Shown here one piece after another: positions 1-64,000 of a DNA stretch of 64,000 nucleotides (its first letter is position 1; each line of letters begins with the position of its first letter). The position numbers and the translations under genes were made by a program. The notes beneath the pieces are model-generated. The model did not search any database, had not been told where the DNA came from, and worked only from the letters and a program-made list of their open reading frames with translations. The stretch lies in the NCBI RefSeq assembly GCF_049060185.1, contig NZ_JBMEQO010000002.1; one strand, written 5' to 3'. The DNA comes from Nannocystis pusilla (GTDB taxonomy: Bacteria > Myxococcota_A > Polyangia > Nannocystales > Nannocystaceae).

Positions 1-921
1 AGGCGGGTGATGAACAGCGCGTCCGGCAGCGACGCGAACGTCGCCCCCACCGGGCACGTGGGGATCTCGTCGCGGCAAGCGATGTCGTTGAGCCGGCCCT
101 TGCCGCGGCAGATCAGCCCCGCCGGGCCCACGCGGCCTCCACCGGGCTCTTGAAGGTTTCGTCGGTGGTGCCGTGGATCCCCACACGTCCTCCAGCACCA
201 CCGAGACCCCGGCCTGCGTGTGCGCGCTCCCGTCGTAGCAATAATCGGCGCGGACCACCCGGATCGCAGTCTCGAACAATTCGAGGTCTTGCGTCGTCTG
301 CGCCAAATCGTAGTACCCGAGCGCCGCCGCCTTGCCTGTCGCGCCGGTGTCACAGGCCAGGTAGAGCACCCCCGGCGCGGCCGTCACCTCGCCGGTGGCC
401 TCGTGGATGGTGAGCCCCGACAGCACCCGCGCGAGGCCGGGGCCGTCCTGGCCTTCGGGACAGTTCGGCACCTCGACGTCGCCCTGGTGGTGGAAGAACT
501 GGTAGTGCGGCACGCCGTCGATCTCGAGCACGTCGAGCAGGAACATCGGCAGCGATACGAGCCCCATGTTGAAGCCGATGGTCCACTCCGAGCCCAGCAG
601 CGCGGCCCCGCGGTGCTCCTCGCCGATCCCGTCCACACCGACGAGCTCGCCGGTGTCCACCCCCAGCTCCGTCAACGCGACGTCGCCCGCGAGCGCCACC
701 CCGTCGAGCCCCGCGCCGAGGTGCGGCACCCCGAGCGGCCCGAGCTCGGAGAACTGGTGCTCGTCGAGGGCGTGGGTGTTGAACACGGGGCCGCCGCCCG
801 AGTTGCCGCCGGTGAGCAGGACACGGAGCTCGACCTCCTCGTCTTCGGGTGCACAGGCGTTCCCCAGCAGGGACGCGAAGAGGAGGCCGACGGGGATCCA
901 GGACTGCAAGGCAGGTCGCAT
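1..921 (-). CDS. Secreted protein or lipoprotein of unknown function; its 3' end runs off the window start. Start ATG at 921 (MRPALQSWIPVGLLFASLLGNAC...). At least one frame change near 150-200.
   Basis: The reverse-strand translation has an N-terminal signal peptide and realistic high-GC codon usage. Later segments such as GLICRGKGRLNDIACRDEIPTCPVGATF read only in other frames. The provided ORF track omits it, probably because it extends past the window start. Confidence 0.45.
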   Translation of the reverse strand, partial: MRPALQSWIPVGLLFASLLGNACAPEDEEVELRVLLTGGNSGGGPVFNTHALDEHQFSELGPLGVPHLGAGLDGVALAGDVALTELGVDTGELVGVDGIGEEHRGAALLGSEWTIGFNMGLVSLPMFLLDVLEIDGVPHYQFFHHQGDVEVPNCPEGQDGPGLARVLSGLTIHEATGEVTAAPGVLYLACDTGATGKAAALGYYDLAQTTQDLELFETAIRVVRADYCYDGSAHTQAGVSVVLEDVWGSTAPPTKPSRARWRPRGPGGADLPRQGPAQRHRLPRRDPHVPGGGDVRVAAGRAVHHPP

Positions 922-3452
922 GCCCGCGCCTGTGCAAGTCCCGGGCCCGACTGGGGGCGCGAGCTCCCGACCCTCGCTCGGCCCTCGCTCCTCGCTCCTG
1001 TCGCCCGCCCGACCACGCCCGCGCGTCTGCTGTCGACCGCCCGACCACAACCCGCCTCCACCTGCCCTGCGCCCACGTCGACGCGCGTGGCATGGGCGCT
1101 GCAATGCGGCCGGCGAGAACGATCATGCAAGCTCCTGCCTCGCGCCTCCTCATCTCCGCCGTCAGCCTCGCGGTCGTCGCCGCTTGTGACCCCGAGCTCG
1201 CGCCGCGACCCGAAACCACCGCGCGCGAGGCCAGCCTCCTGGCCGCGCCGGGGCTCGACTGTCTCACCGACACCAAGCTGCGCCTTCATCACGACGACGG
1301 CACCCTCGACGTCACCACCGACCTCGCCGCCGGCCTCGCCGAGCTCGCGCGGCCGCGCGACCTCGTCGAGCTCTCCTTCGTTGTCACCCCCAGTGCGCCG
1401 CCGACCACCGCCGCCTCACCCTCGCCGCCTACACCACCCAGGGCATCAACCTCGGCCTCGACCCGGTTCACCCGCCGACCGCCTTCGACGTCCACACCAC
1501 CCGCCTCACCGGCGACACCCACGTCCTGCGCGTGCGCTTGCCCGACTGCTACTACGAGCTCGACCTCGCGTTCGGCGAGCCGCTCTCGGTCCAGCGGCAC
1601 CAGCTCACCTACACCGCCCAGTCGCGCCTGATCTTCGCCGCGATCGGCGGCGACACAACTTGCGACGAGGCCCCCTCGCGGTCGAGCGCTTCGATCCCGT
1701 CGAGGCCGGCTGGGGCGACGCTCCCGTGTCCGCTCACTTCGGCTGGCGGCTCACCGCCGACCCGGCAGCCCAGCTTCGCTGCGAGTTCGACTTCGACGCC
1801 GACGGCCAGGCCGACGCGATCCACGAGCCCTGCAGCCGCACCACCGAGCTCGTCAAGACCGCCGCCCTGCCGCAGTGGACCTACCCCGTCGGCAAGCACC
1901 GGCCCGAGCTCGTCGTCAGCGACGGCCGGCGGCGGATCTGGGCCGGCACCGACATCTACGCCAACCACCTCGACTACAAGCCCGATGTCCACTTCCTCGA
2001 GCAGCGGCCCGACTTCCTCGGCGCCGACGTCACCGTCAAGCCCGCCCCCGACCTGAGCCAGGTCGTGCTCCACTTCAAGGACGCGGCGACCCTCCCCGAC
2101 GTCGCCGCGAGCGAGGTCGTCGTCGGTCACGGCGGCGCGCGCGGCTACATGTTGCGCGTCGAGTCCGTCACCTACGACGACGCCGACCTCGTGCTCCTCG
2201 GCGTGCCGGTCGGCCTCGACGACGTGCTCGCCGGCGGCTTCTTCGGCGTCCGCGACCTGCCGATCGACACCTCCGACGTCGCCTGCGTCGAGGCGCCGTG
2301 CCCCGACGAGATCGTCGTGCTCCCCGACCCGCTCGCGGGCTCCGACGAGCTCGTGGAGCTCGGAACGCTCGCGCTCGACGAGGACGAGGGCCCGATCCTC
2401 CTCCTGGCGGCCCCAGGCTGGTGTTCAAGCTCGGCGACCACGGCGAGCTCCACTTCTCCCCGGCCTCGACGTCGAGCGCTTCGAGCTCGACGTCGACTGG
2501 CTCAGCATCCCTCACGCCGACGTGGCGATCACGCCGACCATCCACGCCAGCATCGTCGTCAAGGCCGGCCTCACCCAGTCCATCGAGTTCGGCGAGATCT
2601 ACCTCGGGACCTTACCCCTGGCCATCCCAATATCGATCATGCTGCGGCCCGAGCTGGAGGTCGAGGCCGCCTACAAGTTCACCGGCACCGTCGCTGCGAG
2701 CGCCACCGGCACCGCTTTCAAGGATCACACCGGCTGGCGGACCGGGCTCGAGACCCACGTGAACGGCTTCCTCGACAACTTCGGCGCCGCCATGGGCCCC
2801 GAGCTCAGCGCCACCTTGCTGGCCAAGTTCGTCATGACGCTCGGCTTCCTCGACGGCCCCTACGTCGCGCCGCTCGCCACCGTCGGCCTGCGCAACACCA
2901 TGAACGGCTGCGAGACCTGCAACCTGGCCTTTTGGGAGGGCGGCGCCGAGTTCGGGTGGAGGCCTTCGGCAGCGAGCTGTTCGACGCGATCAAGATCATC
3001 CTCGCCGCCGGCGAGATCTGGAAGGAGTGCGAGGCCACCGGGCCGTCCTGCGAGCCGCTGTCGGGCGGCCCCGTCATCGTCCGCCCGCGCGACGGCGTCC
3101 TCCTCGACTGCCAGCAATACCCGAAGCTGGTGTTCCGCGCGCCCGGGGCCGCCACCACCGAGGACGTGAACAGCCCGCATCAGTTCACCATCCACGTGAA
3201 CGCGACGCACCAGCAGCACGGCCTCTACAATTACGTCGTCAACACCGCCTTCCGCGGCGGTCTGCCCGAGTGGGACCTCCAGTGCGTCCCGCTCGGCGAC
3301 GACGGCTGGGGCGAGTGCACCTTCACCCCGGCCGACAACCCGTGCATGCTCGGCGGCTCGCAGTGGTCCAATCATTCGTGGAGCGTCACTGCTCACGTCC
3401 CGCCGGCCAGCGGCAACCCCACCGACGTCGCCACCTTCGACGTCCCTGAACC

Positions 3453-4805
<1,353 letters not shown>

Positions 4806-4928
4806 CGCCTACGCCTACGATCAAACGCCGGCGAGGGCAACGTGGCGCGCTCACACGCGAGCCCGCGATCGCCCGCGCACGCCGGTCCGCCGGCCCGCCC
4901 TTGAACACCCTGTGCCGCCGATCCAGGC

Positions 4929-6475
4929 TTGACCAGCCCTGTCGGGCCTGTCATTCGAACTCGAAGCCTGTCCGCCGTCTTCGCCGTATCGACCCTCTTC
5001 CTCTCCGCGTGCGGCGATCGCCCGCTCGAGGACCAGCCCGAGGATGGTTGCGCGCTCGACCAGCCGTCCCTCCTCGTGCCGCTGCCCGCCGGTTGGGATC
5101 CGGACGAGCCGTCGTCCAGCCTCAGCATGTGGGTCACCGACAATCACCTGCTCTACCACTTCGACGAGTTCCGGCAACACGGCCGGTTCGACCTCGTCCC
5201 CTCTGCGGCGGCGCCCGCGCTCGTCGCCGAGAAGGCTCCTCTGTACCTGGCCTATTCGGTGATGAACTCCGAGCAAGGCCCGGTATTCTATCAATCGGGG
5301 ATTACACGCTGGACTTGATCGATCGCCTCGAGGTCCCCGGCCGCGACGAGATCCGGCGAGTCGGCGACTTCTCCCCGCCCCGGGCGACGAAGACGACGTG
5401 CTGTCGGTGGAGAGTCGCGGCGGCGACTTCGGCAAGGTGTACGGATTCATCCGGACCAGCACGGCGCCGGACCGCGTGACCGACGGCGTGGCGGGGATCG
5501 GCGGCGCGCGCTCGCGCTACTACTTCCACAGCGGCGACCTCGACACGCAGGCCGTGCTCATCGGCGACGATATCGTCCGTTACTACCAGGCCGACAACCT
5601 GGCCTTCATGCTCCGCGACGACGGCAGCGTCGACACCTTCGACCGCGAGACCGGCGAGGCCGAGCACATCCTCGACGGCGCGCGCTACATCGAATCGGTG
5701 TGGACCGCCGACGACCACCTCCACCTGCTCTACCAGGTCATGGGCGACGACGCGTCCGAGCCGGTGCGCATCCGCGACCTCGAGACCGGTGAGGAGCGCG
5801 AGGTCACCGTCAACGACTTCGCGGCCTACTCCTGGGGCCGCGGTCCGACGACCGGCGCCGGCCATTGGCGCGTGGCGGCCGGCCCGGACACCACGGTGTT
5901 CGCGCTCCGTGGCCTCGACTCTCGCTTCGTCGAGGCCTACCGCCTCGACACCCTCGAGCCCCTCGCGATCCCCGACCACCTCGGCTCCTCGTCCTTCATC
6001 GAGGGAGTTACCCTGGATTCGCGCTCGTCGTGCCCGATCCCGAGGACCACGTGATCGCGGTGTGGAACGCGCTGACTGGCGCGATGGTCGAGGTCTACCG
6101 CGGCCCCGAGCCGGACTGGCGGTTCCGCCTGATCCACGACAGCGGCCACGTGCATTACGAGCGCCCGAACGCCGACGGCAGCATGCGACGAATCGCCGTC
6201 GATCTGGCCTCGGGCGAGGCCACCACAGTGATCCCGCGGATCGGCGATTCGTGGCTCCCCTGGCGGACGGCCGCCTCCTCTCGCGCCTCGACATCAGCGA
6301 GGAAGAGATCAAGCACGAGTTCGAGTACGCGCTGGTCGACCCTGACACCGGTGATTACGAGCTCCTGGTCGAAAGGACAGGCGAGGCGGCGCTCGTCGAG
6401 GGCGTCGGGCTCCTGTACCTCGACCTCGAGGCGTCCAGGCCGGGCATCTGGACCCTGCCGTTCCCGCCGCGCTGA
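4929..6475 (+). CDS. Lipoprotein of unknown function (~515 aa), possibly beta-propeller-like. TTG start with signal peptide MTSPVGPVIRTRSLSAVFAVSTLFLSACGD. At least 2 frame changes.
   Basis: Protein-like segments from ORFs 4929.., 5398.., 5865.. and 5789.. join end-to-end, for example ...RLEVPGRDEIRRVGDFS/PGDEDDVLSVESRGGDFGKVYGF. Confidence 0.5.
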
Positions 6476-6591
6476 TCCGTCATTCAAGCCTTCGCCGCCG
6501 TGACCCCGGCGAGGCCCGCAGGGGCCACGGACTGCGACGGCACGGCCGTCGCCTTGCCGAGCGGCAAAATCAGCTTCAACCGTTGGTTGGG

Positions 6592-6878
6592 TCAGTTCGC
6601 TGCCTCAAATGCGTATACGGTTCGTAGATCCGTGTCCGCTGCCCGCCCGCCGCATATCTCGTCCGGGTTGCCAGGGCATGGAAGGTCGCATACTCCGCCT
6701 TCTCTTAGAGATGTCGCGCGCGTGCCAGCATCCAGTGCGTCTGCCACGTAACAGCGATCCTCGTACATGCCAAAAAATGGGTGATACTCCGCGGCATCGG
6801 CGCATTCGGAAAGTGTGGCTGCAAGCGTGGCGAGCGTAAAAGTTGGGAACCCAGTAGTAGAAGCGAAACAGCCAACAT
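6592..6878 (-). CDS. Small secreted Cys-containing protein (~95 aa) in a low-GC islet: MLAVSLLLLG... then ...ECADAAEYHPFFGMYEDRCYVADALDAGTRATSLREGGVCDLPCPGNPDEICGGRAADTDLRTVYAFEAAN. One frame change. It loosely resembles a WSC/PAN-like carbohydrate-binding module.
   Basis: Found by translating the minus strand by hand. It is not a single ORF in the track. GC is about 55% against a background of about 70%. Confidence 0.3.
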
Positions 6879-7116
6879 ATGTAAATCCCTATCCTCGCAG
6901 GATCAGGATAACCCCCTCTGATGGCGCTTGAGGTAACAAGCTCATGGCAATCGCTGCGAGCGGAAGGGCCCCATATCGACGGAACTGCTGCATCATCAAC
7001 GTACCTGCGATTGCGAGATTGGCGACCAGCTGTTCAAGCTGTTGCAGGGTTCCAGAAAACGGGCCAAGGTTTGGGTCGCCGGCCCACGGATTTTACTCGG
7101 CTTCCTGTGCCGGTGT

Positions 7117-7143
7117 GGGCGTGCACGACGCTCGTGCACGCCC
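7117..7143. terminator. Perfect 12-bp inverted repeat (GGGCGTGCACGA cgc TCGTGCACGCCC) about 80 bp after the stop of the minus-strand lipoprotein gene. Terminator-like hairpin.
   Basis: The palindrome is read directly in the sequence. Confidence 0.4.
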
Positions 7144-7224
7144 ACGGCCGCGCTGGGAGCCAGCGGCGCGGCCGTGCAGCACGCGACAACCTCCGCGCCC
7201 TCGAGTGCGCCCGGAGCGGGAGCG

Positions 7225-7746
7225 TCAATGGGCTTCGGTCTTCTCGAAAGCACGCAAGAGTGCGGCGACCAGGCGGCCAGGCGGATCCGACACCTCGCTC
7301 TGCCGTTGCACGCGCAGATGCTCCACGTGCGGCTCGTCCGCGGAGCGGATGGTGACCACACATGCGGTGCCGCCCAATTCTGCTGCCTCGGTCGTATAGG
7401 GCGCCGAAGCAAGAACGTCGCGGGTCAGTGACTCGAGTTCGCTCGCTGTCTGGGGTGAGAGCGCGGCCGTCGTGGTCTCGGACGGAAGGCCGACGGCGTT
7501 GTTGGCTCCCTCCTGCGCGGTGAACGTCCTCCGCTGCGCGCCGAGATCGATGATCCACGCCTTCGACCAGAAGAAGCCGTGGTTCTCGGCGCCGCAGGCG
7601 TACACGATTTGCCAGGGACCCGGCGGCACAGGTCGGGTTCGTGGCGGCTCGACCGGCCGAGCTGGCTCCGCGGATCGGGCCGGCTCGGTGCACCCGGCAC
7701 ACACGACGACGATGAGGAACAGGCGGGTCACCTTCACGAGCGCCAT
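7225..7746 (-). CDS. Small lipoprotein of unknown function (173 aa; MALVKVTRLFLIVVVCAGCTEP...).
   Basis: This is the in-frame 3' part of ORF 7225..7980, starting from an ATG with a signal peptide. The N-terminal extension of that ORF looks spurious. Confidence 0.5.
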   Translation of the reverse strand: MALVKVTRLFLIVVVCAGCTEPARSAEPARPVEPPRTRPVPPGPWQIVYACGAENHGFFWSKAWIIDLGAQRRTFTAQEGANNAVGLPSETTTAALSPQTASELESLTRDVLASAPYTTEAAELGGTACVVTIRSADEPHVEHLRVQRQSEVSDPPGRLVAALLRAFEKTEAH

Positions 7747-8473
7747 TCTGCCAGGCCATGAGGCCGGCATGGGAGCTATTACGCGCGGTCGTGGCGTGGA
7801 GATCCAGGGCCGCCGCGATCTGCTGCCACGTGCCATCGCTGCGCCTGCGCTCATACCAGCGCCAGCACGTCGTCGAGGCGCCATACTCCGCTCCCGGTCG
7901 AAGACTTCCTTCGCCGACACGCTGAGTTTCGCCCCTGCCATTCGGACCTGCTCCCGGCGCGCCGCAGATCTTCGCAGCATGCTGCGCGTGCTGCCGAGCC
8001 CTCGGCGTCTACTCCCACGAGCTCACCCTGATGCTGGTTCCGTTCGCGGCTGGGGCTCCAGGGCGTCGGCGGTTGGTCAGTACGCGTCGCCGGCCGATGC
8101 CGCTTGCCGAGGCTGCTCGAGTCGACGGAGACTTGGTGTCACTTGCACGCCGGAATGTTCCGGTCGCTCAGGACCTTTCCGCGCCGTCACGTTCGCCGAC
8201 CCTGCGCTCGACGAGCAGCTCCTCGCGCGGTCAGCTTGACGATGTCCACCGTCGCCACCTGCGCCAGCGAGCAGCCGAGCACCAACGCCCGAGACCTGTC
8301 CGTGGCAGGCTCGTCCGCCTTCCGAAGGCGGGGCTCACACGCCCCAGGCGAAAAGCTCTTGCAAGCGGGAGCGGCCTCGGCCCTGCGCCCGCTCTTTCGA
8401 TTGCGTCCGGGGACATCCGCGTGCTATGCGATCGGGTTACTCTGCTGCGCGCAGACGAGTACCACGCGAGGAA

Positions 8474-11400
8474 ATGCACATGCCGACCTCTATTCGCCTC
8501 GGCAATTCGGAGGAACGCTCGGCTCTCTGTCCCGTCGTCGGTATCGGCGCCTCCGCCGGCGGCCTCGAGGCCTTGGAGCAACTGTTCGCCCACGTGCCGC
8601 CCGAGCCCGGCGTGGCCTTCGTCGTCGTCTCGCACCTCGCCCCGCACCTCCCGAGCCTCATGCCCGAACTGCTCGCCAAGCAGACGGCGCTGCCGGTGAG
8701 CGCGGCAGAGGACGGAGCGCGCGTCGAGCCCGACCACGTGTACATCATCCCTCCCAACGCGGCCCTCACCCTCGAGCACGGCGCGCTTCGACTCGAAGCG
8801 CGAGACGACCGCACCAACCTCATCGACACGTTTCTCCGCTCCCTGGCCGAGGAGCGCGGAGAGCGAGCGATCGGCGTCATCCTCTCCGGGACCGGCAGCG
8901 ACGGCAGCCTCGGCCTCAAGGCGATCAAGGAGCACGGCGGGGTGGCGATGGCACAGGACCTCGCCTCCGCGAAGTACAACACGATGCCCCGCACCGCGAT
9001 CGACGCCGGCCAGGTCGACTGGATCCTCCCGGTCGAGGCGATGCCCGCCAAGGTGATGGAGTACGTCGCACGCATCCAGAGCGCCGGCGCAGGCCCGGTC
9101 GATGGCGCGCACGATGCGACCAGGGCGCGCGAGCACGACTTGCTGATGCATCAGCTGTGCGGGCTCATTCACCGCAGGACCGGGCGCGACTTCAGCCGCT
9201 ACAAGCGTTCGACGATGGAACGACGGGTGCAGCGGCGAATCCATGTGCTCCAGCAGCGCTCGCTGGAAGATTACGTCGACCTGTTGAAGAACACGCCCGC
9301 GGAGGTCGATCGGCTGTTTCAGGATCTGCTGATCAGCGTGACCCAATTCTTCCGCGATCCCGAGCTGTTCGAGGCGCTGGCTCGGGACGTCTTGCCGCGG
9401 ATCCTCGCGGACCGGGCGCCGGACGACCCGGTGCGGGTGTGGGTCCCCGGCTGCGCCACCGGCGAGGAAGCCTACTCGATCGCCATGCTCCTGGCCGAGG
9501 CGCCGCAGACGGCGGCCCTCGGCGCCAAGATCTTCGCCACCGACATCGACGACGAGGCGCTGGAGATGGCGCGGGCCGGGCGATACCCGGAGACGATCGC
9601 GGACCGAGTCTCCCGGAGCGGCTCGAACGCTTCTTCGCGCCCCGAGCGAACAGAGGGTGGCAGGTTCGCAAGGAGATCCGGGACATGTGCGTCTTCTCGA
9701 CGCACAGCATCATCAGCGATCCACCGTTTTCGCGGCTCGACCTGATCTCGTGCCGAAACGTGCTGATCTACCTCGAGAGCGATCTACAGCGAACCGTCTT
9801 TCCGTTGTTCCACTACGGTCTCCGTCCCGGCGGCTTCCTTTGCTCGGACCGTCCGAAAACGTCACGGCCCACCCCCAACTGTTCGCCGCCGTCGATGCGA
9901 AGCAACGGATCTTCCAGCGGAAGGAGGCGAAGGTCTCCGTCAGGTTTCCGGTCGGGGGCCTCGCCCTGTCCGGTCGTCGGATCGCCGAGGCGCCGCAGGG
10001 CCACGAGGCGGCGACCCGGGATCAGAGCCTCACCCGGACGCTCGAGCGCCTGATCCTCGCCGTCTATGCGCCCCCGCCGTCATCGTCCGCGGCAACGGCG
10101 GGATCGTGTTCGTCTCGGGGCAGACGCGGAAGTTCCTCGAGCTCGCGCCGGGCGCGGCGGGGATCAACGTGCTCGAGATGGCCAGCAAGGAGCTCCGGCC
10201 GCACTTGCACGTGTTGCTGCGCGAGGCCACCAGCAAGCGCCAGGAGCGGATCCAGCGCGGTGTCTCGCTCCCCGTCGACGGCCGCATTCAGCCGGTCGAC
10301 ATCGTCGTCCGGCCGCTCCTCGAGCTCGGCGCGGACTCCGATCTGTACGCCGTGATCTTTTACGAGGCAGGCACCTCCCTGAGCCCCGAACAGGCGGAGG
10401 CCGAGGGCCGCGCCCCGCAATCGGCGACGCGCACGCCGTCGCGCTCGAGACCGAGCTGCGCAGCACGCGGGAGAACCTGCAGACGGCGGTCGAGGAGCTC
10501 GAGGTCGCGAACGAGGAGCTGAAGTCGACCAACGAGGAGCTTCAATCGTCCAACGAGGAGCTCCAGTCGGCCAACGAAGAGCTCCAGACCTCGAAGGAGG
10601 AGCTGCAATCGATCAACGAGGAGCTCCATACCGTCAACGCCGAGCTGAGCCGCAAGCTCCAGGAGCTCGACAAGGCCAACAGCGACCTGCAAAACCTGTT
10701 CGCCAGCAGCCGGATCGCCACCGTGTTCCTGGCCGGCGACCTCACCATCAAGCGCTTCTCGCCCGAGGCGAGCCAACTGTTTCGGCTGATCGACAGCGAC
10801 GTCGGGCGCGACATCTCCGACATCGTCCCGAGGTTCGCCGGCGGTGACCTCGTCGCGGACGCCGAGCGAGTGCTGCAGACCCAGTCCGCGTCGCAACGCG
10901 AGGTCCACCTGCTGGATGCGGATATCTGGTACCTGCAGCGGATCCAGCCCTACCGATCGACCGACGACGTGGTCATCGGCGTGGTCATCACATTCGTCGA
11001 CATCACCGATTTGAAGTCCGCCCGGGACTCGGCGCGCCGGCTGGCGGCGATCGTGGAGTCGTCCCACGACGCCATCCTGGCGCTCGATGACCGCGCTGCG
11101 ATCGTGACCTGGAACCCCGGCGCCGAGCTGATGTTCGGTCACACCGCGAAGGAAGCCGCCGGACGAACGATCGACTTCCTCGCCGCCCCCGGCGAATCGT
11201 CGCCGTTCGCCTCGGCCTTCGCCGCGGCCCTCCGCGGCGAGCGCAGCCCGCCGATCGAGGCGTTCTTGCAGCGAAAGGACGGCTCGTCGGTGCGGGTGCT
11301 GGCGAGTATGTCGCCCATCACCGACACCCAGGGCAGCCGGGCCGCGGTCTCGTGGATCGCGCGCGACATCACGGAGCACGAGCGCGACCGACAGGCCCTC

Positions 11401-12556
11401 CGCGAGAGCCAGGAGCGCTTCCACGCGGTCAACGCGGCGGATCGGAAGAAGACCGAGTTCCTCGCCCTGCTGGGCCACGAGCTGCGAAACCCGCTCGCGC
11501 CGATCCGCAACGCGATTCATTATTTGCGGCGGGCCGTGCCGACCCCCACCCCGAGATCCAGCGGGCGGTCGAAATGGTCGATCGCCAGGCCGCGCACATG
11601 GCCCGGCTCATCGATGATTTGTTGGACGTCTCCCGAATCTCCAGCGGGAAGATCCTCCTCAAGAAGCGGCGCGAAGACCTCGTCGCCGTGGTCCGCACCG
11701 TGGTCGAGGATCACCGCACCGAGGCGGCCCGCGCGGGGTCTCCGTGCAGTTCACCGCCCGCGAGCCTCTCCCGGTGAACGGAGACGCGGTGCGGCTGTCG
11801 CAATGCATCAGCAATATCCTCGGCAACGCGTTCGATTCACCGACCCCGGCGGACGGATCTCCGTCGTGCTCGAGCGGCGAGGCGACACCGCGGTCGTGCG
11901 GGTGAGCGACAACGGCGTCGGCATGGACCCCGAGACTCTGGCCAGAGCCTTCGAGCCCTTCGCGCAGTCCGACATTCACCTCGCACGAGGGCGGGGCGGC
12001 CTCGGCCTCGGCCTCTCGCTCGTCAAGGCGCTGGTCGAGCTGCACGGGGGCACGGTCGAGGCGACGAGCGCGGGCCAGGGACGTGGTACGGAGGTCTCGA
12101 TTCGGTTGCCCCTCGTGGCTTCAGCCCCGCCCGCCACGGAAGCGGACTCGCCGGAGCTCCCGGGCCCCCCGACGATCGGCGGCACGTGCTCGTGATCGAG
12201 GACAACGAGGACGCCGCTCAGAGCCTCGGCATGTTGCTCGACATCTGGGGTCATACGGCCGCGATCGCCGACTCGGGCGCAGCAGGGGTGGAGGCGGCGC
12301 TCGCAGATCCACCCGACGTGGTCCTGTGCGACCTCAGCTCTCCGGCTCCATGGACGGCTACGAGGTGTGCCGGGCCCTCCGCGCGGCCTCGTCGACAGCA
12401 GGCGCCCTCATCATCGCCTTGACCGGTCACGGCCTCCCATCGGACACGGAGAATGTCAAGAGGGCCGGCTTCGATCTGCATTTGATCAAGCCGGTCGACC
12501 CCGAAGCGCTCGCGCGAATCATCCATCACTCGCCGCTCGTGCATGCGCCCGGTTGA
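8474..12556 (+). CDS. Hybrid sensor histidine kinase (~1360 aa): CheB-type methylesterase domain, CheR-type methyltransferase domain, heptad coiled coil, PAS domains, HisKA, HATPase_c and a C-terminal receiver domain. At least 8 frame changes.
   Basis: CheB: CPVVGIGASAGGLEALEQLF...VVVSHLAPH. CheR: RDFSRYKRSTMERRVQRRI...VWVPGCATGEEAYSIAMLL. Coiled coil: NEELKSTNEELQSSNEELQSANEELQTSKEELQSINEELHTV. HisKA: FLALLGHELRNPLAPI. HATPase: VSDNGVGMDPE...GGLGLGLSLVKALVELHGGTV. REC: VLVIEDNEDAAQSLGMLLD...PGMDGYEVCRALR...LIALTGHGLPSDTENVKRAGFDLHLIKP. The pieces come from ORFs 8426.., 9657.., 10066.., 10106.., 11352.., 12186.. and 12083... Confidence 0.75.
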
Positions 12557-13009
12557 TATCGGCACGGCAGGGCGTCAGCTGCAGCTCCACCTCGACGGCT
12601 GCCCCTGCGCGAGCTCGAACCGGTGAGATCCCGCTTGCGCCACGTCGCCTCCCTCCTCGTGCTCATGGCTTGCCCTTCGTCCGCGCTCGGGCCGGCGCCT
12701 CGTCATGACGCAGCTCACCGGACCCTTACGGATCGTCCGCTTTAGGCAATGCCGGGCGCCGACCCGGCCGCGCGGGACCTCACCGTCCACTCGCTCCGGC
12801 GGACGCGCCCCGTCGACCGCCACACGGACGCCCGGCCGCGCGACTCCCCGTCCACACGTTCTGGCGGCCCGCCGACCCGGCCGCGCGATTCGTCAGCGCG
12901 TCGAACCCGAGCGCGAACGGCTTCACCCAGGCCAACGTGAATAGGTAGGGCCTGGCCGGGCCCGCCGTCGAGCTCGACGAGCCCCGACAGGCACCCGCTC
13001 TCGCGCGCC

Positions 13010-13477
13010 TCAGGTGCCCAAATTGTCGTTGAGGCCCCCTCCGCGTCCGCCACGGTGGCCCAGATCTGAAGCTTGCTCCCCGCGGTGGACAGGACTTCCT
13101 GAATGCTCGCAGACACGGAGGCGAGCACAAGCTTGCAGTCCGTCCCGGCAAACCCCTCAAGCCATTCTTTGAGCTGGTCCAAAGCGGCAGATCCGGAAAC
13201 GTCCACGGAGGTCACGTCGGTCAGGTCCAGTACGACCCCGCGCATATCCTGGACCATGTCGGCAACTATTTTTAGGCCTTGGTAAGCGTCGCTGTTGACG
13301 TCGACGTCGACGAAATCGCCTCTCAGAGCCACGACGCCGATGACGCCGTCTCGCCGGTAGTTCTCGATTTGCCAAGTCATGTTCGTTGGGGTTGCCACCG
13401 CTGGTGTTGCCGCCGTTGCCGCCGTTGCCGCCGTTGCCGCCGTTGCCGCCGTTGCCGCCGTTGCCGCCGTTGCTCAT
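13010..13477 (-). CDS. STAS-domain protein (anti-sigma-factor antagonist, SpoIIAA/RsbV-like). It may carry an N-terminal MSNGGNGGNGGNGGNGGNGGNGGN extension joined by a +1 frame change. It probably ends ...ADAEGGLNDNLGT after a second frame change.
   Basis: STAS segment: MTWQIENYRRDGVIGVVALRGDFVDVDVNSDAYQGLKIVADMVQDMRGVVLDLTDVTSVDVSGSAALDQLKEWLEGFAGTDCKLVLASVSASIQEVLSTAGSKLQIW. The ATG at 13477 sits 7 nt after an AGGAG ribosome-binding site. An alternative in-frame ATG for the STAS domain alone is at 13377. Confidence 0.6.
13406..13468. repeat. Perfect tandem repeat, 9 bp x 7 (GTTGCCGCC on the + strand, which is GGCGGCAAC read as Gly-Gly-Asn on the - strand). It lies directly after the ATG at 13477.
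   Basis: Seven identical units are read directly, with no degenerate copies. Confidence 0.9.
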
Positions 13478-13548
13478 GATCAACTCCTACCCCTTGATAT
13501 CATCTCATCAGGTGCTTTGACTCGAGCCGTCAGTGCGTTTTGACAACG

Positions 13549-13580
13549 TTCTGGGCGCCCATGAGCGCCCATGGGCGCGC
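13549..13580. promoter_or_regulatory. GC-rich palindromic element GGGCGCCCATGAGCGCCCATGGGCGCGCCC in the divergent promoter region between the STAS gene (-) and the beta-propeller gene (+). Candidate operator.
   Basis: Inverted and direct repeats of GCGCCCATG are read in the sequence. The function is inferred. Confidence 0.3.
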
Positions 13581-13877
13581 CCACGACGAGATCGGGGAAC
13601 GAGCGCGGGATCCCGCTGGGGCCTCTGCGACCACGGCACCAGCTGATATTCGTTTGCGGATCGAAATCCGATGATTCCCGTCGAGTTGCAGCCCCTAGTC
13701 TTTGGAGGTTTCGACACCTCAGATGATCGCGCTTCCCGGTCGCTGAGCTCGCACGGACGCCCCGGCCGTTGTCAAGAGCGCCTGCTGATTGCAGAACCCC
13801 TGTTTGGGAGCGCGCAGCCCGACTGTCGCGGTTGGGCGGGGTTCTGAGGCGGTGTCCTGGTCTCCAAGATCAACACG

Positions 13878-14896
13878 ATGACGGGCGTCGAGGAGGGCCG
13901 CTATTACACCAACGCCGTCGCTAAATCGCGACGGCTACCCGATGGGCGGTGTGCCACACCACGCATTCGTCCTGACCCCACGGGCGAATGTCGCCAGGGC
14001 CGGTCGAGGTGCCGATCACCTGACGGAGGTGCGCGACGGCTCGCCGCTGCCCGGCACCGGACGTCGCGGTCAGTAACCGCAATCCGGGCAGCGTCACCAG
14101 GGTCATCGCATTGCCGGAGAAGTGCGTCGACAACAACGGAAACGGCATTACGGCGGCGCGCGCCCGACCGCGAGGAGGGCGTGGCCCAGGACCCGGTCAC
14201 CTGCGAGACCCGGTCCCGCGGCTGTGGGTCGGCTACAAGGACATCAACGGCGTCGCCCACTTCGCGCGCCTCGAAGGCGACACCGGCGCGATCCTCGACG
14301 ACGTCCAGCGCTCCGGCTGGACCACCAACACGTTCGGCCCCTACGGCGGCGCCGTCAACTCCGCCGGTGACCTGTTCGTCATCGGCTACGACAACGAGGT
14401 CTCGATCCGCATCGACTCCAGAGCGAGGCGCTCGGCCTCTCCCCGGGCCAGTACAAGTACGGCATGGGCGTCGACCAGAACGGCAACATGTGGGTCGACA
14501 GCTTCTCCGGCACCGATCACATGTACTTCTACGACCCGGTCGCCAAGCAGTGGCAGGGCATGGGCGACGGCGGCAACAACGGCGGCCGCGCGCTCGGCCG
14601 CCGTCGACGACGAGAACCGGGTGTGGGGCGCCGCCAACGGCCCGTGCCGCCTCATCGAGCTCGACGGCGACACCAAGACCTGGACCAACCCGAACATCAC
14701 CCTGCCCGACTGCGGCTCGCCGTGGGGTGTCAGCATCGACAACGAGGGCTACGTGTGGGTCGTCGACAAGGCCAACAAGGCCTACGAGGTCGACCCCGAC
14801 ACCTACGAGATCAAGCTCGTCGTCACCGGCCTCGTCAATCCCTATACCTATTCCGACATGACCGGCCAGGGCCCCAAGCTCGTCCTCCCGCAGTGA
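13878..14896 (+). CDS. Secreted beta-propeller-type repeat protein (NHL/Vgb-lyase-like blades). The N-terminus is uncertain and there are at least 3 frame changes.
   Basis: Segments: GYKDINGVAHFARLEGDTGAILDDVQRSGWTTNTFGPYGGAVNSAGDLFVIGYDNEV; GMGVDQNGNMWVDSFSGTDHMYFYDPVAKQWQGMG; ENRVWGAANGPCRLIELDGDTKTWTNPNITLPDCGSPWGVSIDNEGYVWVVDKANKAYEVDPDTYEIKLVVTGLVNPYTYSDMTGQGPKLVLPQ. Confidence 0.4.
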
Positions 14897-14918
14897 CGCG
14901 GGCGCGCGCTCGCGTCAC
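14893..14918. terminator. Hairpin GTGACGCG-ggcgcgcgct-CGCGTCAC between convergent genes (beta-propeller + and response regulator -). It overlaps the propeller stop codon.
   Basis: An 8-bp inverted repeat is read in the sequence. Confidence 0.4.
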
Positions 14919-14947
14919 CTCGACGCACCGGCCGGTGATCGTCGCGC

Positions 14948-15346
14948 TCAGCACGTACACGCGGGCGGCCCGCAGAACCGGCCCACGAGCTGCAGCAGGT
15001 CGTCGATGTCGATCGGCTTGCTCAGCCCTTCCAGGCCCATCTCGACCGCCTTCTCGGCCACGCGGTGATCGCCCGAGACCACCACCACCGGGACCCCGGC
15101 GATCGTCGGGTCCTCGCGTTGCTCGGCGCGGAACTCTTGCCCGTTCATCACCGGCATCATCAGGTCGAGCAGGACCAGGCACGGACGGACCTCGCTGCGC
15201 AGCGCGTCCAGGGCCTCCTGACCGTTGCCCGCCGCCGCGACGCGATAGCCCGACACCTCGAGCACCGTCTGCAGCGTCTCGCAGACGTCCGGGTCGTCGT
15301 CGACGACGAGCACCAGTCCGCCAGCCTCCTTCTTCTCCACCGTCAT
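14948..15346 (-). CDS. Single-domain response regulator (CheY-like receiver, 132 aa). Its ATG overlaps the stop of the upstream kinase gene (ATGA).
   Basis: MTVEKKEAGGLVLVVDDDPDVCETLQTVLEVSGYRVAAAGNGQEALDALRSEVRPCLVLLDLMMPVMNGQEF...VVVVSGDH. This is the only real part of the 885-aa ORF 14948..17605. Confidence 0.8.
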   Translation of the reverse strand: MTVEKKEAGGLVLVVDDDPDVCETLQTVLEVSGYRVAAAGNGQEALDALRSEVRPCLVLLDLMMPVMNGQEFRAEQREDPTIAGVPVVVVSGDHRVAEKAVEMGLEGLSKPIDIDDLLQLVGRFCGPPACTC

Positions 15347-18300
15347 GACCGTGGACCTCCGTCCGTCGCCGCGGGCGGCGCCGCGCTCGTGCACGGCAGC
15401 TCGACGATGAACGTCGTCCCTTCGCCCGGCGTGCTCGTGGCGCGGATCGTACCACAGTGGCCCTCGACGATCCTGCGGGCGATGTAGAGGCCCAGCCCCA
15501 GCCCGCCGTAGTTCTGCGCCGACACGCCGCGCTCGAAACGGTCGAAGATCCGCGGCAAGCGGTCCGGGTCGATGCCGAGCCCGTGGTCGCGGATCGTCAA
15601 CCGGGCCACGTCGCCGATGCGCTCCACCGCGATCTCGATCGGCGCCCCGGCCCCGAACTTGGCCGCGTTCGAGAGGATGTTGGAGACGACCTGCTCGAGG
15701 CGCGAGCGGTCCCAGCGTCCGACCACCGGCGCCGGGGCGTCGATCGTCGGCGAGCTGCCGGCGCGGGCCAGGTCGGGCTGGAACCGGGCCACGACCTCGC
15801 GCACGAGGCTGCTCAGCTCGACCTCGGCGAGCGACAGCGCGAGCTGCCAGGTCTCGATGCGCGACACGTCGAGGAGGTCGCCGATCAGGCGGTTCATCCG
15901 CCCCGACTGACGGATCGCCAGGTCGAGCAGCTTGCTCGTGACCTGCGGCTCGAGGGGCTTGCCGCTCGGGGTCGGCTTGACGATCGTCTGCAGCGCGAGG
16001 GTGAGCGACGTCATCGGCGTGCGCAGCTCGTGCGAAGCGACCGACAGGAACTCGTCGCGCAGCCGCAGCGCCGCCTGGGCCTGGCGGTACAGCCTGGCGT
16101 TGTCGATCGCCATGGCCGCGCGGCGGGACAGCTCCACCAGCAGCTCGAGGTCGGCGGCCGCGTAGTGGAAGTCCGGCCGCCCCGAGCCGAGAGTGATGGC
16201 GCCGATGATCCGCGAGCCGGCCGGGAGCGGCGCCACGATCGCAGTCCTGACCCCGAGCTCGCGCAGCAACTGAGCGTGGCCCGCGTCGACGCAGTAGTGC
16301 GCGAGGTTCTCGTCGGTCATCTCGACGAGGAGCGGCGCGCCGGCGCGGATCGCCGCCGACGACGGGTGCGGTGAATCCAGGCGCGGCGGGTAGCGAGCGC
16401 GCATCTCCTCGAGCACCGCCGCCTGCGCCGAGCTGGTCGGCGCCGACGTGCGGCGGCGGATCTCCTGACCCTCGACGACATCGATCGCGCACCAGTCGGC
16501 GAACGAGCCCACGCACAGGTCGGCCAGGCGGTGCAGCACCTCTTCGTAGTCGAGCGACTCGCCGAGCAGCTTGCTCGCGTCGCCGAGGAACGCCGCGCGC
16601 CGGTGGTCCGCCTCGGCCGCCTGCCGCGCCGTCTGCTCCTGCGTCAGCAGCGTCGCGTTCTCGAGCGAGATGGCCGCCTGCGCGGCCAGCAGCTCGAGCA
16701 CCGTCAGGTGCTCGCTGCGAAACGCGCTCGGGACCAGGCTGTTCTCGAGGTAGAGGACGTCCTGCACCGTGCCGCGGCGGCGGATCGGGAAGCACAGGAG
16801 CGAGCGCGGCTGGACCTGCGCCACGTACTCGTCGAGGCCGAACCGACCGGGGTCGGCGCGCGCGTCGTCGAGGAGCACGCGCTCGCCGGTGCGATGGACG
16901 TATTGCACGATCGACGCCGGCACCAGCCTGGCGAGCTCCTCGGGCCCGCGGCGGCGCAGGTCGGCGCGCATCCCCGCCTCGTCGAGCGTGGCGCTGGCCT
17001 CGAGCGTCAGCTCGCCGTGCCGGACCCCGATGAGGTGCGCGGTGTGGGCTCCGCTCTGCTCGAGCACCACGCTGAGCAGGCGGCGCAGCAGCTTCTCTTG
17101 CACGATCTCGCTCGAGATCGACTGCGACGCCTTGGTCACCGCCAGCAGATCGATGTGCTCCGCGGTGACCGTGTCGCTGGCCTCGCAACCGCCCGGCGGC
17201 GCCTGGGACAGGCCCTCCTCTTGCTCGTCGAGCTGGCGGACCTTGCCGTGCGCGCCCCACTTCAAGTAGCTGGCGCGCGCGGCGTGCAGGTGCGTCTCGG
17301 CCAGCATCTCGAGCCCGCGGTCGCGATAGAAGCGGGCCAGCAGCTCGTCGGCGATCGCCTGGTTCTGCACGAAGCCGTGCTCGCGCGCCCCTTGAGCGCG
17401 CGGTCGTAGCATTGCAGGGCGTCGCGCTCGCGGCCCTCGAGGCGGGCGATCTCGGCCGAGACCAGCGCGTGCTTGTGGCCGAAGTTCTGCGGGCACGAGG
17501 CCGCCCACTCCGCCAGCTTCGCCTCGTGGCGCGCCAGCACCTCGAGCGCCTCGCGCTGCCGCACCGGCGCGGCGGGTGACACGTGGGCCGCCAGCGCCAG
17601 CGCATAATACCAGTACTCGGGCTCCTGGATATGCGCCAGCGAGCACCACAGCAACGGCGCCGCCGCGTCGCCGGCCGCCAGCGCCGCCGCGTAGTCGCCG
17701 CTGAGGAACAGGCCCTGCAGCTTCATGATGAAGTACCAGCACTTCACCACCGTCCACGGCGACGCGATCATCTCCGCCTGGTACGCCTCGTCGTCGAACA
17801 CCTCGTCGCTGAAGCTCGCGCGGCTGCGGGTCCGCCCTGGAGGTTGCGGACCAGCCGCTGGATCCCGACCAGCACCTGCGACGAGCCGCCGAACTTCGCG
17901 TTGCGCGTGAAGTCCAGCCGGCGCTCGAGCTCCCGGTCGACCTGGTCGAGCGGCTCGCCGAGCACCAGCAGGTCGGCCACGTAATGATTGCAGCAGTAGC
18001 AGGCGAACGTGATGTCGCCGGTCTGGAGCGCCGTCTGGAACGCGGTCTCGAGGTAGCGCAGCGCGCCGCGCAGGTGCTGCGTCCAGAAGCAGATGCAATC
18101 GCCGAAGATGCAGTGGAGCTTGGCGCGGTACGCCACCAGCCCGAGCCGCTCCGCCAGGTCGTACCCCAGCTTGCCGAACTGGTACCCCTCGCGATAGCGG
18201 CCGAACGACGGGCCCAGCACCATGCCGAAGTACGCGTAGCCGAGCGCCGAGGCCTCGCCGTTGCCGTGGCGCAGGCTGATCTCGACCATGCGGCAATAGC

Positions 18301-21036
18301 AGAGGAACGGCAGCTCGGGGTCGGTGTTGAGCGCCGGCGCGAACAGCACCGCGAGGATCCCGAGCGCCGCGCGCATGTCGGGGTCGACGAGCGGCGGCAG
18401 ATCGACGAGGTCTTCGATCCGCCGCTCGCCGAGCGCGTCCTGGATCGTCTGCAGCTCGCGCTGCACCTGCGCGCGCGTCGGATGGACCGGCACCTCGACC
18501 CCGAGCCACCGCAGGCCCTCGATCCCGCGCTCGACCGCGGTGCGGAGCTCCTGCCGGCTGGTGAACAGGTCGACCTCGACCCGCCGGATCTCCGCGCGCT
18601 CGCGGCGGGTCCGCGCGTGCTCGAAGAGCGCCGCGACCAGCGACTCCGCCGCGTCGAATCGACCCTGCAAATATTCACACTCGGCCCGCCCGAACCCCAA
18701 CGAGAAGGCCAGCGAGTGCTGCTCGTCCCACGCCTCGGCCCCGAGCAATGCGCTCCCCGCCGAGTAGTAGCGGACCGCCGCGTCATAGGCGGTCGCGGCC
18801 TGGGCCTTGCGTCCGGCCGCCAGGTGGAGCGCCGCGACCCGCACCTTCTCGCTCGGCGCGATCAGGTGCGCGCCCGCTTCGAAATGACCGGCGACCTCGA
18901 ACAGCTGCGCCTCGAGCTCCTCGCGCGTCAGGCGAGCCAGCAGCGCCCGCCCGATCCGCAGATGGACGGCGGCCCGCTCCGCCGCGGGGATCAGGCTGAA
19001 CGCCGCCTCCTGCACGCGGTCATGGGCGAACTTGTAGGCGTCGCCGTCGCGCAGCACCAGCCCCGCCTGGACCGCCGCCGACAGGTCGCGCCGCACCTCC
19101 TCCTCCGGCCGCTCGAAGAGCGCAGCGAGCAGGCCGAGCTCGGTGACGCCGCCGAGGCAGGCCGCCAGCTCGAGGGCCTCGCGCGCCGCCGGCGACAGCC
19201 GCTGCAGCGTCTGCACCATCAGCTCGGCGACGTTGCTCGTCGACGTCTTGGCCTGGATCCGCGGGATGTCCCCCGCCCACGTCCCGGACGCCAGGTCGAG
19301 CGCGATGAGCCCCTCCTGATGCAGCATATTCAAGAACTGCAGCGCGAAGAACGGGTTGCCAGCGGTCTTGCCGTGAATCAGGCGAGCGAGCGCCGCCGCG
19401 TCGCGGACGCGCCCGCCGAACGTGGCCGTGACGAGCGCGGCGAGGTGCTCCTCGGACAGCGGCCCGAGGAAGATGTCGCACACCGGCACGTGGGCCGCGC
19501 GTACCCGGGCGAGCGCCGTCATCAACGGGTGCGACCCGCTCACCTCGTTGTCCCGGTACGCGCAGATCCACAGGAAGTAATGAATGTCGGGGTGCGTGAC
19601 CAGGTGGGTGAGCAGCGCCAGGCTGGCCGAATCGACCCATTGCAAGTCGTCGAGGAACAGCGCCACCGGGTGCTCGCGGGCCGTGAACACCCCGAGGAAC
19701 TGGCGAAAGACCAGGTGAAACCGGCTCTGCGCGTCCGACCCCGAAAGTTCGGGCACCGGCGGCTGCTCCCGATCACGAGCGCCAGCTCGGGGATGATGTC
19801 GACGATCAATCGCGCGTTCAGGCCGAGCGCCGCCGTCAAGCACCCGCGCCATTCGGTCACGCGCTCCTCCGGCTCGGCGAGGATGTCGCGGACCAGGGCG
19901 CGGAAGGCCTGCGAGATCGTCGCGTAGGGATCCCACGCTGATACTGATCGAACTTGCCCGAGAGGAAGAAGCCGTGGGCCTGGACGATCGGTCTTTGCAG
20001 CTTGTGGACCAGCGTCGACTTGCCCACCCCTGAATAGCCGGACACGCGCACGACCCCCGGCGCCCCGGTCTCGACCATCGCCTCGAACGCGCCGCGCAGC
20101 GCCGCCAGCTCGCGCTCGCGGCCGTACAGCTGCTGCGGCACGCGAGGCCGCTCCGACAGGTCCTCCTCGCCGAGCGGGAACGGCTCGATCCGCCCGTGCG
20201 CGTGCCAGGCCGCCAGGCACCGCTCGAGGTCGCGGCGCAGCCCCGTGCGCTCTGGTAGCGGTCCTCGGCGACCTTGGCCAGCAGCTTCACCACGATCGCC
20301 GACACCACCTCCGGCACCGACGGGCGCAGCGCCGCCGGAGGCGTGACGCGGCGCGCCACGTGGCAGTGGATCCATTCCAGCGGATCGCTGGCGCGGAACG
20401 GCAGGCGTCCCGTCAGCATGCGGTAGAACGTGACGCCCAGGGAGTAGAGGTCGCTGCGGAAGTCGAGCGGTCGGTTCATCCGCCCGGTCTGCTCCGGCGA
20501 CATGTATGGCAGCGATCCGGTCAGGATCCCGGCAGTCGGCGCGAGCCCCGACTCGTGGTGCTGCGGCGACGCCACGCCGAGGTTGGCCAGCTTGACCTCG
20601 CCGCCCACCGGGTCGACCACGATGTTGTCGGGCTTGAGATCCTTGTGGACCACGTCGCGCCGGTGCAGCTCCTCGACCGCCCCGGCGATGCCGATCGCCA
20701 GCGACAGGAAGCGCTCGATCGGCAGCGGCGTCGCAGTGAGCAGCTGCTCGAGGAACGTCCCCTCGAAGTGCTCGAGCACCAGCGCCGGCATGCCGCGGTA
20801 CGTGTCCAGCGCGATCGGCTTGACCGTCCCCGGGATGTCGAGCGATCGCCCCAGCTCGTACTCCGCCCGCAAGCGCTCGAGCTTCGCGCCGGACGCAGCC
20901 GTGGGTCGAGCGTCTTGATGACGACCGCGCGGTTGTCCTCCACCCGAATCGCGCGATAGATGCCCGCGCCTGCGCTCTGACTGAGCAGTCCGGTGGCGCG
21001 GTACTTCGCCGGGTCGGCTGTCCCTGCGTCGCCCAT
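15343..21036 (-). CDS. Giant multidomain sensor (~1900 aa): N-terminal Ser/Thr protein kinase, AAA/STAND-type ATPase, TPR-like helical region, GAF domain, HisKA and HATPase_c. At least 6 frame changes.
   Basis: Kinase: AIRVEDNRAVVIKTL, HRDLKPDNIVVD, SLPYMSPEQ. ATPase: VSGYSGVGKSTLVHKL...LFLDDLQWVDSASLALLTHL. GAF/HK: SHELRTPMTSL..., ILSNAAKFG...GGLGLGLYIARRIVEGHCGTI. Segments come from ORFs 20521.., 17768.., 19857.., 19540.., 17262.. and 15343... Confidence 0.75.
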
Positions 21037-21299
21037 GCAAATACCGTGGCGTGGCCCGCCGGGGAAAACCACCAGGATCGCCCGTGCCCCTAGGCCCCGT
21101 TCGGCGACGCGCGCGTCAAGGCGCCCTCTCGTCCGTCCGCGTGCTGCGCCGAACCTCGTTCGCCCTCGCGTACGCGCGCTCGCGGGCGGCCCGCCCGCGG
21201 CCGCCTGCACGCGCGTGCGCTCGTTCACCTCACGCGATCGCCCCGCGCAGCCGCAGCCGCAGCCGCACGACCCACGCGAACAGCCTGAACGCGAGCGAC

Positions 21300-21702
21300 T
21301 CCGGGGCGGCAGCGGCCGCACCCGCGTGTTGTGAAACGCAGTGATCGTCCAGCCCTCGCCGGCGCGGACCAGCACGTAGGTCTGCCGGGACAGCCGGTCG
21401 GCCGGGATCCCGCGCTGCCACGGCCACACCGCGCCGCCGATCGCATGGGCCACCGCCGCGTCGTCGCCGATCCTCCGCACGTAGGTGACCTCCCCGCGCA
21501 GGCTCGTCCCGCGCAGCACCGTGGCGAACAGCGCCGCGTGGGCCCGCTCGACCTCCGCCCGCCCGCGCGCCAGCCCGCCGTCGAACGTCACGTAATCGAC
21601 CTCCGGCGCGAACAGGGCCGCGAACGCCCGCGCGTCGCCGCGGCTCCACGCCTCGAAGGTCGCCAGCACGTGCCCACGGATCTCCGCCTCGTCGGTTTGC
21701 AT
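21300..21702 (-). CDS. SnoaL-like / DUF4440 (NTF2-fold) protein, ~133 aa. 3' end uncertain.
   Basis: MQTDEAEIRGHVLATFEAWSRGDARAFAALFAPEVDYVTFDGGLARGRAEVERAHAALF...LVRAGEGWTITAFHNTRV. Confidence 0.55.
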
Positions 21703-21769
21703 GCCACCGGAGTAGCCCTGGCCGGCGATGACGACCAGTGATACTTCCTCATGCCATGCATCACTGGTG

Positions 21770-22712
21770 GTGATACTCGTGGACCTCGCAGCGATCGACC
21801 TCAACCTGTTCCTCGTCCTCGACGCAGTGCTCACCGAAGGCAGCGCCACCGCGGCGGCGCGACGCCTGCACGTCACGCAATCCGCGGTCTCGAACGCCCT
21901 CGCACGGCTGCGCGAGGTCGTCGGCGACCCGCTCGTGGTCCGGCGCGGCCGCGGCCTGGCGCCGACCCCGGTGGCAGTCCAGCTGCAGCCGCGGATCGCC
22001 GCCGGCCTGCACGAGCTGCGGGCTGCCCTCGCCGCCGGCCGCGAGTTCGACCCTGCCACCACCACGCGCCGCTTCTCCATCGCCCTCACCGACAACCAGG
22101 AGGTCTCCGACCTGCCGCGGATCGTCGCCCGCTTCGAGCGCCAGCTCCCGTGCGCCTCCTTGCAGGTCGTCACGGTCGAGCGCCTGATCGCCAGCGACGG
22201 CCTCGCCGCCGGCCTCGTCGACCTCGCCCTCGCCCCCGCCGCAGTCACTGCGCCCGGCCTGCGCCAGACCCCGCTCTACAGCGAACAGGGCGTCCTCGTC
22301 GTCCGCCGCGACAACCGCAAGGTCGGCCGTCGCCTCGACCGCGCCGCGTTCGAGGCCACCCCTACGTCGACGTGCAGATCCTCGGCGAGGGCGGCCACGG
22401 CCACCGCGTCGCCCGCGACAACCTCGCCCGCGCCGGCCTGCGCCGCCGCGTCGTCCTCACCGTCCCGCACTTCATGGCCGCCGCAGTCGCCGTCTCGCGC
22501 ACCGACTGGATGACCGGCCTCCCGCGCCGCTTCGCCGCCGAGGTCAGCCGCCGCCTCCCCTGCGCACCGTCGCCGCCCCGCTCGAGATCGTCGACTTCCC
22601 GCTCGCCCTGCACTGGCACGCGCGCACCGACGCCGACCCCGGCGCGCAGTTCTTCCGCGCCCTCGTCGTCGCCGCCCTCCGGCCCCCGGCCCCCGCGCGC
22701 GCTCCTGAGTCG
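21770..22712 (+). CDS. LysR-family transcriptional regulator (GTG start; 2 frame changes).
   Basis: HTH: IDLNLFLVLDAVLTEGSATAAARRLHVTQSAVSNALARLRE. Substrate-binding domain: ...GHGHRVARDNLARAGLRRRVVLTVPHFMAAAVAVSRTDWMTGLPRRFAAE...LALHWHARTDADPGAQFFRALVV. Confidence 0.7.
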
Positions 22713-23026
22713 ACCTGTCCCCGGGGCCATGTCGTTCTTGCCCCTCGTCAATCGGCCTCGAAGACCCACCGCTCGAACTCGAACGAATCGTCGAGGGACG
22801 TGTCCGCGCCACAGCGCCAGCCGTTATCGAGCTAGTTGCCCATGGTGTGCCAACACAGGCCCAGCTTCGCGTTGTCCTCAGCAGTGTCTCATTCCGTACG
22901 ATTCACCTCGTCGCCTGCGAGCGCGAAGCCCACGACCAATCGCTGCTGAAGTACCAGGCGACCCCGTTGGCCTCGTGCTTGTCGCCCGCGGGCACGTCCA
23001 CCTGCGGCCCTTCCGCTCAGTACTGC

Positions 23027-23184
23027 GGCCCGAAGCCGTCATCGTCATCATCGTCGTCGTCGTCGTTATCGTCCTGGTCGTCGTTATCGTCGTGGTCGTC
23101 CTGATCGTCGTGATCGACCGCGCAATTTCGAAGATAGGGGATTGTGCACGAGAGGCCGCTCAACGCGATCATGGTGTCGGTCAT
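23027..23184 (-). CDS. Candidate small ORF: 52-aa peptide MTDTMIALSGLSCTIPYLRNCAVDHDDQDDHDDNDDQDDNDDDDDDDDDGFGPQY. Hydrophobic, Cys-containing N-terminus plus a ~30-aa poly-acidic tail.
   Basis: A GGAGAA ribosome-binding site lies 5 nt upstream of the ATG and a near-perfect 20-bp palindrome lies just upstream. The + strand of the same DNA gives only a poly-Ser ORF. Confidence 0.35.
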
Positions 23185-23204
23185 GGGATTCTCCAGGCGC
23201 CTCG

Positions 23205-23224
23205 AATATGCGACACGTCGCATA
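23205..23224. promoter_or_regulatory. Near-perfect palindrome ATATGCGAC-GT-GTCGCATAT immediately upstream of the acidic-peptide ORF. Candidate operator or promoter element.
   Basis: Read in the sequence. It sits in a locally AT-richer stretch. Confidence 0.4.
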
Positions 23225-23365
23225 TCCGGCAACGATGAAGGTTGACGCTGCGCACGTCTCCCCGCCGCGACGCGAGGACACAGCGTTCTGCGGGCCCGTC
23301 CTGCGCGCTCGCGCCCGCGCGCCCTGGAGTTCGCCGCGAACCAGGCCGCGCCGAAAGCTGGCGAA

Positions 23366-23640
23366 AAGCGTCGATGCGACGGCCAGCCCTGGCCGTCGCA
23401 TCGACGCCGACGCACTGCTTCAGGCGCCGCGAGCGAACGAAGCCGAGCTCGGCGCGGCGGCTCCTCACGGCTGCAGCCGTGCCAGGGGTCCGGGGAAGGG
23501 CCGCTGCAGATTAGAGACAGGATGGGCGCGAGGAACGAGCGTCCATCCTGTCGGTTGACTCGCGGCCGGACCTTCCCGGACCCCGCGAGGCGCAGTCGGC
23601 AGTTAGCGAACCGCCGACCCCAAGCTCCGCTCAGGTCAAG
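23366..23640 (-). repeat. Copy 1 of a ~270-nt highly structured element (4 hairpins). Candidate ncRNA or structured MITE/terminator module at the 3' end of the PfkB kinase gene. It overlaps that gene's stop codon.
   Basis: Second copy at 53423..53706, about 85% identical. Hairpins: 23368..23407 (19-bp perfect arms around GGCCAG-CC-CTGGCC), 23466..23481 (CACGGCTGCAGCCGTG), 23516..23552 and 23559..23589. Compensatory changes between the copies preserve pairing. Confidence 0.55.
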
Positions 23641-24571
23641 CTAGCCCGAGCAAAGTTCGTCAGCGAAGCGAACGTCTCGAAGCGCTTCTGGATCGTCGCC
23701 GCATCGAGCCCCTTCAGCCGGTCGTACGAGAACCCCTCGACGCAGAACGAAGCCATCACCGACCCGTAGATCATCGCCGTGCGCAGCGAGGCCCCGCTCG
23801 TCTCCACCCCGGGGCGGGCCAGATAGCCCATGAAGCCGCCCGCGAAGCTGTCGCCCGCGCCTGTCGGGTCGACCACGTCTTCGAGCGGCAGCGCCGGCGC
23901 CGAGAACACCTCGCCGTCCGCGTCGAACAGCAGCGCCCCGTACTCCCCGCGCTTGATCACCACGTTGCGGGCCCGAGGGCCCGGATCGCCCGGGCCGCCT
24001 TCACGATGTTGTGCTCGCCGCTGAGCTGGCGGGCCTCCTCGTCGTTGAGGGTCAGCACGTCCACGTTCTTGAGCACCGCCTTGAGGTCGTCGTTGGCGAT
24101 CGAGATCCACAGGTTCATCGTGTCGAGGCCGACCAGGCGGGGCCGCTGCATCTGCGCGAACACGTCGCTCTGCAGGCGCGGCTGGATGTTGGCCAGGAAC
24201 AGGAACTCACTGCCGCGGAACTCGTCCGGCAGGCGCGGCTGGAACTTCTCGAACACGTTGAGGTGCGTCTCGAGCGTCGTCCGGTCGTTCATGTTCTCGT
24301 GGTACTGGCCCTTCCAGCGGAAGGTCAGCCCGTCCTGCACGATCTCGAGCCCGGACGTGTCGACGCCCGCGGCCTTGAGGTCGGCCACCGCGTAGTCGGG
24401 GAAGTCGCGCCCGACCACGCCGACCAGCCGCACCTGGGACAGGTACGACGCCGCCATCGCGAAGAAGGTCGCCGACCCGCCGACGCTCTCGGGCCGCTCG
24501 GCGCGGGGCGTGATGATCCAGTCGATGGCGACGCTGCCGACGACGACGAGGTGGGGCTTACTGACGGTCAT
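23631..24571 (-). CDS. PfkB-family carbohydrate/nucleoside kinase (ribokinase fold). One frame change.
   Basis: MTVSKPHLVVVGSVAIDWIITP... and C-terminal DPTGAGDSFAGGFMGYLA (PfkB signature). Confidence 0.7.
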
Positions 24572-24589
24572 GGCTCTCTCTTCGTTGCT

Positions 24590-24660
24590 GTTCGTTCAAA
24601 CATGCCTGAAAGGACAGGCATCGACAGACATGGGCACAGGCACATGTCCTTGGGGACATC
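24590..24660. repeat. REP-like palindrome cluster (2-3 hairpins of the CTGTCC..GGACAG / CATGTCC..GGACAT family) between the PfkB kinase and mtnP genes.
   Basis: catgcctgaaaggacaggcat ... acatgtccttggggacatct. Confidence 0.7.
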
Positions 24661-25587
24661 TCACTCCGGCGCCTGCAGCAGGTGCCCCGCGATCAGGTCG
24701 AGGCGCTTGCGCGTCTCCGCCGGGATCCGCGTCGGATCGGTGATGAGCGCGTGCTGCAGCGCCCGCGGGTACGGCAGCTCCGCGGTCGACACCGGCAGCT
24801 CGGCGGCCACGCGGGCGATGAGCCGGCGCGACAGCGCCACGTTGGCCTTCAGCACCGCGATCACGGCCTCGACGCTGACCTCGCCCTCGCTCTGGTGCCA
24901 GCAGTCGTAGTCGGTGGCCAGCGCGACCAGGGCGTAGGCGATCTCGGCCTCGCGGGCGAGCTTCGCCTCGGGCAGCGCGGTCATGCCGATCACGTGCGCG
25001 CCCCACGAGCGGTACAGGTTGGACTCGGCGCGGGTCGAGAAGGCCGGGCCCTCCATCACCACGCAGGTGCCGCCGACGTGGACCCGGGCGCCCTCGGCCT
25101 CGGCCGCGCCCGCGACGCGGCGCGACAGCCCGGCGTCGACCGGGTCGCCCATCTGCACGTGCGCCACCAGCCCGCCGCCGAAGAAGGTCTGGGCGCGGCC
25201 GGCGGTGCGGTCGATGAACTGGTCGGGGATGACGACGTCGCCGGGCGCGATGTCCTCGCGCAGCGACCCGACCGCCGACACGCTGAGCAGGTGGGTCACG
25301 CCGAGCTGCTTGAAGCCGTGCACGTTGGCGCGGAAGTTGATCTCCGACGGCAGCAGCACGTGCCCGCGCCCGTGTCGCGGCAGGAACACCGCGCGCACCG
25401 GCGGCAGCCCGTCCGCCCGCGGCAGGAGCCCCACCGTGTAGACGTCGGACGGTCGTCCGAAGGGCGTCTCGAGCGCGACCTGCTCGACCTCTTCGAGCCC
25501 CTCGATCTCGTACAGCCCCGAGCCGCCGACGACTCCCAGCACCAGACGATCACGGGCCTCGGGCGAAGCAGGATGCGGGGTCGACAT
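24661..25587 (-). CDS. mtnP: S-methyl-5'-thioadenosine phosphorylase (intact, 308 aa, no frame change).
   Basis: VGGSGLYEI...FLPRHGRGH...MTALPEAKLAREAEIAYALVALATDYDCW, typical of MTAP/PNP family 2. Confidence 0.85.
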   Translation of the reverse strand: MSTPHPASPEARDRLVLGVVGGSGLYEIEGLEEVEQVALETPFGRPSDVYTVGLLPRADGLPPVRAVFLPRHGRGHVLLPSEINFRANVHGFKQLGVTHLLSVSAVGSLREDIAPGDVVIPDQFIDRTAGRAQTFFGGGLVAHVQMGDPVDAGLSRRVAGAAEAEGARVHVGGTCVVMEGPAFSTRAESNLYRSWGAHVIGMTALPEAKLAREAEIAYALVALATDYDCWHQSEGEVSVEAVIAVLKANVALSRRLIARVAAELPVSTAELPYPRALQHALITDPTRIPAETRKRLDLIAGHLLQAPE

Positions 25588-25630
25588 CGGCGGCGAGGAT
25601 ACCGGCGGCCCCCCGACGCGCCAAGCGCCG

Positions 25631-27242
25631 TTGCGCGCGACCCCTCACGCACGATACACAGCGGTCACGGCACCCGAGTTCCATCACGACCGCCGCGGCT
25701 GCGTCGCTGCCGGTCACCCCGTCACCGCAGCGGCCGCCATGCACGCGCTCGCGGCCGGGGGCAACGCGTTCGACGCCGTGCTCGCCGCGCTGATGGCCGC
25801 GTGTGTCGCCGAGCCGGTGCTCGCCTCGCCCGGCGGCGGCGGCTTCATCCTCGCGCTCCCGGCCGGCGGCGAGCCGCGGCTCTACGACGCCTTCGTGCAC
25901 ACGCCGCGCGTGCGCCGGCCGCAGGCCGAGGCCAACGCGCGCGAGGTGATCACCGACTGGGGCACCGCGCAGCAGGCCTTCCACATCGGGGTCGGCTGCG
26001 CCGCCACGCCGGGCCTCGTCGCCGGCATGTTCGCGGTCCACCGCGAGCTCGCGCGCCTGCCCATGCCCGTCATCGCCGCCCCTGCGGTGCAGGCCGCCCG
26101 CGACGGCATCGCAGTGTCGCCGTTCATGGCCTACCTCATGACGCTGGTGGCGCCGATCTACCTCGAGCTGCCGGCTGCCCGCGCGATCTTCGGCGATCCC
26201 GCGGCCGTGGAGGGCGGCGCGCCGACCCCGGTCAAGGCCGGCGGGCGCCTCGTCAACCCTGTCCTCGGGGACATGCTCGAGCAGCTCGCGCGCGAGGGCG
26301 AGGACCTGTTCTACCGCGGCGACGTGGCCGCCGCGATCGTCCGCCAGAGCCGCGAGGCCGGCGGCCACATCACCGCCGACGACCTCGCCGGCTACCGCGT
26401 GCAGGCCCGCGCCCCGCTGCGCCTGCGCTACCGCGACGCCACCCTCCTCACCAACCCGCCGCCGGCCGCCGGCGGCCTGATGATCGCCTTCGCCCTCGCC
26501 TTGCTCTCGGGACATGGCCTGAAGGACATGGGCTTTCAGACAGCCGAGCACGCGGCCCTGCTGGCCCGCGTCCAGGCCGAGACGGTGCGCGCGCGCGACC
26601 GCCGGCCCGCCGCGCGAGGGCGTCGAGGCGACCTGGCTCGGCGGCGACCTGCTGGCCGCCCACGCCGCGGCGCTGGCCGGCCCGCTGCGCAGCCGCGGCA
26701 CCACCCACGTCAGCGTCATCGACGCCGCCGGCAACGCCGCGTCCGCCACCGTCAGCAACGGCGAGGGCTGCGGCGAGATCGTCCCCGGCACCGGCATGAT
26801 GCTCAACAACATGCTCGGCGAGGACGACGTCAACCCGCCCGGCCCGCACGCCTGGCCGCTCGATCAGCGCCTGGCGTCGATGATGTCGCCGACCGCGATC
26901 GTCGGCGACGACGGCAGCCTGCTGGTGTGCGGCAGCGGCGGCTCGAAGCGGATCCGCACCGCCGTCCTCCAGGTCGTCTCCAACGTCCTCGACTTCGGCC
27001 TGCCCCTGCCCGCGGCGATCGCGGCCCCGCGGCTCCACGTCGAGGACGACCACGTCAGCTTCGAGGCCGGCCTCACCCCCGCCGCCGCCGAGACCCTCGC
27101 GGGCCTGTTCGCCCGCACCACCGCCTGGCCCGGCCTCAACATGTTCTTCGGCGGCGTCCACACCGTCCAGCGCGCCAAAGACGGCCGCCTGTCGGGCTTC
27201 GGCGACCCGCGCCGCGACGGCGTCTGCCTCGGCGGCGAGTGA
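25631..27242 (+). CDS. ggt: Gamma-glutamyltransferase family protein. One frame change near 26590.
   Basis: GHPVTAAAAMHALAAGGNAFDA... and the catalytic-Thr region GTTHVSVIDAAGNAASATVSNGEGCG...CGSGGSKRI. Confidence 0.8.
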
Positions 27243-27255
27243 GCGGAGCGGCCGC

Positions 27256-27450
27256 TGTTGGCATGTCGCCCGGGACATGCCCGTAAGCGCATGCCCCCTT
27301 GGACATGCCCTTTGACATGTCCCTCTCGACATGCCCCTCGGGCCAGCGCCGAGGCCGCCCTTCACCGCCTCTCGCGGCATGTCCCGCAGGACATGTCAGC
27401 GCTCTACCCGCGCAGATGTCCCATCGGACATGTCCTTCGCGCCACCATGC
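27256..27450. repeat. REP-like palindrome cluster (~7 units: GGGACATGCCC direct repeats plus CATGTCCCGCAGGACATG and GATGTCCCATCGGACATG hairpins) between convergent ggt and czcA. It overlaps the 3' tail of czcA.
   Basis: Read in the sequence. Confidence 0.7.
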
Positions 27451-30400
27451 CGCCTCGGCCGCACCAGCGACGCCGCGCACGGCAGCACCAGCAGCGTCAG
27501 GAACAGGGTCGACACCAGCCCGCCGACCACGACCGTCGCCAGCGGCCGCTGCACGTCGGAGCCGATCCCGGTCGCCCGCGCCGCCGGGACCATCCCGAGC
27601 AGCGCGACCAGGATCATCAGCAGCAGCGGGCGCACCGCCCGGGCGGCCCCTGCACCGTGTCCTCGACCGCGTCGCCGCCGGCCGCGACCGCGCGGATCGA
27701 CTCGACCAGCAGCACCCCGCTCATCACCGCCACCCCGAACAGCGACACCATCCCGACCGCCGCCGACACGCTGAGGTGGATCCCGCGCAGCCACAGCGCG
27801 AGCACCCCGCCGAGGAGCGAGAACGGCACACACGCCAGCACCAGCAGCGCCCAGCGCAGCGAGCGGAAGGTGAAGCACAGCAGCGCCAGGATGATGCCCA
27901 GCGTCAGCGGCAAGATCACCACCAGACGTCGCCGCGCCCGCGCCAGGTTCTCGAACTGCCCGCCCCACTCGACCCGGTAGCCCGGCGGCAGCTGCAGCGC
28001 CGCCTGCAGCCGCCGCTGCGCCTCGGCCACGAAGCTGCCCTGATCGCGCCCGCGGATGTTGGTGCGCACAGTGACCTGGCGGTGGTTCTCGCGCCGGGCG
28101 ATGATCGTCGCGCCCTCGACCAGCTCGATGTCGGCGACCTCGGCCAGCGGCACTCGACCGCCGCGGCGCGGCGTGATCATCAGGCGCCCGATCGCCTCCC
28201 CGCTGGCGCGCGCCTCCGGGATGAACCGCAGCGCCGCCGCGAACCGCCGCGAGCCCTCGTACACCGTGGCGATCGGCCGCCCGCCGATCGCCAGGCTCAC
28301 CAGCTGCTGCACGTCCGACACGTCGACCCCGTAGCGCGCCATGTCGGCCCGGCGCAGGCGCAGCCGTAGCTGCTCCTGCGCCGCCTCCTGCTCGATCGCG
28401 GTGTCGGCCGCGCCGGCGATCCCGGCCACGATCGCGCGGCTCTGCACCGCCAGCCGCCGCAGCTCGTCGAGGTCGGGGCCGCGGACGATGATCGCCAGGT
28501 CGGCCGACGACCCGGTCGCCGCCTCGGTCGCGTTGTCGAGGATCGGCTGGGTGAAGCTGAACGTGGCCCCGGGGATCGCCGCTCGCAGCCGCCGCGCCAG
28601 CGCCTCGACCAGGTCGGCCTTGACCTGTCCCTTCGGCCACGTGTCGTACGGCTGCAGGTCGACCAAAAACTCGTTGCGGTTGGGCCCGTACGGGTCGGTC
28701 CCCGAGTCGTTGCGCCCGGTCTGCGAGGCGACCCGCCGGACCTCCGGCGACTGCAGCACCAGGCCGCGGATCGTCGTCGCGATCTCGGCCGACTTGAACA
28801 GCGACAGCCCGCGCGGCAGGTTGCAGCGGATCCAGATCGACCCCTCGTCGAGCTGCGGCAGGAACTCGGTGCCGACGCGGCGGCCGACCAGCACCAGCGC
28901 CGCCACCGTCACCACCGCCGCCACCGCCACCACCGGCTTGGCCCGCCGCACCAGGCGCCGAACCAGCCCCGCGTAGCCGGCCGCGATCGCCGACATCACC
29001 CGGCTGGGGCGGCTCTTGACCCCGCGGCGGAACACATAGCTCGCCAGCACCGGCGTCAGCGTCAGGCTCAGCAGCAGCGCGCCGAGCAGGGCAGTGCTGA
29101 CGGTGAACGCCATCGGCGTGAACAGCCGCCGCTCGACCCGCTGCAGCATGAACAGCGGCAGGTACGCGGCGATGATGATCGCCAGCGAGAACGCGATCGG
29201 CCGCGCCACCTCGCGGGCCGCCGCGGCGAACTCGTCCGGCTCGGCCGGCGCCCGCGGATCGGGCCGCTGCTGCAGTCGGTGCACGATCGCCTCGACCATC
29301 ACCAGAGTGCCGTCGACGATGATGCCGAAGTCGAGCGCCCCGAGGCTCAGCAGGTTGGCCGGCACCCCGGCCAGCTTCATGCACACGAACGCGAACAGCA
29401 GCGACAGCGGGATCATCAGCGCCGTCAGCAGCGCCGCGCGCACGCTGGCGAGCAGGAGCACCAGCACGAGCGCGACGATGGTCACCCCCTCGGCCAGCGT
29501 GCGCGAGACGGTGCGCAGCGTCCGACCGACCAGCTCGCTGCGGTCGTAGAAGCCCTCGATGCGGGCCCCGGCCAGCTCCTCGCCGGCGTTCAGCGCGTCG
29601 ACGCGGGCGTGGATGCCCCGCAGCACCTCGCTGGGGTTCTCCCACCGTCGCATCAGCACCACGCCCTCGACCCCGCCCTGGGCCGCGTCGAGGCCGAAGA
29701 TGCCGGTCGGCGGCGCCGGGCCGATCCGCACCGTGGCGACGTCGCGGACGAAGATCGGCACCCCGTCGTCGACCCCGACCACCGTCGAGGCGATGTCCTG
29801 GGCCGACTGGAGCTGGCCGACGCTGCGCACCGCGATCGACTGCTGGCCGTTGTCGATCACCCCGCCGCCGGCGTTCTCGTTGTTGTCCTCGATCGCCGCG
29901 GCGATGTCGTCGATCGACAGGTGGAACTTGTCGAGCGCGAGCGGGTCGAGCTCGACCTGGTACTGCCGGACCTCGCCGCCGAACGTGACGACGTCGGCCA
30001 CCCCGGGCGCCTGCAGCAGCCGCGGCGCCACCACCCAGTCCTGCAGCGTGCGCAGCTGCATCGTCGTCAGCGTGGCGCTCACCAGGTGGTAGCGGAACAT
30101 CTCGCCTATCGCAGTCGACATCGGCCCGAGCGACGACTCCACCCCCGGCGGCAGATCGGCGTCGCGCAGCTTCTCGAGCACCACCTGGCGCGCGACCAGG
30201 TCGTCGATCGCGTCGTCGAAGGTCAGCTCGACCACCGACAGGCCGAAGATCGTCCGCGAGCGGCGTCCGATCACGTGCGGCACGCTGCCGAGGGCTCGCT
30301 CGATCGGCACCGTCACCAGCTGCTCGACCTCCTCCGCCGCGTAGCCCGGCAGCATCGTGATCACCACCACCTGCGTGTCCGACACGTCCGGATAGGCCTC

Positions 30401-30508
30401 GATCTTCAGCGTCGCCAGCGAGTACGCCCCCGCCGCGATCCACACCGCCGCGGCCAGCAGCACCGCGAGGCGGAAGCGCAGGGCGAGGAGCGGCAGCCGT
30501 GTCAGCAT
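27396..30508 (-). CDS. czcA: Heavy-metal efflux RND transporter, CzcA/CusA family (~1035 aa). One frame change near the 3' end.
   Basis: 963-aa ORF 27617..30508 with 12 TMs and [10 protein letters not shown]...; C-terminus [29 protein letters not shown] from ORF 27396... Confidence 0.85.
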
Positions 30509-30514
30509 CGATCC

Positions 30515-31682
30515 TCACTCCGACGGCAGCAGCAACAGGCCGCCGTCGATCACCACCCGCTCGCCGACCTTCGCCCCCTCCGCCAGCCCGAGCCACTCGC
30601 CGCTGCGCGCCCGATCCGCACCGCTCGCACCTCGAAGCGGCCCGGCCCGCGCTCGACCAGCACGACGTCGCCGCCGTCGCGGTGCAGCACCGCCGACTGC
30701 GGCACCGCCGGCATCGACGTCGTCGCCCGCGAGTGACGCACGCGGCCGAACATCTCCGGGCGCAGGCGGCCGTCGGGGTTCGGCAGCGCCGCCTGGACCT
30801 TGATCGTCCGCGTCTTCGGCTCGACGGTGTCGGCGATGCGCACCACCCGGGCCGCGAACGTCTCGCCCGGGTAGGCCGCAAGCTCGGTCTGCATCGACTC
30901 GCCGAGCGCGACGAAGCGGATCAGTTCTCCGGCACGTCGGCCGTCACCAGCACCGCGCTGAGGTCGGCGATCGTCATCAGCGGCTGGGCCGTGTCGGAGT
31001 GGAACTCGCCCGGCGCGACGTGCAGCTCGAGCACCTTGCCGGCGATCGGCGCGCGCACCGAGATCGTGTCGCGCCGATCGCCCGCGACCAGCCCGAGCAG
31101 CCCGAGGTGCCGGCGCGCCTGCTTGCGATCGGCCTCGCTGCGGACCACCGCCGCCCGGGCCTCGGCGTGGGCCGCATCGACGTTGTCGACCTCCTTGCGC
31201 GCCACCGCGTCGTGGGCGAAGAGCCCGTGGACGCGCTCACGATCCGCGGTGGCCTTGACCAGCCCGGCCCGCGCCGCCAGCACGTCGGCCTCGGACTGCT
31301 CGTAGTGGGCGATCGCCGCGTCGGCCTCGGGGCTGTCGAGCACCAGCAGCGCGTCACCGGCCGCCACGCGATCGCCCACGCGGACATCGACCTCGCGCAC
31401 GCGCCCGGTCACCGGCAGGAGCACGTGCGACAACCTGCCCGGATCGATCTCGAGCTGCGCCGGTGACACCACCTCGTCGGTCGACAGCTCGCGCGCAGTG
31501 ACCTCGCCGATCTTCAGGCTCGACAGCATCGGCGAGTCGGCTGGCAGCTCGATCTGCGGCGAACCGCCCGGCACCGCCGCCGGCGCCGACGCGGCCTCGC
31601 GCTGCGGCGTCCGCGGTCGACACGGCCCGAGCGAACCGATAAGCCACATCGCCATCCACCACCCGCGCGTGCTCACTGCCAA
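30515..31682 (-). CDS. czcB: RND membrane fusion protein (CzcB/HlyD family). One frame change.
   Basis: [12 protein letters not shown]..., then a hairpin/beta-barrel region, joined to [57 protein letters not shown] ribosome-binding site precedes the czcA start. Confidence 0.75.
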
Positions 31683-32972
31683 CCTCCGCTCGCAGTCACC
31701 GCCTCGATCTCGTACAGCGCCCGGGCGAACGCCGCCCGCGCCTCGTTGTAGGTCCGGCGCGTGTCGTTATGGGCCCGCTGGGCGTCGATCAGCTCGATCA
31801 GGCTGGCCTCGCCGCGGCGGTACGCGTACTCCGCCGTCGCCAGCACCTGCTCCGCCCGCGCCAGCATCCCGCCCTCGAAGCTCGCCAGCAGCTCGCGCGC
31901 CACCTCGTAGGCCACGTGGGCGTTGGCCGCCTCGATGCGGATCGCCTGTTCGACCGCCAGCGCCTGCAGATCGGCCTGCGCCGCCTGCTGACGGGAGCGC
32001 TCGATCTGCCCCTGATTGCGGTCGAACAGCCGCAGCGGCACCACCACGAAGAACCCGAGCGAGTTGCCGGTGCCGGCCAGGCCTTGCTGGCGCCGCGCCT
32101 CGACGCCGACGCTCAGGTCGATCTTGCCCTCGGCGATCTGGCGGCGCACGTCGAGCTGGGTGAAGCGCTGCTCGTCGTGCGCCGCCCGCAGATCGGGCCG
32201 CTCGCGCAGCGCCGGGCCCGGATCTCCGCCAGCCCCCGCGGCGTCACGTCGGCCCGCATCTCGCCCGTGACGGAGATCGCAGCCGCCGACTCGGTGCGGC
32301 CGAGCAGCAGCGCCAGGTCGTTGCTGGCGACCCGCTGCGCCCCTCCGCCTGCCGCAGCTCGTTGCTCGCCTGCAGCTCGGCGATCTGCGCGCGCGTCAGA
32401 TCGACCTTGGCCAGGTCGCCGTTGGCCACGCGGACCTCGTTGAGCGCGACCACGCGGGCGTACAGGTCGCGGTGCACCTTGGCGAGCTCGACCGCCGCGG
32501 CCGCGTACTGCACGTCGACGCAGGCGCGCTGCACCTCGCGGACCAGCCGGCGGACCGCGTCGCGGAGGCGCTGCTCGGCGACCGCCACGCCGGTCTCCGC
32601 GACCTCGATCCGGCGCTGGCGCTTGCGGCCGACGCGGAACAGCCAGTCGGTGCGGACGAAGAACTCCTCGGGGCCGGCGTGGTTGACGTTGTCGTAGTGC
32701 GTGCCGAGCAGGTCGAGGTGGTCGGCGCCGACGCTGAGCGTCGGGTTCAGGCGCAGCCGCGCCGAGACGATCTCGGCCCGCGCCAGCGGCACCTCGTATC
32801 TCCGGGCCAGCAGCTCCAGGTTGTGCCCCAGCGCCTCGACGACCGCCTCCTCCACGCTCATCGTTTCCACCGGCGTCAGCGGCGCCGCGCTCGCCTGGCC
32901 CGAGAGCCAGACGAGCACGAGCCCCGCGCCGCGGACGCGGAGCCGGCGCGCACGGGCATGCGAGCGAGACAC
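31673..32972 (-). CDS. czcC: Outer-membrane efflux factor (TolC/CzcC family, ~433 aa). 1-2 frame changes. Its stop overlaps the czcB start.
   Basis: Signal peptide MSRSHARARRLRVRGAGLVLVWLSGQASAAP, and OEP-repeat segments LTRAQIAELQASNELRQAEG ... AVTASGGWQ. Confidence 0.75.
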
Positions 32973-33049
32973 GCGACGGTGTTATGCCGGCGGCCCCGGC
33001 CGGCAAGCGGGCGCCCGGTCGCGCCCGGAGCCGCCGGCCGGACGGCGTG

Positions 33050-33310
33050 CTGGCTCTCGGGACATGCTCGTTCGGACAGCTCGAGGCCCCGGCCCGCCGC
33101 CGTTCATCCTCGACGGGTCACCCGCCTCCGCACCTATCTGGCCCGAAGGCCCGCGCTGCTCCCCGCGAGAGCCCGCGAGCACATGCCCCGAGGACACGCC
33201 CGTCTGGCGCCCCGCCTCGGCCGGCCTGCTCCACCGGACATGCCCCATGGAACATGCCCCTTGCGCATGTCCCCGAGCGCATGCCCTTTCAAACATGTCT
33301 CGCGCCCGTC
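33050..33310. repeat. REP-like palindrome cluster (~8 units) upstream of czcC.
   Basis: gggacatgctcgttcggacagctc; cggacatgccccatggaacatgccccttgcgcatgtccccgagcgcatgccctttcaaacatgtctc. Confidence 0.7.
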
Positions 33311-33335
33311 CGGCGCGCCGACCCGACCGCCCCGC

Positions 33336-34219
33336 TCAGAACGAGCCGCGCAGGCTGAGCCCGACGAACCCCGGCGCCAGCGCCGGCGCGAACGCGGTCT
33401 TGGGCTGCGAGCGGCGCTTGAGCCCGACGACCAGCAGGGCCACGCCGGCGCCCGCCAGCAGCGGGGCCAGCACTGCCCCTGCGATGGTCATCGACTCGGC
33501 CGCCTTGCCGCGGTCGAGCAGGTCCTGGCACGACGGCGACGGCATGCTGATCACGCACATGTTGGCCGGGTCGTCGACCTGCTTCTCGAGCGAAGAGACG
33601 CGCGCCCCGCCGACCCCGGCCACGACCGCCGCGCCCACCCCGAGCCCGATCATCACCCCGCCGCCGATCACCAGCCCCTTCCACGGCTTCGGCTCCGGCA
33701 GGTCGTCGGGCGGCGGCGGCGGCAGATCCTCGGGCCCTCGACCGGGCCCTCCTCCGGCGGCTTCTCGGCCGCGGCGGCCGCTTCGGCCTCGGCCAGCCGC
33801 TGCTTGAAGTCGTCGCGCGCCGCCACGATCTTGGGGCTGATGGGCGTCTCGGTCCCGTACGCGCGGGTGAAGCCCTCGCAGTAGGCGTCGAGCGCCTGGG
33901 CCGCCTCGCGCAGCGCCTCCGGCCGCTTCTCGCCCTGCAGCCCGCGCGTGAACGCGTCGACCACGTACTCGTAGACCGCCGCGCGGTTGTCCCGGTGGGC
34001 CGTCGTCTCCTTGAGGTTGGCCGCCGCGGCGATCCACGTGCGCGCCGCCTCGAGGTTCTCGCCGCGGTCGAACTTGGCCTGGCCCTCGGTGAACCCGGCC
34101 TCGAACGCCGCCAGCGCCTTCGAGTCCTGGGCGGGTGCCGCCAGCGCCGGCGAGGGCGCCACCAGAGCGAGCGCGGTGAGGAGAGACAGGACCCGAGAGG
34201 GACGCGTGGCGTGCTTCAT
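33336..34219 (-). CDS. Secreted/membrane protein of unknown function: signal peptide, helical N-domain, Pro-rich linker, one TM helix (GLVIGGGVMIGLGVGAAVVAGVGGA), Cys-containing C-terminus. One frame change.
   Basis: MKHATRPSRVLSLLTALALVAPSPALAAPAQD... (ORF 33668..) joined to ORF 33336..34037. Confidence 0.5.
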
Positions 34220-35016
34220 GTCGTGTGGGGGATGTCCGAAAGGACAGGGCGGATCGGACCGGTGCGCGGCGCCGTCGCAGTCAGCAGGGCGCCTCGGGGG
34301 CGAGGGCCGGGCTGCGGGCAGGGCCGAGGGGGCGGCCCGTCCGGGCCCGCACAGGCGCGGTCGACCTCGACGAGGGCGAGCGACCAGTTGCGGGCGAAGC
34401 GGCGCGACATCCGGGGAAAACCGGCGCGAGTGTACAACACCTCCGCCCGCCGAGCGTCGCGCTGATCCGCGCCGGCGGCGCGCCGCCGGGCCCTCGCAGC
34501 CGCTGCACGGGCCGCTTCCGGCACCCTCGAGACCGACCGCCACCTCGCTGCAGCGCGCCGCCCCGCGTCCGGCTGACTGCGACGCCTTCGCGTTCGTCGT
34601 CGCGGCCCGATCGCAGTCGCAGGCTCTCGCGTCGACCTTCGCCCTGTCATCTCCCGTCGCGTCCGCCAGCCTCGTGCGACGAGCCTGAGGCCCGAAGCCC
34701 CGAGGTCGGCGCACGTGCACGACGATGGGCCCGGCGCGGCGGTCGCTGCCCCCGAACCGCAGCCGGTGGGCAGCGCCGTGGACCCACATCACGGCCGACA
34801 GCCGGGGAGGATCCCGGACACCTGCACTGCCGGCGATCGATCGCCGCGAGCACACCCCAGGCGGTCGACGTTTCGCCGCCAACATGGCAAAAGACGCCGT
34901 TTCAGCGCAGATCCGCCCGCTCGGCGCACCGGCGCCCGCACACCGCCTCGCTCCAGAACGGACTTCGTTCTAGCGTGCAGAACGGCCACGGCTGGTGTAG
35001 GTAAGCGAGACCAGGC

Positions 35017-36719
<1,703 letters not shown>

Positions 36720-36911
36720 GCCCTGCCCGCTGCCCCGGCGACAGCGCACTCGTCCGAGCCCGTGCCCTCCCGGGACGAGCCTGCCGCTCGTCAGCCGCCC
36801 GCCACCCTCTCGTGACGCGGAGCCCGGCCCCGCTTGCGAGCCCGGCGCTGCCTCGACCGTCACGCTCACCTGCCCTTCGTTTCATGACCCAACCACCATG
36901 ACCCAAAGAGC

Positions 36912-38360
36912 ATGACCGTGAAGACATCCCCCTGTCCCTCGCGTCATCCCTCCTCCTGGCGGCCTGCTTCGACCCGGCCGGCAGCGACACGACCGGCACC
37001 GGCGGCAGCGACGGCCCGGCCACTACCAGCACCGCCACGGTCGGCACCGGGAGCACGAGCAGCGGCGACGGCGCGAGCACCAGCCTGGCGCCCACCGGGC
37101 CCACCAGCGGCGAGGAGGGCACCGTCACCCTCACCGGCGACACCTCGACCGGCCCTGGCACCACCGGCGAGCCCTGCGACCTCGACGTGTGCCCCTGCGA
37201 CAGCGCCACCGAGTGCCAGCCCGGCCAGCAGTGTCACGAGGGCGAGTGCGTCGAGTGCATCGACAGCGCCACCTGCAACGGCCGCGTGTGCGATCCCGTC
37301 GACCACGTCTGCCGCGCCTGCCGCGAGCACGGCGAGTGCCCGGGGACCGCCTGCGAGCTCGACGACGGCGTCTGCTTCCCGATCGACAGCACCAGCCACG
37401 CCTTCATCGACCCCGCGCTCGTCTGCGACGCCCAGTCCTGCACCAAAGAGCAGCCGTGCTGCTCGATCGGTCAGGCCATGAGCCAGCACCAGGACGCGGT
37501 GCACCTCGTCGTCCACCTGCTCCCCGGCACCTACTCGACCGGCGTCCACCTCGTGCAGGGCGGGCGCAAGATCGCCGTCCTCGGCAGCGAACTCACCACC
37601 TTCACCGTCGACGTCGAGCCCGCCGTCCTCCTCGGCGAGGAGATGCAGGACCTCGCCATCGACAGCGAGCTCTACGTCTCGCGGATCCGCATCGAGAACG
37701 GTCAAGGCGCCGCCGCGGTCCGTTGCCGGTCCTCCGCCCAGCTGTGGCTCGACGACGTCCGGATCGTCGCCTACGGCGGTCGCGCCATCTCGACCGCCGA
37801 CTGCACCACCGTGGTCCGCCGCAACCAGCTCGCGCAGAACGTCCACTCCATCCACATCGCCGAGGGCAGCACGTTGCGGCTCGAGAACACCCTCGTCGCC
37901 CACTTCAACATGGGCGCCGCGCTCGAGATCGGCAACGCCAGCACCGCGCACCTGCTCTACACCACGCTCGGCGACGTCACCCAGCACGAGTCGGGCCTGT
38001 TCGCCTGCCTCGACGGCACCGCCGGGCTCGACGCCCGCAACTCCGCGCTCTTGAGCCACGGCGTCGTCAACACCTTCTCCTGTGCTACCAGCGCGGCCCA
38101 GCTCGCGAACTCGGTCGTCAGCGCCTCGGAGCTGGAGAACGTCGACACCAACACCGGCGTCATCCAGCCGCAGGACGTCCCGCAGCTGTTCATGAACTGG
38201 AACGGCGGCGACCTGCACGTGTTCGGCGACGGCGGCCCGCTCGCCGGCGTCGCCCGCTGGAAGCAGGGCGACCCGCGGACCGACGTCGACGGCGATGCGC
38301 GGCCGCTGATGGACGGCGCGCCCGACGTCGCCGGCGGCGACCGCCCCCGGGTTGACCGTG
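36912..38360 (+). CDS. Lipoprotein with a Thr/Gly-rich linker, an N-terminal Cys-rich module and right-handed parallel beta-helix repeats (pectate-lyase-like fold). One frame change in the signal peptide; 3' end uncertain.
   Basis: MTVKTSP/LSLASSLLLAACFDPAGSD...; CDLDVCPCDSATECQPGQQCHEGECVECIDSATCNGRVCDPVDHVCRACREHGECPGTAC; repeated ...IRIENGQG..., ...HIAEGSTLRLENTLVA..., NMGAALEIGNASTAHLLYTTLG. Confidence 0.55.
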
Positions 38361-38580
38361 ACCTAACTCCGACCGGGTCGCCGCCGCCGCGGCCCGTTCG
38401 CGCAATCGATCGCCCCGTCGCGCCCGCGCACGCCCCTGTCGCCCGCCCGAAGCGCGTTTGCGCACCAGCCGCACATGCACTCGCATTGCAATTGCAGTCG
38501 GCTGACAACAGCGACTCGAGTGCGAGAGCGGTCCGCTCGCTTGACGGCCTCGGCCGGGATCTCTTAACCGTTCGATCCCG

Positions 38581-38946
38581 GTGCCACGCGCTCGCGCCAC
38601 GCTCTGCACCTGCCTCGCGGCGTGCCTGTGGGCCTCGCCGGGCCGCGCCGCGCCCGCGGTCGTCCCCCGAGCCCGCGGACCCGGGTCGACGCCGTCTATC
38701 CGCTCGCCGAGGCGCGCAGCGACGTCGTCGCGGTCGAGCTGGCCGTCACCGTCGAGGCCGACGGCCGGGTCGGCGCCGTCGAGGTGTTGAAGAGCGGCGG
38801 CGCGGCCTTCGACGACGCCGCCGTCGCCGCCGTCAAGCAGTGGCGGTTCGACCCGGCGCGCCGCGACGACGTCGCGGTGGCCGTCAAGATCCGCGTGCCC
38901 TTCAACTTCGCCCCGCCGGCCCAGCCCGCCGAGGCGCCCGCGGGTG
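38581..38946 (+). CDS. Signal peptide plus TonB C-terminal domain (TonB_C). It is probably the N-terminal part of a TonB_C-linker-TBDR fusion that continues through the repeat region into 39149..41211 (see findings). One frame change in the signal peptide.
   Basis: VPRARATLCTCLAACLWASPGRAAPAVVP then VDAVYPLAEARSDVVAVELAVTVEADGRVGAVEVLKSGGAAFDDAAVAAVKQWRFDPARRDDVAVAVKIRVPFNF. No stop codon before the repeat region. Confidence 0.5.
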
Positions 38947-39141
38947 AACCTGCCCCTTCGGCCAGCCAGCCGGGTCCGTCGCAACCTGCCCCTCCGGACA
39001 GCCAGCCGGGCCCTCCCAACCTGCCCCTCCGGCCAGCCAGCCAGCTTCACCCCAACCTGCCCCTTCGGCCAGCCCGTCTCAACCTGTCTCTCCGGACAGC
39101 GCGTCCCCCTCGTCAAAACCTGCCCCTTCGGCCAGCCAGCC
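38947..39141. repeat. Six tandem ~36-bp repeats (core AACCTGCCCCTYCGGMCAGCCAGCC) related to the REP-like palindrome family. In-frame they read as a Pro/Ala/Ser/Gln-rich linker (PAPSASQP-type) joining the TonB_C domain to the TBDR plug.
   Basis: The repeats are read in the sequence. Frame 0 reads EPAPSASQPGPSQPAPPDSQPGP. After a 1-nt shift the TBDR frame reads PSQPAPPASQPASPQPAPSASPSQPVSPDSASPSSKPAPSASQPEP and runs straight into the plug domain. Confidence 0.6.
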
Positions 39142-39148
39142 CGAGCCG

Positions 39149-41211
39149 GTGCTCGACGTCGCCGCGCGCAGCCGCCGGCCGCCGCCGCGGGCCGCCAGCG
39201 ACTTCGTGGTCGAGCGCGACGTCCTCGCCGCACCGCCGCGACAGAGCGCCGCCGACATGCTGAGCAGCGCCCCCGGCGTCTACGTCGCCCGGGCCGAGGG
39301 CGAGGCCGTCGCGCACGAGATCACCCTGCGCGGCTTCAACGCGGCGCACGGCCAGGACATCGAGATCACCGCCGGCGCCTTGCCGCTCAACCAGGTCTCG
39401 CACCTGCACGGCCAGGGCTACGCCGACCTCAACTGGATCGTCCCCGAGACCGTGCGATCGATCCGCGTCACCGAGGGCGTCTACGACCCGCGGCAGGGCG
39501 ACTTCGCGGTCGCCGGCAGCATCGACTTCGACCTCGCCGTCCCGCGCCGCGGCATCCAGCTGCGCAGCACCGGCGGCTCCTTCGCCACCTTCCGCCAGCT
39601 CGTCCTGTGGGCCCCCAAGGGCCAGGACGACGAGACCTTCGCCGCCGCCGCGGTCCGCCGCACCCGCGGCTTCGGCATGAACCGCGGCGGCCTCTCGGGC
39701 ATGGCCATGGGCCAGTTCGCCTTCTCGGCCGCGGGCGGCTGGCGCGGCAAGGTCCACGTCGCCGCCTACGCCGCGCGGGCCGGCCTCGCCGGCGTCCTGC
39801 GCCGCGACGACGTCGCCGCCGGGGCCGTCGGCTTCTACGACAGCTACGGCGACCCCTCGGCCAACAGTCAGTCCGCCTCGGCCGCGCGCGGCCACCTCCC
39901 TCGAGCTCGAGCGCCGCGGCGAGGGCGGGGCGGTCACCCGCATGGCCGTGTGGACCGCCCTCGTCGACTTCCACAGCCGCGAGAACTTCACCGGCTACAC
40001 CCAGCGCGGCGTCGTCATGCCGCAGTGGGTCGGCCGCGGCGACCTCATCGAGCAGCAGAACCGCGACTTCGGCGGCGGCATGCGCCTGTCCCATCGGACA
40101 GCCGGCTGGCGCCCCGCCCCGTGGTTCCACGCCGCCCTCGAGGTCGGCGCGGCCGCCCGAATCCACAACATCCAGCAGGCGCAGAACCTGCTGCAGGCGC
40201 CGCAGAACGAGACCTGGGACCGGCGCGTCGACGCCACCGTGCTCGCCAGCGACGTCGGCCTCTACGGCGACCTCGACCTCCGCTTCGGCAAGCGCGTGCG
40301 CCTGCGCGGCGGCGGCCGGGCCGACGTCCTCCACTACGACATCGACGATCGCCTCGGCAACTTCATCGCCCCCTACCAGATCGAGAGCCACCTCGTCGGC
40401 CACCGCCGCACCGCCACCGGCGTCGCCGCCGGCCCGCGCGTCAGCCTCGAGGTCGCGCCTGTCCCTTGGGTCAGCCTGTTCGCCGCCTACGGCCAGGGTT
40501 ACCGCTCGCCGCAGGCGCGCCAGCTCGACGAGGGCGAGCGGGCCCCGTTCGCCAAGGTCCACAGCACCGAGGGTGGCGTGCGCATGAGCCCGCTCGGCGG
40601 CCGCCTCCAGCTCAGCGCCGCCGGCTTCGCCACCTTCCTCGCCCAGGACCTCGCCTTCGACCCCGAGGAGGGCCGGCTCGAGAAGGTCGGTCCGACGCGG
40701 CGGGCCGGCGCCGCGGTCCAGCTCATCGCGCGTCCGCTGCCGTGGCTGGTCGCCGCCGGCAGCGTCACCTACGTCCACGCCGTCCTGCGCGCCCCGCCGC
40801 CGGCCACCGCCGAGAACCCCTCCCCGCCCTACGTCCCCGGCCAGCTGCTGCCCTACGTCCCGCCGGTGGTCGTGCGCGCCGACATCGGCCTCGACAAGGA
40901 CCTCGTCGAGCTCAAGGGTCGCCCGCTCGGCCTGCGCGTCGGCCTCGGCTACTCCTACCTGTCCCCGCGGCCATTGCCCTACGGACAGTTCGCCGACCCC
41001 GTCCACCTCCTCGACGCCAGCGCCGCCGTGCGCTGGTCGGTCGTCGAGGTCGGCGTCGAGGCCTTCAACCTGCTGGCGCGCCGCTGGGCCGCCACCGAGT
41101 ACAACTTCGTGTCCGACTGGGGCACCCGCCCGATCCTCCCTCCTGCCCGCCCGCCACTTCGCCGCCGGCCCCCCGCTCAGCGTCATGGGCACCCTCACTT
41201 TGCACTTCTAG
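39149..41211 (+). CDS. TonB-dependent outer-membrane receptor (plug + 22-strand barrel, ends ...TLTLHF). There is no signal peptide of its own at the annotated start, so it probably continues from 38581. At least 4 frame changes.
   Basis: Plug: DMLSSAPGVYVARAEGEAVAHEITLRGFNAAHGQDIEI. Barrel segments from ORFs 39149.. and 39942... C-terminal aromatic residue followed by a stop. Confidence 0.75.
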
Positions 41212-41271
41212 CCGCCTGTCCCTCCGCGCCTGCCCCTTCGCACCTGTTCATTTCACCCGGTCCTTTCGCGC

Positions 41272-42000
41272 ATGTCCCTCCGACCAGCCATGATCCTCCT
41301 GCTCTGCGCCGCCTGCGGCGCGACCGGCGAGCCGGCCTTTCAGGCCCCGCTGCGGGCGCGCGGGGCCGCGGCCGGGCTGGCCGTGGGTGCCTGGACAGTG
41401 ACCCTCACGCGGGCAGAAGTCGGCCTCGGCCCGCTCTACCTGTGCGCCACCGCGGCCGCCTCCTCCGAGCTGTGCGCCACCGCGGCCGCCGAGTTCGCGG
41501 CAGCCGCCCCCGTCGACCTGCTCGACCTCGACCCCCAGCCGCTCGGCGAGCTCGACGTCCTGCCCGGCCAGGTGCGCTCGGCCATGCTCGACTACGGCGT
41601 CACCTGGCTCAAGACGCAGGCCAAGCCGGGCGCCCAGGACGGCGCGCCGGGCGGGCGCGCGGCCCGGTTCGCCGGCACGGCTGTCTCTGCGGACATGTCC
41701 TTCGAGTTCACCGCCGACCTCGACGTCGCCCCCGTGCTCCGCGGCAGCCGCACCATCGAGGGCCTGCGGGTAGGCCCCTTCGACCTGGACGTCGGCGGCG
41801 CGCTCGACGTCACGATCGACGGCGCCGCCTGGTGGGCCGGCGTCGACTTCGACGCCCTCGCCGCGCTCGGCCCCGGCCCCCACGACCTCGCCGCCCTGGC
41901 CGCCGAAGATCCGGCCTCGCCCGCCGCCGACGCCCTGGCCGCCGTCCGCTTCGCCATGATCGCAGTCCCGCCGCGGTTCGCCTGGACCGCCGAAGAATGA
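41272..42000 (+). CDS. Lipoprotein of unknown function (242 aa, MSLRPAMILLLCAACGATG...), directly upstream of exbB.
   Basis: Intact ORF with a signal peptide. Confidence 0.6.
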   Translation: MSLRPAMILLLCAACGATGEPAFQAPLRARGAAAGLAVGAWTVTLTRAEVGLGPLYLCATAAASSELCATAAAEFAAAAPVDLLDLDPQPLGELDVLPGQVRSAMLDYGVTWLKTQAKPGAQDGAPGGRAARFAGTAVSADMSFEFTADLDVAPVLRGSRTIEGLRVGPFDLDVGGALDVTIDGAAWWAGVDFDALAALGPGPHDLAALAAEDPASPAADALAAVRFAMIAVPPRFAWTAEE

Positions 42001-42004
42001 CCCC

Positions 42005-42694
42005 ATGACCCCGATCGACGCCCTCCAGCAGCTCTTCCTCCGCGCCGGCGCCGGCTGGGTGCTGTGGCTGCTCGGCCTGCTCTCGCTCGTCAGCGTCGCC
42101 CTCACCGTCGAGCGCTGGCTGGTCCTGCGCGCCCGCGGCGGCGACCTCCGCGTGCTCGCCGGCCGCGTCGCCGTCCTCCTGCAGGCCGGCGACCGCGACG
42201 GCGCCCTGCGCCTGCTCGCCGCCTCGCCGAGCGTCGCCGCGGCGATCGCCGCCGCCGGCCTGCGCCTCGCCGACCGCGGGCCCAAGGCCGCCGAGTACGC
42301 CATGCAGAGCGCCCTCGCCCTCGAGCGCGGCCAGCTCGAGCGCGGCCTTATCTTCCTCGGCACCCTCGGCAACAACGCCCCGTTCGTCGGCCTGCTCGGC
42401 ACCGTCATCGGTGTCATCGCCGCCTTCGAGGAGCTCGGCCACGCCGCCCCCGGCCACGGCGGGGGCACCGGCGCCGCCTCTCAGGTCGCCTCCAACGCCG
42501 TCATGTCGAGCATCGCCGAGGCCCTCGTCGCCACCGCAGTCGGCCTCCTCGTGGCCCTCCCCGCCGTCGCCGCCTACAACGCCTTCCAGCGCAAAATCAC
42601 CTCGCTGTGCCAGGGCAGCGAGGCCCTCACCAACCTCGTCCTCGCGTACATGTCCGATACGACAGGTCCCGAAGACCAGCCGGAGGTGCGCTGA
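42005..42694 (+). CDS. exbB: ExbB/TolQ/MotA-family proton-channel protein.
   Basis: Three TMs, ...FLGTLGNNAPFVGLLGTVIGVIAAF...; intact 229 aa. Confidence 0.8.
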   Translation: MTPIDALQQLFLRAGAGWVLWLLGLLSLVSVALTVERWLVLRARGGDLRVLAGRVAVLLQAGDRDGALRLLAASPSVAAAIAAAGLRLADRGPKAAEYAMQSALALERGQLERGLIFLGTLGNNAPFVGLLGTVIGVIAAFEELGHAAPGHGGGTGAASQVASNAVMSSIAEALVATAVGLLVALPAVAAYNAFQRKITSLCQGSEALTNLVLAYMSDTTGPEDQPEVR

Positions 42695-43132
42695 TGGCCG
42701 GCCACAGCAGCGGCGACCCGGGCGGCATGATCGTCGGCATCAACGTCACGCCGATGGTCGACATCGTCCTGGTGCTGCTCATCATCTTCATCGTCACCGC
42801 CAAGATCATCGTCACCCCCGCGGTCGAGATGGACCTGCCGGAGGCCAGCACCGCCGGCGAGGTCCAGGTCGTCCTGTCGGTGATCGTCCCCGAGCGCGGC
42901 GCCACCCTCGTCGACGGCGAGCCGATCGCCGGCGACGACGAGCTCGTCACCCGCGCCGCGTCGGTGCGCGCCCGCAGCCCGCAGGTCCGCGCCGTCATCC
43001 ACGCCGACGGCGAGGTCCCCCACCGCCGCGTGATCGCCACCATCGACGCCCTCCAGCGCGGCGGCGTCTACCGCGTCGCCTTCGCCACCCTGTCCCCGGG
43101 CCCGCCCCCACCGGCCAGGAGGCGACGCCGTG
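42694..43132 (+). CDS. exbD: ExbD/TolR-family protein. Its ATG overlaps the exbB stop (TGATG). One frame change near the 3' end.
   Basis: MAGHSSGDPGGMIVGINVTPMVDIVLVLLIIFIVT...VQVVLSV.... Confidence 0.8.
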
Positions 43133-43564
43133 ACCCGGCCGTCGCATCACATGTCCTTCGGGACATCCCCCACCGCGCCCGACACGGCTCGTCACCTGTC
43201 CCTCGAGCCATCCTCCCTCCCGCTCGACCAGGCGCCCGCGCGAGCCCTGCCGCGAGCCCTCGCCCGAGCGAGCGCCGCCACGCCTCGTCACCTGTCCCTC
43301 GGACCATCCTCCGTCGCGCGAGCTCAGGCGCTCGCCCGAGCCCTCGCCCGAGCGAGCGCCGCCGCCGCCGCTCTCCACCTGTCCCTCGGGCCACCCTCGG
43401 TCGCACGAGCTCAGGCGTCCGCGCGAGCCCTGCGGCGAGCCCTCGCCACTGCGACTCGCCACCTGTCCCTCGGGCCATGCTCCCCCGCGCGAGCCCTGCC
43501 GCGCGCGAGCGCCGCCGCGCCTCACCTGTCTTTCAAGACATCCTCAGCGGAGGTCTGCGCGTGA
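43130..43564 (+). CDS. Candidate 144-aa Ala/Arg-rich repeat protein, translationally coupled between exbD and tonB. Five degenerate repeats, each starting RHLSLGP... and each carrying a REP-like palindrome (CACCTGTCCCTCGGGCCA).
   Basis: AGGAGG lies 7 nt before the GTG start. Its stop overlaps the tonB GTG (GTGA). The repeat periods are 96, 87, 84 and 63 nt, all multiples of 3. Confidence 0.45.
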   Translation: MTRPSHHMSFGTSPTAPDTARHLSLEPSSLPLDQAPARALPRALARASAATPRHLSLGPSSVARAQALARALARASAAAAALHLSLGPPSVARAQASARALRRALATATRHLSLGPCSPARALPRASAAAPHLSFKTSSAEVCA

Positions 43565-44392
43565 CTCGGCCGGGCATCGCCGCCCAGGTGTTCGCCGCCG
43601 CCGCGCCGCCGGCCTCGCGGCGGCACCAAGCGATCATCGTCGCCGTCCTCCTGCACCTCGGCGTCGCGGTGATGATCTTGCGGGCCCAGCCCACGCTGGA
43701 GACCTGGAGCGCCACCATGGCCGCGCGCGTCCACGACGAGCTGACCCGCCTGCAGCTCGCCGACGTCGAGCGCACCGAGCCCCGCCTCCGCCGCCCGAGC
43801 CGCCGCCCTCCGAGCCCCCGCCGCCTGCCAGCGAGCCGGCCCCCGCCGTCGCCGCGGCCCCACCCGCGCCTGCACGACCGGCCCGGCCCGCCCGCGCGCG
43901 CCGGCAAGATCGTCGCCGCCCCGCCGGGCGCCCTCGACCTCACCGGCGACGTCGTCGTCGTCGGCAACGCCAGCGCCTACGTCGGCGGCGCCACCAGCTC
44001 GACCGGCACCGGCACCAAACCTGTCCCGAACGCCAGCTCGGAGCCATCCCCCGCGCCGCCGCCCGCGCCGCCCGCGAGCTCTCCGCCCGCCTCCCCGGCG
44101 CCGTCGATCGCTCGCGCCCGGTCGCCCTCGCCAGCAGCGAGTGGAACTGCCCCTGGCCGCTCGAGGCTGACGGTCTGGCGCTCGACGAACAGGTCGCCAC
44201 GATCCGCGTCGCCGTCGACGCCCGCGGCGTCGTCGAGTCCGCCGAGCTCGTCACCGACCCCGGCGACGGCTTCGGCGCAGCCGCCCTCGCCTGCGCCCGC
44301 CGGACCCGCTTCACCCCGCCCTCGACCGCGACGGCCGCCCGGTCCGCGCCCGCTCGCCTGCCATCCGCGTCCACTTCACCCGCGACCGCTGA
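43561..44392 (+). CDS. tonB: TonB-family energy transducer (N-terminal TM, Pro-rich spacer, C-terminal TonB_C). At least 3 frame changes.
   Basis: RHQAIIVAVLLHLGVAVMIL...; PPPPEPPPSEPPPPASEPAP; C-terminus EWNCPWPLEADGLALDEQVATIRVAVDARGVVESAELVTDPGDGFGAAALACARRTRFTP. Confidence 0.7.
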
Positions 44393-44460
44393 TCCCGCCT
44401 GCACTTCGAGACATGTCCTGAAGACCACTCGCACGTTCACACGTCGTCACCGCCCCGCCC

Positions 44461-44778
44461 ATGCTCGACCCGCAGCCACCGACTTCGAAGCCGCGCCGCC
44501 TCGCCCCGCTGGGCGTCGCGCTGCTGCTGCTCACGTGTCGCTCGGAGCGGGCCGGCGCTGACGACTGCGCCGTCATCCTCGACCGGATCGTCGCCCTCGA
44601 GCTCGCCGAGCAGGGCTACCGCGATCCCGAGCTCACGCGGCGCAAGCAGCAGGAGTTCGCGCGGCGGTTCGTCCCCGAGCTGCAGCGCTGCGAGGGCCTG
44701 TCGCTCCCGCCGGGCGCGCGCGAGTGCATCGCGCGGGCCGGCTCGGCCGAGGAGATCAGCCACGTCTGCCTGCGCTGA
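44461..44778 (+). CDS. Small lipoprotein of unknown function (105 aa, ...LGVALLLLTC...).
   Basis: Intact ORF with a signal peptide and 4 Cys residues. Confidence 0.5.
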   Translation: MLDPQPPTSKPRRLAPLGVALLLLTCRSERAGADDCAVILDRIVALELAEQGYRDPELTRRKQQEFARRFVPELQRCEGLSLPPGARECIARAGSAEEISHVCLR

Positions 44779-44929
44779 CGCGCGTCCACGCGCCGCGCCG
44801 CGGCCCCGCGCTCACCTCTTCCGTTCACCTGTCCTTTCAGACAGGCCTCAAGCGCCGCCGCTGCGGCTCCCTGGCCCCACGGACCGCGGTTGACAACGCG
44901 ATCGCGCGGGCCGCAGACTGCGGATCGCC

Positions 44930-45623
44930 ATGGGGAAGCCGGCCACCGCGCTCGTCGTCGCGCTCCTGCTCGCCGCCTGCAAGTCGGAGCCCGGGGACGA
45001 GAGCACCGGCAGCGGCAGCGACGGCAGCAGCACGACCACGACCTCCGCCGCCACGACCCCGGGGCCCACCACCGCCGGGCCCTCCACCGCCGAGCTCACC
45101 ACCACGTCGACCACCTCCGTCGACACCGAGACCTCGACCACCGGCGTCGACGAGGCGCTGTGCGCCGACTACTGCGCCGACGTCATGACGAACTGTCTCG
45201 ACCCGCAGGCCCAGTACCCCAACGCCGACAGCTGCAAGCGCGCCTGCGCCAGCTTCCCCCGGCGCGCGTGGTGACGTCTCGGGCAACAGCTACGCCTGCC
45301 GCCGCTACCACACCGACGCCGCCGCCATGGACGCGGCGACCCACTGCGTCCACGCCGGCCCGAGCGGCGGCGGCGCCTGCGGCGACAACTGCGACGGCTT
45401 CTGCGCCCTCGCGGTGTCCGTCTGCCCGGGCGAGCACCCGAGCCTCGATGCCTGCCTCGCCACCTGCGCCGGCTTCACCGACGACGAGAAGTTCGACACG
45501 GGAGACGTCGCCGGCGACACCCTCGCCTGCCGCCTCTACCACCTCACCGTCGCGGCCACCGGCGAGACCGACGCCGCGGTGCACTGCCCGCACACCCTCC
45601 AGGACTCCCCGCCCTGCATGTAA
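44930..45623 (+). CDS. Cys-rich lipoprotein, paralogue A (MGKPATALVVALLLAACKSEP; Thr-rich linker; two Cys-rich repeats ending ...HCPHTLQDSPPCM). One frame change.
   Basis: The conserved Cys pattern is shared with 45675..46429. Confidence 0.55.
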
Positions 45624-45674
45624 AGACATGTCCCTTCAACCATGCCGGTTCACGCCGCCACGCAAGGCCCACGC

Positions 45675-46429
45675 ATGACCTCTCGCGCCTACCTTCCCTC
45701 CTCGTTACCCTCCTGTTCCCCGCCTGCTTCGACGACTCGCGCGGTGACGACACCGGCTCGACCGTCAGCACCACGGTCATGACCACGACCGCGACCCAGG
45801 TCAGCGGCGACGTCACGACCACCACGACGACCACCACCTCCACGACCGACTGGACCTCCGGCGAGCCCACCACCTCGACCACCACCAGCGACGTCGATCC
45901 GCTCACCAGCACCAGCGACCCGACCACCGGCACCTCGAGCACCGGCGGCGACACCAACGTCGGCTGCCAGATGTACTGCGCGGCGATGATGGGCAGCTGC
46001 ACCGGCGCCAACGCCCAGTACCCGAGCAACGAAAGCTGCCTCGGCGCCTGCGGCGGCCTCCCGCCGGGCTCGCCGGGCGAGACCTCCGGCAACTCGCTGT
46101 CGTGCCGGGCCTACCACGCCGGCATGGCCTCGATCGATCCGGGCGTCCACTGCATCCACGCCGGCCCCAGCGGCGCCGGCGCGTGCGGCCAGAGCTGCGA
46201 GGGCTTCTGCGCCATCGCCACCTCGATCTGCCCGACCGAGCACCCGAGCCCCGGCGACTGCATGGCCACCTGCGCCAACTTCATGGACACCGAGCCGTAC
46301 AACACCGAGGACGCCGCCGGCAACACCCTCGCCTGCCGCCTCTACCACCTCACGATCGCCGCCACCGGCCCGGCCGAGGCCCAGGTCCACTGCGGTCACA
46401 CCATCGAGGCCTCGCCGCCCTGCATGTGA
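45675..46429 (+). CDS. Cys-rich lipoprotein, paralogue B (MTSRA/LPSLLVTLLFPACFDD...; poly-Thr linker; ...HCGHTIEASPPCM). One frame change in the signal peptide.
   Basis: About 60% identical to paralogue A across the Cys-rich domain (ACRLYHLT(I/V)AATG, HC(I/V)HAGPSG(A/G)GACG). Confidence 0.55.
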
Positions 46430-46495
46430 CCCGAAGGGCAGGTCCTCCGGGGCATGTCCCAGCGGGCAGACCCTTCAGGACATGCTCCCGAGGCC
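46430..46495. repeat. REP-like palindrome cluster (3 units) between convergent genes.
   Basis: gggcaggtcctccggggcatgtcccagcgggcagacccttcaggacatgctc. Confidence 0.6.
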
Positions 46496-46595
46496 AGGTT
46501 CCGGCGCCCGCTCAAGACCGCGGAGCGCCCCAGTACCGAAGGCCGCGGCCGCCGCTCCACGGAGCGTCGGCACGCGGCCTTCGTCACTCCCGCCC

Positions 46596-48765
46596 TCAGC
46601 GGGCCGACGGCCACGCGTCGGGTCCGGACGCCGGGGTGCGGCGCACCGGGTTGCGCGGCTGCTCGTAGCGCGCGCAGAACTTGTCCCACAGCGACAGCAC
46701 GCGGGTGACCTCGGGGTCGTTCATCCCCTGGGCCATGTCGCGCAGGTCGGCCTTGCCCTGCTCGCACTGCTGCCAGCCGTCGGCGTCGATCCAGGCGCCT
46801 GCGACCGGCGCGGTGCCGATCGGCTGCGGCCGCGAGGCCATCAGCGCCAGGCGATCGGCCCACGCGATCAGCAGGCGCCCCTTGCGGATGTTGTAGGCCT
46901 CGCGCTCGATCTCCGCCAGCTGGAACGCCCGCTCCTCGACCATCTTCTGCCCCGACTCCGGGTCCTCGTACTCGATGGTCAGCATGATCTGGTCCTGCGG
47001 CCGCAGCTTCTTGCCGCGCGCCATCAGATCGGACAGGAACAGCTGCGACGTGTTGGCGAAGTAGTGGATCGCCTGCACGTCCTCTTCACCGCCGAGCTCT
47101 CCTCGCCGTAGAACACGTTCATGCGCAGCGACGGCGGCAGATGCAGCTGGAAGTGCACGTCCATCGCCGTCGTCTCGAGCAGCGAGATGAAGCGCTGGCC
47201 GAACACCGCGTCGACCTCCGCCTCGGAGCCGAGGAACACGTAGGCCCCCTTGCCGCGCTCGGTCAGCTTGTCGAGCAGCGCGTCGTTGAACTCGGTGCCG
47301 ACGCCGACGCCCGACAGGCGGATCTTCCGCTCGTCGTAGTACTTGGCGACCATCGACATGGTGCGCGGGTCGGTGTTGCCGGTGTTGGCGAGCGCGTCGG
47401 TGACCAGCACCACGCGGTTGTTGTAGGTGTGCTGGTAACCGCGGTCGGCCAGCTCGTAGCCGCGGGTCAGGCCCGCGTGCACGTCGGTCGACCCGCGCGG
47501 CTTCATGCGCTCGATCGCCTTCTCGAGCACCTCCGGCTTGTCGCGCCCGACCACGAAGTTCTCGACCGGCACGCACACCTCGTGGTCGAACAGCACCACG
47601 TTGACGAGATCGCCGGTCTTGAGCTCGCCCATCATCTTCCGCATGCCCCGCTTGAGGTAGTCCATGCGGCCCTCGTCGCTCATCGACCCCGAGCGGTCGA
47701 CCACGAACGTCAGGTTGCCGTTGCGCCGCGCCTGCTTGTCGACCGGGCGCCCGCGGATCGCCAGCGCCAGGTTGTAGATCCCGTCCTGCTTCGGATCCTT
47801 GGCGATCTCGGGCAGCACCGAGAAATCATCGGTCTGCGCCACCTCGGCCGTCTCGAACGAAAAGTAGTTGAGAAGCTCGTGCGGCCGGATGTGCTCGAGC
47901 GGCACCGGCAGGAACTTGTCGATGGCGAAGATCACCCGCTGCGCCGACGACAGGCTCATCGTGTCGTCGTTCGACAGGTACGTCGCCTGCCCCCAGTCGC
48001 TGTACTGGGCCTCGCCGTCGCCGATCTGCTGGACCGGCTCGTACGCGACCGAGTTCGTGTCCTCCGCCTCGTCGCGGGCCACCTGCGCCTCGGCCGGCGC
48101 CGCCGCGGCGGTGCCCGGGCGCTCTTCCGCCGCCTTGTCGCGCCCGCGGCCCGAGTCCTTCTTTTTCTTCTGCTCGGCCTTCTCGGCCCGCCGCATGTCG
48201 GCGTCCCCTCGCGTGTTCGCCGACTTCGACGCGGTCACCGGCGGCGGCGGAGGAGACTGCGGCGGTGCTGCGCCGGCGTCGAATCCCCGCTGCTGCCGCG
48301 ACCCGCCGCCCCTCGGCCTTGCCGAGCGCCCCGGCCGACGGCGTCGTCTGGATCGGCGACGGCGAGGGCGGAGGCGCCGAGCCGCCGCCGTAGGTCACCT
48401 GCTTGTACTTCGGCTTCGGCGGCGCCGGCTTCTTGATCGGCTTGGGGATCGCCCCGCCCGACGGACCGCCACCGGACGCGATGGCCCCGCCGCTCGGCCC
48501 GTAGCACTGATCGATCCGCGACATCATCTTCGGCAGCGCCGCCAGGTTCGGCGGCGGTGGGTCGCTGCGGTTGCGCGGCGGATGCGGACGCGCCGAGAAC
48601 GTGTGCGGCGCCGCCTCGTAGGCCACGTCCCCTTGCCCGTGCGCCAGCATCACGTTGTTGTTGCCGTCGGGCGTCACCGTGCCGATCGGGGTCACCGAGC
48701 TCGAGCGGCATTGCGTCAGCGCGAGCGGGGTCGCCAGGAGGATCCACTTCATCCACGGGTTCATG
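46596..48765 (-). CDS. VWA-domain lipoprotein (~720 aa, BatA/BatB-like architecture). At least 2 frame changes.
   Basis: MNPWMKWILLATPLALTQC...; VWA MIDAS: TFVVDRSGSMSDEGR...VVLVTDALANTG; C-terminal region from ORF 46596... Confidence 0.6.
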
Positions 48766-49063
48766 CGCGTCTCCTTGGGCCGGGACACGGGCCAGAATGA
48801 CAGCCTCGTGCCTCGGCGTGCAGCCCCACAACGCCGCCCCCGTGCCCGCGCTGACACCCCGCGGACACGGCCCGTGAGCGCCCCGGCGCGGCCGCGACCG
48901 CCGGGCGGTTCCGCCCCGGGCGCCGCGTCGCGCTCGCTGTTCACATGTCCCGAAGGACAGCTCATCGCTCCACCGCCGAACGCCGAACAAACTCACCGCC
49001 GCCCCGCCGCAGCCCCTGGCGTCCCGGCGGGGCTCGCGTCTACCATCCGAGGCTGCTGCGTCC

Positions 49064-50140
49064 ATGCTCGGTCCGACCTCCGCGCTGCTCCTCCTGTCGC
49101 TGGCCGGACCGCCCGCGATCGAGTGGCGCGCCCCGCCGGCTGCCCGACCCGCGACGACGTCCTCGAAGCTCTGGCCGCCCTCACCCGGCCGCCCGACCTC
49201 GAGGGCGTGCGCGTGCGCGGCGTCGTCCGTCGGGTCGCCGGGCGCTACGAGCTGCGGCTCGACATCCACACCCAGCGCCTCACCCAGCGCCGGGTCGAGC
49301 GCGCCGACGCCTGCGAGTCGCTCGACGGCGCCGCGGCTCTGATCATCGCCATCGCCATCGACCCGCTCGAGTTCGCCAACCAGCTCGCGCCCCGGCCCCT
49401 GAACCCGAGCCCGGACTCGAGCCCGCCCCTCCGACCCCCGTGCCACCGCCGCCCGAGGTCACCGAGCCCGCGCCCGCCGATCCCGAGCCTCCGCCGGCCA
49501 GCGATCCCCTGCCGCCTGCGCCGCCCCCGCTCCGCCCTCGCGTCCGCCCCCGCCCCGACCCGCGCGCGCCCACAAGCTCAGCGTCCTCCTTCGTGTCGAC
49601 GGGGCGATCGACGCCGGCGCCACCCCGACCATCGCCGGCGACATCGGCGGCGCCTTCGGCTTCCTCTACCACCGCCTCCGCGTCGAGGCCGTGGGCCACT
49701 ACATGCCGGCGCGCCCGCTGACCTTCGAGGACGCCCGGGTCGGCGTCGTCGCCCGCTGGGCTCTGGGGGTCCGCGGTTGCGGCCGGTTCCTCCCCGGCTC
49801 GCTCGAGATCCCCGTGTGCCTCGGCCTCGAGGGCGGTCAGCTCCTCGCCGAGGGCGCCGGCATCACCGTCGACCGCCGACAGGCCCGTCCGCCCTGGTTC
49901 GCAGTCTTGCTCGGCCTCGGCCTCGTGTGGTCGCCGCACCCGCGGATCGGCCTCGGCGTCCGCACCGACTTCGTCATCGCCCCGCTGCGGGCCCAGTTCA
50001 CCGTCAGCGACGAGCTTGTCTTCATCACCCAGCCGGTCGGCGTGCGCTTCGGCGGCGGCCTCGAGATTCGTCTCGGGCCGGCGCGCGGCGTGACGGATCG
50101 ACCTCGGCCCGGCCAAAATAATAAGTACCTGCCGTGCTGA
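49064..50140 (+). CDS. Secreted protein of unknown function with a Pro-rich middle region and a possible beta-barrel-like C-terminus. 2-3 frame changes. Its stop overlaps the ECF sigma start (GTGCTGA).
   Basis: MLGPTSALLLLSLAGPPAIEW...; ...GVRFGGGLEIRLGPARGVTDRPRPGQNNKYLPC. Confidence 0.45.
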
Positions 50141-50700
50141 AGCTTCAGCCGCCCATACCTGGCCCCGAGGAGCACGCGCAGCGCGGGTTCGCCACCGTGT
50201 ACTACGCTTACTTCGACCTCGTCTGGCGGATCCTTCGCCGCCTCGGGGTCCCTTATGACCAGCTCGAGGACGCCGCCCAGGACGTGTTCCTCGTGCTGCA
50301 CCGCCGCCTCCCGGGCCTCGACCCGCAGATCTCGCTGCGGAGTTGGCTGTTCGGCACCGCGCGGCGGGTCGCCAGCGACTTCCGCCGCGGCCTCCGGCGC
50401 CACGAGCGCCGGATCCAGGCATTCGCCGTCGTCCACACCCATCAACCGCGCGAGCGCGTCGCCGAGCGCGCCGAGGCCGCCGATTTCGTGCAACGCTTTC
50501 TCGACAGCCTCGACAACGACAAGCGCATGGTCTTCATCCTCGCCGACCTCGAGGGCTTCACGGCGCCGGAGATCTCCCAGGCCCTCGATGTCAAATTGAA
50601 CACCGTTTATTCGCGTCTGCGGGCCGCTCGGGCCGAGTTCGAGCGGGCCATCGCCGAGACCGAACGAGCGGATGGGAGGCAAGCAGCATGGAACCGCTGA
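50134..50700 (+). CDS. ECF (group IV) sigma-70 factor.
   Basis: Region 2: AQDVFLVLHRRLPGLDPQISLRSWLFGTARRVASDFRR. Region 4: MVFILADLEGFTAPEISQALDVKLNTVYSRLRAAR. Confidence 0.8.
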   Translation: MLKLQPPIPGPEEHAQRGFATVYYAYFDLVWRILRRLGVPYDQLEDAAQDVFLVLHRRLPGLDPQISLRSWLFGTARRVASDFRRGLRRHERRIQAFAVVHTHQPRERVAERAEAADFVQRFLDSLDNDKRMVFILADLEGFTAPEISQALDVKLNTVYSRLRAARAEFERAIAETERADGRQAAWNR

Positions 50701-51396
50701 GTTCGAGGCGCGGGCGCGCCTGGCCGCATTCCGCAGCGCCGAGTCGCCCGACCGCGCGATCGCCGACCGAGTCCTCGCCGCGCTCGAGCAGCGCGTCGAG
50801 GAGGGCGGCGGCGACGATCTCGACGACGAAGCCCCTCTCGCTCGCGCCTCGCCCCGCGGGTCCTCGCCGGCTTCGCCTTGGCGGCCGGCGTCCTGCTGGC
50901 CCTGACCTGGGCCGTCATGAAGAGCGGCGAGGCGCCGCAGACCCACGTCGCAGCCCCGTATCAGGCCCGCGAGGGCGACGCGGTTCAGACCGCCGAGTCC
51001 GTCCAGCGTCCCGATCCTGCCCGCGCCTCCGCGCCCGATCCGGCGCCCGAGGTCGCACCCGAGGCGCCTACCACCGACAAGCCTGTCCCTGCGGACACCT
51101 CCAAGACACGCCGCCCTGCGCGTGAGGACACCGTCGCCGCCGAGGTCGACCTGCTGCGGCGGGCCAAGCTGGCCGCGCCTGCCGAGCGCCTGCAGTTGAT
51201 CGAAGAGCACGCCCGGCGGTTCCCCGGCGGCATTTTGGCCGCCGAGCGCAGCCTGCTCGAGATCGAGGCCCGCTGCGCCCTCGGGCAGCGCGACGCCGCC
51301 CGCGAGTTGGTCGCCAGCTTCCCGCGGCGTTTTCCGGGCTCGCCTCTGGTCGACCGGGCGGCCACGCTCTGTAATGGATCGGCCGCGCAGCCCTGA
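50672..51396 (+). CDS. Putative anti-sigma factor. It overlaps the 3' end of the ECF gene and has a single TM (AAGVLLALTWAV). One frame change.
   Basis: Position and topology, plus ORFs 50672.. and 50878.. joined. Confidence 0.5.
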
Positions 51397-51408
51397 CCCC
51401 CGCGGCGG

Positions 51409-52990
51409 GTGAGACGACCCGTGCCCACTTCCCGAACGCACCGCAGCCCGATCGCCTCCGCGGCGAGGGCCTGCCTCGCCGTGGTTCTCAGCTGTCCTTT
51501 CGTACATCTCGGCTGCATCCTCGATCCCAGCCCGCTGGGCGAGCTCCCGGGCGACACCGACGGCGCTGACACCATCAGCATCGACACCCTCGTCGTCACC
51601 TCGCAGCACGTCGACGACACCACCGTCGGCCCGCTGCCGACCACCACCGGCGAGCCGGGCACCACCGGCGACCCGCCTGACGGTACCACCGGCGAGCCCG
51701 TCACCACCGGCGACGATCCGCCGCCGGAGACCGGCTGCATCGACGGCGGCGCCTGCGAGCAGCTCGACGTCCTGTTCGTCATCGACAACTCCGGCACCAT
51801 GGGCGAGGAGCAGAGCCAGCTCGCCGACAGCTTCCCTGCCTTCGTCTCGCTGCTGCGCGGCCTCAGCGACGCCAACGGTCAGCTCGTCGGCGCCGACGTG
51901 CACATCATGGTCACCACCACCGATGTGCCGCACCCGCTGTGTACCCCGTTCGAGAAGCCCGACTACGACGCCGCCGACGGCGAGCCGATCGACACCCCGT
52001 GCACCGACCGCCTCGCGCGGTTTACCGGCCTCGGCGCCGATCCGCCGGTGATGTCCGAGATCTGCACCTCGCGCTGCGCCGAGGCTGCCCCTCGGTCCCC
52101 ACCGATCCGTTCATTCGCTTCAGCCCCACCAGCCACAACGTCATCGACCCTGACGGCATGGGCGACCCCGCGGCCGACGCCCTCGCCTGCATCGGCCCGC
52201 AGGGCATCGACGGCTGCGGCATGGAGTCGCCGCTAGAGGCCATGCGGCGCGCGCTCGACCTCGAGGCGCGGTGGAACATCGGCGAGCGGCCCTTCTTGCG
52301 CCCCGGCGCTCCGCTGGCGGTCGTCATCGTCACCGACGAGACCGACTGCTCCACCCTCAACTTCGCCTACTTCGACCCCAAGCTGCACGACGACCCCGAG
52401 TTCAGCAAGTACTGGCCGTCCCACCCGAGCAGCGGCCAGCGGACCGAGCCCACCAGCGCCGTGTGCTGGAACGCCGGCATGACCTGCGCCGACGACGACG
52501 ACGACGGCGAGTACGAGTGGTGCATGTCCGAGGACAAGCACGTCCTCCAGCCCGTCACCCGCTACACCGAGGCCCTCGCCGACCTGCGCCACCTCCACGG
52601 CAAGGAAGTCGTCATGCTCGTCCTCGGCGGCGTCCCCCAGGTCACCGAGCACAACCAAGCCCCTCCGTTCGAGCCCCTCGCCGGCGGCGTCGACGCCCTC
52701 GTCTACCGCGACTGGCAGCCCGAAGACATCCTCCCGGGCGACACCGACACCCTGACGACAAGCAGTTCGAGTTCGGCATCGGTCCCGGCTGCGTCGGCCC
52801 CGCCGGCCAGGCCGTCCCGCCCGGGCGGATCCAGGAGGTCTGCCAGGCGCTCGACATCCCCGACGACCCCGACACCGCCGTCAACGAACGCGCCATGCGC
52901 TGCTGCATCGAGTCCGTCTGCGACAGCGACTACACCCCGCCCTCGGCTGCCTCGCCGGCATGCTGCAGCCGACCCTCCACGCCATGCCCT
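51409..52990 (+). CDS. VWA-domain lipoprotein with a Thr/Gly/Pro-rich linker and many Cys residues. 2 frame changes.
   Basis: LAVVLSCPFVHLGC...; VWA: LDVLFVIDNSGTMGEEQSQLADSFPAFV...; ...VIVTDETDCS.... Confidence 0.55.
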
Positions 52991-53100
52991 GAAGGACATG
53001 CTCTAGAGGCCATGTCCTATACGACATGGTCTCTCCAACATTCCTCATGGGACATGCCTTTATCGCCAGGTTCCCCGCCCCCGCGCATGTCCCTCCGCAC
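52975..53100. repeat. REP-like palindrome cluster (~5 units).
   Basis: ccctgaaggacatgctctagaggccatgtcctatacgacatggtctc...catgggacatgcc...gcgcatgtccctccgc. Confidence 0.65.
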
Positions 53101-53422
53101 GCGAGCGAGCGGCGCTGGAGGCATGCCTCCCCGCCGACCGCCCGGCCGGATCGCCGCGCTCCATCATCCGACTCGACGAGGAGCGCCCGCAGCGGGTCGC
53201 AGCCTCGTAAACATTTTGCTCACCGTTCAGCGACGCGCGCAGCGTCGCCCGTGAACAGGCGGAAGCCGACGCGGGCGCACGGGCAGCAAGTCGCGCCACG
53301 GCAAGCGCCGGCACGCTCGACGCCTCGCGCACCTCGCGGCAGCCGCCCAGGCCGGACAGGGGCAGGCAACGGCGACCTCGCTGTTGGCGACAGCCAGCCC
53401 TCCCCGCGCGCAGATGCCACGC

Positions 53423-53706
53423 CGGTAATGACGCGAGAAAGCGCCTGTTCGGCGGCCAGCCCTGGCCGCCGAACAGGCGCCCCATGACCTGCCCCAAAAG
53501 ACACTTCCCCATCGGAGCCCACGACGGCGAGGCGGCCTCTCACGGCTGCAGCCGTGCCAGGGGTCCGGGGAAGGGCCGGCCGCGATTAGAGACCCGATGG
53601 GTGCGAGGCACGAGCGCCCATCGGGTCGGTTAACTCGCGGCCGGACCTTCCCGGACCCCCGCGAGGCGCAGTCGGCAATCGCGAACCGACCCTGCCGAGC
53701 TCACCC
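53423..53706 (-). repeat. Copy 2 of the ~270-nt structured element, at the 3' end of the alpha/beta-hydrolase gene.
   Basis: Hairpins 53441..53480, 53541..53556, 53590..53626 and 53634..53664. See copy 1 at 23366..23640. Confidence 0.55.
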
Positions 53707-55775
53707 CGGATCGCAAACCCCATCGCAAGAGTTCGAGACCACTCCTCGAGCAAGAACGCCCCGAGGATCCCCTGCACCGCCGGATCGTCGACCGCTGCTC
53801 CATGCGCCCCGTTGTCCCCGCCAGCCGGCAGATTCTCGACCGGAGGCAGCGGCCCTTCTTCGTATCGACCTGCAGCAGCGCCGACCCTGTGAACCCTGGC
53901 GGAGCCTCCTCGATCCCCCACACCGGGTACACCGAGGGTCCTGCCATCCTCATCCCGTACGAGCGGGCCATCGCCTCCGACGCGATGTTTGCCACCTGCG
54001 CGTCCCCGATCGACTCGATGAGCAGCAGAGCATCGCCTGCCTCCTCGATCACCGAGCGGTACGTCACCGGGTCTGCCACGTCGAACACCGCCTGGTACAG
54101 CGCGAACAGGAACTCACGGTTCTGCGTGCTCGGCTGAGTTGCTGCCCACACCGAGTTCACCTGCTCGAATGCAGTCGAGCGCCACACCATCAGCGAGTAG
54201 TTCGACGCGCCGACCACCAGCACCCCGCGTCGCAGGTTCGGCGCCATCGCGGTCACCGTCGCCCCCATGATCCCGCCCTGCGACCCGCCGACGTAGTACA
54301 CCGTCGACGGGTCGATCAGCCCTTGCAGCGCCGGCTCCTGCGCCAGCTCGCCCTGGGCCAGATACGCCAGCGTCGTGAAGTTCACCGTCGACTGCACCAG
54401 TCGTTCGCCCAGCGTCCGGCCGCCGACGAAGTTGCCGCCGAGCATCCCGATCACCGCCGCGATGTCGGCCTCCGACATCCCCCAGAAGTCCGTCCCCGCC
54501 ATGATGAGCGACCCGTTCTTCTTCGCCACCGACTCTGCTTCCGAGCCCGAGCCGAGCAGCCCGTGCCCGTACACCGCCACCGGCGCCGGCGTCTTCGCCT
54601 CGTAGATCGCCTGCGGCACCGCGATCCAGAAGTTCGCCGTCGCAGTGTTCGAGCAGTCCGGCAGCCCCTCCAGATCGCGGGCGAACACGGTGCCGGGCCC
54701 GCTGTCGCCCTCCAGGCAGCTCGGCACCGTGAACGTCCCGCGCACTACCAGCGGCACCTGCGTGCCCGGGAACTCGCTCACCTCCGCGATCGAGTAGCCG
54801 AGGTCCCCCGCCTCCGCGCTCGCCACCACCTGCGGCATGATCGCAGTGAAGTCGCGCTGCAGGTCCGCCTGCGTGTTCGTCGTGAAGTCCCACGCCAGCT
54901 GCAGCGACCCGCGATCGATCCCTGCGGCGGCCAACGCCGCGAAGATCTCGTCGTACCGTTCGCGCTCGGCCTCGAGCTGCGGCACGTCCGTCGACAGTTC
55001 ATCGCGCAGCGCGCGGAACAGCGGCGACGCCGGGATCTCCTCGCCGTTTTTATCGCGCAGCCCACGAACGGCGACCACGTAGCGCTCGCCCGCACGCGGC
55101 TGCCGCATCGGCCGCACGAAGATCGTCTGTGGCTCGCCTGCCACGGCCGTCGCATCGACCTCCGCGAAGTACGGCCAGCGTTCCCCGAGCCGACCTCGAG
55201 CAGCACGATCGGCGCATCGTCGGCCAGCGAACTGCCGATGTCTGTGAGCGGCGGCAGAGACGTCCCGTCGATGGGCCGCGCCGACGCGAAGCGGAGCTGC
55301 GCGTTCGGAGTGAACCCCGGCTTCCCGTTGATGAACTCGTCTGCGGGGAACTCCGCCTGCTGCGTGTTCTTCGGCAGCAGCGCCGCCGGCAGCGCCACTG
55401 CCAGCCCGGTCGGGCTGTCGCCCGACGGCGTCGTGTAGAAGTTCGACGGCCACGGGTACACGCACTGACCGCGGCCTGCCGGGTCCCCGAGCGGGTGGCA
55501 ACCGGCCTCGATGTCCGCGCGACCCACGACCTCGCAGCTCCCCCGACACACGCGTCGTCCGTCCCGCAGCCCTCGGGGCAACCGTCCTGCGCGCCGGTAG
55601 ATCCGGAGCTGCCCGATGACGAGGTCGTTGGGACAGGTTCTGTCGGACCTGTCGTCTCGGACATCTCGGAGCTCGCGCCGGTGGTCGAGGCGCCGTCGGT
55701 CGCGCTGCTCGCGGCCGGATCCTGGCAAGCGACGACGCCGACGGTGACGAGGGATACGAGGCTCGATCTGCGCAC
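53706..55775 (-). CDS. Secreted alpha/beta-hydrolase-fold lipoprotein (~680 aa). GTG start; Thr/Ser-rich linker; GxSxG nucleophile elbow YVGGSQGGIMG. At least 3 frame changes; 3' end uncertain.
   Basis: VRRSSLVSLVTVGVVACQDP...; segments from ORFs 55050.., 54778.. and 53630... Confidence 0.5.
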
Positions 55776-55835
55776 GATCGACCGAGTACCCGAGCGCGGG
55801 CTCGACCGGCAACACCTTCTCGCCGGCCGACGGGC

Positions 55836-56365
55836 CTACGAGCCGGCGAGCGGCCGCGACCACACGCGGACGATCCGGTCGTCGGGCGTGCGCTGATACA
55901 GGGCCAGCTCGGCGATCGTGAACTCGCCGGGGACGGTCAACGAGAACAGCGCGCTGATGTCCGCGTCGGTGAGCGGCCCCGTCATGCGGATCGTGCAGTG
56001 GGGAAGAACGGGAACTGGCTCTCCTCGAACGCGATCCCCGAGTGTTTGAGCGCCTCGTGGAGGGCCATGAACGGCATCGGGTCCGACATGCTGAGGCAGA
56101 AGATGTCGGTGTCCGGGAAGCGGACCATCCCGCCGAGGCTCGCGCGGATCGGCGCCCACTCCTGCGCGATGGCCTCGAGCTTGGGTTCGACGCGGTCCCA
56201 GTGGAGCTGCGGCAGCATCGCGCCCACGCCGCTCGATCCCGTGATCGTGATCTCGGGCGGGAAGTCTTTGAGGCGCTGACAGTAGCGGCGACGCAGCGCC
56301 ATCACTTCCGACGCCTGCGGCTCGGGCAGGTCGAGGCAGATGTACGTCGGCGGGACGAGGTTCAT
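55836..56365 (-). CDS. 2H-phosphoesterase / LigT-like protein (~175 aa). One frame change.
   Basis: MNLVPPTYICLDLPEPQASEVMALRRRYCQRL... and C-terminal ...LPHCTIRMTGPL (HxTx motif). Confidence 0.45.
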
Positions 56366-56534
56366 CGCTCCACGATCGGTAATACAACGCTTTCGCGGGC
56401 GCGTCACGGCCCGACCTCGGCGCGTGGGGTCTTCTGCGGACAGGGAACCTCAGTAGACAGTCCCCTCACGATGCGCGCCGTGGACGCAGATCTTGACCCT
56501 CCCTTATGGTGGATCCCCCAGCAAGGAGCCGCCC

Positions 56535-58307
56535 ATGCCCAGGCAGCCTCGTTTCGCCCGCGCACCATCCAGGCCGCAAGGTCCGGGAGAGCTCGCGGTC
56601 CTTCTCACTCTCACGGCGAGCCTCGCCGGCGGTTGCTACCACGGCGCCGGCCAGGACCAGAGCGCCAGCAACCCCACCCTGACCGGCGGCGAGGATCCCA
56701 CCGAGACCGGCGGGCCCAACTCCGCCGGCACCGACGGCGATCCGACCGAAGGTACCGACCCGACTGACGGTGGTGGGGAAGAGTTCGCCCCGGCTCCCGC
56801 GCGCCTGCGCTTGCTGCTCGCACGCCAGTACCGGAGCTCCGTCGCCTATCTGCTCGGCGACGCCGCGGCCGCCGTGGTCGAGACCCCGCCGGACAGCGCG
56901 CTCAACGGCTTCGAAGCGATCGGCGCCGCCCAGCTCGCGCTCAACGATCAGGCCGTCGACACCTACGAGAAGTCGGCGCGCAAGGTCGCGGCCGCCGCCG
57001 ACGACGCCATCCTCGCCAGCTACCACACCTGTGTGCCGACCGGCGCCGACGACGAGGCCTGTCACAAGGAGTTCGTCGCCAACTTCGGCCGCGTCGCCTG
57101 GCGTCGCAGCCTCACCCAGGCCGAGATCGATCGCTACGGCGCCGTCGGCCGCGACGCCGCGCTGGCGTTCGGCAGCTGGGAGTCCGGCCGCGAGTACGCC
57201 GTCGCCGGCCTGCTGCAGTCGCCCTACTTCCTCTACCAGGTCGAGGTCGGCGAGCCCGATCCCGACGATCCGGCGCAGCGGGTGCTGACCGGCGTCGAGC
57301 TCGCCACGCGCCTCAGCTTCTTCTTGATGGACACCACCCCGACGCGCGAGCTCATCGACCTCGGCGAGGGCGACGGCCTCGCCACCGCCGACGCCGTCCG
57401 AGATGTCGCTTGGACCATGCTCGAAACGCCAGCCGCGCGCGGCGCCCTCGGCGGGTTCTTCGCCGAGGTCCTGCGCCTGCGCACGCTCGAGGCCCTGCCG
57501 AAGGATCCTGCCACCTTCCCCGCCTGGTCGCCCGCGCTCGGGACCGCCATGCGAGAGGAGGCGCTGAAGCTCATCGACGACATCGCCTTCACGCGCGAGG
57601 CCGACTTCCGCGACTTCCTCGACGCTCCGTACACCTTCGCCAACGGCCCGCTCGCCGCGCTCTACGGCCTCATCCCCGACCCTGCCGTGCTCGGCGACAC
57701 CTGGCAGCAGTTCGACCTCCCCGTCGACAGCAAGCGCGGCGGCCTGCTCGGTCAGGGCGGCTTCCTCGCCGCCTACGCGCACATCAGCAGCACCTCGCCG
57801 ACCCTGCGCGGCAAGTTCGTGCGCGAGGTCTTGATGTGTCAGGGCATCCCGGCGCCGCCGCCCGACGTCGTCACCGAGCTGCCCGTCGGCGAGGACTACC
57901 CGACCATGCGCGACCGCCTGGCCGAGCACCAGACCAACCCCTCGTGCTCGGGCTGCCACAAGCTCATGGACGACATCGGCTTCGGCCTCGAGAACTTCGA
58001 CGGCATCGGCGTGTTCCGCCTCGTCGAGAACGGCGTCACCCTCAACACCGTCAGCAACCTCGACAGCCTCGGCGAGTTCGACGGCGCCCGCGAGCTCGGC
58101 ACCCTCCTGCGCCAGAGCCCGGCGGTCACGCGCTGCCTCGTGCGCAACCTGTTCCGCCACGCCACCGGCCACCTCGAGGTGCCCGGCGAGGCCGAAGCGT
58201 TGAAGGACCTCGACCAGGCGTTCGAGGACAACGAGTACCGCATGAAGGAGCTCCTCGCCGAGCTCGTCGCCAGCCCCGCCTTCCTGCGCGTGGGCACTCC
58301 GGAGTGA
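56535..58307 (+). CDS. DUF1592/DUF1588/DUF1595-family lipoprotein (Planctomycete/myxobacterial PSD-type, ~590 aa). Intact.
   Basis: AAGGAG lies 7 nt before the ATG. MPRQPRFARAPSRPQGPGELAVLLTLTASLAGGC...; NPSCSGCHKLMDDIGFGLENFDGIG. Confidence 0.7.
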   Translation: MPRQPRFARAPSRPQGPGELAVLLTLTASLAGGCYHGAGQDQSASNPTLTGGEDPTETGGPNSAGTDGDPTEGTDPTDGGGEEFAPAPARLRLLLARQYRSSVAYLLGDAAAAVVETPPDSALNGFEAIGAAQLALNDQAVDTYEKSARKVAAAADDAILASYHTCVPTGADDEACHKEFVANFGRVAWRRSLTQAEIDRYGAVGRDAALAFGSWESGREYAVAGLLQSPYFLYQVEVGEPDPDDPAQRVLTGVELATRLSFFLMDTTPTRELIDLGEGDGLATADAVRDVAWTMLETPAARGALGGFFAEVLRLRTLEALPKDPATFPAWSPALGTAMREEALKLIDDIAFTREADFRDFLDAPYTFANGPLAALYGLIPDPAVLGDTWQQFDLPVDSKRGGLLGQGGFLAAYAHISSTSPTLRGKFVREVLMCQGIPAPPPDVVTELPVGEDYPTMRDRLAEHQTNPSCSGCHKLMDDIGFGLENFDGIGVFRLVENGVTLNTVSNLDSLGEFDGARELGTLLRQSPAVTRCLVRNLFRHATGHLEVPGEAEALKDLDQAFEDNEYRMKELLAELVASPAFLRVGTPE

Positions 58308-58320
58308 AAGGAGCACGAGT

Positions 58321-59703
58321 CATGAAGCGCCATCAACTCAGCCGTCGCACCCTGCTCCGCGGCGTCGCCGGGGGCACCTCCGTCGCGCTCGCGCTCCCGC
58401 TGCTCGAGGCCATGCTCAACTCGAACGGCACCGCCCACGCCGACGGCACCGCCCTGCCGCGACGCATGATCACCTGGCACTTCGGCAACGGCGTCGCCCT
58501 CGTCGACCCCGCCGACGTCGGCAAGGGCAACCGCTGGGCCCCCGCCGAGACCGGCCCGAACTACCCGCTGACCCCGCAGCTCGCCGCGCTCGAGGGCGTG
58601 CGCGACTACTGCAACCTCCTCACCGGCTTCGACATCAAGGCCTCGTCGAAGCACCGCCGCGGCCACCACGACGGCTGCGCCGGCTTCTTCTCCGGCTACC
58701 CGTTCATCGAGCTGCCGCACGCCGAGAACAGCTACTCGTCGAAGTTCGGCGGCCCCTCGATCGACCAGGTCGCCGCCGCCGCCGTCGGCGCTCAGACCTT
58801 CCTGCCGTCGCTGCAGCTCGCGGTGTCGAAGCGGGTCATCGGCGGCGAGGGGCCGACCCTGCAGTACCTCTCGCACAAGGGCCCCGACCAGCCGCTGCCG
58901 CCCTTCTTCAACCCGCAGGAGGCGTTCGCCGCCCTGTTCGAGAGCTTCGTCCCGCCCGACGACCCGACCAAGGGCCCGCGCGTCGACATCCTCGACGCCG
59001 TGCGCGAGGACGTGAAGGCGCTCAAGCTGCGGGTCGGCAGCGCCGACAAGCTCCGCCTCGACGCCCACCTCGCCAGCGTCGAGCAGATCAAGAAGCAGAT
59101 CGAGACCCTGCCGCCGGCCTGCACCTGCCGGGCATGCCGATCGAGACCAACATGGACATCGACGGCGCCGAGCCGATCGAGCTCGTCAACGCGGCCATGG
59201 TCGACATCATCATCGAGGCGTTCCGCTGCGACCTCACCCGGATCGTCAGCATCCAGTTCTCGGGCTCGGTCGGCTACCACATCTTCAAGAGCCTCGGCCA
59301 CGCCAAGGGTCACCACGACATGACCCACGACACCGCCGACAACGAGGCGGTCGACCAGTGCACGATCAAGACCGTCGAGTGCTTCGCGGTCCTGCTCAAC
59401 CGCCTCAAGGAGACGGTCGAGGGCGACGGCAACCTGCTCGACAACTCGTGCGTGATCCTCGGCAGCGACGCCGCCTCGGGCTACACCCACAGCGTGTTCG
59501 ACCAGCCCTGCATCGTCGCCGGACGCGGCGGCGGCACCCTGCGCTACCCCGCCGAGCACTACCACTCGCCCTCGAGCGAGAACACCTCCGACATCCTGCT
59601 CGCCTGCCTGCAGTCGGTCGTGCCGGAGGCCACCGAGGTCGGCGCCACCAACGCCGACGGCGACGGCTACTCCAACACCCCGTGCGCCGCCCTCCTGGCC
59701 TGA
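58321..59703 (+). CDS. DUF1552-family protein with a twin-arginine signal peptide (usual partner of DUF1592 proteins). One frame change.
   Basis: MKRHQLSRRTLLRGVAGGTSVALALPLL...; ...HHDMTHD.... Confidence 0.7.
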   Translation, partial: HEAPSTQPSHPAPRRRRGHLRRARAPAARGHAQLERHRPRRRHRPAATHDHLALRQRRRPRRPRRRRQGQPLGPRRDRPELPADPAARRARGRARLLQPPHRLRHQGLVEAPPRPPRRLRRLLLRLPVHRAAARREQLLVEVRRPLDRPGRRRRRRRSDLPAVAAARGVEAGHRRRGADPAVPLAQGPRPAAAALLQPAGGVRRPVRELRPARRPDQGPARRHPRRRARGREGAQAAGRQRRQAPPRRPPRQRRADQEADRDPAAGLHLPGMPIETNMDIDGAEPIELVNAAMVDIIIEAFRCDLTRIVSIQFSGSVGYHIFKSLGHAKGHHDMTHDTADNEAVDQCTIKTVECFAVLLNRLKETVEGDGNLLDNSCVILGSDAASGYTHSVFDQPCIVAGRGGGTLRYPAEHYHSPSSENTSDILLACLQSVVPEATEVGATNADGDGYSNTPCAALLA

Positions 59704-59950
59704 AAGACATCTGAACCTGTCCGCAAGGACAGACCGTGCGGCGAGGTCGGCTCACCCGGCCTCGCCGCAGTCGCGACGTCGGGCCGACGCTCGCGACCGC
59801 CGCCGCCGCGCATCACCTGTCCCGCAGGACAGGCTCCGATCGACCGCGCGCGTCGCCGAGCGCTCCTGACCTGCCCTCAAGGACAGGCACCGACCCTCTC
59901 TTCCGAGCGCGCCCCCCTCCGCACCGCCTGACGTGGAGGACATCTGACCG
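59700..59950. repeat. REP-like palindrome cluster (4-5 hairpins, for example CTGTCC-GCAA-GGACAG at 59717..59732).
   Basis: Read in the sequence. Confidence 0.75.
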
Positions 59951-60244
59951 CCCGACCCGCCGGAACCGGGCGGGGTGATCTACGGCCGCCGGCCCCCAGG
60001 GCCCCGGATGCCCCCGGACCCAAGGGGTTTTCTCGCCGTCCGGCGCCTTTCGCGCAACCCCGTACGACGCCAAACCGCCGCGGAGGTGGCCCTGCGGCCG
60101 CTTTCGCGGAACGCGTGCAACCCGCGACGTGCTCGTCCCCGCGGAACGGCAGGACCGCTTTCTCGCCGACTCCCCACCGATCGGACCCCGGCTCCATGTA
60201 GTGTGGTCCTGCTCGCTGATCGCGGCCCCGAGAGGCACACCGAG

Positions 60245-60628
60245 ATGAACCTGAAAGACGTGAATTCGACCCTCACCGAGATCGAAGACGGCCTGATGGG
60301 CGGCCTCGCCACCATCGACGTCTTCAGCAAGACGTCCGGTATGTCGGTCGCCGGCATCCGCAGCTCGCCCAAGGCGTGCGCCCTCTTCAACATCCTCTGT
60401 GAACGAATCACGGAGGCGCTCAAGAAGTCCCAGCTGCCGGTGCCCGACTTCGTCTATCAGACGCTCCTGCGCCTCGGCGAGGAGGGCAACGTCATGATCA
60501 TCGTCGTCGACCTGACCGACAAGTACCGCATGGGCATGGCCGTCGACTGCATCAAGGCGCCGCTCGGCATCCTCGTCAGCGTCGTCCTCCCGGACACCAT
60601 CCCGCGGCTCCGCAACTCGCTGCGCTGA
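60245..60628 (+). CDS. Roadblock/LC7-domain protein (MglB-like, 127 aa). Intact.
   Basis: MNLKDVNSTLTEIEDGLMGGLATIDVFSKTSGMSVAGIRSS...NVMIIVVDLTDKYRMGMAVDCIKAPL..., the size and pattern of the longin/roadblock fold. Confidence 0.6.
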   Translation: MNLKDVNSTLTEIEDGLMGGLATIDVFSKTSGMSVAGIRSSPKACALFNILCERITEALKKSQLPVPDFVYQTLLRLGEEGNVMIIVVDLTDKYRMGMAVDCIKAPLGILVSVVLPDTIPRLRNSLR

Positions 60629-60720
60629 ACCGCGCCCGAGCCCCGTCCGCCCGGCGTCCCGCGACTCCGGGCGGCTTCGTCGCGACCGCGCTCCGACGCT
60701 GAATCTCCCGCAGCGCCGGT

Positions 60721-60860
60721 TCGCCTGTCCGAAGAGACAGCCCGCCTGGAGCGCCGAGCGCCTGTCCGCAGCGACAGCTTAGCCGCGAACCGCCTGTCTG
60801 AAGAGACAGCTTCTCACAGACAGTAGGGACACCGTCCGCATCTGTCCGAAGAGACAGCCA
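60721..60860. repeat. Array of 4 hairpins CGCCTGTCCGAAGAGACAGC (CTGTC-N7-GACAG) with 12-28-bp spacers between roadblock (+) and HxlR (-). REP/BIME-like, not CRISPR.
   Basis: Periods 37, 32 and 48 bp. No cas genes. Confidence 0.75.
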
Positions 60861-60931
60861 CCTCGCAGCCGAAACGCTCCGCCTCGCTCGCGCTCGCCGG
60901 CGGCCGCCGTCCTCGGCTCACCGCGCCCCGC

Positions 60932-61312
60932 TCACTCCGCGCTCGCCGCCTCCCGCCGCGCCGACCAGCGCAGCAGCGAATCGAGGGTCGGGCACAGCGA
61001 CTGGCCCCAATCGGTCAGGCGGTATTCGACGCGCGGAGGTACCTCGCCGAACACCTCGCGCTGCACGAGTCCGTCGCTCTCGAGCCGGCGCAGCTGCTGC
61101 GCCAGCATCTTCTGCGACACCTCCGGAATGGCGCGTTCGAGCTCCGAGTAGCGCAGCACCTTGCCGCCGAACAGGTTGAACAAGATCCGCAGCTTCCAGC
61201 GCCCCTCGAGCAGCGCCAGCGCCTCGCTCACCGCCTCGGCCGCCGCTTCCGGCGTCAGCAGCTCGGACTTACCTGCGGGTGAGTGGCTGACTTTTTCGTG
61301 CGTACTTGTCAC
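60932..61312 (-). CDS. HxlR-family (MarR-like winged-helix) transcriptional regulator, divergent from the SDR gene.
   Basis: GRWKLRILFNLFGGKVLRYSELERAIPEVSQKMLAQQLRRLESDGLVQREVFGEVPPRVEYRLT. Confidence 0.8.
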   Translation of the reverse strand: MTSTHEKVSHSPAGKSELLTPEAAAEAVSEALALLEGRWKLRILFNLFGGKVLRYSELERAIPEVSQKMLAQQLRRLESDGLVQREVFGEVPPRVEYRLTDWGQSLCPTLDSLLRWSARREAASAE

Positions 61313-61399
61313 TCCACCAGACTAGTCCCATCTTCGCGGTCCGAGCAATCGGCGGCGGCGAACGACGCGCCGCGCGTGCGCTCGCCCGGAGACTGACCT

Positions 61400-62200
61400 A
61401 TGAGCCAGGCAACGCCTCTCTTCTACGACCCCGCGATTCACCGGCAAGCGCGTCCTCGTCACCGGCGGCACGCAGGGCATGGGCGCCGCGATCGTGCGCC
61501 GGCTCGCCGCCGGCGGCGCCTCGGTCGCCACCACCGCGCGCTCCGCCTTGCCCGAAGGACAGGAGCCGGCCCTGTTCGTGCAGGCCGACATCTCCACCCG
61601 CGAAGGCGCCGAGCGGGTCGTCCGCGCCGTGACCGACGCCTTCGGCGGCCTCGACATCCTCGTCAATAATGCCGGTGGTTCGACCGCTCCGGCGGCGGCG
61701 CCCTCGCCCTCGACGACGACCAGTGGCGCCACGAGCTCGACCTCAACCTGCTCGCCGCCGTCCGCTTCGACCGCGCCTTCTTGCCCGGCATGGTCGCCCA
61801 GCGCTACGGCGTCATCCTCCACGTCTCGTCGATCCAGCGGCGCATGCCGCTCTACGAGTCCACCCTCGCCTATGCCGCGGCCAAGGCCGCCCTCAGCACC
61901 TACAGCAAGGGCCTCGCCAAGGAGTTCGGCCCCCAGGGCGTGCGCGTCAACAGCATCGCCCCCGGCTACGTCGAGACCGCCGCCGCCCACGCCCTCGTCG
62001 TCCGCCTGGCCGCCGAGGCCGGCACCGACGAGGCCACCGCGCGCAACGGCCTCATGACCTCGCTCGGCGGCATCCCGATCGGCCGCCCCGGCCGGCCGGA
62101 GGAGGTCGCCGAGCTCGTCGCCTTCCTCGTCTCCGACCGCGCCGCCTCGATCCACGGCAGCGAGACCACCATCGACGGCGGCACCGTCCCGGTCGTGTAA
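61400..62200 (+). CDS. Short-chain dehydrogenase/reductase (SDR). 2 frame changes.
   Basis: KRVLVTGGTQGMGAAIVRRLAAGGASV...LVNNAG...; YAAAKAALSTYSKGLAKEF (YxxxK). Confidence 0.75.
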
Positions 62201-62207
62201 CGACATG

Positions 62208-62243
62208 TCCTTCGAGCATGTCGCCTGCGACATGCTCGAAGGA
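62208..62243. terminator. Perfect 16-bp inverted repeat TCCTTCGAGCATGTCG-cctg-CGACATGCTCGAAGGA between convergent SDR and ALDH genes. It contains the CATGTC motif of the repeat family.
   Basis: Read in the sequence. Confidence 0.6.
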
Positions 62244-62255
62244 ACATCCATGCGC

Positions 62256-63677
62256 TCACCGCACCACGAGCATCCGGATCTCCGACATGTCCTCGATGGC
62301 GAAGCGCAGCCCTCGCGGCCGAGACCGGACTCCTTGACCCCGCCGTAGGGCATCGGGTCGGCGCGGAACGACGGCACGTCGTTGATGATCACCCCGCCGA
62401 CCTCGAGCGAGTCCCAGGCCTGGTGCATGCGATCGATGTCGCGGGTGAACACGCCCGCCTGCAGGCCGAACTTGCTGTCGTTGACCTGCCACAGCGCCTC
62501 GTCGAAGCTGGCGAACTCCTGCAGCAGCGCCACCGGCCCGAACGCCTCCTCGGCGGCGATCGGCTGGTCGCGCGGCACGTTCTCGAGCAGCGTCGGCGCC
62601 ACCATCACCCCGTCGCGCTGGCCGCCGCACAGGAGCCTGGCGCCGGCCTTGACCGCACCGTCGATCCACTCGGCGATCCGGCCCGCCTCCTTCTCCGAGA
62701 TGATGGGCCCGATGAAGGTGTCCTCGTCGCGCGGGTCGCCGACGCGCAGCTCGTTGGTGGCCGCGACCAGGCGCTCGCGCAGCTCGGCGTAGATCGACGA
62801 GTGCGCGATGATCCGCTGCACGCTGATGCAGCTCTGGCCCGACTGGTAGAACGCCCCGGTGATGAGCCGTGGCACCACCTTCTCGAGGTCGGCGGTCTCG
62901 TCGACCACGCAGGCCGCGTTGCCGCCGAGCTCGAGCACCACCTTCTTCTTGCCGGCGCGGGCCTTCATCGCCCAGCCGACCGCTGGCGAGCCGGTGAAGC
63001 TGAGCAGCTTCAGGCGGTCGTCGCTGGCCAGCGCGTCGGCGCCGGCGCGCGGGCACGGCACGATCGACCATGACCCTTCGGGCAGGTTCGTCTCCGCCAG
63101 CACCTCGCCGATCAGCAGCGCCGAGATCGGGGTCGCGCTGGCCGGCTTGAGCACGAACGGGCAGCCCGCGGCGATCGCCGGCGCGATCTTGTGGGCCGCC
63201 AGGTTGAGCGGGAAGTTGAACGGCGAGATCAGCGAGCACGCGCCGATCGGCACCCGCTTCCACTGGCCGCGGTAGCCTTGCAGGCGCGGGCTGCTGGCCA
63301 TCGCCAGCACCTCGCCGGCCGGGCGCGTCACCTCGGCCGCCGCCGCCTTGAACGTCTCGATCAGACGGCCCACCTCGCCGCGAGCGTCGCGGATCGGCTT
63401 GCCCGCCTCGATGCACAGCACCCGCGCCAGCTCGGCCGCGCGCTCCTCGAACCGGCGCGCGCAGTGCTCGAGCGCCGCCTGGCGGGCGTAGGGCGGCAGC
63501 GCGGCCATCGCCCGCGTCGTCCCGGCGGCAGCGGCGATCGCCGCGTCGAGCGTGCCCGGATCGGCCTGAGCCACGCGGGCCGCCTCCTCGCCGGAGAACT
63601 TGTCCAGCACGGGCAGGTCGAAGTTGGCCTGCACCGCGCGGCCGCCGAGGAACAGGGGATACGTCTCGCGGAGCATG
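62256..63677 (-). CDS. NAD(P)-dependent aldehyde dehydrogenase. One frame change near the 3' end.
   Basis: MLRETYPLFLGGRAV...; FTGSPAVG; ELGGNAACVV; catalytic YQSGQSCISVQR. Confidence 0.8.
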   Translation of the reverse strand, partial: HAPRDVSPVPRRPRGAGQLRPARAGQVLRRGGGPRGSGRSGHARRGDRRCRRDDAGDGRAAALRPPGGARALRAPVRGARGRAGAGAVHRGGQADPRRSRRGGPSDRDVQGGGGRGDAPGRRGAGDGQQPAPARLPRPVEAGADRRVLADLAVQLPAQPGGPQDRAGDRRGLPVRAQAGQRDPDLGAADRRGAGGDEPARRVMVDRAVPARRRRRAGQRRPPEAAQLHRLASGRLGDEGPRRQEEGGARARRQRGLRGRRDRRPREGGATAHHRGVLPVGPELHQRAADHRALVDLRRAARAPGRGHQRAARRRPARRGHLHRAHHLGEGGGPDRRVDRRCGQGRRQAPVRRPARRGDGGADAARERAARPADRRRGGVRAGGAAAGVRQLRRGAVAGQRQQVRPAGGRVHPRHRSHAPGLGLARGRRGDHQRRAVVPRRPDALRRGQGVRSRPRGLRFAIEDMSEIRMLVVR

Positions 63678-63684
63678 CCTCGGT

Positions 63685-64000
63685 TTACACCACCTCGGGA
63701 CCGGCAGCGACCGCGCCCCGCAGCAGCGCCCCGCGGACGAACACCGCGCGGGCGGGCGCCGCGTCGCGCCGGAACGCCAGGGCGTCGAACAGCCCGTCGG
63801 CGGCCGCGATCTCGGGCGCGTCGATCACCGCCAGATCGGCGGAGTAGCCGGGCTGCAGGCAACCGAGCTCGGCTGCCATTCCCAGCGCGCAAGCTCCGCC
63901 CCGGGTCGCCAGCCACAGCAGCTCCTCGGCCGTCGCGGGCGCCCCGGCGATGAGGCTCGCGTCGTAGGCGCTCGCGACCACCTGGCGCAGCGAGAAGCTG
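63685..64000 (-). CDS. Amidohydrolase-family protein, C-terminal part only; the gene continues beyond the window end.
   Basis: ...LLWLATRGGACALGMAAELGCLQPGYSADLAVID... matches the C-terminal motif of metal-dependent amidohydrolases (deaminase/chlorohydrolase group). Confidence 0.5.
   Translation of the reverse strand, partial: SFSLRQVVASAYDASLIAGAPATAEELLWLATRGGACALGMAAELGCLQPGYSADLAVIDAPEIAAADGLFDALAFRRDAAPARAVFVRGALLRGAVAAGPEVV

Follow-up and report, generated by a model that had tools for sequence, protein, structure and literature searches.

Two copies of an element of about 290 nt lie in the window (the whole 64,000-nt stretch of Nannocystis pusilla DNA that was analysed), and comparison with six further copies demonstrates that its fold has been preserved by selection on secondary structure. 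Its base pairing has been kept through many compensating mutations, which makes it very probable that the element is a genuine structured RNA, belonging to a family outside Rfam. Tentatively, and with somewhat less than even confidence, it is regarded as a member of a small family of structured RNA elements restricted to Nannocystis.

Copies and extent of the element

The two copies are colinear and in the same orientation, as the initial annotation had described, and nhmmer found exactly these two in the window. A pairwise alignment that included the flanks gave a mean column identity of 84%, and a 147-nt gap-free block is 86% identical. Both of the loci first described stand, although the conserved unit extends further to the left in both than had been proposed (Table 1). 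The likeness of copy 1 to the N. pusilla copy at the rimK locus (L002) extends to position 23627, and copy 2 is the nearest paralogue of this rimK-locus copy, with 88% identity to L002.

The six further copies are from N. pusilla, N. bainbridge, N. punicea, one more distant relative, and one metagenome, such that the eight-copy set represents at least five genomes or populations, with several of the sequences closely related. Copy number looks low: the 11.9-Mb contig of N. pusilla Na p29 has a single exact match to a 25-nt anchor, and the further Nannocystis DNA that was fetched, about 90 kb, contained no additional full copies and one partial copy, beside the targeted one in locus L102. A genome collection scanned with a 25-nt two-anchor pattern returned one real match and one chance match in Streptomyces; this pattern excludes the N. 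bainbridge and N. punicea copies, which deviate from it, and is thus too strict. A 19-mer scan of metagenomes found 96 stretches, and two of the loci returned are real copies. No match to copy 2 was obtained by BLAST against plasmids and phages, two pattern scans of viral contigs gave no match to the element, and an exact-protein look-up with the window's MTAP ORF and P0246 likewise gave no match.

Table 1. Positions in the window of the two element copies, their parts and the neighbouring genes.
Feature	Positions	Strand	Basis and remarks
LysR-family regulator gene, copy 1 sense, ~620 nt upstream	21751..22709	+	two frameshifts in assembly; end coordinate approximate
Copy 1, whole conserved unit	23329..23612	+	alignments A1, A2, A3 and A6 (A6 columns 10-306); nhmmer E = 1e-91; BLAST to L002
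Copy 1 P1 5' strand, GCCGCGCCG	23345..23353	+	consensus fold; partner 23450-23458
Copy 1 junction, A/U- and purine-rich, single-stranded	23354..23367	+	alignment A6; unpaired in consensus fold
Copy 1 P2, 19-bp stem, apex GGCCAG-CC-CUGGCC	23368..23407	+	fold, covariation; hairpin 1 of the initial annotation
Copy 1 variable linker with weak hairpin P3 (23417-23443)	23408..23449	+	consensus fold; weak support
Copy 1 P1 3' strand, CGGCGCGGC	23450..23458	+	consensus fold, covariation, coordinate map
Copy 1 rod, 131 nt	23468..23598	+	P4 = 23468-23509 with 23560-23598; P5 = 23516-23552 (hairpin 3 of the initial annotation)
Copy 1 conserved 3' tail, GCAGUUAGCGAACC	23599..23612	+	alignment
PfkB-family kinase gene, convergent with copy 1	23631..24571	-	Pfam; two ORFs in this assembly, orthologues intact at 313 aa
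Coding region upstream of copy 2, same sense	51939..53006	+	GC3 signal ends near 52950; ~400 nt non-coding before element
Copy 2, whole conserved unit	53399..53687	+	alignments, nhmmer, coordinate map
Copy 2 P1 5' strand, GCCACGCCG	53416..53424	+	partner 53525-53533, CGGCGAGGC
Copy 2 P2, perfect 19-bp stem	53441..53480	+	fold, covariation; hairpin 1 of the initial annotation
Copy 2 P1 3' strand, CGGCGAGGC	53525..53533	+	consensus fold, coordinate map
Copy 2 rod, 132 nt	53543..53674	+	P4 = 53543-53585 with 53635-53674; apical P5 = 53591-53627
Copy 2 conserved 3' tail, GCAAUCGCGAACC	53675..53687	+	alignment, coordinate map
Alpha/beta-hydrolase-like ORF, convergent with copy 2	53630..55549	-	as assembled enters the element, stop TTA 53630-53632

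A fold kept by compensatory change

In the consensus fold, a 9-bp helix (P1) is formed around an A/U-rich strand, a hairpin of 19-20 bp (P2), and a weak small hairpin (P3). This domain is followed by a single rod of 131-142 nt, consisting of P4 and an apical P5, and then by a conserved 14-nt tail; it is this arrangement, rather than the four separate hairpins first proposed, that the copies share. The copies fold far more stably than dinucleotide shuffles (z = -6.3 to -8.2). Across the eight-copy alignment 95.8% of pair cells are paired, and both sides have changed in 32 of the 81 pairs, against a mean of 10.6 in shuffles (0 of 500 reach 32) and at most 7 in slid controls. The orthologous rimK-atpE copies alone, at 57-84% sequence identity, have 25 double-change pairs and keep 95.8% pairing. 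The initial annotation had proposed selection on secondary structure from two copies and had pointed to a larger alignment as a check; with eight copies, and with both kinds of control, the covariation was found.

Double changes are spread over the helices: 3 of 8 pairs in P1, the strands of which are ~100 nt apart and the cells of which are 98.4% paired, 7 of 18 in P2, 14 of 38 in P4, and 7 of 13 in P5. P3 (helix 3) has only one covarying pair and is weakly supported. P1 had not been seen in the initial annotation. Hairpin 1 had been described as a perfect 19-bp stem with a common apex (GGCCAG-CC-CTGGCC) in both copies, and is found as such in P2; its arms, however, are not completely different between the copies as had been stated, since the lower arms differ at 5 of 13 positions, all five compensated. 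Similarly, the compensated changes and the plus-strand G.U pair described for hairpin 3 are present, and the long-range pairing of GGTCCGGGGAAGG with CCTTCCCGGACC, at first called possible, is real and covaries. The 16-nt palindrome exists, in copy 1 within the rod, but the consensus fold pairs it long-range with GCGAGGCGCAGTCGG, forming the rod base. A local stem CTCGCGG..CCGCGAG had also been put forward but is not supported: where loci L049, L099, and L101 carry a CG>TC change, the matching change is in the long rod's 5' strand and not in CCGCGAG. Within the rod base motif, GCC-G-UGC / GCG-A-GGC, the U.G pair is invariant. The junction that follows the P1 5' strand has the family consensus GUUAUUGACGCGAGARA, with a 2-nt gap in copy 1.

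Several other interpretations of individual parts were rejected. An A/T-rich patch resembling a -10 promoter box is inside P1, the ATG of a small ORF in the linker is not conserved, and neither are CsrA-type GGA loops. An alternative in which the junction CGCGAG pairs with the 3' strand of the rod shows no covariation in L049, L099, and L101. For an SRP-like GGUCCGG-GAAGG, no SRP family was listed in the Rfam search.

The initial annotation had recognized no known RNA family, and Rfam 15 (4227 models) gave no matches at gathering thresholds over the whole window. Permissive Rfam searches with four copies returned only generic hairpins below threshold, including miRNA-precursor hairpins. Lineage-specific ncRNA candidates (Rfam-type motifs and 3'-UTR-derived sRNAs) are alike in being intergenic and covariation-backed, with a narrow taxonomic range and few paralogues per genome. 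In contrast to these, the element is unusually long, dominated by its rod, and always located between convergent genes, and its presence varies by strain.

Strand, genomic setting and inheritance

The strand that folds is probably the plus strand, to judge from pair types and predicted energies. It has the sense of the upstream gene (atpE, LysR, or methyltransferase), and the minus-strand gene that abuts the element is antisense to it. The optimal consensus fold of each strand pairs a similar fraction of cells (plus 95.8%, minus 94.4%), so that the choice of strand depends on energies and on where G.U pairs fall within helices, and is not decisive. The consensus fold energy is -146.8 kcal/mol for plus vs -126.2 kcal/mol for minus, and the plus-strand pair set has 43 G.U cells vs 5 A.C cells. 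U.G occurs at alignment columns 169/281 in all eight copies and G.U at columns 159/290 in six of the eight, and P2 has G.U at two fixed positions in five of the eight. No sigma-70-like promoter was found upstream of the element on the plus strand, and a scan of both strands for intrinsic terminators found no GC-rich hairpin with an immediate U-tract.

At all five independent loci the element occupies a spacer between convergent genes, and in five of the eight loci the stop of the minus-strand gene is 0-20 nt from it. Copies 1 and 2 are set 30 kb apart among housekeeping genes, as read from the translated window ORFs. A stop codon had been claimed to overlap both copies at the same relative position. 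For copy 1, the PfkB stop (TCA, 23631-23633) is real and conserved in orthologues, but it is outside the unit, 4-19 nt beyond it. At copy 2, no long ORF has the gcTCA at 53701 in frame, the hydrolase frame is broken, and the assembly is indel-rich; therefore, the claim of a same-position stop cannot be confirmed. The break in the hydrolase frame is near 53860, and the true stop of this gene is thus uncertain. Long ORF-like artefacts cross such elements in GC-rich genomes, for instance at copy 2.

Comparison of the rimK-atpE copies demonstrates that this copy has been passed down vertically in several species while compensatory changes accumulated at the locus; between species the element can still be aligned, but the spacer DNA on either side of it cannot. 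Additional copies are found at other loci, namely the two in the window and L006. Empty sites were found in close relatives, with spacers of 41-140 nt at rimK-atpE and 49 nt at PfkB-LysR that hold just a simple GC-rich hairpin, and the element therefore also spreads occasionally. The boundary alignment and BLAST to L002 indicate that the duplicated unit is the structured unit. A different N. pusilla strain (L115) retains just ~35 nt from the 3' end of the element (window 23593-23627), including the conserved tail; replacement or deletion is as likely an origin for this remnant as site-specific integration. An integrase using the 3' end of the element as attB was considered, as the L115 tail adjoins an integrase remnant, but this was rejected, L117 being without the element on the LysR side.

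Alternative readings and possible role

The main rival to a new RNA family, possible yet doubtful, is that the element is a retron-type msr-msd unit without a reverse transcriptase (RT), in which P1-P3 would be the msr and the rod with short flanks (~155-160 nt) the msd. The copies would then have arisen from retron ncRNA genes by duplication or retro-copying, and a distant retron RT might turn them into msDNA. RT-less, multi-copy msr/msd repeats are reported for Nannocystis exedens (Retron-Nex1/Ne160; Lampson & Rice 1997, via PMC6868368), the Ne160 repeats are described as having no RT within 1 kb, and a retrotransposed partial msDNA copy is reported in a 2002 paper. By description only, the element resembles these repeats in its genus, its multiple copies, the lack of a nearby RT, and a hairpin domain with a comparable long stem-loop. 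Retron ncRNAs generally have short hairpins and then a long stable stem-loop (PMC7736814). P2 and P3 followed by the 131-142-nt rod fit a layout of one to three short msr hairpins and a long msd stem-loop, and the restriction to Nannocystis and the coincidence of duplicated and structured units also suit a retron origin. The AGC motif with the priming guanosine that retrons have next to the a1/a2 stem may have a counterpart in an AGCG at the foot of P2 in seven of the eight copies, which adjoins no a1/a2-type stem. The defining a1/a2 terminal inverted repeats are absent when the 60 nt upstream of P1 and the 60 nt after the rod are compared with RNAduplex: flank duplex energies are within ~2 sd of shuffles in all eight copies, with no extended perfect duplex and no consistent register, and the only pairing possibility is an invariant 4-bp CGCG/UCGC. 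Moreover, P1 closes the 5' domain only and not msr plus msd, every locus has a convergent gene downstream and no contiguous same-strand RT, the RT motifs YxDD, NAxxH, and VTG were found neither in the 64-kb window nor in any related locus fetched, and no retron-related family was among the Rfam matches up to E = 10. The 700-aa and HEAT-repeat proteins beside L117 were considered as accessory genes of a type XIII retron and rejected, PADLOC giving no retron match. A variant in which an orphan retron-like or self-copying RNA gene is host-selected at rimK-atpE and occasionally copied as an exact RNA unit into convergent spacers, by an RT encoded elsewhere or by another route, is considered unlikely.

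The remaining readings place the signal on the minus strand or in the DNA itself. A 3' UTR of the minus-strand genes had been implied in the initial annotation; this reading, in which the element forms the tail of the abutting PfkB, hydrolase, and rimK genes with hairpin 1 as an intrinsic terminator, now seems improbable. It would account for the element beginning 0-20 nt past the minus-strand stop in five of the eight loci and for hairpin 1 being followed on the minus strand by CUUUUCGCC or CUUUCUCGC; a sub-threshold RsmW match on that strand (31 bits vs a threshold of 52, E = 0.002), driven by hairpin 1, is also consistent with it, and Watson-Crick covariation is strand-blind. Yet the recurrent plus-strand G.U pairs within helices become A.C mismatches on the minus strand, and folding as the plus strand stabilizes the rod by 2.5-18.9 kcal/mol in each of the five copies tested (a cost of up to some 19 kcal/mol for minus folding), with ~8 kcal/mol lost by hairpin 1 on the minus strand in three of the five (L002, L049, and L006). 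The terminator scan is empty, and the minus-strand tail has just 3-4 U; the segment past hairpin 1 is a covarying P1 strand, and hairpin 1 is therefore internal and not terminal. Furthermore, 160-230 nt separate the element from the stop codon in N. punicea and L006. Long GC-rich helices able to fold on either strand, and the place taken by the GC-rich hairpin of the empty sites, recall bidirectional intrinsic terminators, from which the element differs in its ~290 nt, five helices, invariant internal-loop sequence, and lack of a U-tract.

Very improbable is a DNA-level element, either a non-autonomous mobile element (a MITE or palindrome-associated element) or a quasi-palindrome with no RNA function, maintained by template-switch correction during replication. 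Such an origin would agree with the occurrence at unrelated loci, with presence that varies between close strains and species, with the inverted and internally deleted second copy in L102, with the constant use of convergent spacers, where insertions harm least, with short-read contigs that break beside the element, and with an overall divergence near the third-codon-position rate. As a dispersed, self-complementary, ORF-less intergenic repeat at gene 3' ends with empty orthologous sites, the element is also reminiscent of MITEs, REP/BIME, Correia, and ERIC sequences. It differs from them, however, in its low copy number, its multi-helix structure with a long-range covarying helix, its strand-asymmetric G.U pattern, and the absence of terminal inverted repeats (TIR) and target-site duplications (TSD), none of which were found in a boundary alignment of the eight copies with 120-nt flanks; empty and filled sites likewise differ without duplication. 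Neither the translated ORFs of the window nor the neighbourhood of any copy yielded a transposase, TnpB, or integrase gene. The orthologous copy, vertically inherited under structural constraint and holding its pairing through 25 double changes, is unlike a decaying MITE, and the simple MITE raised as an alternative in the initial annotation is thus disfavoured. Template-switch correction, in turn, gives perfect pairs, whereas most copies share G.U pairs at fixed positions, and it does not readily explain covariation of P1 over ~100 nt. An omega-like RNA had also been suggested, for which no support was obtained. The omega-RNAs of TnpB/IscB and HEARO are of similar size, heavily structured, and sometimes away from protein genes, but the element has neither TnpB nor IscB beside any of the eight copies and no variable guide-like end segment; gene tables, the RT motif scan, and translated window ORFs gave no TnpB, IscB, transposase, or RT, and no HEARO or omega-RNA family was listed in the Rfam search. 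An IS200/IS605-type target motif was not found: loci differ in the four bases that precede the left end, and the 5' flanks share none; nor do the gene tables list a TnpA. Integron attC sites were rejected, as the rod base has no RYYYAAC ... GTTRRRY cores and the copies are not in a cassette array, and Tn3-type 38-bp inverted repeats are not present.

If the element is a member of a new structured RNA family, its RNA would form the 3' end of the transcript from the same-sense gene upstream, or would arise from an unrecognised promoter. It may act through a protein-recognised structure, for which the GCC-G-UGC/GCG-A-GGC internal loop and the fixed G.U pairs are candidate points. Most plausibly it would serve, between convergent genes, as a stable 3'-end or insulator module that resists nucleases, and its rare spread would perhaps occur when precisely the structured unit is duplicated or inserted. 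A role as a plain terminator or insulator leaves the multi-helix junction and the invariant internal-loop sequence unexplained.

If no more than a local 3'-end or insulator module, the element would still be a useful annotation for GC-rich genomes. Were the self-copying reading true, it would be an RNA gene that disperses without a protein gene or canonical transposon ends. The non-coding RNAs of myxobacteria are almost unexplored, and the unexplained msDNA-like repeats without an RT that were reported in 1997 are from Nannocystis. With a fold backed by covariation, boundaries that are defined, an orthologous locus as an anchor, and sites that are naturally empty, the family may serve as a concrete object for two questions: whether RNA or msDNA is made from those repeats, and how a structured RNA unit spreads without a transposase.

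Copies in the window and in other genomes

The window has a G+C content of 71.5%, and its proteins share 98-99% identity with those of Nannocystis pusilla. It contains exactly two copies of the structured element in a profile search with a profile made from the copies. The observation in the initial annotation was essentially right: the two loci run colinearly on one strand, with a mean column identity of 84% in an alignment that includes the flanks, and 86% identity over one 147-nt block without gaps. In both copies its hairpin 1 forms a perfect stem of 19 bp (23368-23407 and 53441-53480). The arms of this hairpin do not "differ completely", since 5 of 13 positions differ in the lower arms, and all five differences are compensated. 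Each copy, on either strand, folds far more stably than its dinucleotide shuffles (z = -6.3 to -8.2).

Frameshift-split genes occur at 21751-22709, 23631-24571, ~53860, and 30921-32981 of the window. For instance, LysR (21751-22709) is read in three frames and PfkB (23631-24571) in two ORFs; the hydrolase and the RND/MFP/outer-membrane genes (an RND operon) are likewise split. Orthologues of these genes are intact in other assemblies, and the splits point to an indel-rich assembly rather than to pseudogenes. Because the assembly is frameshift-rich, neither single-base indels within the copies nor the place of the hydrolase stop with respect to copy 2 can be relied on, and the proposed overlap of both copies with a stop codon at the same relative position is therefore unconfirmed.

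Scanning one genome per species with a two-anchor pattern yielded a single real match, beside the rimK gene of N. pusilla Na p29 (L002); a Streptomyces match falls in a coding region and is due to chance. Among the loci returned by a metagenome 19-mer scan (96 stretches), two are real copies by nhmmer: the orthologue of the L002 locus (L049) and a separate locus (L006). RimK orthologues were also traced to their contigs, and the element is present in the same rimK-atpE spacer of N. bainbridge (L099), N. punicea (L101), and a more distant genome (L102; RimK identity 86-87%). Together these give eight full copies, aligned as A6. Copy number per genome seems low from the exact-anchor scan, and searches of plasmid, phage, and viral collections gave no match.

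L102 carries a second copy at 11470-11640 (+), inverted so that it faces the main copy head-to-head within one spacer; it keeps P2, the linker, and the 3' base of the rod, with ~100 nt of the inner rod gone. Additionally, three rimK-bearing short-read contigs (L103, L104, L118) stop 40-80 nt past the rimK stop codon, where the element would start, as expected of an assembly break at a repeat.

Consensus fold, covariation and strand

The eight-sequence consensus fold contradicts four independent hairpins, and instead has a P1-enclosed domain followed by one rod. The 16-nt palindrome noted initially is present, but in this fold it pairs with GCGAGGCGCAGTCGG as the base of the rod, and the "possible" long-range pairing of GGTCCGGGGAAGG with CCTTCCCGGACC makes up the middle part of the rod. 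The local stem CTCGCGG..CCGCGAG did not hold, as three copies compensate a CG>TC change in the 5' strand of the rod and not in CCGCGAG.

Positions of the element copies, with adjoining genes, and of the parts of the consensus fold
Feature	Position	Description
Copy 1	window 23329-23612 (+)	upstream, same sense: LysR; downstream, convergent: PfkB
Copy 2	window 53399-53687 (+)	upstream, same sense: unnamed ORF; downstream, convergent: alpha/beta-hydrolase-like ORF
L002, L049, L099, L101, L102		upstream, same sense: atpB-atpE; downstream, convergent: rimK
L006		upstream, same sense: methyltransferase-like ORF; downstream, convergent: YciI-like ORF (names from reading translated ORFs)
P1	A6 columns 27-35 with 139-147	9-bp helix; encloses junction, P2, P3
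Junction	A6 columns 36-53	single strand, A/U- and purine-rich
P2	A6 columns 54-94	hairpin 1
P3	A6 columns 104-131	weak hairpin
P4 + P5	A6 columns 157-292	single 131-142-nt rod past a 9-nt joint; apex is P5 (hairpin 3 of the initial annotation)
Tail	A6 columns 293-306	conserved

Selection on secondary structure had been proposed from two copies, and the larger alignment bears this out: 32 of 81 pairs are changed on both sides (shuffle mean 10.6), a count reached in 0 of 500 shuffles, and 95.8% of cells are paired vs a shuffle mean of 86.3%. When the 3' partners were slid by 1-3 columns as a control, 2-7 double-change pairs and 34-48% paired cells resulted. Every main helix covaries (P1, 3/8 pairs; P2, 7/18; P4, 14/38; P5, 7/13). 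A purely mutational origin of the compensations, by "quasi-palindrome correction", is opposed by the fixed G.U pairs and by covariation in P1, whose strands lie 100 nt apart. The five orthologous rimK-atpE copies alone have 25 double-change pairs, with 95.8% of cells still paired. Between species, their identity (0.57-0.84) is no higher than rimK third-codon-position identity (0.68-0.82), and thus the sequence changes roughly as fast as silent sites do, with pairing maintained. The remainder of this spacer is unalignable between species and full of lineage-specific tandem repeats. The structure of the orthologous copies is thus under selection in place.

Watson-Crick covariation is blind to strand, but wobble pairs are informative. 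The plus-strand pair set has 43 G.U cells vs 5 A.C cells. Inside continuous helices, U.G occurs at A6 columns 169/281 in 8/8 copies, G.U at columns 159/290 in 6/8, and two recurrent wobble positions in P2 in 5/8. Consensus fold energy is -146.8 kcal/mol on the plus strand vs -126.2 on the minus strand; in each of the five copies tested the rod is stabler on plus (by 2.5-18.9 kcal/mol), and in three of these P2 is as well, by ~8 kcal/mol. On these wobbles and energies the plus strand is probably the folding strand, an estimate held no higher because the minus strand's own best fold also pairs 94.4% of its cells (computed), via different peripheral helices.

Gene context, gain and loss

Each of the five independent loci is a spacer flanked by convergent genes, and the element always has the orientation of its upstream gene. 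In five of eight loci, 0-20 nt separate the element from the minus-strand stop codon; this distance is ~50 nt in L102 and 160-230 nt in L006 and N. punicea. Scans found no sigma-70-type promoter or intrinsic terminator for the element, and a reading of the window's translated ORFs showed no transposase, integrase, or TnpB. A non-coding stretch of ~620 nt, missing in relatives, separates LysR from copy 1; it includes a tract rich in GTC/ATC triplets with a 9-nt period (23028-23111).

Sites lacking the element were also compared. In two lineages (RimK 84-89% identical), the rimK-atpE spacers are 41-140 nt, with a simple GC-rich hairpin and without the element; the PfkB-LysR spacer of Nannocystis sp. 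SCPEA4 is 49 nt. In a third close strain (L117), unrelated DNA directly follows LysR. Another N. pusilla strain, GCA_049337375.1 (L115), retains just the final ~35 nt of the element beside PfkB, with unrelated DNA beyond; a C-terminal tyrosine recombinase remnant (..HSLMATTMTYYIHLDKLRKAR*) lies at 8140-8330, ~150 nt from this tail. Therefore, the synteny break between strains falls within the element. Neither terminal inverted repeats nor target-site duplications were found at the element boundaries or at the filled and empty sites compared. The family has thus long been inherited vertically at one locus, with occasional gains and losses at other sites.

Other repeats are present. A second family of short hairpins, with core ACCTGTCCC..GGGACA(T/G)GT, occurs in the window at 43174-43538, 38947-39173, 22712-22735, and 59797-59836, as four tandem 84-96-nt units at 43.2-43.5 kb, a 36-nt-period array right after an ORF ending near 38947, and single copies after gene ends. 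One such hairpin is kept after the LysR stop in the "empty" sites of relatives (L116, L117). The N. punicea contig (L101) has an enlarged rimK-atpE spacer of 1.6 kb, with repeats at 10912-11140 and 11430-12510, including a ~24-nt tandem repeat (CGCGCCGAAGCCCCACC.GCCCTC) between element and rimK and ~57-nt repeats upstream. The window also has two periodic repeats (10450-10680 and 13397-13482), GAGGAGCTC-type units recurring every 21 nt, probably a coding heptad coiled-coil repeat, and about nine tandem copies of GTTGCCGCC.

Comparison with known RNAs

As the initial annotation suspected, no known family in Rfam 15 matched; sub-threshold scores were RsmW-like, driven by hairpin 1, or to miRNA-precursor hairpins. 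The main rival is a retron-type msr-msd ncRNA. Retron ncRNAs generally have short msr hairpins and then a long msd stem-loop, and terminal inverted repeats close the structure (PMC7736814). The element shares the hairpins-then-rod layout (rod and short flanks, ~155-160 nt) and, with the RT-less msDNA-like repeats reported for N. exedens (Lampson & Rice 1997, as summarised in PMC6868368), the genus and a multi-copy state without RT; a motif scan found no RT in the window or related loci. However, the defining a1/a2 repeats are absent and P1 closes the 5' domain only, and the N. exedens repeats were compared by description only. The element is therefore not filed as a retron ncRNA, an assignment that seems rather unlikely.

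The architecture, boundaries, and probable strand found here differ from those first described. The best-supported reading is a new structured RNA family that is genus-restricted, low-copy, plus-strand, and placed between convergent genes, where it may act as a 3'-end or insulator module or have another protein-binding role.

Follow-up and report, generated by a model that had tools for sequence, protein, structure and literature searches.

Short palindromic repeats, probably REP-like, in spacers and coding sequence of Nannocystis pusilla

Location of the repeats

The window analysed here is a stretch of 64,000 nucleotides from Nannocystis pusilla. Its genes include exbD and tonB, a TonB-dependent receptor (TBDR) preceded by a TonB_C domain, efflux genes of the AcrB type and a Ser/Thr kinase. 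A short hairpin repeat recurs between and within these genes:

22716..22729, single degenerate copy with one mismatch (TGTCCccggGGCCA)
24590..24660, small cluster in the gap between a pfkB-like gene and PNP, both on the minus strand; one of its copies is exact (cATGTCCttggGGACAT), the other a variant hairpin (ATGCCTgaaaggacAGGCAT)
26260..26273, exact copy within the coding region of gamma-glutamyltranspeptidase (GGT)
27256..27445, seven-copy cluster between the convergent GGT (plus) and AcrB-type (minus) genes; several units abut at 14 nt
33050..33310, cluster of at least five degenerate copies upstream of an OEP-HlyD-AcrB operon
34233..34246, minus strand, lone exact copy placed 13 nt before the ATG of a minus-strand signal-peptide gene (MKHATRPSRVLSLL..)
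36359..36411, plus strand, a pair of exact copies 39 nt apart within the Ser/Thr kinase's C-terminal linker, conserved in four species
38947..39141, plus strand, six units of 27-36 nt (aaCCTGCCCCTTCGGCCAGCC) encoding a PAPSASQP linker from the TonB_C domain to the Plug/barrel of the TBDR
40087..40100, plus strand, exact copy in conserved TBDR barrel sequence (RLSHRT) with a rare ACA codon, present in four species
41212..41286, plus strand, three or four degenerate copies from the TBDR stop to the next gene
43130..43564, plus strand, exbD-tonB spacer array whose six copies share one codon phase (..H L S L G P..)
44414..44427, degenerate copy immediately downstream of tonB
44830..44843, lone copy with convergent genes on either side, conserved in three species
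45617..45645, degenerate copies right behind the stop of the first of two tandem paralogues
46427..46496, run of about five abutting 14-nt units right behind the stop of the second paralogue
48946..48959, minus strand, single exact copy conserved in four species with diverged flanks
51084..51130, plus strand, one exact and one degenerate copy encoding KPVPADT, position conserved in four species
52975..53101, cluster of three to four copies at the end of the gene at 51939-53006
59696..59942, five-copy cluster after a DUF1552 gene; its first copy is degenerate and has the TGA stop of that gene in its loop
60726..60856, minus strand, group of four in the gap between convergent genes
62203..62248, three abutting 14-nt units between convergent genes, forming one long perfect composite hairpin

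Every cluster named in the initial annotation (24590-24660, 27256-27450, 33050-33310, 38947-39141, 43140-43560, 46430-46495, 52975-53100, 59700-59950 and 60721-60860) holds copies, and all the single copies that it named were located.

The repeat unit and its frequency

The dense palindrome family described in the initial annotation is real. Exact TGTCC-N4-GGACA occurs 13 times in the 64-kb window, against 0.21 expected from dinucleotide shuffles, and 87 matches are found when up to two mismatches are allowed (26.3 expected). The repeat has 14-20 bases, approximately C[A/C]TGTCC-N4-GGACA[T/G]G; a fuller unit of about 18-20 nt reads [A/G]C[C/A]-TGTCC-(variable 4-nt loop)-GGACA-[T/G], and the information content of the aligned repeat is limited to about 20 nt. 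A loop of 3-6 nt had been proposed. When copies were seeded with the left arm only, the partner arm appeared solely at spacing 4; thus the loop is fixed at 4 nt, usually CTTC, CTCG or TTCG, and the bare core GTCC-N2-8-GGAC is at chance level (20 versus 18.6). The CATG flank, which had been suggested as a possible RAYT recognition or methylation site, is present on only about half of the copies, the remaining ones having CCTG. Units occur singly or in arrays, in which they either abut with a 14-nt period and a shared CATG or form part of longer duplicated units; the repeats within arrays are for the most part direct and do not alternate in orientation. None of the copies matched an Rfam family.

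About 55-60 copies stand above background after the first 22 kb, nearly all of them in stretches of low coding potential. The 11.9 kb of low-coding sequence in this part hold 11 exact, 19 one-mismatch and 32 two-mismatch matches, for which a Markov model built on the full 19 kb with low coding potential gives 0, 0.55 and 7; in coding-like sequence the counts are 2, 7 and 14 (0.05, 1.1 and 17 expected), a split made with a home-made coding-potential mask on a window assembly with many frameshifts. Within confident ORFs, 2-3 exact copies were found per locus, compared with 0.02-0.1 after shuffling of synonymous codons. The near-absence of the repeat from the first 22 kb, noted before, was borne out: this part contains seven matches and no exact one, which is chance level even within its 7.2 kb of low-coding sequence, and its GC content is lower.

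The copies are located in transcribed spacers. Sites between convergent genes and at operon ends, to which they had often been assigned, are indeed used, but so are 5' leaders (34233), gaps between cistrons of one operon, start codons and conserved coding sequence (40087). The last copy of the group at 41212..41286 (at 41272) provides the start of the next gene, ATG TCC CTC CGA CCA (MSLRP..).

Hairpin structure and strand

Well-formed copies have folding energies of -6 to -17 kcal/mol. In the GGT-AcrB cluster, 27372-27401 folds at -17.1 kcal/mol, and the composite hairpin at 62203..62248 reaches -30.9 kcal/mol (z = -8.8). The best fold of 44830..44843 is on the minus strand (CCUGUCUGAAAGGACAGG, -12.3 kcal/mol), three of the four copies at 60726..60856 are TGTCC..AGACA and pair fully (with G-U) only there, and the variants of 48946..48959 in loci L001 and L003 give G-U pairs on it.

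A terminator function had been suggested for these hairpins, and in its canonical form it is not supported. In favour of ordinary Rho-independent terminators, several copies or composites lie between convergent genes or just after stops (27256-27445, 44830, 46427, 59696, 60726, 62203). However, not a single copy is followed by a T-run, and a terminator scan gave, per 20 kb, 1 and 3 sites where 2.6 and 4.1 were expected; these hairpins are not among them. Leaders at the 5' end, start codons, gaps between coupled cistrons and ORFs hold many of the copies, and generic terminators do not have one common stem sequence. That the elements are intrinsic terminators is therefore extremely improbable.

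One stem position is unpaired in more than half of the copies (TGTCC..GGCCA, TGCCC..GGCCA), and a full stem is not expected there. Compensatory changes were no commoner than chance (by manual count, 3 of 34 two-mismatch copies versus about 1.3 expected), so that these changes lend no support to selection on the hairpin as such. Conservation is higher in the left arm and loop than in the right arm, which could point to a sequence-specific signal instead of a structural one. The unpaired position, the chance-level compensation and the bias towards left arm and loop were counted against a REP-like reading.

A rival interpretation takes the 14-bp palindromes as sites for an abundant dimer that binds DNA, for example a global regulator or a nucleoid-associated protein, with the arrays as cooperative platforms. 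An inverted repeat of 5+5 bp around a fixed, sequence-free 4-bp spacer is classic operator geometry; stem mismatches go uncompensated, single copies near start codons and in leaders are conserved across species, and the motif is retained in coding sequence despite the cost in rare codons. Yet about 1.3 sites per kb, with tandem arrays of 3-11 downstream of convergent genes or inside ORFs, are unlike regulons. The copy number of the arrays is hypervariable among close species, the distance to gene starts is not fixed, and no candidate binding protein was identified. We consider protein sites unlikely as an explanation of the family.

Repeats within coding sequence

Both exact copies in the kinase linker encode EPVPxDT (cCT GTC Ccn nnG GAC Acn), and the AcrB ORF extends with its C-terminal tail through the last two copies of the 27256..27445 cluster. 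The copy at 40087..40100 is ancestral protein sequence, not an insertion.

That the array at 38947..39141 encodes an in-frame linker was confirmed in N. punicea, where TonB_C, Plug and barrel domains form a single ORF; the frame is continuous in L001-L003, but it is broken by frameshifts in the window. The rare codon CCT makes up 47-54% of the Pro codons in this PAPSxS linker, compared with 3% elsewhere in the gene and 3.8% in the window's confident genes. On whether the linker is ancestral protein sequence the evidence points both ways: one lineage, with 70% identity in its TBDR, already has a Pro-rich linker carrying this DNA unit.

The exbD-tonB array had been described as an ORF coupled to both genes. 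In the window itself it is broken by frameshifts, and the true frame was read from relatives; in all four Nannocystis species it is open and start/stop-coupled, beginning with a GTG that overlaps the exbD stop (GTGA) and ending with a TGA that overlaps the tonB GTG, with lengths of 98-246 codons. In six outgroup loci (L004, L005, L012/L013, L014, L015, L018) exbD and tonB overlap or stand 9 nt apart, with no spacer. The spacer is an insertion at the ancestral exbD/tonB GTGA overlap and not ancestral protein sequence. L015 has a single in-frame copy at tonB codons 4-8.

Could this ORF encode a genuine repeat protein of the Ton system instead of a passive bridging frame? The coupled open frame is kept in all four species, a GGAGG is conserved 7 nt before its GTG, and all 27 motif copies share one codon phase, their 13 distinct spacings being multiples of 3. 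However, no conservation was found beyond the motif-encoded xLSLGP/MSxGT, length varies as given above, GC3 is 0.76-0.83 whereas real genes exceed 0.9, and a search among 5.8 billion proteins gave no homologue. The six related loci with the same operon lack the ORF; in L016 the spacer is read in a different frame directly into TonB, and in L017 the copies are in mixed phases. A functional Ton protein thus seems decidedly unlikely.

Range and turnover among relatives

The motif is found in three further Nannocystis species and in related uncultured lineages. Three 20.7-kb Nannocystis loci hold 8, 4 and 10 exact copies; there are two in L009, 4, 1 and 1 in L012, L014 and L015, and one in L016. 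No exact copy occurs in 113 kb of other Myxococcota and a Stenotrophomonas. Together with the enrichment in low-coding sequence, this supports the view of the initial annotation that these are lineage-specific, REP-like short palindromes concentrated between genes; the approximately 150 kb of Nannocystis-lineage DNA compared are essentially one syntenic neighbourhood, from which genome-wide abundance is extrapolated.

Cluster regions form breaks in otherwise 84-96% identical synteny and vary in length and copy number; the 33050..33310 cluster region measures 351 nt in the window and 490 nt in N. pusilla Na p29. The single copies at 34233, 44830, 48946 and 51084 stay in place while their flanks diverge, that at 34233..34246 in four of four Nannocystis species with differing loops. 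Among indels of at least 10 nt relative to L002 and L001, some comprise whole array units (27 nt, 58 nt) and none is a clean insertion of a single copy. Arrays grow and shrink as tandem units are gained or lost, with no visible insertion of single copies. The lack of a recent single-copy insertion was counted against a REP-like reading, as was that of a mobilising enzyme (transposase) in the neighbourhood compared. New copies may originally have been seeded by a Y1/RAYT-type enzyme, by gene conversion or in some other way.

Alternatively, the motif could be over-represented through molecular drive acting on sequence without insertion, either a DUS-like bias of transformation and recombination, with inverted pairs doubling as hairpins as in Neisseria, or a repair- or methylation-linked CATG bias. 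The missing insertion polymorphisms would fit, as would copies arising in place in conserved protein sequence with rare codons (RLSHRT in the TBDR, LSPGT and LSAGT in L012); absence from the lower-GC first 22 kb is as expected of recently acquired DNA. However, strong spacer concentration and abutting 14-nt arrays are atypical of uptake sequences, the half-site has just 5-7 nt, and about half of the copies lack CATG. Nannocystis is not known to have an uptake specificity. Such a drive is very unlikely to account for the family.

Comparison with known repeats

REP/BIME elements of Enterobacteria such as E. coli and of Pseudomonas (including REPINs with their RAYT Y1 transposases) are likewise short imperfect palindromes of high local copy number and lineage-specific consensus, mainly extragenic in transcribed spacers, single or clustered, with persistent orthologous singles and variable clusters. 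In contrast, the Nannocystis unit spans no more than about 14-20 nt, its loop is fixed at 4 nt, and it lacks the 5' GTAG typical of RAYT-associated REPs; its arrays run mainly in direct orientation, with units often adjoining at 14 nt, unlike the alternating inverted pairs of BIMEs and REPINs. Short unit, missing GTAG and direct arrays were also counted against a REP-like reading. No RAYT was identified in the DNA of essentially one syntenic neighbourhood, and the motif is enriched in coding sequence via rare codons in a soil myxobacterium of 72% GC.

Rickettsia palindromic elements resemble the coding arrays in adding peptide segments in-frame to protein genes. They measure about 100-150 bp and insert whole into many unrelated ORFs, whereas the Nannocystis units of about 18-36 nt form Pro-rich linkers by tandem duplication or fill an inter-cistron gap. 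Inverted DUS pairs of Neisseria and USS of Haemophilus share the frequency of about one per kb, hairpins after genes, and genic copies in preferred reading frames kept against codon preference. DUS and USS are asymmetric words of 9-12 nt scattered singly, unlike tandem 14-nt arrays with strong spacer concentration. HIP1 (GCGATCGC) of cyanobacteria is also a very short, highly iterated, lineage-specific palindrome with genic copies; it is an uninterrupted 8-mer linked to methyltransferase sites and evenly spread through genes, whereas the Nannocystis motif is interrupted and concentrated in spacers and arrays.

Possible role

The interpretation of the initial annotation is partly supported. We consider it reasonably probable that the repeats are REP/BIME-like very short interspersed palindromes, specific to Nannocystis and its nearest uncultured relatives, which act as structural mRNA punctuation and not as intrinsic terminators. 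The single syntenic neighbourhood, the home-made mask and the frameshift-rich window were counted against this reading. A good copy on mRNA or transiently single-stranded DNA would form a stem of 5-8 bp with a tetraloop, at the folding energies given above. As RNA stem-loops, such copies may serve as small punctuation marks, for example in 3'-end protection or as barriers to inter-cistron processing. Copies have also been recruited repeatedly into coding sequence, as Pro-rich linkers, as N- and C-terminal tails and as the ORF between exbD and tonB, which fills the gap left where an array was inserted into the ancestral start-stop overlap.

Enrichment and geometry of the repeat

The exact palindrome TGTCC-N4-GGACA occurs 13 times in the window, versus 0.21 expected from dinucleotide-preserving shuffles, and with up to two mismatches it occurs 87 times versus 26.3 expected. 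This leaves about 55-60 copies over background within the 42 kb that follow the first 22 kb, which is near the ~45 copies of the initial annotation; all clusters and single copies listed there were found again. The core GTCC-N2-8-GGAC by itself is at chance in the window (20 vs 18.6 expected).

The loop had been described as three to six nucleotides long. In our analysis it was 4 nt in every match with a stem reaching TGTCC/GGACA, with one exception, a 2-nt loop at 52525. When both strands were seeded with one arm only (C[A/C]TGTCC) and spacings of 2-9 nt were tried, only a 4-nt spacing yielded the complementary arm. Thus N3-6 should be N4. A position matrix built on 104 copies from four species limits the information to about 20 nt, [A/G]C[C/A]-TGTCC-[C/T]T[T/C/G][C/G]-GGACA-[T/G]. 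Adjoining units often follow each other with a period of 14 nt and have CATG in common (27318/27332, 27417/27431, 33051/33065, 46427/46441/46455 and 62203-62248). The junction palindrome GGACATGTCC was considered as the true unit and rejected, as it occurs only twice.

Location in the window

The family is mainly extragenic: of the 85 matches, 62 fall within the 11.9 kb of low-coding sequence beyond 22 kb, with the two translated arrays described below counted among them. The compartments were defined by a codon-usage mask of our own and not by retrieved annotation.

Motif matches by compartment (exact, one mismatch, two mismatches)
Low-coding sequence after 22 kb, 11.9 kb: 11, 19 and 32 found; 0, 0.55 and 7 expected for all 19 kb of low-coding sequence
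Coding-like sequence, 45 kb: 2, 7 and 14 found; 0.05, 1.1 and 17 expected

In the first 22 kb, which hold long signalling genes (FHA-sigma54 activator, CheR, PAS kinase, GAF kinase), the motif is only at chance, the 7.2 kb of low-coding sequence included. The near absence noted initially is thereby borne out. Within this part, positions 6000-14000 have a GC content of 66-69%, are free of the repeat throughout and contain low-coding segments of ~2 kb (6461-8551, 12064-14233) with signalling genes around them; this may be more recently acquired DNA.

A placement at operon ends had also been proposed. Copies are likewise present in leaders, at start codons, between operon genes and inside ORFs. 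The copy at 34233 precedes the ATG of a gene on the - strand by 13 nt, the copy at 41272 is the source of a start codon, and others are found inside ORFs or between operon genes on the + strand.

CATG-type copies recur at called or likely start codons (window 41272, 36912 and 48945; 7155-7170 and 3335-3353 of L009 and L012, two loci from related uncultured lineages), with the ATG within the stem or immediately after it. Such copies could sequester start codons or mislead gene callers. Two tandem paralogues (45013-45621 and 45820-46427), ~71% identical by cross-alignment, both end in ..PCM* with motif copies directly 3'; their orthologues in L012 are annotated PF28386 (BfoA_C).

Lineage distribution and turnover

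Window ExbB (42005-42694) is 98% identical to that of N. pusilla Na p29 (locus L002), 96% to that of N. punicea FL3 (L001) and 94% to that of N. radixulma (L003), and the window kinase shares 100% identity with a protein of N. pusilla. The three orthologous 20.7-kb Nannocystis loci contain 4, 8 and 10 exact copies. Uncultured relatives, with orthologues 47-77% identical, also carry exact copies: two in L009, four in the 7.3 kb of L012 and one each in L014, L015 and L016. There were none in 113 kb of other Myxococcota and a Stenotrophomonas (L004-L008, L010, L011). By this distribution the family is confined to the Nannocystis lineage and yet older than the named species. The Nannocystis-lineage DNA sampled here amounts to ~150 kb of essentially one syntenic neighbourhood, and orthologous copies across the four species are non-independent observations. 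The literature searched describes no REP-like repeats for Nannocystis or other myxobacteria. In L010, from a metagenomic relative, a phage-type integrase, an rve-family integrase/transposase and a DNA_pol_A_exo1 gene (5905-8806) adjoin the kinase orthologue; this looks like a mobile-element insertion with no relation to the repeat.

Between species the arrays change and single copies persist. The window is 84-96% identical to its relatives, and the alignment breaks precisely at the clusters, which also differ in copy number among species. Cluster 33050-33310 measures 351 nt in the window versus 490 nt in L002, and the region 46400-46600 measures 201, 299, 136 and 125 nt in the four species; outside the exbD-tonB spacer such length differences are mostly not multiples of three. 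The single copies at 34233, 44830, 48946 and 51084 have stayed in place in three or four species; their loops vary and their flanks have diverged. Indels of at least 10 nt versus L002 and L001 include whole array units (27 nt, 58 nt), and among them neither a clean single-element insertion nor a target-site duplication was found. The arrays grow and shrink by unit duplication, and the cross-species indels give no sign of present-day transposition.

Myxobacterial genomes are very large and GC-rich, and Nannocystis is a natural-product producer. A genus-level repeat at about one copy per kb would affect assembly and operon models in Nannocystis, and through its ATG codons and open frames it would affect gene calling as well.

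A probably translated array between exbD and tonB

Many window genes are apparently frameshifted relative to Pfam models and relatives: AcrB, GGT, PfkB, OEP, HlyD, ExbD, DUF1552 and the fusion of TonB_C with a TonB-dependent receptor (TBDR).

Split-frame sites in the window
27617-27640
26500-26530
23957-23963
32150-32244
30510-30560
43095-43125
59130-59330
38350-39150

The source assembly probably has indel errors, or else many pseudogenes. Since this makes frame arguments from the window alone unreliable, ours rest on the relatives. In all three of them the ExbD C-terminus is ..QEA(A/T)P*, its stop being the TGA within ccGTGAcc. An indel near 43095-43125 shifts exbD of the window, so that its frame is open to 44421. 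An ExbD-TonB fusion was rejected on account of this indel and of the GTGA at which the relatives end exbD. A tonB stop in the loop of the copy at 44414 was likewise discarded as a frameshift artefact of the window; tonB of L002 stops ~30 nt earlier.

The distance from the GTGA of exbD to the GTGA of the tonB start is 431, 737, 293 and 314 nt in the four species, every one 2 mod 3. In all four Nannocystis species the frame that begins with the GTG at the exbD stop overlap has no stop before the TGA that overlaps the tonB GTG. These start and stop overlaps are consistent with the initial annotation, which had suggested that the spacer ORF (43130-43564) is translationally coupled to exbD and tonB. 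All 27 motif copies of the four spacers are in one codon phase (CTG TCC CTC GGG CCA, i.e. LSLGP, or MSxGT), and the periods in multiples of three noticed in the window hold for all 13 distinct inter-copy spacings.

An ORF with these properties could encode a functional repeat protein, for which the conserved open frame and the single codon phase would speak. Outside the motif, however, the spacer peptide (98-246 codons, GC3 0.76-0.83) shows no conservation, and no homologue was found at E <= 1e-3 among 5.8 billion proteins, so the ORF was rejected as a protein family. A functional repeat protein is the less likely explanation.

The same operon in outgroups suggests how the spacer could have arisen. 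exbD and tonB overlap by 4 nt in L005, L012/L013, L014, L015 and L018, whereas 9 nt separate them in L004. The one exact copy of L015 is in-frame and occupies tonB codons 4-8 (VTAPVPKDMSL). In L016 the spacer is 90 nt long, and its one copy is read in-frame into TonB. L017 has a 113-nt spacer (2 mod 3), which is open, ends at an overlapping TGA and contains copies in mixed phases. In L017 (951-1145) the spacer is bounded by a perfect 24-nt direct repeat of the junction, consisting of SD-N7-GTGA and the first tonB codons. In Nannocystis, both junctions carry GGAGG-N7-GTGACCCGGCC (VTRP..; 43112-43141 and 43545-43572 in the window). That the two junctions are alike indicates a tandem duplication of the tonB start region, now at the two ends of the array.

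A possible interpretation, which we hold tentatively and at somewhat less than even confidence, is that the array was inserted in the 4-nt exbD/tonB overlap and kept as a translated 'bridging' frame and, more broadly, that a function or drive at the level of the nucleic acid preserves the motif inside genes and overrides codon preference. Copies would have entered immediately after the tonB start codon, the junction would have been duplicated, and the array would then have grown, with selection keeping a frame along which ribosomes pass from the end of exbD to precisely the start of tonB. Content and length of the array would drift freely by unit gains and losses that are always multiples of three, the frame remaining open and both GGAGG-N7-GTGA junctions being kept.

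Compared with one another, the lineages show stages through which a selfish or structural repeat can turn into coding sequence, from no spacer via one in-frame tonB copy and spacers of 90-113 nt to frame-preserved arrays of 290-740 nt. They also provide a natural experiment on whether translational coupling by itself suffices to keep up an ORF of otherwise free sequence.

The TonB_C-TBDR linker and other coding copies

The repeat-built Pro-rich linker of the TonB_C-TBDR fusion (38947-39141) is a second case in which the repeat was taken into coding sequence. The three relatives (N. punicea, N. pusilla Na p29 and N. radixulma) have a stop-free frame leading from WRFEPARR..VKIRVPF through a (Q/E)PAPS(A/T)S repeat to VLDVAARSRRPPPRAASDF. 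In N. punicea a single ORF (L001:6435-9089, window ~38570-41211) comprises TonB_C (55-123), Plug (216-320) and the TonB-dependent receptor barrel (442-839), so the initial reading as a linker joining TonB_C to a TBDR was right. In the window this frame is broken: one unit is a nucleotide short (35 nt, not 36), and a TGA lies in frame at 38945.

The linker DNA unit aaCCTGCCCCTTCGGCCAGCC has the flank, left arm and loop of the repeat. Of the Pro codons in the linker 47-54% are CCT, versus 3% in the rest of that gene and 3.8% in confident window genes. The linker of L015, in a receptor 70% identical, is made of CACCTGTCCCTTCGACCAGCC, the same unit; the recruitment is thus old or continually renewed. 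The architecture of an N-terminal TonB_C with a Pro-rich linker to Plug is kept in L015 (916 aa). The idea that the in-frame repeats are insertions relative to relatives applies to the exbD-tonB spacer, which outgroups lack; for the TBDR linker, which L015 already has, the picture is mixed. The codon phase of the TBDR linker recurs, as cCT GTC Ccn nnG GAC Acn (PVPxDT), in the C-terminal linker of the kinase (36359, 36398) and in the copy at 51084.

Copies are also in modest but genuine excess in ordinary coding sequence. Confident ORFs (GC3 at least 0.88) contain 2-3 exact copies per locus, versus 0.02-0.1 expected from synonymous-codon shuffling, and 3-7 one-mismatch copies versus 0.7-1.2. 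Some fall in linkers. At 40087 the copy encodes RLSHRT of the receptor barrel, an ancestral piece of the protein, and uses a rare ACA codon; those of L012 (LSPGT, LSAGT) lie within alignable protein sequence; CCT, ACA and GGG are the rare codons at coding copies. These coding copies point to a constraint or drive acting on the nucleotides themselves, which purely selfish insertion would leave unexplained.

Hairpin folding and comparison with known classes

Good copies fold into a 5-8 bp stem with a tetraloop (-6 to -17 kcal/mol). At 62203-62248, between convergent genes, three abutting units form one perfect hairpin (-30.9 kcal/mol, z = -8.8). In more than half of the copies a stem position is broken (TGTCC..GGCCA, TGCCC..GGCCA). 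By our count, compensated double changes were found in 3 of 34 versus ~1.3 expected (TGTCT/AGACA twice, TGTCG/CGACA once), and G-U-compatible single changes occur on either strand with no consistent tie to the sense strand. Covariation therefore gives no clear sign of selection on pairing. We infer that the stems form on RNA and act as stability or processing punctuation.

The left arm and loop are kept better than the right arm (CCTGTCC 25 vs GGACAGG 13), and in spacers CCTGTCCC occurs 12 times versus once for its complement. Because this bias tracks the C-richness of the + strand of spacers, it was not taken as an orientation signal. An orientation relative to transcription, with the C/T-rich loop and flank on the + strand, was rejected owing to + oriented copies in the - strand unit at 33050-33310.

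A terminator role had been suggested as well. No T-run follows any of the hairpins and the terminator scan called none of them; as GC-rich hairpins without the U-tract that defines intrinsic terminators, they were rejected as canonical terminators. Rfam 15 gave no match at gathering score in the whole window, and a tRNA scan found nothing.

The best-supported assignment is a lineage-specific REP/BIME-like family. Like REP-like elements in general, the repeat is a short imperfect palindrome capable of stem-loop formation and mainly extragenic. Many dispersed copies per genome would be a further likeness, extrapolated from the one neighbourhood sampled. The features defining REPs and REPINs mobilised by RAYT are absent: [A/G]C[C/A] and not GTAG precedes the stem, and instead of inverted doublets or BIME alternation the arrays consist mainly of same-orientation units, with 62203-62248 as the only symmetric composite. 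Among the ORFs scanned with Pfam (50 in the window, out of a genome of 12-13 Mb, and 2 in L001) none matched Y1_Tnp. MITE or Correia-type elements (100-300 bp, terminal inverted repeats, target-site duplication) differ in that conservation of our motif ends at ~20 nt. Exonisation like that of Rickettsia palindromic elements is seen for the exbD-tonB spacer and the single L015 tonB copy; the TBDR linker pre-exists, with the same DNA unit, in the L015 orthologue, and the protein sequence at 40087 is ancestral. Indirect hints, namely in-place coding copies with rare codons, may be compatible with a DNA uptake sequence.

Two further perfect palindromes with 19-nt arms, at 23368-23407 and 53441-53480, lie in low-coding stretches and have an identical 16-nt apex CGGCCAGCCCTGGCCG (2 vs 0.12 expected). 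Their outer stems are unrelated to each other and each is fully complementary, suggesting a second hairpin class whose stems covary.
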